Positions 1 to 64,000 of a DNA stretch of 64,000 nucleotides are shown here, in pieces. The translations under genes were made by a program, and so were the position numbers. Below the pieces are notes generated by a model. That model searched no databases, had not been told where the DNA came from, and worked only from the letters and a program-made list of their open reading frames with translations. Position 1 is the stretch's first letter; each line of letters starts with the position of its first letter. Origin of the DNA: Bugula neritina (Eukaryota > Animalia > Bryozoa); NCBI GenBank assembly GCA_964035545.1, contig OZ037765.1, positions 3,792,698-3,856,697 on the forward strand, in the 5' to 3' direction.

Positions 1-883
1 CAACACAACTCAAACAGTTTATGATATAGCAGTAGCAGCACATTTTTAAGACAATGTTGAATTGTCTTAAAATAATTAATTGCTATGTAATGTTTGTATC
101 TGTTTACTAAAGCTATGTTTGTACTATGTTGTAGTTTTCAAAGTGCCATGTAACTGTTTTGAACGTATACTGTTTGTTTATCAAGCAAGTCAGTTAGCTT
201 TGAGATTTGATAGAATAAAGTGTAGTGACAGTAAGAAAGTTGGTAGCAATTTATTGCAGTAGCCTACTTGTCTATACATCATAACAACATGCTAATTACT
301 ACTAGTTACTACCACTCTTAGTTAGCAAATTAAAGTTTGTTTTAGATACAACAACCCTGTATACTAACTATTACAAGCAAAATAATAAAAATGATTATAA
401 TTATCGTCATGGTTATCATAATGATAATAATCATTTATAATAACTTGTAGGCTTCAGTATCCTCTATTTGAAAAAAAATCACGTAGTTTCTTTTTTCAAC
501 TTCATTAGGTATAAATTTGCATGCTACGTTATTGGGGTTAAATAAGCCACTGGCTTTCTCCCCTTAGCCAACTCTTCCACGTTAAGAAGAGTGGGATACA
601 GGTAAATACAGGTACAATATGGCACTTATATAATTATGTTAATGTAAGTATTAGCACACTAATGCTATATAGCTATAGCATAACCACTGAAAAGTTTATA
701 AATTTATATTTTTAGAAAAATTGGTGTAACATTACCTCTAAAAACAATTTCAAGGTTGTTATAAACAACATTCAAAGGGGTATCATTATATAAAATGTAA
801 AGATTCAAAATTATCTAATAATGTTAATAAACTTCTTTAGCTATTTAGTATATAGTCGAGCTAGTACACGGCATCGATGGGTA

Positions 884-1060
884 TACAATAAAAACTCTAC
901 ATTGAACAATATTTTATTCACTTTAATAATAAAGGTGCACCTTAGATAATAGAGTAATCAGATGAGGAGTTGCCTGTTCGATATGATTATATAAATCATC
1001 TACAATACAATAAAAAATTACATTGAACAATATTTTATTCACGTTAAAATAATAAAGGTG
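884..1060 (+). repeat. Local direct repeat of ~55 bp (884-937 and 1006-1060)
   Basis: TACAATAAAAA..TACATTGAACAATATTTTATTCAC..TAATAAAGGTG occurs twice. Confidence 0.7.
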
Positions 1061-1119
1061 ATACTGTAAGGAGTTTATGTAATATTATATCAAATAGGCA
1101 ACTCCATGTTTTATTACTA

Positions 1120-1465
1120 AGCCTAGGGCCACACGGTGCGTATTTTTGCATGCGAAAATTAAAACCACAAGTAGCGAAGGCGTCCACTGTAGCGTCAGTG
1201 ATGCGTGATAAATAAAGCTTTCATTTTTAAATCGCACTCGCTTTCAATAAAACGCAATTTACTGGAATTTAGCACTAAAGTAACGAAATTGGGCTCGCTT
1301 AATCACTACCAGCCAATTAGGTGACGACGACAGAGACGATTCGCACTTGCGTTGAAAATGCAGAGCGACAAGTGCGAACGTTTTCTCAACGCGCACAGTG
1401 GACACCTTTGCTACTTGTGATTTCAATTTTCGCATGCGAAAATACGCACAGTGTGGCCCTAGGCT
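1120..1465. mobile_element. Non-autonomous DNA transposon (MITE) with ~75-bp terminal inverted repeats
   Basis: Left end AGCCTAGGGCCACACGGTGCGTATTTTTGCATGCGAAAATT... is the near-perfect reverse complement of the right end ...AATTTTCGCATGCGAAAATACGCACAGTGTGGCCCTAGGCT. TA on both sides (1118-1119, 1466-1467) is a possible TSD. No ORF; superfamily not assignable by eye. Confidence 0.85.
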
Positions 1466-2164
1466 TAGTGTTCCACGTATATTAGATGCGGTTTAACTAG
1501 CCTAATGCATCGCCTACTGGCACTCGGACAATGGGATGACTGGTTCACGATAGGAATGGGACTAGTTGCATGAGTTGATTGACAGCCGCTTGGATAGCGT
1601 GCAGTTACCGGAGAGCAGTAGATTAGTGAAGTTGTAATTGTGCTCGTCTGTGATTATGTAATGCTAATATGCTTTTATGTAGTTAGTAAATATTGTATCT
1701 TTAGTATAAACAAATATATATTCTCACTATGAATTAGCAGCATTGCTTCAATCATAATAACCCACAAATAAGTGAAGCACAATACACTTGACTAGCTGCA
1801 TAAAATTAAAAATGGAGTTGTCTTTCCAAAATAAGGATCGCTTCAAAAATTGGGAAACTAGAAGTCATATTCGACATTACTGAATAAATAATTCTTATTG
1901 GTCTGAAAATAAGCGTCTGCTCCAAGTAATCCGTAACGTTATTGGCATTCCGATTCTGTTCGCTTTTAATTTCTATCGAAACTTACTGTATTTAAATAAT
2001 TATATTAGGGTGCCTTCAATATTTTGACCTATTTGAAAATTCTGTACGTAATTTTATTGCTTACGGATTCGAATAAAAGGTAAACATTGAAACACTAGCT
2101 GGTCAGTGAACACGTCATACTGATACTTATAGTTATAGTGATTAACTTAAAGATAATCATCACA

Positions 2165-2545
2165 GTCACTGTCACTTGATCATCATCATCATGAAATTGA
2201 ATATCGATATGAATGTGGATATGATAATCACAATGATAGCTAACTATAGATTGAAGCTCATCATTTATCAAACTAAATCATTCAATATGAATATCAATAT
2301 GGATATGAATATCATCATGATCATTATATTATTATATAATATTAATTAATACCTATAATAATAATTATTATTATTATAATACTAATATTATTACTAATAG
2401 TATTAGTATTACTATTATAATTATTAGTATAAGTATTGCCATACTTAATATTATATAATAATATAAGTTTATTAATTATTTATTATTAGTTTATTAATAT
2501 TACGGAGTAATATTAATAAACTATGTTAATATTATTATTAAATCT
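2165..2545. repeat. Low-complexity (ATC/ATT/AAT)-rich tract
   Basis: Degenerate trinucleotide repeats, almost pure A/T from ~2320. Confidence 0.8.
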
Positions 2546-5500
2546 ACTTGAGCTCAGGAAATACTCAGGTTATTTATGATATTGATATTTAATGTGGTGC
2601 GCTCTTCTACATGCCATCATAGGTTTTGTGACACCTCTAGTGCCAATTCTTCACTATATGTTAATATCAGCCATCCCAAGTTATTGAAATTAGTTGCAAT
2701 GCATATGAAAGTGGTCTTTTTCTCCTGAAAAATTGTTAAATAATTGATAGTGACCGAACAGCCGCTAATTAAATTTGCATGAAACAACCATGCATATGTT
2801 TTCATGATTACTTTTATATTAGCTTACCTTTAATTTCATTGGCCTACATCTCAGTAGAGGAGACCTCTCCAAAATTGGTGTCCTGATCCCTGCAGGTTTA
2901 GAATTCTTTTATAGCGCTATTTGTGAAACTCAATTCCACATTGATGACAAAACCAGCTTCTCTATCTATTGATGAGCAGTAGGTATCAAAATCAACACCA
3001 AATATTCCTTTAAAGCATATCTTTCTCATGTGACGAAAACCTTGACACGTTTGGCTTTGTGTATTCTGTTCTCATGGTAAAAAAGTGAATGTAACTGGCT
3101 CTTGCAGATAAAATGCAGGTGCCCTTGTAGAGTTGTTTGTGATGAGCACTGACCTGCTGCCAACAGATACTAAAAAATTGACCACAAAGTACTGTGTAAT
3201 CATATAATAAAAAACATAAATAAAATTTAATTGTAACATAACTGTTAGCAAAGAAAGATAGTAGGCAACAATAATATACTGCAATTCTATTTTTCACAAA
3301 AATTAGAGCTGGTGTATGAGCTAAGCAAAACTGTTGCAATAGCTAATATATATTGCATGTCTTTAAAAAAGTGATAAAAAATTGAATGATGAAACTCAGT
3401 GAGTCAATTTCTTCATTGCCATAGCACAATTATGTATAGGTAAACAAGATCAAATGCATGCTGCTGATGAAGAATTTTAATATTATTAGACTATGGTAAG
3501 GTTGATTGAAACCTTGCCACACCAATTTGCCTTACAGTGAGGAGTAACTCCTCATCCTTTATATTATCAGGCTAACACTATTCAAGGTTGTTGAGAAAAA
3601 CTTTTGACTTTTCTGCATCTAAGCTCCATACCTCCAATTTCAAATGCTGAGCGGTAGAATTGGCCCCTTGTTGACACAGCCATGCCTTATTAGTTCCTAT
3701 TTCTTAAAAATATCCCCATACTTTATCAGAATGATTACTGCTAAGGCAACAATTTGCTATTCTGTCAGCATTGCTGATTGATGGGTCTGGTGTGCTCTTC
3801 TACATGTCATCATTGGCTTTGTGACACCCCTAGTGGCAATTCTTCACTATATGCTAATATCAGCAATCCCAAGTTATTGAAATCAGTTGCGATGCATATG
3901 AAAGTAGCCTTTTCCCCTTGAACAATAATTGTTGAATAATTGATAGTGAATGAATGCCATGTTGTGACTGAGCAGCTGCTAATTAAACCTTCATGAAACA
4001 ACCATGCATGTGTTTTTATAAATACTTTTATACTAGTTTACCTTTAATTTCTTTGACCTCCATCTTAGTAGATGAGACATCTCCAAAATTGGTGTCCTGA
4101 GCCCGGCAAGTTTAGAATTCTTTCATAGTGCTATTTGTAAAACTCGATTCCACATTGATGGCAAAACCAGCTTCCCTATCTATTGAAGAGCAGTAGGTGG
4201 TATCAATATCAACTCTAAATATTTCTTTAAAACATATCTTTTCCATGTGATAGAAAACTTGAAGGTTCTGGCTTTGTATATTATGTTCTAGTAGAATCAG
4301 TTGCCTTGAAGGTGAATGTAACTGGTTCTCACAGATGAAATTCAGGTGCCCTAGTAGAGTTTTTGACAATGAGCACTGATCAACTGTCAACAGATACTTA
4401 AGAATTGCTCACAAAATATTAAACGTATGATAAAGATGCATGAATAAAGTAAGATCGGTTAGTTTTTTGTAAAGGTATTAAGGTTTCCTCGGCAAATTTG
4501 TTATATATAAGATTTAGTTAGGCTTACGTTTGAAAAGGTTGCTTATGAAGCCAACGTGCTGTTGAGTTTAACATTTAAGCAAAGTTATAGATAAAAATGT
4601 GAATTATGACAGCATAACTGCTGCTGATTACTACGGAAGAGGTTTTGGTCCCATTTCCATTTTTTCAAACCAAAATACTTTCTCCAGACACAGTAGAAGT
4701 AATTAGACAAAGCATAATTCAGAAAGTTTCTCATGTAAATTTTAACAGTGTTGGCAATAGATGTACTTTGTTGAAATGTATCACCTTATGTGCCCTGATA
4801 GATATTCGTAAAATATAATGCAAAAATGTTTGAGAGGGTTTTATTGCATGTGCATAGTTTGTGTTCGTCCCGGTGGATTTAGTGACTAAAATTTTAGCCT
4901 CTTACAGAAACTACTTCTCCTTCCTCACTATATATATCGTGCATAAAGCAAGACAAACTCCCTCTTATTTGTTCATCAAGAATAACCGTGCAGCTCAGCA
5001 TTAAGGGTGGTACTTATACTAGCATTCCTAACTCCACAATCTTGAATCTTGACCTCCATTCTTTGTAGGTTACTGAAATCCTTATCCTGCTTAAGCCATT
5101 TGCAGTTGAATATTTTGATGCAACCTGTAGCGTAAAATTTTATACTGTCGTTGTAAATAAAGCTCATAAATTATATTTTCTTGAAACCTTTTGCAGCATA
5201 GCTAAAAGATATTTTAGTGTTCATGTAAAAATCTGGTAATCCTTGAGAGTGGTGAAGGATTTCCAATAAATTGTTTTGTTCTAGATGTTCTGAAAAATTA
5301 TAAAAACAAACACATTTAATGTAAACTGCATGTTAAATCACACTGGTGGCAAGCCACTAGTTCTAGCTGTTGATATATTATACCAGCATTAAACCACAGT
5401 CTCAAAAAAGTTTTTGGCATTGTGGGTTGCATGACTCGACAGTTTTGGTAAAAATCATTAGCATTTATTGCAGGCTTGTTTTTGTAGAAACTATTGATTA

Positions 5501-8500
5501 AAGATATACTGCATAATTATACTTAAAACTCAACGGTAGGAACCGAAAACCTTAATATCGAGAGTTACTTTAATCTTCGAAATTTAACAATTAAAGTTGA
5601 TTGAACGATAAGACAATGGTAAATCAGTGCAGGCTCCCCTTTATTTGTTTATCTACTATTTTAAGTTCAACAGGGAAGATGATACTTTTGTCTGCATTTA
5701 AGAATCTGCAATTGTGAGTTTCAATCTCTATCCCATTCAGGACCCTTAAGTTGTCAATCATTCGCCATTCACCACTGGGAAGTATCATGCATCCGATTGT
5801 ATAGATTTTCATACTATCATTATAAATCACATTTATCAACTCTTATCTAGTCATAGCCCCTAGCAGCACAGCTAATGTCTATTTTTGCATTCAAGTAAAA
5901 ATCAGGTGAGCCATTTGATTAGTGAGCTATTTCTAGAGATCTGTTTTCCACTGCAGCTAGTAACTAACCTGCATAATGTTCTTTGTATAGAAATATATTA
6001 ATATAATAAATTACATATTCTATATTGTGTATAAAAAATAATAGATATAAAATATAATGATATATTTTTCTACTTACATTCAATGACAAATCCTTTATAT
6101 TATAAGAGTGTATATATACTCATTGTAATAACATAACTGTTTTTAACAATATTACGCAGGCAATGTTCTTGCTAATCTAAATTGATTAAAAATTTCAATC
6201 TTGTATTTAAAAAATTACCATGATAAGTTTAAAAGATGGGCTCAAGTGTGATGAGCAGACTACGCAGTTGCATGATTAAAGTAGATATAAGAAGTCTTGC
6301 AATCTTAAGACCTAAAAGTTGCTGTGTTTCATACTATCTAGTTCTGGCAGTTATATTTTCATAATTTAGCAACTAGGATAGTTTAAAAGCAGTTTACACT
6401 TTGAATAAAAAGTATTACTTTGCCCAGTAGCTTACATACATAAAAAAAAATTTAACATAACTCTCTACATACAATGTTCAAGACTGCACTTATCTAAAGC
6501 CCCTTCTATATTTTAGATAATTTTACAAGATCTGCTCAGCAATAACTGTTATAAAATGCAGTTCAAGATTATTTGAAATTTTGCCAACAACCTAAGTAAC
6601 AGAATATAGCAGATTCAACTATAGAGCTGGCAAGTTTCTAGTACCAAAACTAGAGATTTAAACCAAAACCTTTGAATGAAGATGCGCCCTACCAACTGTA
6701 CAAGTCTAAAACAATTTATGTTTGCTCATGTAAAACTTTATAATCAATTGCAGGTTTAATGTATAAATTGTTAACGCTTATAACTTTTAAAATGACCAAC
6801 CTTCAACTTGCAAAATTTCTATTAGAAAAAAATATCTCTCCTAGATCTTCGTCATAAATAGAACAGCGCAGACTCCCCTTTATTTGTTTATCTACTATTT
6901 TAAGTTCAACAGGGAAGATGATACTTTTGTCTGCATTTAAGAATCTGCAATTGTTAGTTTCAATCTCTATCCCATTCAGGACCCTTAAGTTGTCAATCAT
7001 TCGCCATTCACCACTGGAAAGTATCATGCATCCGGTTGTATAGATTTTCATACTATCATTATAAATCACATTTATCAACTCTTCTCTTGTCATAGCCTCT
7101 AGCAGCACAGCTAATGTCTATTTTTGTATTCAGGTAAAGATCAGGTTAGCCATTTGATTGGTGAGCTATTTCTAGAGATCTGTTTTCCACTGCATAAATC
7201 CTGGCAAGGTTTTACGGTGGCGGAATTTGTCAAAATTTAATGATGATTTGACTAAAGCAGAATTTTGACTGGTGTAATGCTCTCTTGTGCTGGCATTTTG
7301 TTTCCTAGAAGTTTGAGCAGCTTTTCAGCTGTAGCATCTCACTATTTTTTCTGACTTGGCTCCCTCATTTTTCTGATCTTTTTTGCTTTATAGCTGAGTA
7401 GTGATGTCTTTTACAATCGAACTCTCAGACTTGGAAGGTCTATTTTCTAATAATGTTGGTAGTAAAGATGTAATCAGTGAAGCTATCACATTCAATACAG
7501 TCAATTTTTGTTTTTAAAAAGCTTTTACTTTTTGAAGTTATTTCAACAGTGACATATTCACTTTGATATGATTTGAATTTCAAGCCTTGCCGCCAACTAC
7601 CTATCAAAGCTGTTCTAGTTCTACAATGAGCAGCAGCTTTTATAACTCCTGTTGCTGCAGCAGAACCATTAATATTGGCTACTTTTTTTAGCCATCTGAG
7701 ATATTGCTTTTAGAACCAATATAATCAATTTTCCCAAAACTAGTGGAAACCCTATATGTTTGTTTATATATTCGGTTTGCTGAACAACCTTATGAACTAG
7801 AGCTGCCCAATTCATCTATACTTAAGGGTAAATTGAAACGTAATCTACTGCTTTGTACTTATAAAATAGTGTTTGTGTTTCTATTGCTTGCTGTAAATGG
7901 CTAAATTTAAGCATTAGTAGGACTAATATTTTTTATAAATTGTTTTTAAAAAATTGATGTCAGTTGATGAGCTGCAGTCGCTGCAAATTATTTTGCTCCT
8001 TGTTGTGCCTGTTGTATGTGGTAATAGAATTGATTTTATATATTTTTTCTCCAAAAAATTAGGAAGCAAAATATGTAGCTGGAACCCTTTTGACTACAAC
8101 ACAGCAAGGCTACCCAAGAATGCTAAACAGAAATAAAAATCAGTGCAAGCTTATAGATAACTGAAATGTCTAAAGCAGTATTCCTGACAAAGATGACTAA
8201 AATAAGTTTTCTCCTATATAGTTGTGATTTGAGCAGAGCTTTCAGCCTGTTGGTGAATCCATTTTTTTCAGTGTTGCAATTAGTAATCTTGTTTTTGATT
8301 AGCCAATAATTGCACCGCATGATATAATTACGAGATTTGAAAACAGAAACTTTGAGCTACATAATATGTCATTATAAAGATTGGAAAATTTCATTTTCAA
8401 GTGCCTCATGCATACTTTAGGTTCAACATCGTTATTAAAGCTCATAAACCTTATGAAATATTTTGCAATAACATATATACAATGAAATAAATGATGATAT

Positions 8501-9533
8501 AGAATGGCATTTATGTTATTGCAATAAAACATTAATTACGTATCATAGGTAAATGTAAGATCACATGCATGCTGCTAATGAAGAATTTCAATATATATTA
8601 TTAGACTATTGAAGGTTTTGAAGCAGTTGAAACACCAAGTTACCTTATAATGACAAGTAACCCATTATCCTCTACATTACCAGGCCAATGCAGTTTAAAG
8701 TTGAGACAAACTTCTTATTTTAGTGAGTACCACTTCTTTGGATGTAAGCTCCATTCCTCCAATTTCAAGTGCTGAGCAGTGCAATTGACCCCTTATTGAA
8801 GCAGCTATGCCTTCCTAATGTCTATTTCATTACAATATCTCCAGACTTTGTCAGGATGATTTTTACTAAAGCAAAAATTTGTTATTCTGTCAGCATTGCT
8901 GATTGATGGGTCTGGTGTGCTCTTCTACATGCCATCATAGGCTTTGTGACACCCCTAGTGGCAATTCTTGACTATATGTTAATATCAGCCATCCCAAGTT
9001 ATTGAAATTAGTTGCAATGCATATGAAAGTGGTCTTTTTCTCTTGAAAAATTGTTAAATAATTGGTAGTGACCGAACAGCTGCTAATTAAACTTGCATGA
9101 AACAACCATGCATATGTTTTCATGATTACTTTTATATTAGCTTACCTTTAATTTCATTGGCCTTCATCTTAGTAGAGGAGACCTTTCCAAAATTGGTGTC
9201 CTGAGCCCTTCAGGTTTAGAATTGTTTCATAGTGCTATTTGGGAAACTCAATTCCACATTGATGGCAAAACCAGCTTCTCTATCTATTGAAGAGCAGTAG
9301 GTGGTATCAAAATCAACACTAAATATTTCTTTAAAGCATATCTTTTCCATGTGATAAAAACCTTGACACGTCTGGCTTTGTGTATTCTGTTCTCCTGGTA
9401 CAAAAACCTTAAGACTACCATTTTTTCAAAATTTGTTGCATTGCAGGTGAATGTAACTGGTTCCCGAAGATAAAATTCAGGTGCCCTAGTAGAGTTGTAG
9501 CCAATGAGCACTGACTTAAAGTCAACAAATACT

Positions 9534-12500
9534 AAAAAACTGCCCACAAAATATTATGTGTAACCATATAACAAAGAAGCATGGGCACAATTTAATTGTA
9601 GCAAAACTATTAGCCAAAGTAATATAGTAACCAACTATAATATAACTGTACTTCTATTTTCTCCAAGATTAAAGCTAATGTATGGGCTTAGAAAAAGTGC
9701 CCTGCTGTTACAATATAGCTGATGTAATTTGCAGGGTCCTAAATGTTGTATGTTTTCAAAAAATTAATAAAAAATTAAATTGAAACTCAGTGAATCATTT
9801 GTTTTATTGCAATAACATGTTTATCTACGGGTAAAAAGATCAAATGCATGCTGCTAATGGAGAATTGCAATGTTCTTAGACTGTGGAAAGGTTTGACACC
9901 TTGCAACACCAAGTTACCTTACTATGAGGAGTAACCCCTTATCCTCTACATTTTTCGGCCAACACATTTTATAGTTGTCAAGGCAAACTTTTGATTTTAG
10001 TGGTCCTCACTTCTCTGGATGTCAGCTCCATTCCTCCAATTTCAAATGCTGAGCAGTAAAGTTAACCCCTTTTTGAAGCAGCCATGCTTTGTTAATTCCA
10101 ATTCCACTACAATCTCCCTATGCTTTATCATAATGATTGCATCTAAAGCAACTATTTTCTGTTCCGTCAACACTGTTGTTTCGTGGGCTTGGTGTGCTCT
10201 TCTACATCCCATTGTAGGCTTTTTGACACTCCTATAGTGCAAACCTTGCTATATAATATTAGCCACCTCAAGTTTTTTAAATTATTTGCTATGCAAATGA
10301 AAGTGGTCTTTTTCCCTTGAACAATTGTTAAATAATTGATAGTGGATGAATGCCATGTTATGACTGCATGAGCAGCTGCTAATTAAATCTGCTTGAAACA
10401 AAAACGTATTCATTCATGATGAATGTAAGCGAACACTAGCAATTTAATTTCAACATTTAATAATTGTCTAAGTGACCAACCATTGATATTTTGAGAGTTC
10501 AAGCTTAGATGACAGAGCCTCTCCAGCTTTTAACTCAAATACAAAGCAAAACAGACTCCCTTTCCTTTGACTATTGATTAGAAAAGGAGGTTCTAACTTT
10601 CCAACACTTTCGATAGGAAATGATCTGCTTTCCCAGGTTCCATCAATAATTTTGAGACAGCCTGCTTGATAGCTGTTATTTTGTATGTCAATAAATATCA
10701 AATTAAGATATCCAAGTCTTTGAAACATGGCTGCTGTGCAGCTGAAAGATACCAGCTCATTCAGATACACATCTGGGAAACTTGGCATATGTGGCTCAAT
10801 TGTTATGGAGTGGTTGTATACTGCGCCTGAAATCAAATTAATAGGAATATCAATCATTTGCAGGGTCCTAAATGTTGCATGTTAATATGAATTACCTGTA
10901 ATGCAAAAAATATAAATATTTTATAAAAATGGAGGTTGTCTTTTATTTTTAAATTTGACACAAGCTTTGAAACTTTTTTAAATTATAATTTCATACTTCA
11001 AGCATTTTTCCTTTTCCTTTCCTTTGCCCACTCGTGATCATCAGTTTGATAGGGAAAACTATTCTTTCAGCCTCAATCAAAGCCTTACAGTTGTCATTTT
11101 CTATTTGTGTAACTTCTATGCTTGTGGCTACCAGACCAATGCCAGTCACCTCCCAAGCCCCATTATAAACTTTGTTGCACCCTATTTTATAAACTTGCAT
11201 GATGTTATTGTAGGCTAAACTGGATAAACAAGGTTTTGTGAAAAATACTAATTATTGATGTATTGATATTGAATAATATTGGCGGTATACTTTTTATAGC
11301 AGCATAATCAATAATTATTTTTTAGAGAGTTTTATCTGCTATTTATGTGCTGTTTACAAAAAACAGAAATTCTTTATCATCAACACATTGATTTTTCTCC
11401 ATGAATTTGCTTTTTTAAAACTGACCACATTTGGTTAGCTTAAGAGCTTGCACACCAGTACTGCCAGTTGTACTATCTTCACACCTCACTTTACTAAATT
11501 ATTTCCTGGATACTATTAGCAAATAACCCACACTGATTTGTCTCTTGAAGGTTAAAAAGATTTAAAGAATCATATATTCTAGAAGTCATTAAAGTAGCTT
11601 ATAATGATATACAGGGCAAAAATAAAGGATATATATAAAAAGACAAACTATTCTATATATACAAATGCTTTTAAAAATATAAATTTCCCTAACTACAACA
11701 GATTATTAGCCAAAAACCTTTATGGTAGCCAACTATATAGTAATTCTATTTTCTCCAACTTTCATAGCGTCACACTAACTATAGTAGAATTTTCAGCTTC
11801 AAAATGTTGTATACATGTACGATTTCTAAAAATGTAGTTTAGAATATAAGTAATCATGAAAGATCATTATAGAAGCAAATGATTGAGATCAGCTAGACAC
11901 ATAGTTTCAACATTTTTACATTATAGTGGATTTGACCTTATTTAAAGCAAATTTGTTTAGTGGTTTTAAATACCAAATTGTGTATAGAATATGTGTGTAT
12001 TAAGAAAGTAGCAGCAGTTGACCACTTTACAACTATTAAAGTAACTCAGGAAAGTTGATTGGTAGGTTTGGTGTGCTCTTCTACGCGCCATCGTGTGTTT
12101 TTTAGCACCCCTAGTGCCAACCTTGCTATCTCTTAATGTTGGCCATCCCAAGTTACTGAAATTATTTGCAATGTTAATGAAATAGGTCTCCTTCCATTGA
12201 AGAATTGCTGATAAATTGATAGTTGATGAGTGCCATGTTGTGACTGAGCTGCTGCTAATTAAACCTATAAATTTGATGTATAATTCTCAATTGTATAGAA
12301 GACTGGTCACCTAATTTTTTCAAGGGTTCGCATGCACAATATTTGTTGAACTGTTTTAAAACCACACAATAATTTTGTAAGCGTATATGCTTTGTAAAGT
12401 TGTCTTCTTCCAGGCTTTGAATCAATTAAGAAAAAGCTTGGCTAAAATCCAACTTTTGAAATTTTTACTTGAGACTTGCTCTCTTTGCATCCATTTTACA

Positions 12501-14010
12501 AGCTTTAGATTGTTATCTTTTTTCAATTTCCACTCTCAGTGATTTTAAAGTTCAAGACACTAACTTGCCATTTTTTCCCTTGATTGCTTTGATTGCTACA
12601 GCTGTGCTTTGCCATATGTGATTGGTATTTTTAACGAAACCAGACTTGTAGATCTTTCTGCCGTTACTGTACAACAAGTTTTGCTAGATCAATTGTTTTT
12701 TCCATGAAAGTAAAAGCCTTAATTAAATCTCAGTTGCTTTGAACCTCTTTTTATTTGAATGTCACTATGGTAAGCTAGATTGTATGTTGTTGATGCCTGT
12801 CGCAGCACAACTGATCAGGATAGATTATATGTTCATATAGAACTCTTGTGAGCTATAAGGATTATAAATGATTTCCAACGATTTGGTAAAGATACTCAGC
12901 ATTGCACAGTAAGATAATGCTGATATATATCTCTGCTCCATGCTGTTGATGTAATTAATGTAAAACAAAAACATTATAGCCTAAGATGGGTTTAATTAAC
13001 AGTGGATTATAGAAACTCTTCTTTTATAAATTCAAACCTCAACTGTTCTGAAATCACTTCTCCTATGCCATTTCCATATATGCAGTACAGGAAAACACTT
13101 CTGAGATTAACCTTTTCTTTGTTTTGGATCCGACTTGGATTTTGATTTCAAATCCATCCGCTTTGCCACGTGTCAAACAATATTCCGAAGTTACACCAAG
13201 GTTGCCATATTCACCATTTATTTGATGTTGCATTAACAACTCATTTTTGTTCTTCCTAGTCTCATTAGCAATGTTATCTCAACCTGCTTTAAATAAGTCA
13301 TCTCTATTTTTATATTCTAGATATAATAGATACTTCAAATTTATAAAGCTTTGCAATTAGTCATTGTTATTGGTTCATCAAAGTATATGTCCAGGGTGTT
13401 TGCAGTTTGTAGGAAGTATTTAAGCTTAATGGGTGTAGCTAACAAATAATTGAATGATTTTGCATGTTTTAATTTTTTTGTGCAATAACAAGAGGAACTT
13501 AACTGTTGAAAATATCTTCAATTAACTAGTATTTATCTAATGCTTAAAATTCAACAACTAAACTTAAATAAAATATAAAGCAATCATAAACCAGCAATAT
13601 GCAATAGATGTGGTATATGCTGTAATTATGATTTTAATACCGATCAAATGAAGCTATGTGATTTACAAAAAAGTTTCAACTCTAGTCACCAAAAGTGTTG
13701 ATTAATATAATAGATACTGAAGACAGCCACATATCTTCATATTTACCATTGGGAATAGATATTTAAAATTTAGTATCCTTAATATTTGTTAAAGCAGATT
13801 AAAATAATATAATGCTGTTAAAATCAAAATGAACTCAATAGCAATGTAATACTATGTGCAGGCCACATATGAACAATATTTTTGTAATCAGAGTGAAAAA
13901 TTTTATCAATGATTATACTGCATGTCATTTAAAGCCCTATAAAATTTGTTACCTCAATGCCTTTGATTACATCATATCTTAACTGCTCTGGCACAACTTC
14001 TCCTATATCC
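9534..14010 (+). repeat. Segmental duplication copy 1 (paralogue of 21221-26450)
   Basis: Colinear, high-identity match including introns, from AAAAAACTGCCCACAAAA to AACTGCTCTGGCACAACTT; lacks ~660 bp present in copy 2. Confidence 0.93.
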
Positions 14011-14973
14011 TTTTCATATGTAGAGCAAGTAAATACTTCCGATATTGACTTCTTCTTATAGTTATGAAAACTATTATTTCAAAATAACCCTCCACCCTGC
14101 CATGCATATGCGTCAAACAAGCCAAGCTCTGCCACCATTTTTATAGCAGCCTGCCAAAGTACTTGACCATCATCTTTATATTCTAGAGATAAAGAATTTT
14201 ATTTTAAAAACTATGAGCAGTACATGTTACTGTTAGCAGTTCATTTAAGTATATAGCTGGAGCATTTTCTATGTGGTAGGAGATATTCAAACTTCTTGTG
14301 GCTGGAGGTAAAAAATGTGAAAAGATATTATGATGGCTGAACAATGACATACTAAGCCAATTCATTGAGTTGTAATATGTTAAAATAATCATGTTGCTAA
14401 GCTAAATCAGCTAAACAACTTTGATTCATAATATTTTTATAGGTAGCATCAGATATAAGTATCTTGCTGTAGCTTCTAGCTTAATTCAGGTAAGCAACTA
14501 AAACTCCTTTAACAAATACGCCTAATAAAATTAGTGCCGGAATTTTTCATACCCTTGTATCTGGTTGTCTACTAAATTCAGCATTTTAATAAACAATGAC
14601 AAGTTTAGCAGCAAACCGTCAAACTCTTTTTAACAGCTCTGAAGTAGCAAAATTTTATAATGGGCAGTTTGGGCTAGTATGTTATGGAGAATTTTGATTA
14701 GAAACAATTGACCTGTTTGATCAGTAATGAACAGCAGGAGAGTTATGCTCTTAAATTTCAACAAATCAATTTTATTTGCTTTTAATAGTGCCTACCTTAC
14801 CTGCGAGATCATATATATAGAGTAAAACGTTTCTTCAATCTACGAGTTTTTAACTAGGCTTTCTCAACATAAAACTAACGTTTGAAAGCAGCTTTTTTGA
14901 GTTTCCACATGGAATAAAATTTATCATAACCGATGTGTCAAAATTAATTTTATTCAAGTAACTTTAAACCAAC

Positions 14974-15367
14974 CTTTGACTTCTGAAATTTGAACTTCAG
15001 ACGAAACTACTTCTCCTACATCTCCATCATAAACGAAGCAAGACAAGCTCCCCTTTACTTTTTCATCTCTGATAACCAGTTCAACTCTAAAGATTGTACT
15101 TAAACTTGCATTGCTAAATCCACAATCGTGAATTTTAACTTCCATCCCTTTCAAGCTACTAAAATCGTAGTTCCGCCACTCAACATTGAACAATTTTACG
15201 CACACATGCTGTGTAAACTTTTGCACTGTCATTGTAAACAAAGTTCATTAATTCTATTTTTTGAAAACCTCTGGCGATACAGCTAAAAGACATTTTGGTG
15301 TTTATGTGAAAATCTGTTAAATCTTGAGATTGAATGATTTCCAAAGAGTAGTTTTGTTTTCCATTCA
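14974..15367 (-). pseudogene. Best-preserved domain exon of array B (single +1 frameshift)
   Basis: TTTTAG acceptor and AAAG|GTTGGT donor; length 394 nt = 3n+1. ORF-track entries 15180-15461 and 14954-15241 join into one domain (..FSCIARGF..YTA/CVKLFNVEW..DCGF..GSLSCFVYDGDVGEVVSSEVQISEVK). Confidence 0.75.
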
Positions 15368-15486
15368 CTAAAAATATAATATGATCAGGTATATAAAATG
15401 TAAAATATCTATTAAATGGTAGTAAACCACTATTCCTATGCTGTTGAAGGATGCCTGACACACTTCACTTATGCAGTATTATAATA

Positions 15487-15490
<4 letters not shown>

Positions 15491-15577
<87 letters not shown>
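15491..15577. repeat. (TA)n microsatellite
   Basis: About 43 perfect TA units in the intron after the leader exon. Confidence 0.97.
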
Positions 15578-15580
<3 letters not shown>

Positions 15581-15654
15581 AAAGGCATATTCTGTAAATT
15601 TGAGTTCAACACCTTCAAAATCAACAAATGCATGATTTTCAAGCCGATACTTAC

Positions 15655-15703
15655 TGCAAATGATGGCAATTGTGAGAAACTGGAGACAGCCATATACTTT
15701 CAT
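15655..15703 (-). CDS. Signal-peptide leader exon of array B (MKVYGCLQFLTIAIIC)
   Basis: ATG at 15703, 16 codons + 1 nt, then a GTAAGT donor. Splices in phase to the acceptor at 15367 (..NGKQNYSLEI). Homologous to the leader at 27258-27306. Confidence 0.7.
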
Positions 15704-16543
15704 CTTACTAAAATCATAAGAGGACTATCATCAGTCATACCTAGTATAATGCTGCATGTTGCTATATTAAATTGTTAACAATGCGATGAAATGTAAGCTA
15801 GCTAAATAAAATTTGAAGGTATTGGTGTCGTATATAAATGTTAGCTTTTGTTAATTATTAATTTTGGCCATACAAATTTAAACGGTAAATAAAAGTTTTT
15901 CTTTCAAAATCTGTATACTACCAAAGCAGGTTTAAAGATTTTTATCATGAGATATTTGAAAAAAGTTTTTAACCTATAACTACAAGGAAAGGTTTCTGCC
16001 TGTAAGAATGTTAGTTTTGGCGTTTTCAAACTCAGAAACATTTGTACATCTGTATAACTTACAAATAAACAGCTTGTAGATAAAAGCTAGGCGTGACCTA
16101 TATTATTAAATCATGTAAAAAGAATAATTATAACTTGGAATTAAAGCAAAACTATGTATTGTTTGGCTATGCCATGCAGTTTTACAATTTTGCAAGTATT
16201 TGTGTATTTATTACTATAAGTCATATTGTGCTTTTCTATAGTTTATCTTGAATAAATTTAGTATAAATTGCATTTAATAGTCTTTAACTATTATAATCCT
16301 GTCTATGAGCTGAAATCAACAGCAAGTGACTTTGCAGATTTTGTAGCAAAGGAAATACCTTCTACCTTATTTTCTCTTTTATTTATAAAGTATTTAGTCT
16401 AGTAGGTTAAAATTTTAAACAATTAAATTATTAAAATTTCGATTAAATGTTTGAATATGGCTGTTAACTTCTTTGACAGTTTTATAGTCATGAAATAAAT
16501 CACACAAAATGTTCAAAGCTTTAACTTTAACTTTTGAATTTTT

Positions 16544-16597
16544 CGTACCTTTATAAAAGTCACTGATAAATTTATCAGTGACTTTTAAAAAGGTACG
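16544..16597. repeat. 54-bp near-perfect palindrome (1 mismatch, no loop)
   Basis: CGTACCTTTATAAAAGTCACTGATAAA | TTTATCAGTGACTTTTAAAAAGGTACG. Confidence 0.92.
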
Positions 16598-18209
16598 GAG
16601 AATTTAAAATCATTTTTATAAAGTTTTAAAAGTAGTGTTACGATTTGATATAAATGGAACTAAAAGCAGAAGCTTTTAATTTATTGTTAATAAAAGTCAA
16701 CTTACAACACCATCAGGCATAACTTTGATTGCCAAACGAAAAGGAAACTGAAGTGGAGATAATTAGACGAAAGTTTGAAAAGGCTTCAGCTTTCTTTTGA
16801 GTTTTTGTTTTTGATTGCTAAATAAATTAGTTAATTTTCTGCTTGCACTGCAAAATTTATAGACAAATAAGAAACTGAAAAAAATGTGTATAGACATGTT
16901 TTACATACCAATGATTCTTAATATGGCTTACAATCAGTGCACTTTTAGCTTCTAACAGTTTAAAGTTTTTTAAATCCTAATTTTACAATAGACAGAAATG
17001 GCAAGCAAAGTTATAGCTTTCCATGCATATAACATAAACATTTTATAATAAATATGACTCATAGTGCTAATTTTAATTGACAATAGTAATCACTCTTAAA
17101 ATTCAAGCAAATTTGAATAGAATAATGATCTTATATACCACTCTCTAGAATAGCATATTATCCTAGCAACTCATAGTATTTATATGCACGTCTAAGTCAT
17201 GCAAATAATGTTGAGTAACAATTTTATTTTTACAGAAAATTAAATGCTATGTGCCTATAGAAAAATAAATTCTGCTATTTAAATTTTTTTTTCTAACCAA
17301 AGCTGCTATGATAACTACCAATTGAGTTGAAAGGTTTCTAGATTTAAATTCAAAATGAAAGACAGCTTTATTTAAAAGAATAAATAACTGTCAATACTAT
17401 ATTTAAATTTTGCAGTTGATGACATGATAAAATGCATACATTGTATATTTTTCGATCACAAATAGTTGGGAGTTTGTTTAAACTTAAGTATTATTGCAAT
17501 ATTTCTACATTTCTACATATATTTAATATATACATATACTCTCATGCATTTTTATATAATTTGAAAAGATGGTAAAAGTAAATTGATAGGATTGTGAAAA
17601 TATTGTCAAACCTCTAAGTCCTGATTTTTTTAAAAGTAAAGTTTGAAACTAATGAAAAATTTATATTAATTAACAATAGTAGTATTGTTTTGGTTTTGTA
17701 AAATTTTGAACAAAGTACTAAATGCTTGTATTTTAATTTATTGTTAATGTAAATAATGATTCAAAAATTTTCCAGTAAATAAATAACACTGAGGTAGTAT
17801 AGAGGCTTTTCACAAGTCCCTCTGGGGACGTTTGTATTTTGAAGTTGTCTCCTCCCAGACGGGTGTGGTGTAGTCTCCATGATATATAGAACAACCACAT
17901 AAAATCAGTAGAAATTTAAGGTTTGTGTGAAGACTATTGCTAGTACGAGTCTCATTTTTTCTGAGATTATTATTTTGGCATAAGCACACAGATTAGCAGT
18001 TCCAGAAAAATTTAAAAAATTTTCTTTCTTCAAAAATCTTGAGAAAAATTAAGTTCAAAGCATGTTTGTGGTTTTGGTTATACTGCATGAGCAAGCTGAA
18101 TTGGCAACTATGGTATAAGTCCCATCAATCATTTGTTATGCTGGCTGTCATGTTCAATTTATAGCTGTTGACCTTTCAACTCTTTGGTCACAATCTGCTG
18201 TCAACACAG

Positions 18210-19822
18210 TCTTAGAGCATTGCTAGTGAATGAGACAGCAGATTAGCTGTGTTAGAATTTTCAATTAACTATACTTACACACTTATGCTATGAGAATAGC
18301 TAGACTACCTCAACATCCTTCATTTTCACAAAAAGCATTCTCACAAAACTATAAATATATATGTAATAGATTAAAATTTGTAGTATCAAACGAATATGAA
18401 ATGTGCTTTGATACATGTCGGTTAACTTTCTAATACAGGTTAAATGCATCTATTGCAATTATAACCATTGTGCTCAAATACATATATATCTAGATAATTT
18501 AATTAAAAACTTAGATAGCCTTTTAGCAATTAGCATTCAGGCTTTTGTGTTACAGTTTTGTTATTTCTTAATTACGCCTGTGGCTTGTAGCATTTAGGAG
18601 CATGTATACATGCTCCTAAATGCTACAAGCCAAGTAGTCAAGAAATTGAGATAGCCTAAGTTCTTTAAAGTTCCTTACAAATGTTGATGTTGTGTATAAC
18701 ACAACTTTTTTGCTACATTTCTAATCTAGAACAAAGGCTTTTCTCAATTTCTCCATTACTGCATCTACCTCGTGTGTAGTAGTCATCTCCATCAGCTGCA
18801 GTAGATTCAAGATCCTAGTTAATGTAGGTGGTAGGTTAAAATATAGTTATATAATAAAACGGGTAAAAGTTAAAATAGGTAAACTAAGCTAATCACTACT
18901 GCACCTGAAAGCCCAAGTTTCCCAACTCATCAAATTGCAGCATAAACTGAATTATCTGAAAATTACTTCAGAAGGAAGTTCTGGTTGAAAAGTATTAAGA
19001 AGATTCTTACAAGTAAAGCAGTGAAAGCATGTTGATAAAATTAGGTTATTAAAGTTTTGCTTGGGTTTTCAGTTAAACTATTTAATGTTATAGCTACTCA
19101 ACTGCTCATGCTTCAAATATCATGAGCTAGTGTTATTGAAACTTAGCTGCAGCTATACAACTGGCTTGGCTGATCCTGGGTCACAAAACTTTATAATGCC
19201 TTTCTTTAATTTGAGACTCACATTTGAATGGCATAACAATTTAGAGGTTGACTATAAGTCACGATAGCACCAATTAGAATATTACATCTATTAACTTAAA
19301 ATAAGCATGAGCGAGGATATATAAGTTAACATCAAGTATAACATTTCAATTAAAGCTTTTAAATAAAACTATTAGGCCTGTTGTAAGATATGTGATAAAG
19401 ATATGGGGCAGACAAAATATTTCAGGATGATACTGAATGAAAAGATGCCTGCCTAAATATAAAGTCTTTTAAATAAATTTTTGCATAAACTGAGCTTTGC
19501 TTTTCTTGGTTATATATTTTTTAAAGAAAGTTTTAGCCATAACATGAAACTATGTAAAGCATTCACGGTCTCTTGAACATATAATGTAGCACAAACTCTT
19601 CAAAGTATAGTTAAGTGCATATGCTAACACACATCATTTTGATACTACAAATTAAATATGTCTATTTAATATATATTTATAGTTTTGTGAGAAAGCTTTT
19701 TGTGAAAATGAAAGATGTTGAGGTAGTTTAGCTATTCTCATAGCATAGGTGTGTAAGTATAATTAATTGAAAATTCTAACACAGCTAATCTGCTGTCCCA
19801 TTCACTAGCAGTGCTATAAGAC
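18210..19822. repeat. Long inverted repeat pair (arms ~18210-18390 and ~19638-19822)
   Basis: GCTAGTGAATGAGACAGCAGATTAGCTGTGTTAGAATTTTCAATTAA...CTCACAAAACTATAAATATAT recurs in reverse complement ~1.25 kb downstream. No clear TSD. Confidence 0.85.
18581..18632. repeat. 52-bp perfect palindrome
   Basis: TGGCTTGTAGCATTTAGGAGCATGTA | TACATGCTCCTAAATGCTACAAGCCA. Confidence 0.95.
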
Positions 19823-21220
19823 CAGAGGTATATACGTGACACCATAACTTATGCCACCAAAAAAATTATATTTGTATTTTCATACAAAGTATGTGGGCCT
19901 TCTGTAGCTCAAGTATATCAGTTATAAAAAGCTTCTAGGAGTTTAAATGATAAAATGTATAGGACTCATAATAATATTGTTTTGATAAAAAAATTAATTT
20001 ATAGCTGAATTACAATTTTAGTCTTAGAAGAACAGCAAGGGCTTTAAAAAATCAAGAAAAAATATTCCAGTATCTGTGAAGTGGCATGTTTTAATTGCCT
20101 AAATCACTTAATTATAGGATATCAAGAAAAGAATTTTATTAAATACTCCCTTGCCATAATGGTCAAGTGTCCGTTGGACAAAAAGTTATAAGCCTTGTGG
20201 TCTGTGTTAGTAACAATAATCCTTGACCTTCGATTAGTTGGCACAATACAAAATGATAAGGGTCATGTAGATGCTATGTCTGTACCAAGCTTTTTATATT
20301 TCTTGTTTATGCTTATTATATTAGATATTCCAACATGGCCATTTGCATGTTAATTTTTCAGTCATTACGTTTTGGTAAAACTCTCCCTTTGATTTTGATC
20401 ATGCTTTTGCTGCAAATAAAGTTTATAAAATTAAACAATAATAATTTACATATTGATAATATAAACCTCGATTAATATTTTATTAATAAACATACTTACT
20501 GCCCAGTATAAACTGGCAATTAAACCAATAAAAATAAAAATATGCAGAATTTTAAAAGTGAGATGCTTTGCTTATTAACATTATATAGCTAAAACTTAGA
20601 TAGATACTTCTGCTGCTTAAATTTCTTAAAAATAATTAGGCTTACATAACCTCATTGATAAGCTTTTTATTTGTGTTAATATTCATTTTTAGTTTTAATT
20701 TTTTAAATGCAAAAATTTTTATATTACATCTCCTTTTTCAAGGGTCATAATATTATATTAGTAGGTGTAATGCAGATTTTCAAATAGGTGCTGCCAAAAT
20801 ATTGTAATGAATATATTATGTATTTTGAAAATTTAATCTACATTAATTTTTGTTAACTTATAAATGCACTTAACTTAAACCAATTTTTATCAACATTCCT
20901 AAACGTTTTTTTATATATATGATGTACACAATAATATTTGATATTGATGTAGCTTAAACAGCCAAAGCACTGTTTCCATAGCATGAGATCTACATACTAT
21001 ATTTGATGAGCAAAAGCCTACATGTACTATAATTGGATCACTTTAAAGTCATATTGCATAAGTCCTGAAGTATTAATATGTCTTTGTCACATATTACAGG
21101 CTTTGCTATCTGCAGACAACCATTTTTTTTTCATCTGCATCTGTGTAAACATATTCTTAGCCACTCTCAAGTATAAATTGCTATAACTCCAGTAGCACAA
21201 TGAAAAATTCTATAAATATT

Positions 21221-24200
21221 AAAAAACTGCCCACAAAACATTATGTGTAACCATATAACAAAGAAGCATGAGCACAATTTAATTGTAGCAAAACTATTAG
21301 CCAAAGTAATATGGTAGCCAACTATAATCTAACTGTACTTCTATTTTCTCCACGATTAAAGCTAATGTATGAGCTTAGAAAAAGTGCCTTGCTGTTACAA
21401 TAGCTGATGTAATTTGCAGGGTCCTAAATGTTGCATGTTTTCAAAAATTAATAAAAAATTAAATTGAAACTCAGTGAATCATTTGTTTTATTGCAATAAC
21501 ATGTTTATATACGGGTAAAAAGATCAAATGCATGCTGCTAATGGAGAATTGCAATGTTCTTAGACTGTGGAAAGGTTTGACACCTTGCAACACCAAGTTA
21601 CCCTACAATGAGGAGTAACCCCTTATCCTCTACATTGTCGGGCCAACACATTTTATAGTTAAGACAAACTTTTGATTTTAGTGGTCCTTACTTCTCTGGA
21701 TGCCAGCTCCATTTTTCCAATTTCAAATGCTGAGCAGTAAAGTTAGCCCCTTTTTGAAGCAGCCATGCCTTGTTAATTCCAATTCCACTACAATCTCCCT
21801 ATGCTTTATCATAATGATTGCATCTAAAGCAACTATTTTCTGTTCCGTCAACACTGTTGTTTCGTGGGCTTGGTGTGCTCTTCTACATTCCATCGTAGGC
21901 TTTTTGACACTCCTAGTGCAAACCTTGTTATATAATATTAGCCATCTCAAGTTTTTTAAATTATTTGCTATGCAAATGAAAGTGGTCTCTTTCCCTTGAA
22001 CAATTGTTGAATAATTGATAGTGGATGAACGCCATGTTATGACTGCATGAGCAGCTGCTAATTAAATCTGCATGAAACAAAAACGTATTCATTCATAATG
22101 AATGTAAGCGAACACTAGCAATTTAATTTCAACATTTAATAATTGTCTAAGTGACCAACCTTTGATATTTTGAGAGTTCAAGCTTAGATGACAGAGCCTC
22201 TCCAGTTTTTAACTCAAATACAAAGCAAAACAGACTTCCTTTCCTTTGCCTATTGATTAGAAAAGGAGGTTCTAACTTTCCAACACTTTCGATAGGAAAT
22301 GATCTGCTTTCCCAGGTTCCATCAATAATTTTGAGACAGCCTGCTTGATAGCTGTTATTTTGTATGTCAATAAATATCAAATTAGGATATCCAAGTCTTT
22401 GAAACATGGCTGCTGTGCAGCTGAAAGATACCAGCTCATTCAGATACACATCTGGGAAACTTGGCATATGTGGCTCAATTGTTATGGAGTGGTTGTATAC
22501 TGCGCCTGAAATCAGATTAATAGGAATATCAATCTATAGCAGTTAAATGGCAAATTCGAGGAATAAAATAATTATACAATGTGCTACATAAAATAAATAT
22601 TAACATAATAATATTACATATATTAATATGAATTACCTATAAAGCAAAAAATATAAATATTTTATAGAAAATGGAAGTTGTCTTTTATTTTTAAATTTGA
22701 CACAAGCTTTGAAACTTTTTTAAATTATGATTTTATACTTCAAGCATTTTTCCTTTTCCTTTCTTTTGCCCACTCGTGATCATCAGTTTGATAGGGAAAA
22801 CTATTCTTTCAGCCTCAATCAAGGCCTTACAGTTGTCATTTTCTATTTGTGTAACTTCTATGCTTGTGGCTACCAGACCAATGGCAGTCACATCCCAAGC
22901 CCATTATAAACTTTGTTGCACTCTATTTTATAAAATTGCATGATGTTATTGTAGGCTAAACTGGATAAACAAGTAAAAAGGTTTTGTGAAAAATACTAAT
23001 TATTCATGTATTGATATTGAATAATATTGGCCCTATACTTTTTATAGCACCATAAGCAATAATCAATAATCAATTTTTAGAGAGTTTTATCTGCTATTTA
23101 TGTACTGTTTACAAGAAACAGAAATTCTTTATCATCAACACATTGATTTGTCTCCATGAATTGGCTTTTTTAAAACTGACCACATTTGGTTAGCTTAAGA
23201 GCTTGCACACCAGTACTGCCAGTTGTGCTATTTTCACACCTCACTTTACTAAATTATTTCCTGGATACTATTAGCAAATAACCCACACTGATTTGTCTCT
23301 TGAAGGTTAAAAAGATTTAAAGAATCATATATTCTGGAAGTCATTAAAGTAGCTTATAATGATATACAGGGCAAAAATAAAAGATATATATAGAAAGACA
23401 AACTATTCTATATATACAGATGCTTTTAAAAATATAAATTTCCCTAACTACAACAGATTATTAGCCAAAAACCTTTATGGTAGCCAACTATATAGTAATT
23501 CTATTTTCTCCAACTTTCATAGCGTCACACTAACTATAGTAGAATTTTTAGCTTCAAAATGTTGTATACATGTACGGTTTCTAAAAATGTAGTTTAGAAT
23601 ATAAGTAATCATGAAAGATCATTATAGAAGCAAATGATTGAGATCAGCTAGACACATAGTTTCAACATTTTTATATTATAGTGGATTTGACCTTATTCAA
23701 AGCAAATTTGTTTAGTGGTTTTAAGCAAAATCCTTTTCTTCACACTACCATGCAGGCAAACATATTACATGGTGTTAAAGGCACACCTTTAATCTCTGTA
23801 ATTATGAGCTCTATCCCACCCATCCCATAGGTGGTCAGTAAAATCGGCCTCTTAACACGGAATACTGCAAGTTAACTCGTACGCTGATATTAAAGCCACC
23901 ACTTTTTCCCATTACTTCACAGTAATTACTGCCAATACTCTCACTTGCTATTTTCTCTGCATCATTGATGAGCGAATTTGTTGCATTCTTCCACAAGCCA
24001 TCTATTGCTTTTTGGCATCCTGAGTTATAGCGAGTGCCAGCCTTGCTATACATCAGCATCAACCATCTCAGGTTTTTGAAATTCATAGCTGCATGTGCAA
24101 GTAAAAGTAGTCGTTTCTGCTTTAACAAATTTATTGGTAGAAGATGAATGTTGCATTCTTACGGAGGCGTTAATAATTGAATCTAAAACACAAATATATT

Positions 24201-26450
24201 TGTTCGTATATAAATGTAAACAAACTTCAGCTCTAATGATTAATTTTTAGTTACAATTGTGTTGAATAATAACTCCTAACTCTGCATGAATGCTAAAACT
24301 GCCACACTATTATAATATAACTTTAATACTAGCAAAAATTATGAGCTACTATGTGTTCAAGGTTATTACTTTGATGTAAATATGAAAATACCAACTTGTG
24401 TATAGAATATGTGTGTATATTAAGAAAGTAGCAGCAGTTGACCACTTTACAACTATTATAGTAACTCAGGAAAGTTGATTGGTAGGTTTGGTGTGCTCTT
24501 CTACGTGCCATCGTGTGTTTTTTAGCACCCCTAGTGCCAACCTTGCTATCTCTTAATATTGGCCATCCCAAGTTGCTGAAATTATTTGCAATATAAATGA
24601 AATAGGTCTTGTTCCATTGAAGAATTGCTGATAAATTGATAGTTGATGAGTGCCATGTTGTGACTGAGCTGCTGCTAATTAAACCTATAAGTTTAATGTA
24701 TAATTCTCAATTGTATAGAAGACTGGTCACCTAATTTTTTTAAGGGTGCGCATGCACAATATTTGTTGAACTGTTTTAAAACCACACAATAATTTTGTAA
24801 GCGTATATGCTTTGTAAAGTTGTCTTCTTCCAGGCTATGAATCAATTAAGGAAAAGCTTGGCTAACATCCAATTTTTAAAATTTTTACTTGAAACTTACT
24901 CTCTTTGCATCCATTCCACAAGCCTCAGATTGTTATTTTCTTTCAATTTTCACTCTGTGATTTTAAAGTTTACTACACTAAGTTGCCATTTTTTTCCTTG
25001 ATCGTTTTGATTGCTACAGCTGTGTTTTGCCATATGTGATTGGTATTTTTAATGCAACCAGACTTGCAGATCTTTCTGCCGTTACTGTACAACAAGTTTT
25101 GCTATATTCAATGCATACGTAATTTAGATCAATTGTTTTTTCAATGAAAGTAAAAGCCTTAATTAAATTTCGGTTGCTTTGAACCTCTTTTTATTTGAAT
25201 GTCGTTATGGTAAGCTAGATTGTATGTTGTTGATGCCTGTCGCAGCACAACTGATCAGGATAGGTTATATGTTCATATAGAACTCTTGTGAGCTATAAGA
25301 ATTATAAATGATTTCCAACGATTTGGTAAAGATACTCAGCATTGCACAGTAAGATAATGCTGATATATATCTCTGCTCCATGCTGTTGATGTAATAATGT
25401 AAAACAAAAACATTATAGCCTAAGAAGGGTTTAATTAACAGTGGATTATAGAAACTTATTTTTTATAAATTCAAACCTCAACTGTTCTGAAATCACTTCT
25501 CGTATACCATTTCCACATATGCAATACAGGAAAACACTTCTGAGATGAACCTTTTCTTTGTTTTGGATCCATCTTGGATTTTGATTTCAAATCCATCCCC
25601 TCTGCCATGTGTCAAACAATATTCCGCAGTTACACCAAGATTGCCATATTCACCATTTATTTGATGTTGCATTAACAACTCATTTTTGTTCTTCCTAGCC
25701 TCATCAGCAATGTTATCGCAACCTGCTTTAAATAAGTCATCTCTATTTTTATATTCTAGATATAATAGATACTTCAAATTTATAAAGCTTTGCAATTAGT
25801 TATTGTTATTGGTTCATCAAAGTATATGTCCAGGGTGTTTTTAGTTTGTAGGAAGTATTTAAGCTTAATGGGTGTAGCTAAAAAAATGTTGAATGATTTT
25901 GCATGTTTTAATTTTTTTGTGCAATAACAAGAAGAACTTAACTGTTGAAAGTATCTTCAAATAACTGGTATTTATCTAATGCTTAAAGTTCAACAACTAA
26001 ACTTAAATAAAATATAAAGCAATCATAAACCAGCAATGTGCAATAGATGTGGTATATGCTGTAATTATGATTTTAATATCCTTCAAATGAAGCTATATGA
26101 TTTACAAAAAAGTTTCAACTCTATTTACCATAAGTGTTGATTAATATAATAGATACTGAAAACAGCCACATATCTTCATATTTATCATTGGGAATAGATA
26201 TTTAAAATTTAGTATCCTTAATATTGGTTGAGGCAGATTAAAATAATATAATGCTGTTAAAATCAAAGTGAACTCAATAGCAATGTAGTACTATGTGCAG
26301 GCCACCTATGAACAATATTTTTATAATCAGAGTGACAAATTTTATCTATGATTATACTGCATGTCATTTAAAGCCCTATAAAGTTTATTACCTCAATGCC
26401 TTTGATTACATCATATTTTAACTGCTCTGGCACAACTTTTCCTACATCCT
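21221..26450 (+). repeat. Segmental duplication copy 2 (paralogue of 9534-14010)
   Basis: Same match as copy 1; ORF-track pairs 10042/21723, 10468/22147, 11604/23359 and 11966/24329 are near-identical. Confidence 0.93.
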
Positions 26451-27306
26451 TATTATATGCAGTGCAGGAAAATGCTCCAGGTACTGACCCTTTTTTTACA
26501 GTTATTATATGACTTTGCCATATGTCAAGCAGTAATCTTTAGTGGCATCTGGTCCTTCATAGACACCATTGATTTGGTAGTTGACTGAACCTTCTTTATT
26601 ATGCCAAATGTCACTGGCAACTTTATTACAACCTGCTTCTAGCACTTGTTCTCCATCTTTATATTTTAAATATAAATACTCCAAACTTACGAAATTGCTA
26701 GCTTTGCAAATAATAGTTACTGGCTGATTTAGGTAAACGTCCGTGGTGTTTTCATTGGAGTAGGAAATGTTTAGGCTCCTGAGGGTTATAGCTGGAGCTG
26801 AAAAACATGGAGATATACTATATTAGGACTCTGATTAATGATATATACTTATACCTATAAATCAGGTGAATAGGAAAAGAAAACTAATGCTAATTTCCTA
26901 CTTCCTGTTATAGTTTTGTTAATTTCAAACACCATAGTTTGAGAAAAAGTCAAAAGACATTTTCATGATGCCTGCTAATTTTTCAAATTCATTTATTGAA
27001 AAGAAAAAATCCTTTCAAGTTAGCTGATACATTACTCAAATGTTGTAAAATATCTCTTAACAGCTGAGATTTACTTTAATTATCAAAAGTCAGCAATTAA
27101 CTCAACTTAATAAAAATGTAGGCTATTATAAGTCAGCAGTATGTAATATGGACAATTGGCATATACACATATGCCTTAATAATGACTTAATTTTTCTTCA
27201 AATATACAACACTGCATGCAGTGAGTGAAAGAAAAACGTTCAATTTTTTACTTATACCAAAAGTGTTAATGAGCAAGAGGTACTGAAGACAGTCGTATAT
27301 ATTCAT
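21670..27306 (-). pseudogene. Degenerate multi-exon gene/cassette array A: leader exon followed by ~8 decayed four-Cys Ig-like domain exons
   Basis: Approximate units: 26392-26797, 25460-25878, 24820-25340, 24440-24684, 23787-24182, 22750-22950, 22160-22505, 21670-22067. The first unit reads PAITLRSLNISYSNENTTDVYLNQPVTIICKASNFVSLEYLYLKYKDGEQVLEAGCNKVASDIW..DYCLTYGKVI* and continues, after a frame break, GAFSCTAYNKDVGKVV. Confidence 0.7.
27258..27306 (-). CDS. Signal-peptide leader exon of array A (MNIYDCLQYLLLINTF)
   Basis: ATG at 27306, 16 codons + 1 nt, then GT; same length and phase as the leader at 15655-15703; in phase with the TTTTTCAG acceptor at ~26797. Confidence 0.65.
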
Positions 27307-28016
27307 CTTTATTACTATAAATAGGTTAGAAATTTCATTATCCATAATACCAAGTGAACCAAATACTATAAATAGTATCAAACTATTACACAATATGATA
27401 GCATACAATTTATCTACAAGCAATATTGATGTCATTCATGGTTGTTACCTCAAAACCTGTAGGCTGCTAAAGCATGGTAATTTTGCAATATTTAAACATT
27501 AAAATTGAAATAAACAATAATTTACTTTTATACGCAATTGAGAAAAATATAATGTAACTGCTGGTAAGCTTTGAGAGCTATAAAAATAGCAGATTAAATA
27601 ACAAAATCTTGTAAGATATATATAGCTTGTTTTCACCATTATATATAGGTGCTTTATTCTACAAGTTAAAAATTTGTTAAAATCTTATTAAACTTAGCCA
27701 GCGTGCAATAATTATGTTAACTTCTTTCGGGAAAAAAAAGTTATCAACGCATGAAGGTTTTGCATGAGTAAATTACAAGTTTTCTAATTTTATATGTTTT
27801 TTAGAGAAAACAATAATTTTAGTGATCTCTTCAAAATATTTATGATCATATTAATTATTCTAGCCTCAATCTATAGTAGCCTTGATGCTAAAAATTTATG
27901 CATATACAATAATTAACAAAAAATAATTTTTGTGATAATTAGTTATTATCAATCAATTTATATAGCATAGTTATGTAACACCAATTCTCGATTTATTTTT
28001 ATTTTGAATAAAAACT

Positions 28017-28270
28017 AACTTACAAAATAAATCGACAGAGGACTTGATTTAAGGTTGAAATTGACAAACGAAAGGGACATCAAAGCAAAAACAATATCAA
28101 AAATTAAAAAAAACGAAAGTTGGAAAAATTCTTAAGATTTTACATGAAGTTTTTGTTTACTACTTAACTTCATGAATTTAAAAGTTTGATTTTTGCACTG
28201 CAAGATTTGTAGAAATGAAAAAAGTAAAAATTGTATCTAAAAATTCTTTGCATACCAATTATTTTTAAAA
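28017..28270 (-). promoter_or_regulatory. Probable non-coding first exon/promoter of array A, paralogous to ~16698-16920 (array B)
   Basis: Conserved blocks in the same order in both regions (plus-strand text): AACTTACAA (GTAAGT donor on minus), CAAACGAAA, TTGCACTGCAA, CATACCAAT. Confidence 0.45.
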
Positions 28271-29306
28271 TTACTTCGATTTTAAATATCTAAATTTTAT
28301 TTAATGTTTTATAATTATTCTAATTTAATTATAATAAAAAACCACAAATATTGTTTGAATTAGGGGAACTTTGAAATTTTGAAAATCATAAAACATAACT
28401 AACCCATTATTCTTAATATTTCTATAGCAGAAATAGCCCTATTACTCATGAGGCATCAGCATAAAATATGAAAACATGTGACAAAAAGCAAAGTAATAGG
28501 TGCCAAACAAATTGAGAAAATGACTTGATTTCCACAAAACAAGCAAATCATATCTTAATAGCAATTTTAGTTGTAAAAAATATAGTAAATACTATAAACA
28601 CTGAAGAGTCTGAGGTTTTCAGGTAACTATGCCGAGTATTTTTTTAGTTGCTAAGAAATTCCGAATCCAAATCTAATCTAGTTCATCATTATACGACAAC
28701 ACTATTTATAGTCTATACTATCAGATTATACTGTATGGTAAGACTTCGTCATAGACGTCAAAGGCCTGCTTGACACTTAAATTATAAACTTTATCACTTG
28801 GTTTTTACAAGTAATTTAATGTGTCTTAAGATGCAAGCTTTACTCTTTCTTCACAAAAGTTCTTTTAATTATGTTCAGGAAGAGGCAGTATTAAGCAATA
28901 AAACTCAAAAATATGTTATGCTTCTTTTTTTCTTATAAATTTATTGTTGTAGTATAGTATTTTTTAGTGTAAACTTTTATGATTAATGTTTGTTCTGTTA
29001 ATATTGTTTTGGCTTTTAAGTAAATTTTAAAGAAAAATCAAACAATCTAAATCTCTTAACATATTATTTACAAGCTTTAGTGCTGGTCTGCATGGTAGAT
29101 GTACTAGCTGATGGAGCCAGTGGCTCAGGGTATAATTTTATCGCCTAAATGTAATGTTCTACAAATTAAAATGTGAAAAATTTTATACCCACTAAAGTAA
29201 ATTTAAGAATACTGTTGACCATCAATTGCATATACATGTCTCATAATTGTCCATTTTAGCTAGTCAAAATAAAGCTGAACTTACCCTTTCTGTGAAACTC
29301 ATGTAT

Positions 29307-29655
29307 TGTGATAGATTATGCCTTGGTTTATTCTTTTGTTCAATAATGTTAATTGGGGTCCGAAATTCGGAGTTCCGAATTTCGGCTTGACCGAAGATCG
29401 GTTCCCCCGATCTTCGGGCCTGCCGAATTTCGGAGCTACCGAACTTCGGGCCACACACACAAAAGATTCTTTGTTTTATGTTCTTTTGTTCGCTGTATAT
29501 AAAAGCAGGCGAGTTACGGTGTAAAGCCAGTCTACTACTGGAGCTCGCCTGGACAAGTTGATATTATTTTTCTAATACAATAAACATTTGGAACTCTACT
29601 ACTTCAACCTATCTTGTTCTGCACTAAGTTACATTCAACCCACAAGTTTATCACA
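29307..29655 (+). repeat. 5' LTR
   Basis: TGTGATA...TATCACA 7-bp terminal inverted repeat; no difference from the 3' LTR found by eye; TATATAAAA at 29496-29504; AATAAA at 29579-29584. Confidence 0.98.
29360..29449. promoter_or_regulatory. Array of six 11-bp palindromes CCGA-N3-TCGG in U3 (also 36798-36887)
   Basis: Copies start at 29360, 29375, 29391, 29407, 29423 and 29439 (spacing 15,16,16,16,16) with unrelated 4-5 nt spacers; the array ends 46 nt before the TATA box. Regulatory role is inference. Confidence 0.8.
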
Positions 29656-29656
29656 T

Positions 29657-29676
29657 TGGTGGCAGCGGTGGGATTC
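29657..29676 (+). promoter_or_regulatory. Primer-binding site complementary to the tRNA-Leu 3' end
   Basis: TGGTGGCAGCGGTGGGATTC, 1 nt after the LTR; reverse complement GAATCCCACCGCTGCCACCA is the animal tRNA-Leu(AAG/UAG-type) 3' end including CCA. Confidence 0.9.
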
Positions 29677-29701
29677 TGAATACTAGTGTAAGAAGAACAA
29701 G

Positions 29702-30607
29702 ATGGCTCCAGGGGGTGAGGAGGCGACCCCTGGAGCAGCCGCGACACCAACCCTCACTGTGGAGGCTTTGGTGACAGCCCTCCGACAGTTGCAGGGGACA
29801 GGGCAGGCGCCACCTGGTGACAGGTACCGCCTCAGTCCCCCAACTTTTGGAGGTGATGGGGATGTGGAGCAATTCATCCGGGAGTTCCAGGACGTGGCCA
29901 CCATCGCTGAATGGCCAGTGCCGGTGCGCGTCCTCCAACTCCGGGCCTGTTTGACAGGCCGGGCCAAGAGTTTCGCTCTGGGGCCCGATGAAGCACACAT
30001 CTTACGTGCCCTAAGGGCCAGGTTTGGCATGACGTCAGAGGAGGCGTCTGACCGCCTACAGGCCCTGAGAAGGGACAGGAGGACATCGTTGGAGGACCAC
30101 GCCAACGTGGTGGAACGCTTGGCCCAGGCTGCTTTCAGCCAGGCTACCGGAACGGAAAGACAGCGCCTGGTGTACAACGCGTTTTTCCGGAGTATAAATC
30201 ATCCTGACCTCCAACGCTATTGGATGGCTAGCAAGGTGGGCAGCCTGGACGAAGCTCTGGAAACGGGCAAAGCCTATTTCCAGGTAGAGGAGCTTCAGGG
30301 ACCAAGATTCGCCGCCCGCCAGGTGGTCGATGAGGAGACCGCCCTGCCTGCTAAACCCCAAGTAGCGGCCGCAGCAACTAAATCACTCGAGCAGACGCAG
30401 CTCACCATGTTAATGGACATGATGAAAGGCCTGCAGGCTACAGTGACGAAGTTGCAGAGCGAACAGGCGGATAGGCGGGCTCCCCGTTCGCGGGACAACC
30501 CTGTCCGCCCATCTCTGCTAACCTGTTGGGGGTGCGGGGTGCAAGGGCATGTGAGGAGGCACTGCCCTAGAGGCCAAGGGCCTTTAAACACCCAAGGCTC
30601 ACGGTAA
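29702..30607 (+). CDS. gag: Gag (capsid + CCHC zinc knuckle), 301 aa
   Basis: PPTFGGDGDVEQFIREF..W retrotransposon capsid motif; CWGCGVQGHVRRHC = CX2CX4HX4C. Confidence 0.93.
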   Translation: MAPGGEEATPGAAATPTLTVEALVTALRQLQGTGQAPPGDRYRLSPPTFGGDGDVEQFIREFQDVATIAEWPVPVRVLQLRACLTGRAKSFALGPDEAHILRALRARFGMTSEEASDRLQALRRDRRTSLEDHANVVERLAQAAFSQATGTERQRLVYNAFFRSINHPDLQRYWMASKVGSLDEALETGKAYFQVEELQGPRFAARQVVDEETALPAKPQVAAAATKSLEQTQLTMLMDMMKGLQATVTKLQSEQADRRAPRSRDNPVRPSLLTCWGCGVQGHVRRHCPRGQGPLNTQGSR

Positions 30608-30627
30608 CTTCCGCCAACCGTGGGCCT
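30583..30627 (+). promoter_or_regulatory. -1 programmed ribosomal frameshift signal
   Basis: Slippery heptamer T TTA AAC (30583-30589) in the gag frame, 5-nt spacer, 11-bp stem AGGCTCACGGT / ACCGTGGGCCT (one G-U). The -1 frame is open from here into the 30754 ORF. Confidence 0.88.
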
Positions 30628-33600
30628 CACGCCAATCCCATCCGGGATAGGACTCGAAGAGGAGAAGAAGAGACCTCCACAGGGTCTGCCGATACCGAGT
30701 GGCAGAGGCCACGGAGATCTCGGAGACCGCAAGGTCTACCCGATCCTCCGGCCGTGTCACTCGAGACCCGGATGCAGCTAGAAGAAGCAGGATGGCAGGC
30801 ACCTCGGAGATCTCGGAGACCGCAAGGTCTACCCGATCCTCCGGCCTGGCCACTCCAGAACCGGTTCGCGGGGTTGCCCGAGGAGGTTGTGGAAGAGGAT
30901 TCAGCTTACTCGCAAGAGTACCCCAAGCTACCCTCCCGACCTCAGAAAACCCCCGTTGTCTCTAAGACAAAGAGGAGGCCCGCTGTGCGGACCCAAGTTG
31001 TGTCTCCCCCAGAGACTGACCGCTCCAGGAGCACCCAGCCGTATGGAAGCAGCTACTTCCTGCCCGGAAAGATTTCGGGTAAAGCTGCCACATTCCTACT
31101 GGATACTGGGTGCACTACCAACCTGCTGAGTAGGCGTCTCTTTGACACCCTTGGTGCACGAGAGCGGGCGAGCCTCGAGCCGTATGAAGGTGCGCATGGT
31201 ACGTTGGCGGACGGATCATGCATTCCTTTCTACGGCATCATTTCACTACCTGGACGCGTTCGTGATCAAGCAATTCACGAGACGTTCATAGTCAGCCAGC
31301 TGAAGGAGGACGCCATCCTGGGAATGCCGTTTCTGGAGAAACACCAGTGTCACATGGATTTCCAGAAGTCAGTGGTGGTGATGGCTGGGAAGGAACTTGT
31401 CTGCGTCGACAAGTTCGGGAGGCCCTTGGTGGGCGGAGTCCAGGTAGTGCGGGACTGCACAGTTCCGGGGAGATCCCAGGCGACCCTTCGCTGCAGAGTC
31501 AACTGCAAAGGGATCGCCGACCTGGGGGTGGTTGAGGGAACGCACGGAGCGATCCGACTAGCAAACAGCCTGAATCGGCTAGATGGTCGGCAAGAGCTCC
31601 TCGTGCAGTGTATCAACCCCTTCACGGAACCTGTCCAATTATCGGCCGGAGCACTGGTGGGGAAGTACCACTCCATCCAGGAAGCGGATGTGGGTCCGGC
31701 ACTGGAGACAGTGGCCGACACCCAGGGGAACCCCCTTCACACCAGACGAGGAGCAGTCCCGGAGCATATGGCTGACCTGTATGATGGAGCGTGTGGAAAC
31801 TGTACAAGTAGTACTGAACGCCAAGTACTGGCTCAACTACTTGCGGAGTACAGTGATGTCTTCAGTCGTGGCGATAGAGACATGGGGCTGACCAAGGTCA
31901 TCTCCCACGAGATACCCCTGGCAGCCGGCACCACTCCCATCAGGCAGCCTACCCGGCGTCTAGGCCCGGAGAAGGAGAAGGAGGTGAGCCGACAGGTACA
32001 GGATCTTCTTGACCGGGATCTGATTGAGCCTGCCCACGGTGCGTGGAGCTCTCCAGTAGTCCTGGTCAAGAAGAAAGATGGTAGCTGGAGGTTCTGTGTG
32101 GACTACCGCAGACTCAACAGCGTTACTATCCAAGACGCCTACCCTCTCCCTCGGATAGATGAGTCTCTGGATGCCCTCGCGGGTAGCAAGTACTTCAGTA
32201 CTTTGGATCTGCTTAGCGGGTACTGGCAAGTGCCTCTCAGTCCTGATGCCCAGGACAAAGCAGCATTCATTACTCGCGACGGGCTCTGGAAGTGGAAAGT
32301 ACTGCCATTTGGACTAACGTCCGCCCCGGCAACTTTCCAACGGCTCATGGAGCAGGTCCTCAGTGGATTACACTGGAAGACCCTCCTCATCTATCTGGAC
32401 GACGTCATTGTCATCTCCCCAGACTTTTCGACTCATGTCAGTCGTCTGCGGGAGGTCTTTGACCGCCTCCGGGCAGCTGGACTCAAGCTGAAGCCCTCCA
32501 AGTGTGCACTCTTGCAGCCGGAAGTCACGTACCTGGGTCATGTGGTGGGCCGTGATGGGGTCGCTACCGACCCAGAGAAGGTACAGGCTGTGAAGGAGTG
32601 GACTGTCCCCCGTGACCTCCCTGAGTTGCGCGCATTCTTGGGCCTAGTAGGGTACTACCGGCAGTACATACCTGGCTTCGCAGGAGTGGCTCAGCCGTTA
32701 AATCGGCTGACCGCAAAAGGGGTCCGGTGGCAGTGGACGCAGGAGGAGCAGCAGGCATTCGACCACCTCAAGCAACGTCTAATGGAGGCGCCAATTCTGG
32801 CGTATCCTGATCCAGCCAAGGAGTACATCCTGGACACCGACGCCAGTGACCACAGCGTGGGAGCCGTCCTGTCTCAAGTCCAGGGTGGAAGTGAGGTGGT
32901 CGTGGCTTACTATAGCAAGACTCTCGCGGCCGCCGAGAAGAACTACTGCACCACTAGGAAGGAACTCCTAGCAGTAGTCAAGGCGGTCAAACACTTTCGG
33001 CCATATCTGTATGGGAAATCGTTCCGTTTGCGAACAGACCATGCATCACTGATATGGCTGTGTAAACGTGCAGAGCCCTCGAGCCAGGTGGCTCGTTGGC
33101 TAGAGATTCTTGCCGAGTTCTCTTACCGTATAGAGCACCGTGCAGGCCGGAAGCATGGGAACGCCGACGGCATGAGCCGGCGGCCGGTAGAGAACTGTAA
33201 GCAATGCCTGCACATTGAACAGCGGGACGGGGGACCCGCTCGCCTTGACGTGGAAACAGAGCTAGTGGAGGGCACCGCCTACCGGTGGGAGCACGGCCAT
33301 CTTCGGACCGAAACCCACCAGGACGGTGTCCAGGCGCTCCACGCCAACCCTACTCTGCACCAGAACGTCAAGGAGCTGTGCCGACTCCAGGAGACGCTAC
33401 CCGGCGCGGTAGCGGACATCTTCCGGGCCAAGAAGGAGGGCCGACGACCTAGCGAGGAACAGCAGCGGCAGGGAGACGTTGAGTTCCAACTCCTCTGTCG
33501 TCGCTGGGATGCCCTCAAGGTCAGTCCTGATGGCCTCCTGATGATAACGTTAGCAGCAGACAACCGCCAGCAGAAGAGGGACCGCGTCGTCTGTCCACGC

Positions 33601-36540
33601 GCCCTCCGGCGGGAACTGATCTGGGACACCCATAAGCAGGCTCATGCTGGAGTCAGTCGGGTCATCAGGTGTCTGCGGCTGCGTTGGTATTGGCCCGGAA
33701 TGACTCGGGACGTACGACTGCGGGTACGGCAATGCGAGGTCTGCCAAGCTAGCAAGCATGGCCGCCCTACGGAAACCACTGGTCGACGCCGGCTGTACGC
33801 TGGTCGACCGTGGCAAGTAGTGGCGGTAGACCTCGTCGGGCCTATGCCGTTATCCGCCAGAGGGAACACCTGGATACTGGTGCTCACGGACCACTTTACC
33901 CGGTGGGCGGATGCTCTGGCTATTCCAGACGCAACCGCCCCCACGGTGGCCCGGACCCTGGACCAACATGTGTTCTGTTACCTCGGTTTACCCGAGCAGA
34001 TACATACGGACCAGGGCGCCCAGTTCCAGTCCCAGCTCATGGGGGACCTCTGCCGGATATGGGGGGTGAACCAGAGTCGGACCACCCCATATCACCCACA
34101 AGGGAACGGAGTCGTCGAGCGGAACAACAGGATGTTGGGTGACGCCCTCAGGAGCCTGCTCCTTGGTCGAGGTCAGGAAGAATGGGACGTGGTGCTGCCG
34201 CAGATCATGCGGGCTTACCGCAGCACACCACACTCCACCACACAGGAGACCCCAAACTTCCTGATGCTAGGCCGGGAAACGCGGGTTCCGGAACACCTGA
34301 CATACCATGTTCCCGCCCCCGAATCACCGGTACATGAGTACGTAGAAAGACTGACAGAGATCATGGGTAAAGCCCATGATGCACTGCGGGCCCAGCAGTG
34401 GCAGATCCGCACAGAGGACTCAGAAGAGCCCCCATTGTATCAGGTGGGAGACTGGGTCTGGATGGTGAGCTATCGTAGGCGTCGCGGACAGTCGGCTAAA
34501 CTTCAGCCCAAGTTCGTGGGTCCCTACTGCGTGGTGGAGGTGCTGGCCAACCACACATACCGTGTGGAGCGCTCTGGACAGGTCTCAGTCCAGAGCGAAC
34601 AGCGCCTGAAACCATACCATGCCAGCCCAGACGCGGTGGGTCAGGCTCCACCCCTCCTGGAGCCCAACCGCCAGCCTAACCAGCGGGGGAGAGTCACCCG
34701 GCCCCGGGAGGTGGAAATTGTCATCCGAAGGGAGGCAGAACAGGAGCAGGCTGCCCTACGAGAACAGTTGGAACAACAACAGAGGCAGGAGCAGCAGCAG
34801 CAACACGCCCCAGAGCCACCACCCCTCTTGGGGGAGGACACCCCCACCCGTATTACGGGTGAAGGCGGGGACCCCCCTACGGTGGCAACTGAGGAGCAAC
34901 TGGCACCACCAGCACCCGCACCGCTGGAAAGGAGCCAGCGAGCGAGGAAACTACCCGGATATCTGGTAGACTATCACATAGGACACCTAGGGTTGCCCCC
35001 CCCAAGTGGGAATCCATCTGTCCAGGGCCATTATTCCTCCTTAGTTAGTAAATTCTTCCACCCTCCTGGAGAATCACTACAAAAAGGAACAGTTGCAAAC
35101 CGAAATTCGGAGGGCACGCGATTGTCTGAGTTGTCCCTTCAAAACTCGATGGGAATTCCCCACGATCGCGTAGCAGGTAAAAATATTGAAACACGAGGCT
35201 CGGCCATTTGCACTACTACTAACCCACTAGTAACACGCAATTTTAAAGCTGAAACTTGTAATCGAATTAATCACAAATTGGATATGGGTATTACTCTTCC
35301 CGGTAACAACACTACAAACACAGGTATTTCATTAGAGTCAGAGCCTCCCGTACCGGAGTCTGACTCAACTGTAATTAATTGGGCTAGTTTAGATTTGTTA
35401 GAATCTAGTTTATTAACGGAGGAAGTCGATGTGAGTTTTGGAGAAGACTCTCTAAATGAGTTTTTATTAGACCAGGACATAGGGTCAGTCACTCTCCATG
35501 ACTCACCTCGGCTCCCTACCACCCACAAAGTACCCTATAAGGCGATGCCGAATTTCGGCGACGGCGAGACCGGCCTTACTCGGCCTCTGCTGTCTATTGT
35601 AGACACTGCAATGGAGTGTGATGAGGTGGAGGTCAGTCGAGTCGACTCCCCCCCTCCACCAGCCCCCGTGACGGCTCCTTGCAGCCCGCGGGTCGCCACA
35701 GACCGGACTGAGGTGCTATCCACCATGAATAGTGACCCTGTCGCCAACCCAGTTGAGCTACAATTAGCCGCCGGGGAGGAACAGGGAATACTATGCGGTG
35801 TGCCCTCCTCTACTCGAGCTGAAGACAGTGACACCCCCACCTTGGCTCTACCCCAGGCACTGGTCGCCCGCCAGTCCTGGGTCTCTCGCGACACTAATCA
35901 GCAGATTAGTGAAGCATGCGGGGCAGCGGGCAACCGCATCTGCCGGCAATGTCGGAGGAAATTCTCCTCCTCCCGGCGGTTGCGTGTTCACGCCCCACAA
36001 CATTTCATCAATGTATTCTGCCCTTGCGGCGAATACTCCTACCAGCGGGATTATGTGCTGCGCCACCAGCGCATCTCGCGCTGCCACTCAGGTCACGTGT
36101 TCACCGTGGATCAGGCCACATTTCCGGAGTTCCGGGACCTCATCCTGCCGCACGTCGCGGACCCCCACAAGCGTGCCACCCTCGGCCAAGGGTTTCCGGC
36201 GTGCAGAGCAATTCAAGAAGAAGACGGAGAACCCGCCGCCGCCCTCCAACCAGCAGCCACCCAGCCTCTTCGGGTCATGCTGACAAGGGTCGGGGATGGT
36301 GCCAGACCCGGTACATCGGACCTGGACCCCCGCTCCTCGGCGGCAAGCAGACACCACCCAGAGCGCAGACAACACCCGGAGCGCAACACACTCCGCTCCC
36401 GACCGCAACTAGAAGAGGAGGTGCGCCACTTACGGCGCCGCGTGGCACGGTGTGAGGAAGATCTGACACAATTGCGACGACGACTGATCCGGCTGGAACG
36501 ACGTCAGACCGACAACGACGATGGGACATGGAGGGAGTGA
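30583..36540 (+). CDS. pol: Pol: aspartic protease, reverse transcriptase, RNase H, integrase, plus ~520-aa C-terminal extension with zinc fingers and coiled coil
   Basis: LLDTGC (31102), WRFCVDYR, LPFGL, YLDD (32392), DTDASD, HxxxH..CxxC, DLVGP/TDQG/VERNN DDE triad, GPY motif (~34519), and the usual integrase-terminal RSxRxxxxPxxLxDY (34930-34974). The ORF-track start at 30754 is not the true start. Confidence 0.96.
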   Translation, partial: FKHPRLTVTSANRGPHANPIRDRTRRGEEETSTGSADTEWQRPRRSRRPQGLPDPPAVSLETRMQLEEAGWQAPRRSRRPQGLPDPPAWPLQNRFAGLPEEVVEEDSAYSQEYPKLPSRPQKTPVVSKTKRRPAVRTQVVSPPETDRSRSTQPYGSSYFLPGKISGKAATFLLDTGCTTNLLSRRLFDTLGARERASLEPYEGAHGTLADGSCIPFYGIISLPGRVRDQAIHETFIVSQLKEDAILGMPFLEKHQCHMDFQKSVVVMAGKELVCVDKFGRPLVGGVQVVRDCTVPGRSQATLRCRVNCKGIADLGVVEGTHGAIRLANSLNRLDGRQELLVQCINPFTEPVQLSAGALVGKYHSIQEADVGPALETVADTQGNPLHTRRGAVPEHMADLYDGACGNCTSSTERQVLAQLLAEYSDVFSRGDRDMGLTKVISHEIPLAAGTTPIRQPTRRLGPEKEKEVSRQVQDLLDRDLIEPAHGAWSSPVVLVKKKDGSWRFCVDYRRLNSVTIQDAYPLPRIDESLDALAGSKYFSTLDLLSGYWQVPLSPDAQDKAAFITRDGLWKWKVLPFGLTSAPATFQRLMEQVLSGLHWKTLLIYLDDVIVISPDFSTHVSRLREVFDRLRAAGLKLKPSKCALLQPEVTYLGHVVGRDGVATDPEKVQAVKEWTVPRDLPELRAFLGLVGYYRQYIPGFAGVAQPLNRLTAKGVRWQWTQEEQQAFDHLKQRLMEAPILAYPDPAKEYILDTDASDHSVGAVLSQVQGGSEVVVAYYSKTLAAAEKNYCTTRKELLAVVKAVKHFRPYLYGKSFRLRTDHASLIWLCKRAEPSSQVARWLEILAEFSYRIEHRAGRKHGNADGMSRRPVENCKQCLHIEQRDGGPARLDVETELVEGTAYRWEHGHLRTETHQDGVQALHANPTLHQNVKELCRLQETLPGAVADIFRAKKEGRRPSEEQQRQGDVEFQLLCRRWDALKVSPDGLLMITLAADNRQQKRDRVVCPRALRRELIWDTHKQAHAGVSRVIRCLRLRWYWPGMTRDVRLRVRQCEVCQASKHGRPTETTGRRRLYAGRPWQVVAVDLVGPMPLSARGNTWILVLTDHFTRWADALAIPDATAPTVARTLDQHVFCYLGLPEQIHTDQGAQFQSQLMGDLCRIWGVNQSRTTPYHPQGNGVVERNNRMLGDALRSLLLGRGQEEWDVVLPQIMRAYRSTPHSTTQETPNFLMLGRETRVPEHLTYHVPAPESPVHEYVERLTEIMGKAHDALRAQQWQIRTEDSEEPPLYQVGDWVWMVSYRRRRGQSAKLQPKFVGPYCVVEVLANHTYRVERSGQVSVQSEQRLKPYHASPDAVGQAPPLLEPNRQPNQRGRVTRPREVEIVIRREAEQEQAALREQLEQQQRQEQQQQHAPEPPPLLGEDTPTRITGEGGDPPTVATEEQLAPPAPAPLERSQRARKLPGYLVDYHIGHLGLPPPSGNPSVQGHYSSLVSKFFHPPGESLQKGTVANRNSEGTRLSELSLQNSMGIPHDRVAGKNIETRGSAICTTTNPLVTRNFKAETCNRINHKLDMGITLPGNNTTNTGISLESEPPVPESDSTVINWASLDLLESSLLTEEVDVSFGEDSLNEFLLDQDIGSVTLHDSPRLPTTHKVPYKAMPNFGDGETGLTRPLLSIVDTAMECDEVEVSRVDSPPPPAPVTAPCSPRVATDRTEVLSTMNSDPVANPVELQLAAGEEQGILCGVPSSTRAEDSDTPTLALPQALVARQSWVSRDTNQQISEACGAAGNRICRQCRRKFSSSRRLRVHAPQHFINVFCPCGEYSYQRDYVLRHQRISRCHSGHVFTVDQATFPEFRDLILPHVADPHKRATLGQGFPACRAIQEEDGEPAAALQPAATQPLRVMLTRVGDGARPGTSDLDPRSSAASRHHPERRQHPERNTLRSRPQLEEEVRHLRRRVARCEEDLTQLRRRLIRLERRQTDNDDGTWRE
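35941..36087 (+). other. Tandem zinc fingers in the Pol extension (canonical C2H2 plus atypical CxC..H..C/H)
   Basis: CRQCRRKFSSSRRLRVHAPQH fits C-x2-C-x3-F-x5-L-x2-H-x3-H exactly; the next motif is FCPCGEYSYQRDYVLRHQRISRCH. Confidence 0.85.
36409..36504 (+). other. C-terminal coiled coil (four heptads)
   Basis: LEEEVRHLRRRVARCEEDLTQLRRRLIRLERR has hydrophobic residues at 1,5,8,12,15,19,22,26,29 (uninterrupted 4-3 pattern). Confidence 0.8.
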
Positions 36541-36711
36541 GACCCGCCTCTCCCTGACTGGTGGCATGACAATTCTCTGTTATACATATTCGTTGCCCCT
36601 TATACTATGTACTTGGTGTTATGTTTTGTTTTGTTTCTTTGTTCTCTCTCTTCTGTTTTTTTGTTTTGTTTATTGTCCGTCTCATTGTTATTATGTTATT
36701 ATTCGCCCTCG

Positions 36712-36744
36712 TATCGGAAAGCACGCTTTCCGATAGGGGGTGTG
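36712..36744 (+). promoter_or_regulatory. Hairpin and polypurine tract preceding the 3' LTR
   Basis: TATCGGAAAGC-AC-GCTTTCCGATA perfect 11-bp stem, then AGGGGG-TGTG immediately before the LTR. Confidence 0.75.
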
Positions 36745-37093
36745 TGTGATAGATTATGCCTTGGTTTATTCTTTTGTTCAATAATGTTAATTGGGGTCCG
36801 AAATTCGGAGTTCCGAATTTCGGCTTGACCGAAGATCGGTTCCCCCGATCTTCGGGCCTGCCGAATTTCGGAGCTACCGAACTTCGGGCCACACACACAA
36901 AAGATTCTTTGTTTTATGTTCTTTTGTTCGCTGTATATAAAAGCAGGCGAGTTACGGTGTAAAGCCAGTCTACTACTGGAGCTCGCCTGGACAAGTTGAT
37001 ATTATTTTTCTAATACAATAAACATTTGGAACTCTACTACTTCAACCTATCTTGTTCTGCACTAAGTTACATTCAACCCACAAGTTTATCACA
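36745..37093 (+). repeat. 3' LTR
   Basis: Same 349-bp sequence as 29307-29655, followed by the GTAT TSD. Confidence 0.98.
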
Positions 37094-40000
37094 GTATTTA
37101 TCCATTTCAATGTTTTCATTACTAATTTAGTACCCACTAGATGCATGCAAGTTCCAATGTACTTGTACCACTCTAAACTAATAAGATTATGTGACTTTCT
37201 TACTGATGAATATTTTTACAATACTAGCAGTACTATTTGTTTTTACTATTTTGATTTTTACATGTCATAATATCATTTAAATGTTCTTTCTATCATTTAT
37301 TAAGTGCATGAAACTAATCCAGGCTATAACATATAATTATATGCATGGGAGCTCATTGTATTCATTATAGTGCAGCTTTTTGCACCACGGAAACACTATA
37401 TATATTACAAGTTACTTTATGCCCTCATTATAGCCTTGCAATAAAAAGTCTTCGTTGGTTTGCAGATGAGTGTATACATAATGATTCATGAACTTTACCT
37501 TAATAATAATTGCTAATTAATGCAATTATGAATAACTATCTTTAATTGACAATATTTTATCAAGCTGTAGACCTAAATGAAAATTATGTCACTGTTTCTC
37601 AACATAGACATCAATGAAAAGACAATTCCTTATTTTTAATCTAGCCTAATTATAAATTAACATAATATTGATTAAATCACATGATAATTTAGCCTGACTA
37701 ACTGACACCACCTTTGTCCCATTAGAAAATAGTTATTTATTGCATTGTTACTCTTTGAGGTATTTAGTTAGGGATAATGTATCCATAAACATTTATACTT
37801 GAAGATGTTTATATTTAAAAATAACTTAATAAAACAAGATATATGAAGAGCCAAATAGTATATTGTTAGCGGAAGTAGCTATAAAATCAATATCCATCAA
37901 ACCATGCTTGATTAGGTGTTGAGGTTTTGAACAGCAGACTTAATAGTACTATACTTGTGCCTTGTAGTTTAAATGTGTGCTTTAGTTTAGTAGCCAGCCG
38001 CTACAAAAATCGTAATAGACCCTTAAATCAATCTTAATTTAGCTCGCAGTAAATCATGCTTTAGCTTAATGAGTTTTACGATAGAAATATATTTGTACCC
38101 AGCAAAACCCGGAGAATACAAACTATAAAATATTTAATCACTGTGTTTTAGTCTATTTTGGTTCTACTCCAGTAAATAGCAATAAAATAATAATATTTTG
38201 TTCTTAGTTGCTTAATAACAAAAACTTCTAGCCGGTATTCTAAATCTATAAATACATCCTTAAATGTAACTTGGTAAAGTAGGTATACCTCTACTAGTAT
38301 TGCTATTTTTAGATGAGCACTTGTGTTGAATTGTACTAGAAAGAACATTATTATTCTGTTAGAGTTTACTTTAGTAACTTTTGGCATGATAAAAGTTATA
38401 GTTAAGTTTTAATAGTGCAAAGACTGAAATATGAAAAAATGATACTAAAATACTATATAAAAACACTACTTGTAATTATTTTATTGGTACATCTCATGAG
38501 TATATATAAGCAATTGTAAGAATGGTCACATGATTTGGCCTTTTAGTGGCTGCTAACACAGTTGTGGCCTACAATCATTAAATCAATGCATACTTGACCA
38601 AATATTTTATAGCAGTTTTATATAATATTTAAGCACACAATAACATTCTCACAATGTATTATTATTATATATACAACTTCCATCACAAATTCAAATCGTA
38701 GCATAAATTTTACATTTACACAATAAAGCTAGGCTACAACAAATAATGATTACTAAGATGTAGCAACTCATGCAGGACAATGCAATAGTGACGTGTTCAT
38801 TTTTAGCAAGCAACAGTTTTAGATTTTCAATCTTGTTTTTTAAAAGGTTTATGGTCAGCTTTAATAATAACAATAATCATTAAAAGGTGTAAAAAATATG
38901 TCAGTTATATTGCAATTGCTTGAGTTTGAACACTCAAAACTCTTATGGAATTGAGGTTTGTTTAAAACCTAAATTAAAATTGTATTTAGGAACTTGAGGC
39001 GGCTGATGATTTTTAGCAATATAAATTATTTAAAACTGTTCTTGAAATGTGTTTAATGATTCTTGGTTATATAGCCACAAAAACATGTGACACACTAAAG
39101 TTTTTTAGGCGCAACTTGTAATTACAAGCAATAATAGCTTGTTTTACTTAAACCCATTTCAACTATTTATATTCAAATTATTATTTGCATACCCATAGCC
39201 ATTCTACAGCTATAATTTATATTTTTATGCCCGAATTAAACTATTGCGTGAGCTTAATTAAAATACATGAACTATGTACCTTTGGTAACTTTGTGTACAT
39301 ATTTTTCTATAATTCCATCAAAAACCAACATGGCAAGAATTTATATTTTCTCTCATTTTTAATAATTAAGAACCATGCACCCTAATATGGCGACCTTTCA
39401 TTTATTTACAAATATTCGACCATTCTACGATTCTAGATGACCTTGAATTAATTTCTGAAATAATTGTATCTTAGTATTTGTTATTTGACATGCCTATAAC
39501 AAGGCTGGGGCAAAATTAGAGCAGCACTCTATATTCTAAAATTAGCTTTTAATTGTGAAGGGGGAAGCAATTTGTTTACCTACCATTAAATTTGTGTCAT
39601 TATATAGAACCGGAAAACAAACATAATAACGAATTTGCCAATAAAAGCAGGAAATACATCAATCTTTATTAAGTAGCTGTATATGCATGTAAAATAATCC
39701 TTTTTCATGTTATAATCATTTTTATTTAAAAAGTCTATATTGACTATTTAAAGATTTTAGTAAAACATGGAATCAGTTTCACCAAATCGATTCTATTTAA
39801 TACTCTGCAATGCCTATCAACAGTACAACTCCCTCACTCTACGCCTATGAAGACAATACAATAAATTTAAGGTAAACTTATGATGGGAAAGCATTATTCA
39901 GGTGAGATAATTTTTTTAACCAAACAACTTTAATAGACAAATTCATCACGAAAAAAATTAAAACTGAAACAGCAAAATCTTCAGCAAATATTGAAAGTTG

Positions 40001-40227
40001 TCTTTTCATATTCAGATACATGTTATTATATACTTGATATAAATTAGATTGTATACATTAATTTTAAACAAGATTAGTTATTTTTAAGATTGAATATCAT
40101 AGCGTTGTTTTTGCTTCATTGACAGCTAGTAATTGTTGCTGGGTGAGTACCAATGGTATTACAATATATCAGCGAGTAATTGCTCAAGGGAGATAACTCT
40201 GTCCATATATTAGTTGTGTATATCTGC

Positions 40228-42834
40228 ATGCTGTATATTGCAGATCTGCTGATACTGTGTTTAACCTTAATAAAAGTTTCAGTAGTATGGACAGCTCCTC
40301 CCCAGTATGTCGGCTGTTACCCTGATGCAGATGACAGAGTTCTACCAATTAGATTAGCTTCCAATCTCATGACTATAGAGCTTTGTATTGGCTACTGTAT
40401 ATTACGTGGTAAGCTATGTATTTCATCAAGTAAGTACATCTGATCATTATGAAGTAAGTGTATCTAAAAGTTGTAAAGTAAGTATATCTAAAATCGTAAA
40501 GTTATATGTAATGTATATTAAATAATAATTACGAGCAAAAAACTCTTTGAAACTATTATAGGTGTAAGCACAATTTTTGCATAAATTTGAAGAAACATAT
40601 TATTTTCAGGAAATGATGTTTGACTAAACGAATAAAACCTTCAGAGAGTTATTTAACTACAGAATAATGTTTTAAAATGCATGTATACACAGTGATCAAC
40701 TTACCACATAAATTAGCACATTTTACAAATATTAAGTTTGGTAATTAAATATATTCTGCTCTGCTTAGCAACAGGCGTGAGGCTATTGGAACAGCATTGC
40801 CAACTTCATACCATATAATATAATAGAGATATAAGGAATTTGAGTTTGAACCACTAAAATGATTGTGTTTTAGGGCAGCCATATGCAGGTACGGAGTATC
40901 ATTTTGAGTGCTTTTGTGGAGTCACTTACGACAAGTATAGTCATGTGTCCGATAGCGAGTGTTCCTTACCATGTAGTGGAAATTCCTCCCAGATATGTGG
41001 TGGTGAATATAGGCTGAGTGTATATCAAGTCTTTTCAGGTACTACAATGTTTAGTGTAAGCTGCAGAACGGCAAAAAACTACTTAGCTTCTTTTTTTAAT
41101 ATTTCTGCTCAAAAGTAATGCGAAAACACCAAATCTGTGCAATTGAAGCCTGTTAAAATCAATACTTAAGAAGTTGTGCATTCATACCAACTTTGGCGAG
41201 CAGTTCCAGAGTAAAACTCACTTAAGGTTTTTGTTATTTGCAGGAAAAAATTAGCCTAAAACAAAATTAGTATTTCCTTAACCTAAGAGAAATATTATAG
41301 ATTATAGAAGCCGCTAAACCATGAACAAAATAATATGGTTTATTAGGTTCATGTTTGTCATAAATCTGTGAGACCTGTGGGAACCCTCAGGAATATATGC
41401 GGCCTTAGGAATATGCTGCTCCACATGTTGTCAACATGGCTTTTAAAATTTCTACCTGGAGCAAAGTAACATTGATGACCAAATGCAATTCCTGGCCTCA
41501 GCAATGGTCTTTTTAGGGTTTGAGCCTCAAACATGGGCTTACTAAACCATCACTCTGAACATGAGACTACGACTTCTCCTCTTCTTTTAGTCATTTCATG
41601 AACTAAATTTTATTTTTTAGGTTCACTTATGGATTCACTCAGTCTAACTGTTAACAAGAACATTGCATTCTCCCACAGCCTCTCCTTCAATAAAATAGAT
41701 GATGACATCATTTCCTTTATTGAGCATCCTGCTGACTCGAGTAGAATACTAGCTGTTACGCCACACCAACTACTGAGTATAAACTCTCATGGAGAATGTG
41801 AAGTCCTTGCAGGTGTGCAGCTACAAGGCTGTACCTACCATGACAACATCTACACATTCACCTCTATTAGTCATATTCTGTATGCTGAGTTTTCTAAAGT
41901 AAGCGACCTAGGGAGAAAGGACAGAGTTGTTATAGCAGACCAATTAGAACATTGCTTAAAATTGTTCATTATTGACAGTTTTGGTGTTAGCATATATAGT
42001 ATGATAGGTAAATGCGGAGCAGCTGGAACAATGCAACGGTATGCTACTTACACTGACCTGTCCAGCACTAGATTTACATCTCCAACTTACCTGGCCATCG
42101 CTTATTCCTCAGATGTAATCAGACTGATTATCAACTGTATTAAAAACAGCATCATTTACCCAGTAATCATCAGTTTCTATTCACAATCACTAACTATACA
42201 TAGCTACTACAACCGAACCAATTCTAGTGGGTATGTTACTGGTTTTAACTCTGATTTCTACTATCCAACATTTCGCTCTTCGGGTTTAATAACAACAAAT
42301 GGTAATGCAGACAAAACGTGTGAAGTAAAGCTTTTAACTGATTTAGGCTCACACTCATTTAACTACATTTGCAATGATTTAAAAAACTCAATAATTCCAG
42401 TTAATTTTGGTGGGTTACAACTTATTATACATGAAGGAGAACTTAAGCACTTTGTGGTAGACAACAACATTGTTAATCTAAAGAATGTGGTGATCAACCA
42501 TATGCCAGCATCATCAAGTTCTAAGTTGACGCTGTTTACAGTCAAGTCTGATCATAAGTCTCTCATTCTGTACAGTAGACACTTAAGAATCTTCTATTAT
42601 ATCAGCACAATGACTCATCACAAGTACCAATCTTTTTCTAACCTTATCTGTGACCGTGACTCATTCCAAACAAGAAAAGGGGTTTCCTTAGATAGCTGTG
42701 CTTATGCATGCACAACCAACATAAGTTGTAGGGGTTTTTCTTTTGTTGGAAATACTGATTGTTTTCTTCATGATATTTTCGCTTTCTTTTTTCCATATCA
42801 AGGTGACTCTACCTGTTATATTTTAAATGATTGA
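40228..42834 (+). CDS. Secreted WSC-domain protein with NHL/beta-propeller-like middle and C-terminal PAN/apple-like domain (copy 1, ~519 aa)
   Basis: Exons 40228-40408, 40874-41038, 41621-42834, all GT-AG, phase 1. Signal peptide; WSC motifs YVGCYPD..MTIELCIGYC..YAGTEY..ECFCG..CSLPCSGNSSQICGG; VVIAD..HC and RFTSPTYLAI NHL-like motifs; CAYAC..CRGFSF..CFLH PAN pattern. Confidence 0.85.
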
Positions 42835-44719
42835 AAACTAAACATTTGGTTGTGGAAATGGTAATGTTTGTTTGTTGTGCTGTATAGGAGCTTATTGATA
42901 CATATTTTATGATAGGTATAGAGATTTTTTTTATTTAATTTTATTTATTCGTTTTATTAATTTATGTGTAGATATATAGAGTTTGATCACCAAATTATTT
43001 AGCTTCTAAAAATCTGTTTGTACCTTATTGTTTTCAATATTGTTTTATTGTAAATAAATGACGTGAAAAGGTTTTTCAGCAACCATAATTTCTGCTTAAC
43101 TTCAATATTACATGCACACTCTTACTGGGAGGTTTTTCAAAGGTGTGATTTTATTTATATTGCTATTGTGAATATATCAGGCTATCATCATTGTGAAAGC
43201 TAAGTTACATGCCCAGAATTAGATACCTTGCGTTGTATAGAATTGACATCAGCATGTCTTTTTTTGTTTCCTATAAAACTTTCAGTAGAATTTACATATT
43301 TTTAGTCTGCCGTTTGCTTTTTACATTTGATGGCTTTATCTCTAGAGAAAAACTTTATTTTGAGATCAATTGAATGCAGAAGGGGTTATATAGCCGCGTT
43401 GCTGTGACACATATAATATAGGAACAGTTATAATACTTACCTGCATAATATGAAGTGTAGAATTCCAGTTGTCCACATTTAATGTAGAATTTTAGGTTTA
43501 TTTTAATAAAGCTTTAAGCAGCTTAACGAATATTTTTTGTCTTAATTCCCTTTTCCTAATGCATAAGTAAGGGCTTTACTTTACAGCTAAGATATTTTTT
43601 TAATATATTAAATAATTTTTCAGATCCATAAATAATCTAAGGATGTGAATATTTTTTGTGTTTTCGTAAAGATTCTCTTGTTGACACAATGCTTCAATCA
43701 ATAATATTTAGATTTTAGTCAAAGAGACAAAGTCTGTTTGTTGAGCATTAGATAAAATTTAGCAGGAAGCAAAATATTTGAGTTTTTTATTGTTCTCTTT
43801 TGGAAAAATCGCAAAAGCATAATTTAAAAATTATAATGACCTTACAAACCTGCATGCGTCAGAATAGCTTGGTGTACACACACTCGTACACACAGGAGCA
43901 CTCTAAATAAAAACGACTGCAGCCCTTACATAAACTAAACTGTTACACGTTTAATATGTGCTGATATATTATCATTTAAGACAAAATGATATCATGCATA
44001 GCTTTCATTGACTTTTTACAAGAAATGAAGTGTACAATGTACATATTTTGAACTTTGACTTAACACCATAATGACAAAGTAAAGCAAACTTAAGTTCACA
44101 AGTTTACAGCTAGAAGACACAATAAAGGCAATTTGGTTGCTGATTACATATATAATAATTATGTTGGCATAGCCCTTTGTTTTGTAATAGTTATCTGGGT
44201 GCCTTCATTTATATAATTAATTCTATTGATACCAACTATATGCACTGCAATGTATATAGTGTAGTATTAGGCTTTTAGGCATGTTTAACTGAGCTTTCAC
44301 AACATAATTATATAATAATCATTATATTAATATAAATATAAAAAAACTTGCATATAAAAGTAAAACTCTTTTAGCGAGAGCAAACATTGAAAAGTATAAG
44401 CAAACATCAAGAAAATTGCAGAAAAATCATTTTTTGAAAATATTTATTGACAAACAATATTGTAGTAAATATTTATTGACAGAAATTTTTGAAATGACAG
44501 TATAAAGATAGCTGTATAATTTACTCAAATATTTTTACAATTTAAATAATAATATGACCAAGCTCTTTAGATCAAAAACAAATTTATAAAGCAGATACAT
44601 ATAATAATGTCAATAGAAATATTTTTTTCGATTTATTGCAAAGTCAGCTGTAACCAATAAATGTTTTTACAGCACAATGAGTAAGTATATTGCTGTTCAC
44701 ACAGCCAAATGTTTAGTTT

Positions 44720-47700
44720 TTAGTTTATTGAAACATAACAAACAGAGTCATCTCGATAGGAAGCAAAGAGAGTTGGCGAACTGTGTAGATAACAATCGGT
44801 ATTTCCAACAAAAGAAAAAGCCCTACAATCTACGTTGGTTGTGCATGCATAAGCACAGCTATCTAAGGAAACCCCTTTCATTGCTTGGAATGAGTCATGC
44901 TCACAGAGAGAGTTAGACAGAAGGTGGTACTTCCGATGAGTCATTGTATTGGTATAATAGAAGACTTTTAGAACTTTGCTGTACAGAATGAGAGACTTAT
45001 GATTAGACTTGACTGTAAACAGTGTCAACTCAGAACTTGATGATGCTGGCATATGGTTGATCACCACATTCTTAAGATTAACGATGTTGTTGTCCACCAC
45101 AAAGCGCTTAAGTTCTCCTTCATGTATAATGAGTTGTAACCCACCGAAATCAACTGGAATTATTGAGTTTTTCAAATCCTTGCAAATGTAGTTAAATGAG
45201 CGTGAGCTTAAGTCAGTTAAAAGCTTTACTTCGCATGTTTTGTCTGCATTACCATTTGTTGCCATTGAACCAAAAGAGCGAAATGTTGGGTAGGAGAAGT
45301 CATAGTTAAAACCAGTAACATAGCCACTAGAATTGGTTCGGTTGAAGTAGTCATGTATAGTTAATGATTGTGAATAGAAACTGATGATTACTGGGTAAAT
45401 GATGCTGTTTTTAATACAGTTAATAATCAGTCTGATTACATCTGAGGAATAAGCGATGGCCAGGTAAGTTGGAGATGTAAATCTAGTGCTGGACAGGTCA
45501 GTGTAAGTAGCATACCGTTGCATTGTTTCAGCTGTTCCGCATTGGCCAATCACACTATATCTGCTAACACCAAAACTGTCAATAATGAACGATTTTAAGC
45601 AATGTTCTGATTGGTCTGCTATAACAACTCTGTCCTTTCTCCCTAGGTCGCTTACTTTAGAAAACTCAGCATACAGAATATGACTAATAGAGGTGAATGT
45701 GTAGATGTTGTCATGGTAGGTACAGCCTTGTAGCTGCACACCTGCAAGGACTTCACATTCTTCATAGGAGCTTATACTCAGCAGTTGGTGTGGCGTAACA
45801 GCTAGTATTCTACTCGAGTCAGCAGGATGCTCAATAAAGGAAATGATGTCATTATCTATTTTGCTGAAAGGGATGCTGTGAGAAAATGCAATGTTCTTGT
45901 CCGCAGTTAGACTGAGTGAATCTATAAGTGAACCTATAAAATAAAATTGTACTTATGTGAAGCGAAGATGTGTAAACCATGTGTTCCAATGTTGTTGTTG
46001 TAGTGGAAGGCATCTGGTTATAACAACTCCTGCGCTCAAAGCAAAAGGCCTCCAGCACCAATTGTTGTTAGCTTGATTAGAGGCACAACCCCTAGTTTGC
46101 TTGCTATCTAGATATGGTGGCTTTAAAAAATTTAAGCTTTATAAAACATGTAAATAGTTTATCACTTGTATAAACAAACCTCATTGATATTAATGCATAA
46201 CATAAAAAATTTATTAATAGCCAAGTTACTATTCAATTACTTGCAAAATAATAAAAGTGACTAAAAGTGACTTAACAACCACTAGCTTATGAATTCTAAT
46301 TTGTCTTTAAAAATAAAATTGTTTAGTTATCTAATTAGACACACTTAAATGCAAATTTTTTATTCGAATAACAAAAACAATTACATAATTATGTTATGTG
46401 CAATATTGAAAAATATGAAGATAATATAATAGATTGCCAAGTAGTTGTTTTGTTGCAGTTCAGCCTATAACAATAACATAGTACTTATTGTACTATAGTG
46501 TGAGTATATGTAATAGTCTACATGAGGGAGTCGGCAACGGACACTCTTCATTGGGTTGGAGGTATTAAGTAGATGTTGATGAGTAGATGTTATATCAAAA
46601 TTATCGCCTTCTTGTATAAATTACTAGTTAGTGTTTATAGATTGTTATAATGTCACATAGAGTTCACATCTTATTAGCTATAATTAGTAGATATATGACT
46701 TCTATGTGAATCATGCATTTCCTTATTATTGTCATAGTCAGCATCTATATATAATGCTTGTGTAGGTATTGCTAAACGGTCAGTTAGTTGCTAGATTCCA
46801 AAGTGTTATTATCATTTTATATTCATAGTAGTTGTACCAAATAAATCAGCATGTAAAACATTACAAGTCAGCACCACCCTGTCACTCACCATCAAGCATA
46901 CCATTATAACATAGATGAAAGTACGATGGTTTGTAATGATGGCCACAGTTATTGTTGGGTGGTATTTGCTGTGCATTACATATTATAAGTAAAATTGAAG
47001 GAAGAATGCAGCATAAAACAGTAAAATATTTATAGATGTCAGATGGCTGCTTGTCAGTCAGCTTGCTAGCTGCAGTAACTTGCAATGCAAAGAAAAGCTT
47101 TTCATAAATACTGGTACACTTATACCTGTAAAGACTTGATACACACTCATCCTCCATTCTCCACCACACGTCTGAGATTGATCCCCATTGCACGGCAAAA
47201 AACACTTGCTATCAGTCAACTGCCTATACTTGTCGTAAGTGACTCCGCAAAAACATTGATCATTGGATTGTAAGGCTGCATATGGTCGCCCTATAACAAA
47301 ATAATTATTATGGCCTAACTTCAGAATTTCTATCTCTCTATTATGTATATTATGAAAGTTTTGCAATACTATTCCACTACCAGACAATTTATATGCTTAG
47401 CACATATGAAATCGTGGACCTGCCATGTAGGGTGCACTAGAATAATTAAGCTAGCTGTACTGTTGTGATTGTGAATTATAAAACAGTATTGTGTTCAAAA
47501 AGCTGCCAACGTTCTTTAAGACAACTATACCCTTTTCTTGCAATATATAGTTTTGAAAATTTATACGTTGAAGTAAAGAACTATTTATCAAAGTTATTTC
47601 AATTAATATACATTTGGTTTCATTAATAGAGTTTCAATTGCATTGAACAGAGTTGCATTAAGATGAATGATGTGCCATTGCCCTGTATTACATAAACATC

Positions 47701-48297
47701 TAACTATAAAAGAAATAGATAAGTAAATTAATTTTGGTGTTGCAGTATAAATAAAAGGAAAATTCTATATGAAAATTCTGAGTAAAACGAAGTTCATTTG
47801 TTATAAAGGTACTTAAATATACAGGCAATGCTTATAAAGCAACCTAGATTATAACCCTTTGATTCTTGAAGCTTTTAATAAGGTTTTTGCACATTTAATT
47901 GTTTGAAATCGATATTCATTCTCTTACTTTCATTTTAAGCAAAAGCTGTAACTTCATTTTCTTCTATCTTTGATACATGAATATTAGGTGCACTTATACT
48001 TCATAACCATTAGGTGTACCTACTTCATTATTAGACGTACTTACTTCACAACTATTAGAAGTACATACTGAATGATTATTCGATAAACATACTGAATGAA
48101 ATAAACAACCTACCTCGTAGTATGCAGTAGCCAATACAGAGCTCTATAGTCATGTGTGAGGAAGAGAATTTAATTGGTAGAGCTCTGTCATCTGCATCAG
48201 AATAACACCCGACATACTGGGGAGGAGCTGTCCATACTACTGAAACTCTTATTAAGGTTAAATACAGTATCAGCAGATCTACAATATCCAACACCAT
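44720..48297 (-). CDS. Secreted WSC + propeller-like + PAN/apple-like protein (copy 2, ~520 aa), inverted paralogue
   Basis: Exons 48114-48297, 47126-47290, 44720-45933; exon 2 (165 nt) and exon 3 (1214 nt) have the same lengths as in copy 1; frame open. Confidence 0.85.
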
Positions 48298-50645
48298 GAT
48301 GATATACACAGCTAACATATGCACAGGAGGCTAGAGTTATCTCCCTTACCTAAAGAAACTCTTCACTTGCATACGCAATGTGATGCCGCTGTATAGTGTA
48401 TTAGAAGTCAACCATTTTAGCAGCGTAGAGTGCTTGGTTAACCCGAGAGCATCGTTTAAAGCTGTATGTGTAGTTCCACCCAAGATTCAAATTATTGTCA
48501 ATATAATGACAGAATAAAGCAACAAGTACATAATAATAGGATGCTAAAATACAGATAAGCTAGTTGTCACTTAATCATAGCATTTTTATTATTATCCATA
48601 CTGACTCAAGACCATCCAGCTCCTGTTCAGCAGTAATCTCTTTTAAGAGAAAAGATAACTCTAAGATACTTCATCCTAAACAGCCATATTTTGATTAAAA
48701 ATTCTTATTTAATTAGTATGAATAGCTCAAATGCATATATTATTTACAATCTTATTTATATCAAGAAAATAGCATCTATCTAAATATGAAATGACAACTT
48801 GCAACAGTGTTTTAATTGTTTACAGTTTAGTTGTGTCTGTGCTGTATATTTCTAAAAAGTTTATTAACTTAAAATATTATGTTCTTACCAAAATGTTTCC
48901 ACATTGTAAATCTGCCATGAAAAGTCATCATATGCCTGCAGAAAACGGTGTAGCTGTAATTGCTAAAGGCAGTGCAGAGTTTTAGATATAGAATTGATTC
49001 GTTGAAACTGATTCCATTTTTCTGCTAAACATTTTAAGCAATCAATAGCAATACAAATCCGGATAAATAATAATCATTATAATATAATCATTAAGTTGTG
49101 TAAAAATGATGAATGTATGTAACTACTTGAAAGAATGGATGCCTTTCCTGGTTTTATTGGCATATCTATAGTGTCCATTAATATTTATCGTATTATAACA
49201 AAAGTGGAAATTGTACAGTAAAAAGACTGTCAAGTTGAAGTATACATTGTGTGATTGAAACAATATCAAGTGTGGTGAGCGTTTGCTAATACGACCTTTG
49301 TCAAGGTCATATATCAAACATTTGTTTCAAAATGAATTCAAATTAAAGTTATGAGATTCATCTCAATGCGTTTAAATGTTTACAAATCAACGAAGACCTA
49401 CATCAGAGGCCTATTTGTAGTTGATTCAAGCATAACTACGTAATGTCAGTATGCATTTTTGACATATGATGGCTTTTAATGAAATTATGTAAAATGTATG
49501 CAAAGTAATTAAAGCTCCATAATGTGATGTATGACTTTTCAGCTCAGGCAATATTATATTCACTCTATGTACATTATACAATGTAAATATGAACGGTTAT
49601 TATAGCATAACTATGAATATGCAAATTAGAATTAGAAAATCTATATATTCACTTGAATATATGAATAATTGCAAAAAATATAGGTAAAACAAAATTAATG
49701 CTCTTATTGCTTTTAATATTATAAGCTGTGACTAAAATATTTTAGTGTGATGCATATTATTATTGTGGAACTCAGTTTTTGACCTTTTGCAATGCCAAAG
49801 GTTACTATAGTCTTTTTTCCAACAAGCCCGCACCATGGACTATATCAAACAGTAATTGGGCAGTTGAAAGTGTACCACACAGCTGTTATATATACCCATT
49901 ACAGTAATAGTTTCGCAACCTTTTGATATAACCTCTTCTTATGAAAATAGTTATATCTTAAAAAATGCTGAGTAAATATGTAAACAATATAGAATTATGA
50001 TACCTCTGCTATATAGCCACGCCACAAACTCTAGTTTTTCGGCAACAAAACTTTCACGCTTTGTTGCATATTTTTATATTTCATATCAAATTGTAAGTTT
50101 CTTTAACCAGTTTAATATTTTGCAGATTTCTATTCTGCATGTGCTATATGTTGTTTTAGGGTTATCTCTTTTGTTTAGAGTTTTACTAGCATTGCGTGGG
50201 ACAAGACTAAATTCATTTACAGCTTTTCCTGCTTTTAAGCTCAAAAAATTGCTCCAAACCCAGTTTGTACATAATATGTATTTTTTAATTGTCTTATTAT
50301 CTTAGCTGACTGAAAGCTTGACACGGAGAAAGAATATTCCAATTACAAAGCTGTCTCTTGCTAGTAACATGAAGATGTGACTATTCAATATTAAGTGCAA
50401 ATTATATTGCAAGTTATATTTATTAAGAAAAAAATGATACAATTTATTAGTGTTTTGTACTATATATTATCAGATTGCATATTTGCAATTCACTACATTA
50501 TTTATATAATATAAGATAATATTCATATATATAGTGTTGTCATGGAATATAGTCGATTCTATATCATCGGCAGAAAGTCAACAGTAAAAATAAAACTACT
50601 TCATCCATGGTCATTATTTTCATAACTTTTTAAAAAAGTGTTCGC

Positions 50646-53600
50646 TCAGATGCTCTCATACAAACTGATATCTTTCTGCATTGGTTTAAACACAAAAGCA
50701 TAAAAAGTCAATATAGTAACTGAGAAGCCATAAGACCAGAAGAATATTCGATCCATTTTAGTAGCTACTTTATACCACTTAGCAGTGTCCTGCAAGTCTA
50801 ATCTCACTTTGTCATGGCGCTGTTTCAAATGGAAAAACAAGTCTTGTAAACCTTTCTCTGTGTTTCCCATTGCAGGCTCAGCTGATTCCTTAGTCTTAGT
50901 CTGTTGCTTGCTTTTCACATTTGATGCCTTTCTCTCAGGAGAAGATTTTGTTTTTGTCTGAGAATTGCTAACAGGAGCAGACGGACTGTCGTCATCATTG
51001 ATTTCAGTGATACCTCCATTTTGTTGCTTCTTCACTTCTGTTGTTGCAGGTGTTGAGCCATTAGAAGTGAGATTTTTTAACTCAATATTTTCAGCTTTCT
51101 TTTTACGATCATTGCAACAAAGTGAGAGCTTATATATCAGCTAAAAGAAAAGCAATATTCTAAAGAAATTAACAATACTAGAGTACGTCATTTTCATTTA
51201 ACACAAATCTACCTGTTGGTCTCATTAATTAGTCAATATTTCTTATCTAACAATAACTCCTTGCATTTGCAGCTGTTGATGCATTACTAATATTAAATAA
51301 TATACTAATCTATTTAGTGTATAAAAACAGATTAAGACAGGTTCAAATTAAACACTGCACATAGTACTATTTCATGAAATTATTGGCATGTAACACAGTG
51401 TAAATTAGTCAAGAAAAAAATCCATTGTATACGTTGCTTAATTAAGCGCTATTTCCAACACTTGATATTTTGCAAGACATAAGAAGATAGAAATACAAAC
51501 TAATTATTAAAGTTTTCAGCAGTAAAACTGTGTGCATAATTTGTATACCTTATTAACCAAATAGGGCACTTCTTTTCTAATTCTTGGTGATGCGACTAAC
51601 TTGTCTGCCACCACATGCGCTGTCGTTGACATGGCAGTTATACACATCAGCGCAGTTAGATATATACCTGTGTAATAAGAAGAGTAGACAACTACAATAC
51701 CTATAGGGATGTACATTTATTGCTTTGAGCAAAAAGTTATATAAGTCTACTGTGAGTAAAAAACCAGAGTAAAATAGTTTCTCCCATAAATCAAGTTGGG
51801 TGTTAAGCAAATACTAAATAATTCAAGGCTCTAATAGCTTTTTATGATTCATTTAATATTTTTTCTTTAAGTTTATACGATGCTTTAATTATTCGTAATT
51901 AGTTTCAAGTCAAATGGATGACATTTGTTTGACTGGCATTAGAAAACACAGTAGAAAAATAATCATTCGATTTTTCCCAATCTTGTCTTTAGCAAAGTTA
52001 CAGAATATAATCCAATGACTATCACTACATTCACTCTGTGTCAGAATAACGTACTGATAAGTGGTACAGTCTCAGAGGTGCGTGGTGTACTCTCAGCAAC
52101 CAGCAGCATGAACAGGGAGAGAGAAAACAGGACAGTCAACTGAACAGAAATCTTCTCATCGTTCTTGTCAGGTGGAATGAGGAATCCAACCATACATATA
52201 ATGGAGAGAGTTATACACGGTATCACTATGTTGAATACGTGTTGTATAGTCTGCCTTCTAATGTGAATGTAGACCTGCATAAGTACGCTGTCAAAGTTGA
52301 AAAATATTTTTAGCAGGGTTTGCCAAAAAATTATAAAAAATCTTTTTTTACTTATTTTATTCAACTAAATCTAGGTGAAAGCAGGGTTTAAATTTTTAAC
52401 ATTGTGATGGACTGTTGCTCGTATACGTTCTTAATATATTATTTATATTTTATTTATATATCATTTATGCAATAATTATATATATTATATAGGCTATAGT
52501 ATTTATATACTCTCAACATATGTTATATATTTATTTTAGCTGAAGGGTATTATTAGCGATACTAACTTTGATATCTGGAAAAGGCTCTACGCAGCACCGG
52601 TAATATGTGATGAACCTCCTTATCTTAGAGTCAACCACTTCAAACTCGCTGTTCTTTAGTGCCTGGGACATGTCCATCTTGTTCATTGGATTCCACACAT
52701 TTACCTACAAGATATAAAGATACAGGATACAACGAATTAGTTTCTACCACCACACTAATGAATAGCAGGTTTCATTATACACAGCTAGTGTACAGATGGT
52801 GCCTTTGTTTTATAGAGAAGAAGCTAGAGTCCCCATTTATATAAATAAAGCCTAAATTTCATTTATTATGAGCCTAAGAAGTTGTCCGTTCATGATTCAT
52901 ACTAAACTCTTTTGAAATTTTAAGGCAAAACCAATAGCTATGTAATTTCCTTAATATAAGCAAAGGGGGAGACTTTTTTACGTGATATAAAAAATAATGC
53001 AATAGAAATGTTATTTAAACTTTTGATCTGCATGTTAAGTAAATGTATGAAGATGTTCGTGTTGGAACTGGGATATTGTAAAATATTACAAGATAGAACA
53101 AATACTATATGACATTTAAGGCTTTGTCACATCCACTACATCAATACAATGACGGCATGTCAACAAATCTGTAACACCCTCACCTGGTCTCCATCGTAGG
53201 CCCAGGAGCCGAGTTTAAGGTGACAGATTTGATCATCAAATGGGAAGTAAGTGATATCTATATTACAGCTACTCGTGTAGCGTTTTACTGGTGGCCAATA
53301 GATTTCCCCTGTGTACTTCAGATATGCTCTGCTTCCTGTGTTAGTTGAGGATGTTTTAATTATCCTTTCTTCTGCTCTATGAACAAAGATAGCTATTGTT
53401 TTTTAAAATGACCCTCAGTCCAAATTTCAAACATATACTATATATAAGTGAAAACTGTTCATTCAGTTTATTACAATTAAGCAAAATAAAAGAGCATATG
53501 AAATTATACAATACATAGAGGTTGTAAAAAATTGCAGTAGTCTTTAAAAATTAAACAAACACAAATAACTAATTTTAGATAAATTTGCTGTGAAATCATA

Positions 53601-56600
53601 AAAGGCTGAAACAAATGTTAAAGGTTTGTTAGTCGACAAATGCTGTAGCTGAATTCTTTAGTGCTATAGGTACACATTATTAAAATAACTTGTTAAGCAA
53701 TTTAAAAACAATATAAATTAATGATCCTATGTGCTAAACAACCACCATTTCGATTCCTTACGTGTTGTATAAAACAATATCAGGCAGCCATATTGCAGAA
53801 GAAGGTATTTTGAGTTCTTCAATTCCACTGTAGTCCTTCGGGCGCCAAACCAGTTTCTCATCGTACCAGAAGTGGTCCATCCACAGGATCACAGACATGG
53901 ACTGCTCCTTCTCTTCCTAGGAATACAATAACCATGACAGTGCAATACAATAGCAATACAATAATCGATACAGTGCAATACAATACAATAATTACCACAG
54001 TGCAATGAAATGCAATAACCATTGCAGTACAATACAATACAATAACCATTACAGTACAGTACAATAACCATTAATGTACAATACAATGCAATACAACACA
54101 ATACAGTGAGATAAAATACAAAACAATACGATACAATACAATGCAATGCAATGCAACACAAAAACTATTACAGTGAGCAACTAAAACTTGTCTTTTCTGT
54201 TCAGCATAAGATAAAACATAAGTTAGTAATAGTCAATGTATCTAAAGAGTTATCTGTTCATTGCTATAGCTAGCTAACTTTTGAACTCTTGAACTAATAT
54301 AATAAATAGTACAGCTTGGCTTTCTCAGACAGAAAAGTCAGTTATAAAGTTGCTTGCAGTGGCAGCAAGGTAGGGGATGCTGCCATATGCAGTGGTGTAA
54401 GGAAAAGTTTAACTAACTTTTCATACTGTGTATGAAGCTGAATATACTATACATAAGACCTATGATTTAACACATTGTATAAAACATAGTTTTAGCTTCT
54501 AGTGCTTTTCAGTTACACTAATTGAGACAGCTATTATTTATCATGCACCAGGTTTTGAGCAAAGATTAAATATTTTCAACCCAATATAATGAATTTTAAA
54601 GCAAAGCCATCTGTCTACTGTAGACATAGTTAATTATTAAGAGCAGCTAATTATAATAATTGATTGCTGATCGTCTTGAACATTTTTAAATCTTGAGGTA
54701 GATGCAGTAAATGGAGAAATTGAAAAAACCTGTGTTCTAGATGGAAAATGTAGCAAAATAGTTTATGTTCTCAGAATGATTTCATCTTGGGCCCTAAACT
54801 AAAACTTATAACTATCAATCTTAAAAAACTTGCGCTTTTAAAATTTATCCATTACTGCACCTAAATTTTGTTGTCAACATAGTCTGAGGCACCAGCCAAT
54901 TTTGTTCCTCAAATTCCTCCCCCCCCAGCAATTATTACTTTCAGGGGAGATAACTGTTATGTAAGAAATTAAGTTTCTTTAAGTTCTACTGAAAATGCAT
55001 TGATTACCACTTTGAGAACTTGAGAGAAGGTGAAGTTCAAGTTGATATGGACAATGTGAGATGCATTGAACACAGGTCTGGTCATTTTGTCATAGTTCTT
55101 CATGATCTCTCTATACAGCTGAGCTTCTGGAGTTATCGTCTGCCTGTCAAATATATTTATATGGTGTAACTCTCAGCTTAGACATTACATAAGAGCTTTT
55201 TATAATTTTATTTTTTATTCAACGTTCAAAATAATAATATTATTAATTGAATAATAATAATAATAAATATTGGAGTTTTTGAATAGTCAGAAAATGGTTT
55301 TTGTGCTTCTGAGCAGCTTCGGGTACCATGGATACCCTTCATACAACTTGCAACGAACTTATTCAAAAAAATTAAATTGAAGCATTTAATTTTTCTGACT
55401 ATAACCATCACTAAAATTAGCTATGTTGTTTTATAATTTTTTTCTAAAAAGTTGATTTGAAATTTATTGAGCATTCATTTGTATTTGTTGCAATTTTCTA
55501 CTTTCTACCACATGGAATAAAATTGTAGATAGTAAGTGCCAATTATGCTCAACTATAAATTAATCCAATTTGATGAAATCTACCTTTTGGAATGAATAAA
55601 CATGCAATGTTTATTAAGTTTAGTGAAGAGCAGTCATAGTCATAAAGAGCAGCTGTGGTCTAATGGTTAGAACTCTGGCATGGCCAGTGCTATTATGCTA
55701 CTACAAATCCTATTTTAAAAAGCAGTTTAATATGAAACTATTAGTTGTACATACTGAATTAATTGATGTAGACAAATCTATAATTACATTACCTATTAAG
55801 AAGAAATATTTATTTACTTTTATTATACATATCAACAAAGTATGAATATTTTTAAAAGTATTTTCATGCTGTACTATAGCAAAAACTAGACATGACTTTG
55901 AATATGGTATGGTGTCATTATTAAAGAAGTTTTTAGCAATCATATCTTTATATTTTTGCAGAATTTGGTCAAAAGCAACATGTCAAATAAATTACAATGT
56001 TACATTACTTGGTTTAAAGTCTCAATTTCTAATATTTTATATAGTGAATTAGTAATATCACATTGTTTCCATTTTAATACGATTATAACAAAATAAATTA
56101 GGTTGGACGACTACAACTAACTATAGCATGCACATAATATGTCTATAAAAAAACTCGTGAAATCAAGCTGAATAATTTTGCATATAAAAAACCACACATC
56201 ATCTTCAAATGCTAAACTAACAAGTTGCTGGAATACTTTGCCGTTAGTTATGAAATATTGCAATTTAATAGAAAGGTCAATTGTATAGTTATATACTGCT
56301 GGTTTTACAGAAATCTTGCAGCTATATTATATAATATCAAATACTAATTGCTTTTGCTGATGAAGTATTTGTTTATGCTTTACATAATCAGATATGTTGT
56401 AAGATTTAGTGAGCTACACATAGTCCATTAGATAAAGTGTACGCAGCAGAATTATGTTGATGGTAAAATAATTCCTAAAGAGTTTTAGTTTTTTTTTAAT
56501 TTTCTAACAAGTTATATATTATATGCTTAAAATTTTATTATGGTAGTAGTTACTAATGTTGTTTAAACGCAAGTTGTTGGTGCAAATTTTACTAAAATTT

Positions 56601-58529
56601 AATGATATTTTGTGACTTCTATTTTACATCATTATATAGCAGTTCATTTAATGCATAAGGAGATATATAACTCTTTCAGTATCTATTTTACTCATCAGCA
56701 ACTTATAGCTTACAGTTTCATCTGATTATCACAAATGTAATAAATACTCAAAGTATTAATTTTGGGCATGTGCAAGCTAAACCTATATTGTGGTTAATAT
56801 TAAAAAAATGACAATTTTCAACGTTGGGTATAGAAAAATTATTTATAACTTTTAAAGTTAGCTATTCATTGAAACTAGTTGCTCTACATATAGTATAGTA
56901 GCTTAATATCTGTATAATACACGTAATAATAACTTGTCTCACATTCTTACCTGAGCTCTAGAATGTCCGTAGCTGAGTAGTTCTTTACAGGCTGTGTGCT
57001 GGAGAGCTCATTGCTGTCTATCACCATGGCGATGCCTCCTGCAATGAACTGCTCAGTAGCTCCCAGTATTTGAGGAGTGGTGACATGCTGCTCTGTAAAA
57101 TATTGATACATTTTTATTTATTCTTTAGCATGCCATACTTAATTTAGTTTTCCAACATATTTAAATAAATTTAAACATAAAATATGCTAGGCCTTGATAA
57201 AATGAACACTAATTAATCCGTTGCGTATAACTAAATACAGCCGGATACCATATAATAGCAACTTATGTGCCTCACGTAATTTGCGTGAGGTATTCTTTAC
57301 CAGTTCCATATTCAAACGGTATTTAAAAATAACATATGCATAATTGATTTTTCTTAACAGCTTAAGCTATAGTAGTGTGGGCCATATTAACAGCTTCATC
57401 AAATTTAAAGCTGTGAAATGATTATATAATGTTTTGGCTTGGAAAAGTTTCATGCAATGAGAGCCATTCACGATAGCCTACATAGTATTTCTTTGCAGTT
57501 ATAACCATTATAACCATATCTGTGCTTTGCCGGTAAAAGTCTGCTTCGTTGAAATGCTAAAATAGCAAACAAATGCACCAGCATTAAGTGTATTGTATAT
57601 AATTCAGTAAGCAAAAAATAATTAAACTATCAATATTTTGTTTTTTTTTTGGAAAATAGCATATATTACAATGTAGAATAATAAGCGTCAATTATTATTT
57701 TAATGTTATATTATTATACATGCATGTGTGTAATGTATTATATCTACATTTTTGATTTAGCTAGTACCAGCAATTTATATATCATAAATATTGTCTTAAT
57801 TGCCAAAGTTGTTACAAATTTCCATTAGCAACCCTCAAACACTTTTCTCCGCAAACTATTAACCCAGTTTGCTTATGGGATCAATATAGACTCGTCTCCG
57901 GGGACTTCCTAGGCCTGCTATAAGATTAGAGCTAAAACATCTTGAAGTTGTGTATGAAAGGTTTGCTGTGGTAAGAGCAATCCCACTCTCACAAATATTT
58001 TATATAGTATAGCAACACAACCTGCTGCTTAAGCTGACAATTATAAATATGACCTCTACCAAATGTGTGTGTTCAACAGACACCCTACAAACTAATTATC
58101 AAGTCTGCATGCGTTGATGGCCCCCCTTGCATACATTTTAAAATGTCTCAAACTCATGGTGAAATCATCAAATTCCAAGTTTATTTTTTTGAATTAGTAT
58201 CCATTAGTTCAATGATAATGAAAAATTAATAAACACTTGTCAAGATTTAGAAGAAATTTGCATCAGTAAAATATTTTAGTGAATGGAATTTAACTTTAAT
58301 GTAGATTTTTTTAAAGTAATGATGGCATACATTCAACTTACAAGCTACGTATAACTTACTTTTCAACTGTGTAATAAATGTCTTCAATTCCTGGAATAAA
58401 TTTCTGAAATAGAGAAAGTTCAACATTTTCGTTTATAACCATTTAAGACCAACCTGAGGTGAAGGTAAGAGGTATAAAGTGCAGCAGAACTTGTAATGTA
58501 GAAAGTAGAGCTAACTTTAGAGATGGCAT
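50646..58529 (-). CDS. Nicotinic acetylcholine receptor alpha-type subunit (~557 aa, 9 coding exons)
   Basis: Exons 58454-58529, 56951-57092, 55008-55143, 53762-53916, 53184-53376, 52567-52704, 52055-52274, 51549-51667, 50646-51140 join in frame. Signal peptide, WLPDIVLYN, Cys-loop CNIDITYFPFDDQIC, GSWAYDG, vicinal cysteines YYRCCVEPFPD, M1-M4 (..MDRIFFW). Confidence 0.93.
53922..54160. repeat. Degenerate (CAATA/CAGTA/CAATG)n pentanucleotide satellite in a nAChR intron
   Basis: Tandem CAATA-type units with a recurring ATAACCAT higher-order unit. Confidence 0.9.
54695..54760 (-). repeat. Dispersed repeat fragment, inverted copy of ~18708-18772
   Basis: GAGGTAGATGCAGTAAATGGAGAAATTGA..GTTCTAGAT.GAAAATGTAGCAAAA versus TTTTGCTACATTT..ATCTAGAAC..TCAATTTCTCCATTACTGCATCTACCTC. 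Confidence 0.7.
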
Positions 58530-60212
58530 GTTCCTCAATGGCTGTACACTCACTCCAACCACTTCACTAAAACATATTTGATCTCATAACTAATGCACCG
58601 TATCAGATGCCACACGCTATTGGCTTAGCAAGTCTGCTTATTTAAGCCAATATAAAAAGCTAATAACATAATTTAATGAACGTTAGTGAGAAAATAGCTT
58701 GACCCGAGTGCAGCAAATTAAATAATAGCCGAGAGAACATAATTTGCTGCAATTTTACTTGCAATAATTGGCCTTGAATCAGTCAGTTAGTTTCTTAAAT
58801 GAAAGATTAGAACACTGGCAAAAGTCCAACTATACTACGAGTAGTGCTTCTTTGCAAGATACTACATTACAAAGAGCTGTGCTGGTAGTTGAGTTTAGTC
58901 ATTAAAACTTGATTTGTTGGTAACTTCAGTAAATTAACAGATAAAAAATGTCATAGTTACATTTCCTGTTTGCTTGTTTTTACATCAATTAAATTGTGTT
59001 TTGAGATTGTTTATTTTGCCTAATGATACTTATAAGCATTGCATCTTGCATAATATTGTGGGATCATCAAATCATCGAACCAGTCTGTATAGTATGCACC
59101 CAAATCACAAGCATGTGTTTATTAAATATGACAGCAAGTACACTACTTATGCACCAAATAATATAAACAGTGGGTGTAGATATTTGCCAGTAAATGGGTA
59201 CAAAACTATCCTAATAATAGCGTAAATTCTGTAGCATGTAATTCATAATTGCTTCAATAATCGTGATACTATATGTGATGCGTTCACTTGGATTGTAAAA
59301 GTTAGATTTTATAATTTAAATGCAATGCCTGATTGAGAGGTGAATGCAGCAATATTGTTTGAAATTTAGACTTAGTTAAAATTAATTACGGCTAAGAATA
59401 GCTGAAAAAAGCGCAACTTTACTGACATAGTCAGTGTTAGAATTTGATAATGCAATGAGAAAAGTTTTATGATTTAAATTTCAAAACTGCTGCTATTTTG
59501 CTAAGAGAAAGCCAGCTCTCTTTCAAAGCTATTTACAATGGTTGCCTTGTAAATACTTTATCCATAAGTTACCAGCCATTGCCTGGTTTTCAACTTTTAT
59601 CTCAGCCCAACTAATGACGAGTTTTACTGTGAGATATACTGAAGCATGTCAATAATTTAGCAGAGTGCGAGGTTTGGCAGACAGCATATAAGATTAGCTG
59701 CTAATTTATTGATTTACTACAGCCTCGTCTAAGAGGAGAGCAGCATGCAGGGCTAAGCTAAATATTTACATGGTGGAAGCTATATATGTAATAACAAATA
59801 ATTCAAAAGACAGTCTCTTTTTATTAAATAAAACTATTTTAGTATTATATAACATTGTTCAATACTCTTGTGCAAACAAGCATATGGTATATTTATGTGG
59901 TTGTAGACAGAATGCTATTTTACATTCTTGGTAAATCAATAAAAAATATGACTTTTAAGAGGGCTTTACAGGATTGTAATATTTGCTTATAATAATGAGT
60001 TAATTAACTGATAGCAAACAATATTGCAGCAGTGTCGGTCATAATAAATGCTGCTCGGTGATTGGTGCATCATATTCTTAGTATGCTGTAGTATGCTACT
60101 ATAAGCTACTATAACACTACTAGCTAATATAACTGCTATCACTTTGATTGTTACAACTCTGCTGCTGCTGCAACTGCTACTGTAACAATGCTGTCAGCGC
60201 GCAGGTAGCTGC

Positions 60213-63200
60213 TTAGCAATTGTCCAGATCTGTTTCCTCTGATATTGTCTTCTTTGTGATAGGAAATATGAATATGCAGCCAATGGTGGTTGAAGTCATC
60301 ATGAGAAGATAAATCCAAAATAGACATCTACAAAATATCATTAACTTATAATTAAGTTATTCTAATAATTTGTAAATGAAATGGTAAATTATACAACTAT
60401 ATACTATGACATAATAGAAGCCTTAAAGTACAGCTCTTGCAAGGAACATAAAGCATACAAGAAGCAACATATGATGAACAGGGCAGATAACTCTAAGACA
60501 ATTACTTACCTGTCCAATATAGTAGCTACTGCGTGCCAGTCGTCACTTGTGTGTTGTTTCTGGAGCAGCTCCTCTTGGTGCTCTACTATAGTGTGAAGTC
60601 TTTTTAGCAGAGGATCTTCTTCCTTAGCCTCAGCACCCTCGTCTACTCCTGACTTGGCTTTCCCATTACAGGTCTTTTGTGTGTCAGAGTGTTTCTTATC
60701 TCCTTTTCTATTGGATGATTTTGGGCCTAGCGCCATCTGTAAAATAAAATTATTATTTGCATGACACATTTTCTACAAAATATGGTATATCCTGAACACT
60801 GTTATATATTATTCTTAATTCATAACTGCTAAATGGTGTGCAATAAAATAGACGATGTAATATCATTCAGCATAACATTTACATGGCATAGTCTAGAATA
60901 ACTCAGGTTGTCATGGTATAGGCTGGGGACCAACTTTCAATACCCTGTGTTATGTATGAATAAAGTATGTATAAAGTTAAGAGATAGAATGGATAGCAAA
61001 TTATTCATGTTACACCATTTTAGTTCTAGTTGACAATTTTAGTTAACCTTTGCCTTGGATCTCTGGGACATTAAATTATGCACTCCTTATAGCTGTTGGC
61101 AGCAGCAGCAAATAGTAAGATGCAACAGATATGCAGTATATGCTGCCAGAGAGAGCTATTGAAATAGATTTAATGTTTAAAACTTTAAAAAGGCTCTATA
61201 ATAAAGAAGCTGTATGGAATGAAGTTATCTATAAGCAGCCCCCCAGTTGGAATTGACTGAGTGCAGCAGTTTGGGGTCTCAAGTTTGGAGTTGGGGGGGT
61301 TCAAAATTCTAACCAATGAACTAAAACTTCATATTATAGTTATATAGTTCAGTGGTTCTAACCTAAGCACCTAACTCCAAACTTAAGAACTCAAACTACT
61401 GCCCTCAGCCACTCTCAACTTGGGTCTGCTTATAGAAAGACTGGTATACGGAATGAATAAGAATAGCCTCAGATTCTACAGTATTTTGTAGTATACTATA
61501 AAGGAAGCTTCAGGTACTACACACACCATTGCCAGCTGACGGATATTGCAGTGTCTCTCCTCCCAAGTCACCATCTTGACACACATGAGTTGACCTAGTT
61601 TGTGACACAACTTGTGAATCCAGTACGGGACGACTGTATCCCCCTCCGCTCTGTGGTTTACGTTAGCGATGAACACAGCGCTAATGACAGAGAAGGCTGT
61701 GAGACACATGGAGGAAGTTATGTATATACCTGCAACATTATAGAAATTGTGATGTAATCCAAATATATTTTCACAAGTATATTAACATTTTTTTCTTATA
61801 TTTTAGAAACTTTTTTAGTTTTAAATACTTTGCAAAAACATCATAAAAGAAATTAGCTTAGAAGTAGTAGTTAGAGTGATGGCATAATAAAACACTATAT
61901 AGGTCTGTGGTTCAAGTCTAAACACTGGCGGTGATGTTAGGAAGAGCCTCCCGTCATAAGTACTTCTGTGTCATATATGAATAAGTCTTTAGCATGATTT
62001 ATAAAAAAACCCTTTCAAACTTGTGTGAATATTTCAAGATTATAAAACTAGCTTAAATTATTATTGCAAATTTTTAAAGTTTATTATATATACAGTTTTA
62101 AATTATGCCAAACTATAAAACTGTAAAATGTGTTTAGATTGAGTCACAATTTAATTAAAAAATCAAAAGATTTCACCCTTTATGACTCACCAATGATAGG
62201 CACGTGGAAGCTGGTAGAAGGCATGCTCTCAGCTATAAGTAGCATGAAGACGGAGAAGGCCAATAATATTGTGAGACCGAGACTTATCTTCTCCCCGGAG
62301 TCTGGTTTCATCCAGAAGCTGAGCAGAGTGAGGATGGAGAGCATGATGCAAGGTATGATGATGTTGTATACGTAGTATAGAGTCCTGTGGAAGCAAAGAG
62401 TATATAGTGTTGTATATAATATAATAGTCCTCTATGAGCAAAGAGTATATTATTATAGTATTATATATAATATATAGTTCTGTAGGAACAAAGAGTATAT
62501 ATAGTATTATAAATGATAACGAGTTTTGTAAGAACAAAGAGTATATATGAATATACATAATATAGAGTATTACAACAGGAAAGATAATCTATTACCGCAC
62601 ATTATTTAAAGTTTCCTAACAGTAATGTAGAAGCTGTATTATAGTATTATACATAGCATAAAGTCTTGTATTTTTTTCTATAATTAAAATTTTTAAAATA
62701 ACAGTATAATTGTGAAAAATTGCAAAAAACTATCAGAATATATGGCAGAAGCTGTAAAAGTGTAGTATAAAACACAGTTGAGGCTGCTTAGCATTGTTTA
62801 AATAGTAGAACAGCAAAACGCCTGTAAAACCATGAATATATGCTATTAAAACTAAAGAAAGCTAGTATTTGGGCATGTGGTGATATGAGTAGAAGAATAA
62901 TATACTATAAAATTAAATGTTGAGTAGATGGTAGTGACTAAAGGAAGAAGAGAAATGTAAATATGAAATAGTGTAGTTGAAAAATATAAAGGGGTTCAAG
63001 AAATTGAGGAATAAGTATGACTATGTGACTATTTTAGGTAAAAGAAGGAGTGAGAAGCACACTATGAGCATATAATTAAAGGTGCTTTGAGTATACAGAT
63101 AAAAACTGGAAAATTAACAATAATATTACACATTGTGGAATGTTGTTATATCTGCATATACTGCATGCTAAATGCTAGTTACTAAATGTTACTACAATCA

Positions 63201-64000
63201 AATCATCAATTTAACACATTAGACACATACAGTAGCTTGTAGAAAATAAATCAAATGTCTACCCGTTAAGACTTGTCTTACTACTTCATGTTGTATGAAA
63301 TAAATAAACAGTAATATGTGAACACATTTACAGGATTCGGTGAAAGCTTCAATAAGTGTCAGTTACTGTAATTTAATATAGGTTGAGGAAATGGACTATT
63401 GATGCATTTTCAACATGAAAGTTATAATAAATACGATATGTGCATATGATATAAAACAAATAATTTGTGTAACCCAATATTTTACACTGAATTATAGAGA
63501 GTCAAAAAAAAATGCAATAATATTTTGCATTTTCAATTTCTAATTGGCAGTAATAAAATGATAGTAAAATATGTTTTGAATTTGATAATTCTTTAGAAAA
63601 ACTCTAGAAACTTAATATAATGTAACTTGCAAAATTTTAGCAAAAACACAAAGTTAAATTTCAACATGGTTTAACTTTTCTACAAACACTATCAAAAACA
63701 TACAAAAAACAAGATTTATAAAAATCAATAATTGTATTTGTATTGTTTATATTTAAACAGACAGCTAACTAAACAGGTGAATATTTGCTCCCGGCCAATT
63801 CATAGCTTTTATAACGCAAATTTACCAGCATATCTATATGCAGTGCCCATGCATTGATCATTTTAATTGAAGTACAACTATGCCATACACAGCTCTGAGG
63901 CTTTTTACAAAATACCTAAATCAGGGTTGTCCACTCATTTAGCAATAATCACGTTATTTAAGTTGTTGAAATGATTACCTCCTCTGTAGGTGTATTATGA
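60213..64000 (-). CDS. Second nicotinic acetylcholine receptor subunit, 3' part only (M1-M4); 5' exons lie beyond the window
   Basis: Exons 63979->64000, 62191-62384 (TLYYVYNIIIPC..PDSGEKISLGLTILLAFSVFMLLIAE), 61527-61729, 60510-60736, 60213-60327 join in frame. Confidence 0.92.
61228..61436. mobile_element. Degenerate MITE-like inverted-repeat element in a nAChR intron
   Basis: TCTATAAGCAG..AGTTG..TGAG..GCAG.AGTTTG..AAGTTTGGAGTT is mirrored imperfectly by AACTCCAAACTT..CAAACT.CTGC..CTCA..CAACT..CTGCTTATAGA. Confidence 0.6.
62375..62570. repeat. ~50-bp minisatellite, about 4 copies, overlapping a splice acceptor
   Basis: CAAAGAGTATAT core repeated at ~62394, 62439, 62489 and 62535. Confidence 0.75.

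Follow-up and report, generated by a model that had tools for sequence, protein, structure and literature searches.

Which gene left the tandem array of Ig-like exons found in this stretch of Bugula neritina DNA, and can that array still be used? The stretch analyzed here (64,000 nt, referred to as the window) carries 25 one-domain exons on the minus strand between positions 2,596 and 26,797, which fall into nine sub-types by our own count. An earlier sequence-only reading of the window had described about 25 hypervariable Ig-like cassettes of roughly eight sub-types behind two leader exons, and had proposed a surface or secreted recognition family encoded as a tandem-domain protein, an alternative-exon library or a donor library. 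Our results indicate that two copies of a bryozoan Ig cell-surface receptor gene probably left their 5' ends, now decayed, in the window.

Extent and content of the array

A frameshift-aware profile scan returned 29 matches with a score of at least 22, on the minus strand at 2,647-26,798, which resolve into 25 units, the number proposed before. As controls, the plus strand of 1-29,300 gave no match of at least 20, the region 37,100-64,000 gave a top score of 23.9 and eight Markov shuffles gave a top score of 22.5. The profile of this first scan was made from the window units, which makes the scores of those units circular; when most of the profile came from outside relatives, a score of at least 40 was reached by 19 of 26 regions. 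One of the 26, a remnant of sub-type I, is excluded from the unit count, and the six weaker units (two of sub-type C, four of sub-type E) are supported by local matches of 23-44 and by DNA similarity. The array comprises about 12 independent exons, the remainder being later copies. The sub-types are divergent, as had been stated, and number nine by our count instead of roughly eight.

Two gene starts are probably present in the window, marked by two conserved upstream blocks with a shared donor-like site (these blocks, and all the leaders and units below, lie on the minus strand). The block of copy 1 (28,024-28,333) ends at a GTAAGT donor-like site at 28,023, shows 66.5% identity over 230 nt to 16,767-16,990 and appears to be a non-coding first exon or a promoter; that of copy 2 (16,706-16,990), for which a function is presumed, ends at a GTAAGT donor-like site at 16,705. 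Instead of the two leader exons previously noticed, there are four. Leaders L1 (27,258-27,314, ATG at 27,306) and L3 (15,655-15,707, ATG at 15,703) are intact and consist of 16 codons plus 1 nt, followed by a phase-1 donor in L1 and a GTAAGT donor in L3; L1 has an acceptor-like site 8 nt upstream of its ATG. Leader L2 (26,129-26,179) carries a 2-base insertion and its acceptor is gone, and L4 (13,690-13,740), a copy of L2 with 94% identity, shares the insertion, both being frameshifted.

Within the array, unit 1 (sub-type A, 26,400-26,797) has one frameshift and a GC donor; unit 2 (B, 25,458-25,877) has two frameshifts, and its donor was not found; unit 3 (C, 24,960-25,340, edges approximate) is strongly decayed; unit 4 (E, 24,460-24,685) is truncated and has a shared stop at the invariant Trp; unit 5 (D, 23,787-24,182) has two frameshifts; unit 6 (H, 22,757-23,043) is decayed at both ends; unit 7 (F, 22,160-22,505) has an internal deletion of about 22 codons, including the third Cys, and one frameshift ahead of its donor; and unit 8 (E, 21,668-22,067) has three frameshifts and two stops. 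Unit 9 (G, 14,974-15,367) has a single frameshift and unit 10 (A, 13,961-14,301) four frameshifts and one stop, its 3' part lying inside a block of about 4.5 kb (9,518-14,065) that is 93-96% identical to 21,205-26,505. The block arose by a recent event between the two gene copies, either duplication or conversion, and sub-type D is absent from it. There follow unit 11 (B copy, 13,019-13,438; two frameshifts, one stop), unit 12 (C copy, 12,540-12,896, edges approximate; strongly decayed), unit 13 (E, 12,040-12,265; truncated, with the shared stop), unit 14 (H copy, 11,015-11,333; decayed at both ends), unit 15 (F copy, 10,481-10,826; deletion and frameshift as in unit 7), unit 16 (E, 9,987-10,388; three frameshifts, two stops), unit 17 (I, 9,146-9,531; one frameshift, two stops) and unit 18 (E, 8,710-9,094; two frameshifts, two stops), which starts about 50 nt past the donor of unit 17. 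The last group is made of unit 19 (G, 6,801-7,190; two frameshifts, one stop), its copy at 96%, unit 20 (G, 5,630-5,957; 3' end missing), unit 21 (G, 4,899-5,289; one frameshift, one stop, first Cys missing), unit 22 (I, 4,042-4,395; deletion, frameshift, four stops), unit 23 (E, 3,600-3,990; two frameshifts, three stops), unit 24 (I, 2,828-3,169; deletion, three stops) and unit 25 (E, 2,596-2,780), truncated directly past the shared stop.

An acceptor-like site, by our own rule, is kept in 13 of the 26 regions (phase 1 in ten, phase 0 in two and phase 2 in one) and a phase-1 donor in ten units (eight GT, two GC), in agreement with the phase-1 boundaries described previously. No constant or membrane exon, even a decayed one, was detected in the window, as had also been noticed, since profiles from relatives scored within the range of the plus-strand control; these profiles, made of two to four distant sequences each, have low power. 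A search of Rfam gave no match. Near the array there is a retrotransposon frame of 1,989 codons, which is open, and the neighboring gene shows 82-84% identity to Bugula neritina proteins.

Decay of the units and mode of evolution

Not one of the 25 units is intact: the profile alignment places a frameshift or a stop in 24 of them, and the unit at 24,685 combines its truncation with the shared stop. Because every unit is broken, the locus can make neither the long tandem protein nor the working exon library envisaged before. Many of the lesions are held in common. The stop at the invariant Trp (a Trp in sub-type D) occurs in seven of seven E copies, with a mutual identity of 75-97%, and one stop is common to the three full copies of sub-type I; in all, copies that have lesions in common with another unit account for 13 of the 25. 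The stop common to all seven E copies indicates that about half of the units were copied after decay; spread by gene conversion could also explain the lesions in common.

We might suspect that the breaks are assembly errors, or a quirk of one haplotype, at a locus that works. In run X1 the contigs have a depth of about 58 at 0.5-8.9 kb versus about 100 at 14.5-20.6 kb, a difference that may mean that the left part is on one haplotype, depth being a weak guide. However, the short-read-type X1 contigs match exactly across the lesions, with zero differences at 2,816-3,787, 4,177-5,663 and 7,165-8,912; X1 possibly derives from the same individual, and hence these matches test the assembly and not the population. 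Besides, the lesions are common to paralogs of 75-97% identity and to outside fragments (P0018, P0024, P0035 and P0039 terminate at lesions of the window), and long open frames exist elsewhere in the window. We regard this explanation as hardly credible, the least probable of those considered here.

The six young pairs (400 codons) differ by 27 replacement and 6 silent changes, a dN/dS of 1.18 with a wide interval (0.47-3.5), and a dN/dS of 0.37 was rejected (p 0.004). Furthermore, recent duplicates differ at 82 of 2,056 exon sites (4.0%) and at 106 of 2,466 spacer sites (4.3%; Fisher p 0.65). Recent duplicates evolved neutrally. Older pairs gave a dN/dS of 0.37 over 327 codons, and of 0.34 when G and A/B pairs were taken alone, which points towards former purifying selection (about 0.35). 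The sub-types are old and divergent; the hypervariability ascribed to them before is putative.

These figures bear directly on a donor function. Gene conversion from chicken pseudo-V genes diversifies a living V exon, and the broken exons of the window could be a maintained library of the same kind: there are many V-like pseudo-exons in a single orientation, no constant exon was found nearby, and dead exons have been retained and multiplied, reaching up to 25% divergence. On the other hand, stops and frameshifts in common were copied onward, and the nearest intact relatives, at 50-67% protein identity, are likely too distant for conversion. Because the recent copies evolve neutrally, diverging like spacers with a dN/dS near 1, a maintained donor library, as raised by the sequence-only reading, is very unlikely.

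Predicted fold and intact relatives

Intact relatives, which the earlier reading had suggested looking for, do exist, and 17 of them were compared. Conservation of the four Cys and of the Trp that follows GC stands at 17, 17, 17, 16 and 17 of these 17, in line with the four-Cys, GCxxxxxGxW-type pattern first noticed in the window. Pfam V-set and Ig models gave no Ig-family match with eight window fragments and six intact single domains, consistent with the family not having been recognized before; P0056 reached E 0.039 against Pfam ig, and the profile found antibody chains among PDB sequences at E 0.011 and weaker. The structure model of the intact relative P0005, a confident one (pLDDT 93.8), has ten strands of at least three residues that form an Ig sandwich with C' and C'' strands, the strand names being our own assignment. 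Foldseek gave E 9e-5, with matches listed that were full of antibody-complex entries, and the top structural matches were TCR chains, scFv, nectin-3 and P0 (Z 9.1-9.9), with Z 9.9, rmsd 2.9 and 108 aligned residues for a TCR chain, Z 9.5, rmsd 2.8 and 107 residues for nectin-3, and Z 9.1 for P0. The domain is therefore predicted, from the fold modeled for P0005, to be a V-type Ig domain, in line with the Ig-like assignment made before. The ESM Atlas offers a lead only for P0005 (unnamed clusters from molluscs at 0.93-0.94, and V-set ones at 0.92-0.93). Window unit 7, which has the internal deletion, scored below 0.9 there and gave a poor model (pLDDT 58.7) with generic sandwich matches only.

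The V-set hallmarks are partly kept. The B- and F-strand Cys are present (C35 in 17 and C116 in 16 of the 17 relatives, on predicted strands 31-38 and 112-120), the bond between them being putative. The core Trp of strand C is absent, strand 43-52 having conserved Leu (15/17, 16/17), and the invariant Trp lies at position 68, outside that strand. The tyrosine corner is also absent, 13 of the 17 relatives having Phe two residues ahead of the F Cys, as is the Arg-Asp salt bridge, neither residue being conserved at 70% in this set. No account of this family was found in the literature searched, mostly without subscription papers.

Sub-types A/B, F, G and I have intact sisters with strong tree support. 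Two Watersipora protein models, XP_067939839.1 and XP_067939883.1, each combine one V-type domain with a pair of Ig domains, a transmembrane helix and a tail with tyrosine motifs; each tail has three Yxx-hydrophobic motifs, and neither has a strict ITIM or ITAM. The full-length relatives look like cell-surface receptors, judging from their predicted domains, which is the surface type that had been proposed; the link of the window genes to constant exons is drawn from relatives only, at about 25% identity. In B. neritina, relatives of the window domain are KAF6030178.1 and KAF6036352.1, and a model of this species has five consecutive intact four-Cys V exons with 19-41% mutual identity. KAF6036352.1 has half a constant domain and lacks both signal peptide and membrane helix, and hence may be a chimera. 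According to the text available of the genome paper (PMC7576161), these models were predicted by AUGUSTUS using hints from transcripts; such models would fuse phase 1-1 exons regardless of the true splicing. The protein search with a single unit did not find longer relatives. Among 43 representative matches, eight long ones were dropped because they were cross-matches, of which six are fish proteins having ordinary Ig repeats and two are repeat proteins outside the family, and metagenome scans gave no confirmed locus and hence no intact exon in a genomic setting.

Taken together, these data are best explained by a receptor gene of which each copy would have had a non-coding exon, a 49-nt leader exon and a series of V exons with phase 1-1 boundaries. 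Doubling such an exon leaves the frame unchanged, so that V exons could be added freely through unequal crossing-over, and growth of the array would have proceeded first under purifying selection, as in the older pairs, and later as dead DNA. In the living gene, splicing would join the leader to at least one V exon, followed by two exons of constant-type Ig, the membrane anchor and the tail with its tyrosine motifs. As to how the V exons were used, tandem use has about an even chance and ranks above the choice of a single V exon and above separate orphan fragments, both of which we consider rather doubtful; the single V domain in both Watersipora models fits poorly with a tandem-V receptor.

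A rival reading would be a dead alternative-exon locus of the Dscam or protocadherin type, whose living copy joins the leader, or a leader-V pair, to one V and then to shared constant exons. It would account for the single V ahead of the constant domain in all three full or near-full relatives (P0060, P0061 and P0027), the row of five dissimilar V exons in B. neritina, the spacer of only about 50 nt between I and E, and the internal L2-B pair, just 220 nt past exon A and devoid of an upstream block of its own. Nevertheless, the Watersipora models differ in their constant regions, which indicates two separate genes, most units lack a leader, and passive copying together with its V exon can produce an internal leader. 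We consider this reading unlikely, and still less likely its extension to a bryozoan self-recognition locus in which one of many divergent four-Cys V exons connects the leader with a common set of constant, membrane and tyrosine-signaling exons. If it were true, each colony or zooid would choose a variable domain, the window would be a dead sister, and the five-exon run of B. neritina would be a living one.

Comparison with known recognition systems

Dscam and the clustered protocadherins have tandem variable exons of the same phase, with some leader-V pairs, and the window resembles them in both respects. In contrast, its exons are whole domains and all broken (0/25 open and spliceable), and flanking constant exons were not found within the window. 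Unlike in a V(D)J-type locus, recombination signals are absent beside the V units: using the motif as generally known, with spacers of 12 or 23 and at most three mismatches, we obtained no matches for a chance expectation of 0.7-0.8. Nectin-type receptors have a V-C-C layout, and the Watersipora relatives share with nectins their V, two Ig domains and membrane layout, as the predicted domain fold is shared with nectin and other V-set proteins (TCR, P0). However, identity is 8-14%, the bryozoan domain lacks the core Trp, and it has an extra Cys pair, an invariant Trp further along and long V-exon runs.

Among colonial animals, the Botryllus Fester/FcoR proteins, as described in the accessible text of PMC12582321, have a V-like N-terminal Ig domain and, in FcoR, a type I receptor with a tyrosine-motif tail, and the Fester family forms birth-and-death clusters with copy-number variation. 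FcoR differs in its Ig-Sushi-Ig-Ig ectodomain with ITIMs or hemITAMs, P0060 and P0061 having no Sushi match, and in its head-to-head arrangement with FF genes, which was not seen in the bryozoan family. The Hydractinia Alr family was compared through its published description (Huene et al. 2022, PMC9546547, in the text available) and not through Alr sequences. The two families have in common (i) a clustered organization with pseudogenes and one domain per exon, both true of the window family, (ii) a divergent N-terminal V-type domain mostly missed by Pfam, (iii) a single-pass receptor with tail tyrosine motifs, seen among bryozoans only in the Watersipora relatives, and (iv) a Phe that replaces the tyrosine corner. 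Conversely, the B-F cysteines are missing from Alr domain 1 but both present in the bryozoan family, which has a second Cys pair besides; an Fn3-like spacer belongs to the Alr layout, and sequence comparison gave no Fn3 match in P0060 and P0061; there is one V domain per Alr gene instead of long V-exon runs; Alr tails carry ITAMs or ITIMs, and the two Watersipora tails have no strict one; and Alr1 and Alr2 are genetically tied to fusion and rejection, a tie that would be hypothetical for the bryozoan family. Allorecognition determinants such as Alr and fuhc are marked by high allelic polymorphism along with such linkage.

Bryozoan colonies show allorecognition, the genetic basis of which is stated as unknown in the available text of a 2011 review (PMC3342096). 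In the B. neritina genome paper, the text available mentions unnamed sequences with weak Alr1 similarity, and one supplement has no Alr1 or locus-tag match (PMC7576161); PMC13326412 has no passage on immunity. For the family described here there are now accessions, a V-type fold predicted with confidence, the layout of a receptor and indications of birth-and-death turnover, and traits of Alr and Fester receptors are thereby found in a third colonial phylum. By analogy with these systems, its job is likely to be cell-surface recognition with signaling through tail tyrosines, in immunity or self/non-self discrimination, and the prediction that its intact relatives are receptors at the cell surface makes the family a plausible candidate for colony self/non-self discrimination. 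The locus in the window is a graveyard, whose value lies mainly in being a pointer and a record of exon-array growth, and the named accessions enable polymorphism and linkage tests.

Layout and decay of the exon array

The sequence-only reading had described about 25 one-domain-per-exon cassettes, and we recovered this number with a frameshift-aware scan using a profile of window fragments, which gave 29 matches between 2,647 and 26,798 that merge into 25 units, all on the minus strand. In control runs of the same scan, the plus strand stayed below a score of 20, the best match elsewhere in the window scored 23.9 and the best in eight Markov shuffles 22.5. As this first profile was circular, 26 regions (one a short remnant left out of the unit count) were rescored with a profile made mostly from outside relatives: 19 of the 26 scored at least 40, and the six weaker units belong to sub-types C (two units) and E (four units).

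In transcription order on the minus strand, the first putative gene copy reads L1-A-L2-B-C-E-D-H-F-E and the second L3-G-A-L4-B-C-E-H-F-E-I-E-G-G-G-I-E-I-E (L, leader exons; A to I, domain sub-types), with 6 kb containing repeats between them. Instead of the two leader exons first reported there are four, those at 27,306 and 15,703 being intact and those at 26,179 and 13,740 each carrying a 2-base insertion. Upstream of both intact leaders lies a common block ending at a donor-like site, and an acceptor-like site directly precedes the ATG of each, so that we read these blocks and leaders as two putative gene starts. Phase 1 at both exon ends, also claimed earlier, holds for most surviving edges (10 of 13 acceptor-like sites; 10 donors) but not for every acceptor-like site. 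High-copy repeats at 1,116-1,469 and 17,800-19,900, with terminal inverted arms of 75 nt and 162 nt, are likely non-autonomous transposons.

The array is dead, as none of its 25 units is intact: 24 carry frameshifts or stops, and the twenty-fifth has both a truncation and a stop. All seven copies of sub-type E, although mutually no more than 75-97% identical, have a stop at the position of the invariant Trp in their relative D; one stop is likewise common to all three full copies of sub-type I. The segments 9,518-14,065 and 21,205-26,505 are 93-96% identical, with differing sites at 82 of 2,056 exon and 106 of 2,466 spacer positions (p 0.65). Six young exon pairs from this recent duplication gave a dN/dS of 1.18 (27 replacement and 6 silent changes; interval 0.47-3.5), and a value of 0.37 was rejected for them (p 0.004). 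Older pairs gave 0.34-0.37, which argues that the sub-types diverged while still functional.

Assembly errors as the source of these lesions were ruled out on three grounds. First, contigs from sequencing run X1 agreed at every base with three window segments 972-1,748 bases long; as this run may come from the very sample behind the window, it tests the assembly and not the population. Second, a retrotransposon frame of 1,989 codons near the array is open, and third, fragments in other public assemblies break off at the same places as the window units. The depth of X1 contigs was ~58 over 540-8,900 versus ~100 over 14,460-20,620, so the left part of the array may lie on one haplotype only, depth being a weak guide. 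At 10,009-10,851 / 21,690-22,530, one X1 contig matches each copy at 10 of 20 differing sites and has two letters unlike either, which suggests that at least one further copy of the duplicated block exists.

Beyond the array, a recent Ty3/gypsy-type retrotransposon occupies 29,307-37,093 (349-bp LTRs 100% identical, 4-bp target duplication), with an open gag-like frame of 306 codons and an open pol frame of 1,989 codons, the latter extending ~650 residues beyond the integrase region with Cys/His motifs resembling zinc fingers. An inverted duplication at 39,700-49,050 holds a pair of WSC-domain genes and a pair of genes that each encode, in a single frame of 410 codons, a protein with a C-terminal PAN domain; relatives were found only in Bugula neritina and one further record. 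A neighbouring PAN-domain gene is 82-84% identical to two B. neritina proteins, which makes B. neritina or a close relative the likely source of the window. The minus strand of 50,600-62,500 contains exons from two or more genes for ligand-gated ion channels (acetylcholine receptor-like).

The domain family and its predicted fold

Of 1.84 billion representatives searched by profile, 43 matched. Eight long ones were rejected as cross-matches, including six proteins from fish that carry ordinary Ig repeats; the others comprise one B. neritina model and a set of single exons or fragments, of which 20 were looked up. Median identity among the 17 full-length intact domains is 26% (range 15-59), a value lowered by library clustering at 50%, and four Cys and one Trp are kept almost without exception. 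In a tree of 48 rows (29 outside domains and the 19 window units with scores of at least 40; C left out), A/B, F, G and I each cluster with intact outside domains with strong support, D/E group with them weakly and H does not.

The proposed Ig-like nature of the domain was corroborated on P0005, an intact outside relative, whose AlphaFold2 model has a pLDDT of 93.8. Foldseek matched this model to antibody-complex entries (best E 9e-5; 469 matches <0.001), and a wide structure search placed TCR chains, scFv, nectin-3 and P0 on top (Z 9.9, rmsd 2.9, 108 aligned). The B and F strand Cys are retained, with Leu instead of the core Trp and Phe instead of the tyrosine corner. Judging from its positions, the second Cys pair likely joins strand C' to a short helix ahead of strand E.

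Full-length relatives and the use of V exons

Two Watersipora subatra gene models on one 66.6-Mb contig (XP_067939839.1 and XP_067939883.1) each contain a single family domain, matched by profile with probability 98.3, together with an Ig-like domain of constant type, a Pfam Ig_3 domain, one membrane helix and a tail of 88-90 residues with three Yxx-hydrophobic motifs; a strict ITIM or ITAM is absent from both tails. B. neritina protein models are gene predictions, according to PMC7576161. Among them, KAF6030178.1 has one family domain and, after it, the beginning of this same constant-type domain. In KAF6036352.1, a partial, near-identical domain is joined by the other half of the constant domain, after which come five intact four-Cys domains with 19-41% identity to one another. 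Residues 24-210 of KAF6030178.1 (P0027), from signal peptide to V domain, are Ser/Thr/Pro-rich, which may reflect either a mucin-like region or an artefact of gene prediction. Because the search for long relatives was confined to 7,993 candidates of 400-2,000 residues, the family probably has more members than were sampled.

Living members are likely single-pass receptors composed of a leader, one or more V exons, two constant Ig exons, a membrane anchor and a tyrosine tail. Runs of V exons would arise because phase 1-1 exons can double with the reading frame unbroken; the window locus has lost function, and its dead exons were probably copied on by unequal crossing-over. In living runs, the V exons may be alternatives, one chosen per transcript, as suggested by three relatives with only one V and by the leader-V pair inside the window array; they may also be spliced in tandem or belong to separate genes, as suggested by the distinct constant regions of the Watersipora models and by the absence of an upstream leader at most units. 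Profiles from the relatives detected no constant exon in the window, in agreement with the sequence-only reading, and a search of the window for recombination signals found none.

Relation to known recognition systems

In layout and turnover, the bryozoan family is like Hydractinia Alr and Botryllus FcoR as these are described in PMC9546547 and PMC12582321, respectively. It shows neither the missing cysteines and ITAM or ITIM that define Alr there nor the Sushi domain that defines FcoR, and is therefore assigned to neither. A literature search found no description of this domain family. Unnamed sequences with weak similarity to Alr1 are mentioned in the genome paper of B. neritina (PMC7576161), and these may or may not belong to this family. 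PMC10078279 cites settlement biased towards kin in some populations of B. neritina. The window locus is a graveyard, yet it points to a hitherto unnamed family that is a candidate for self/non-self recognition in bryozoans.
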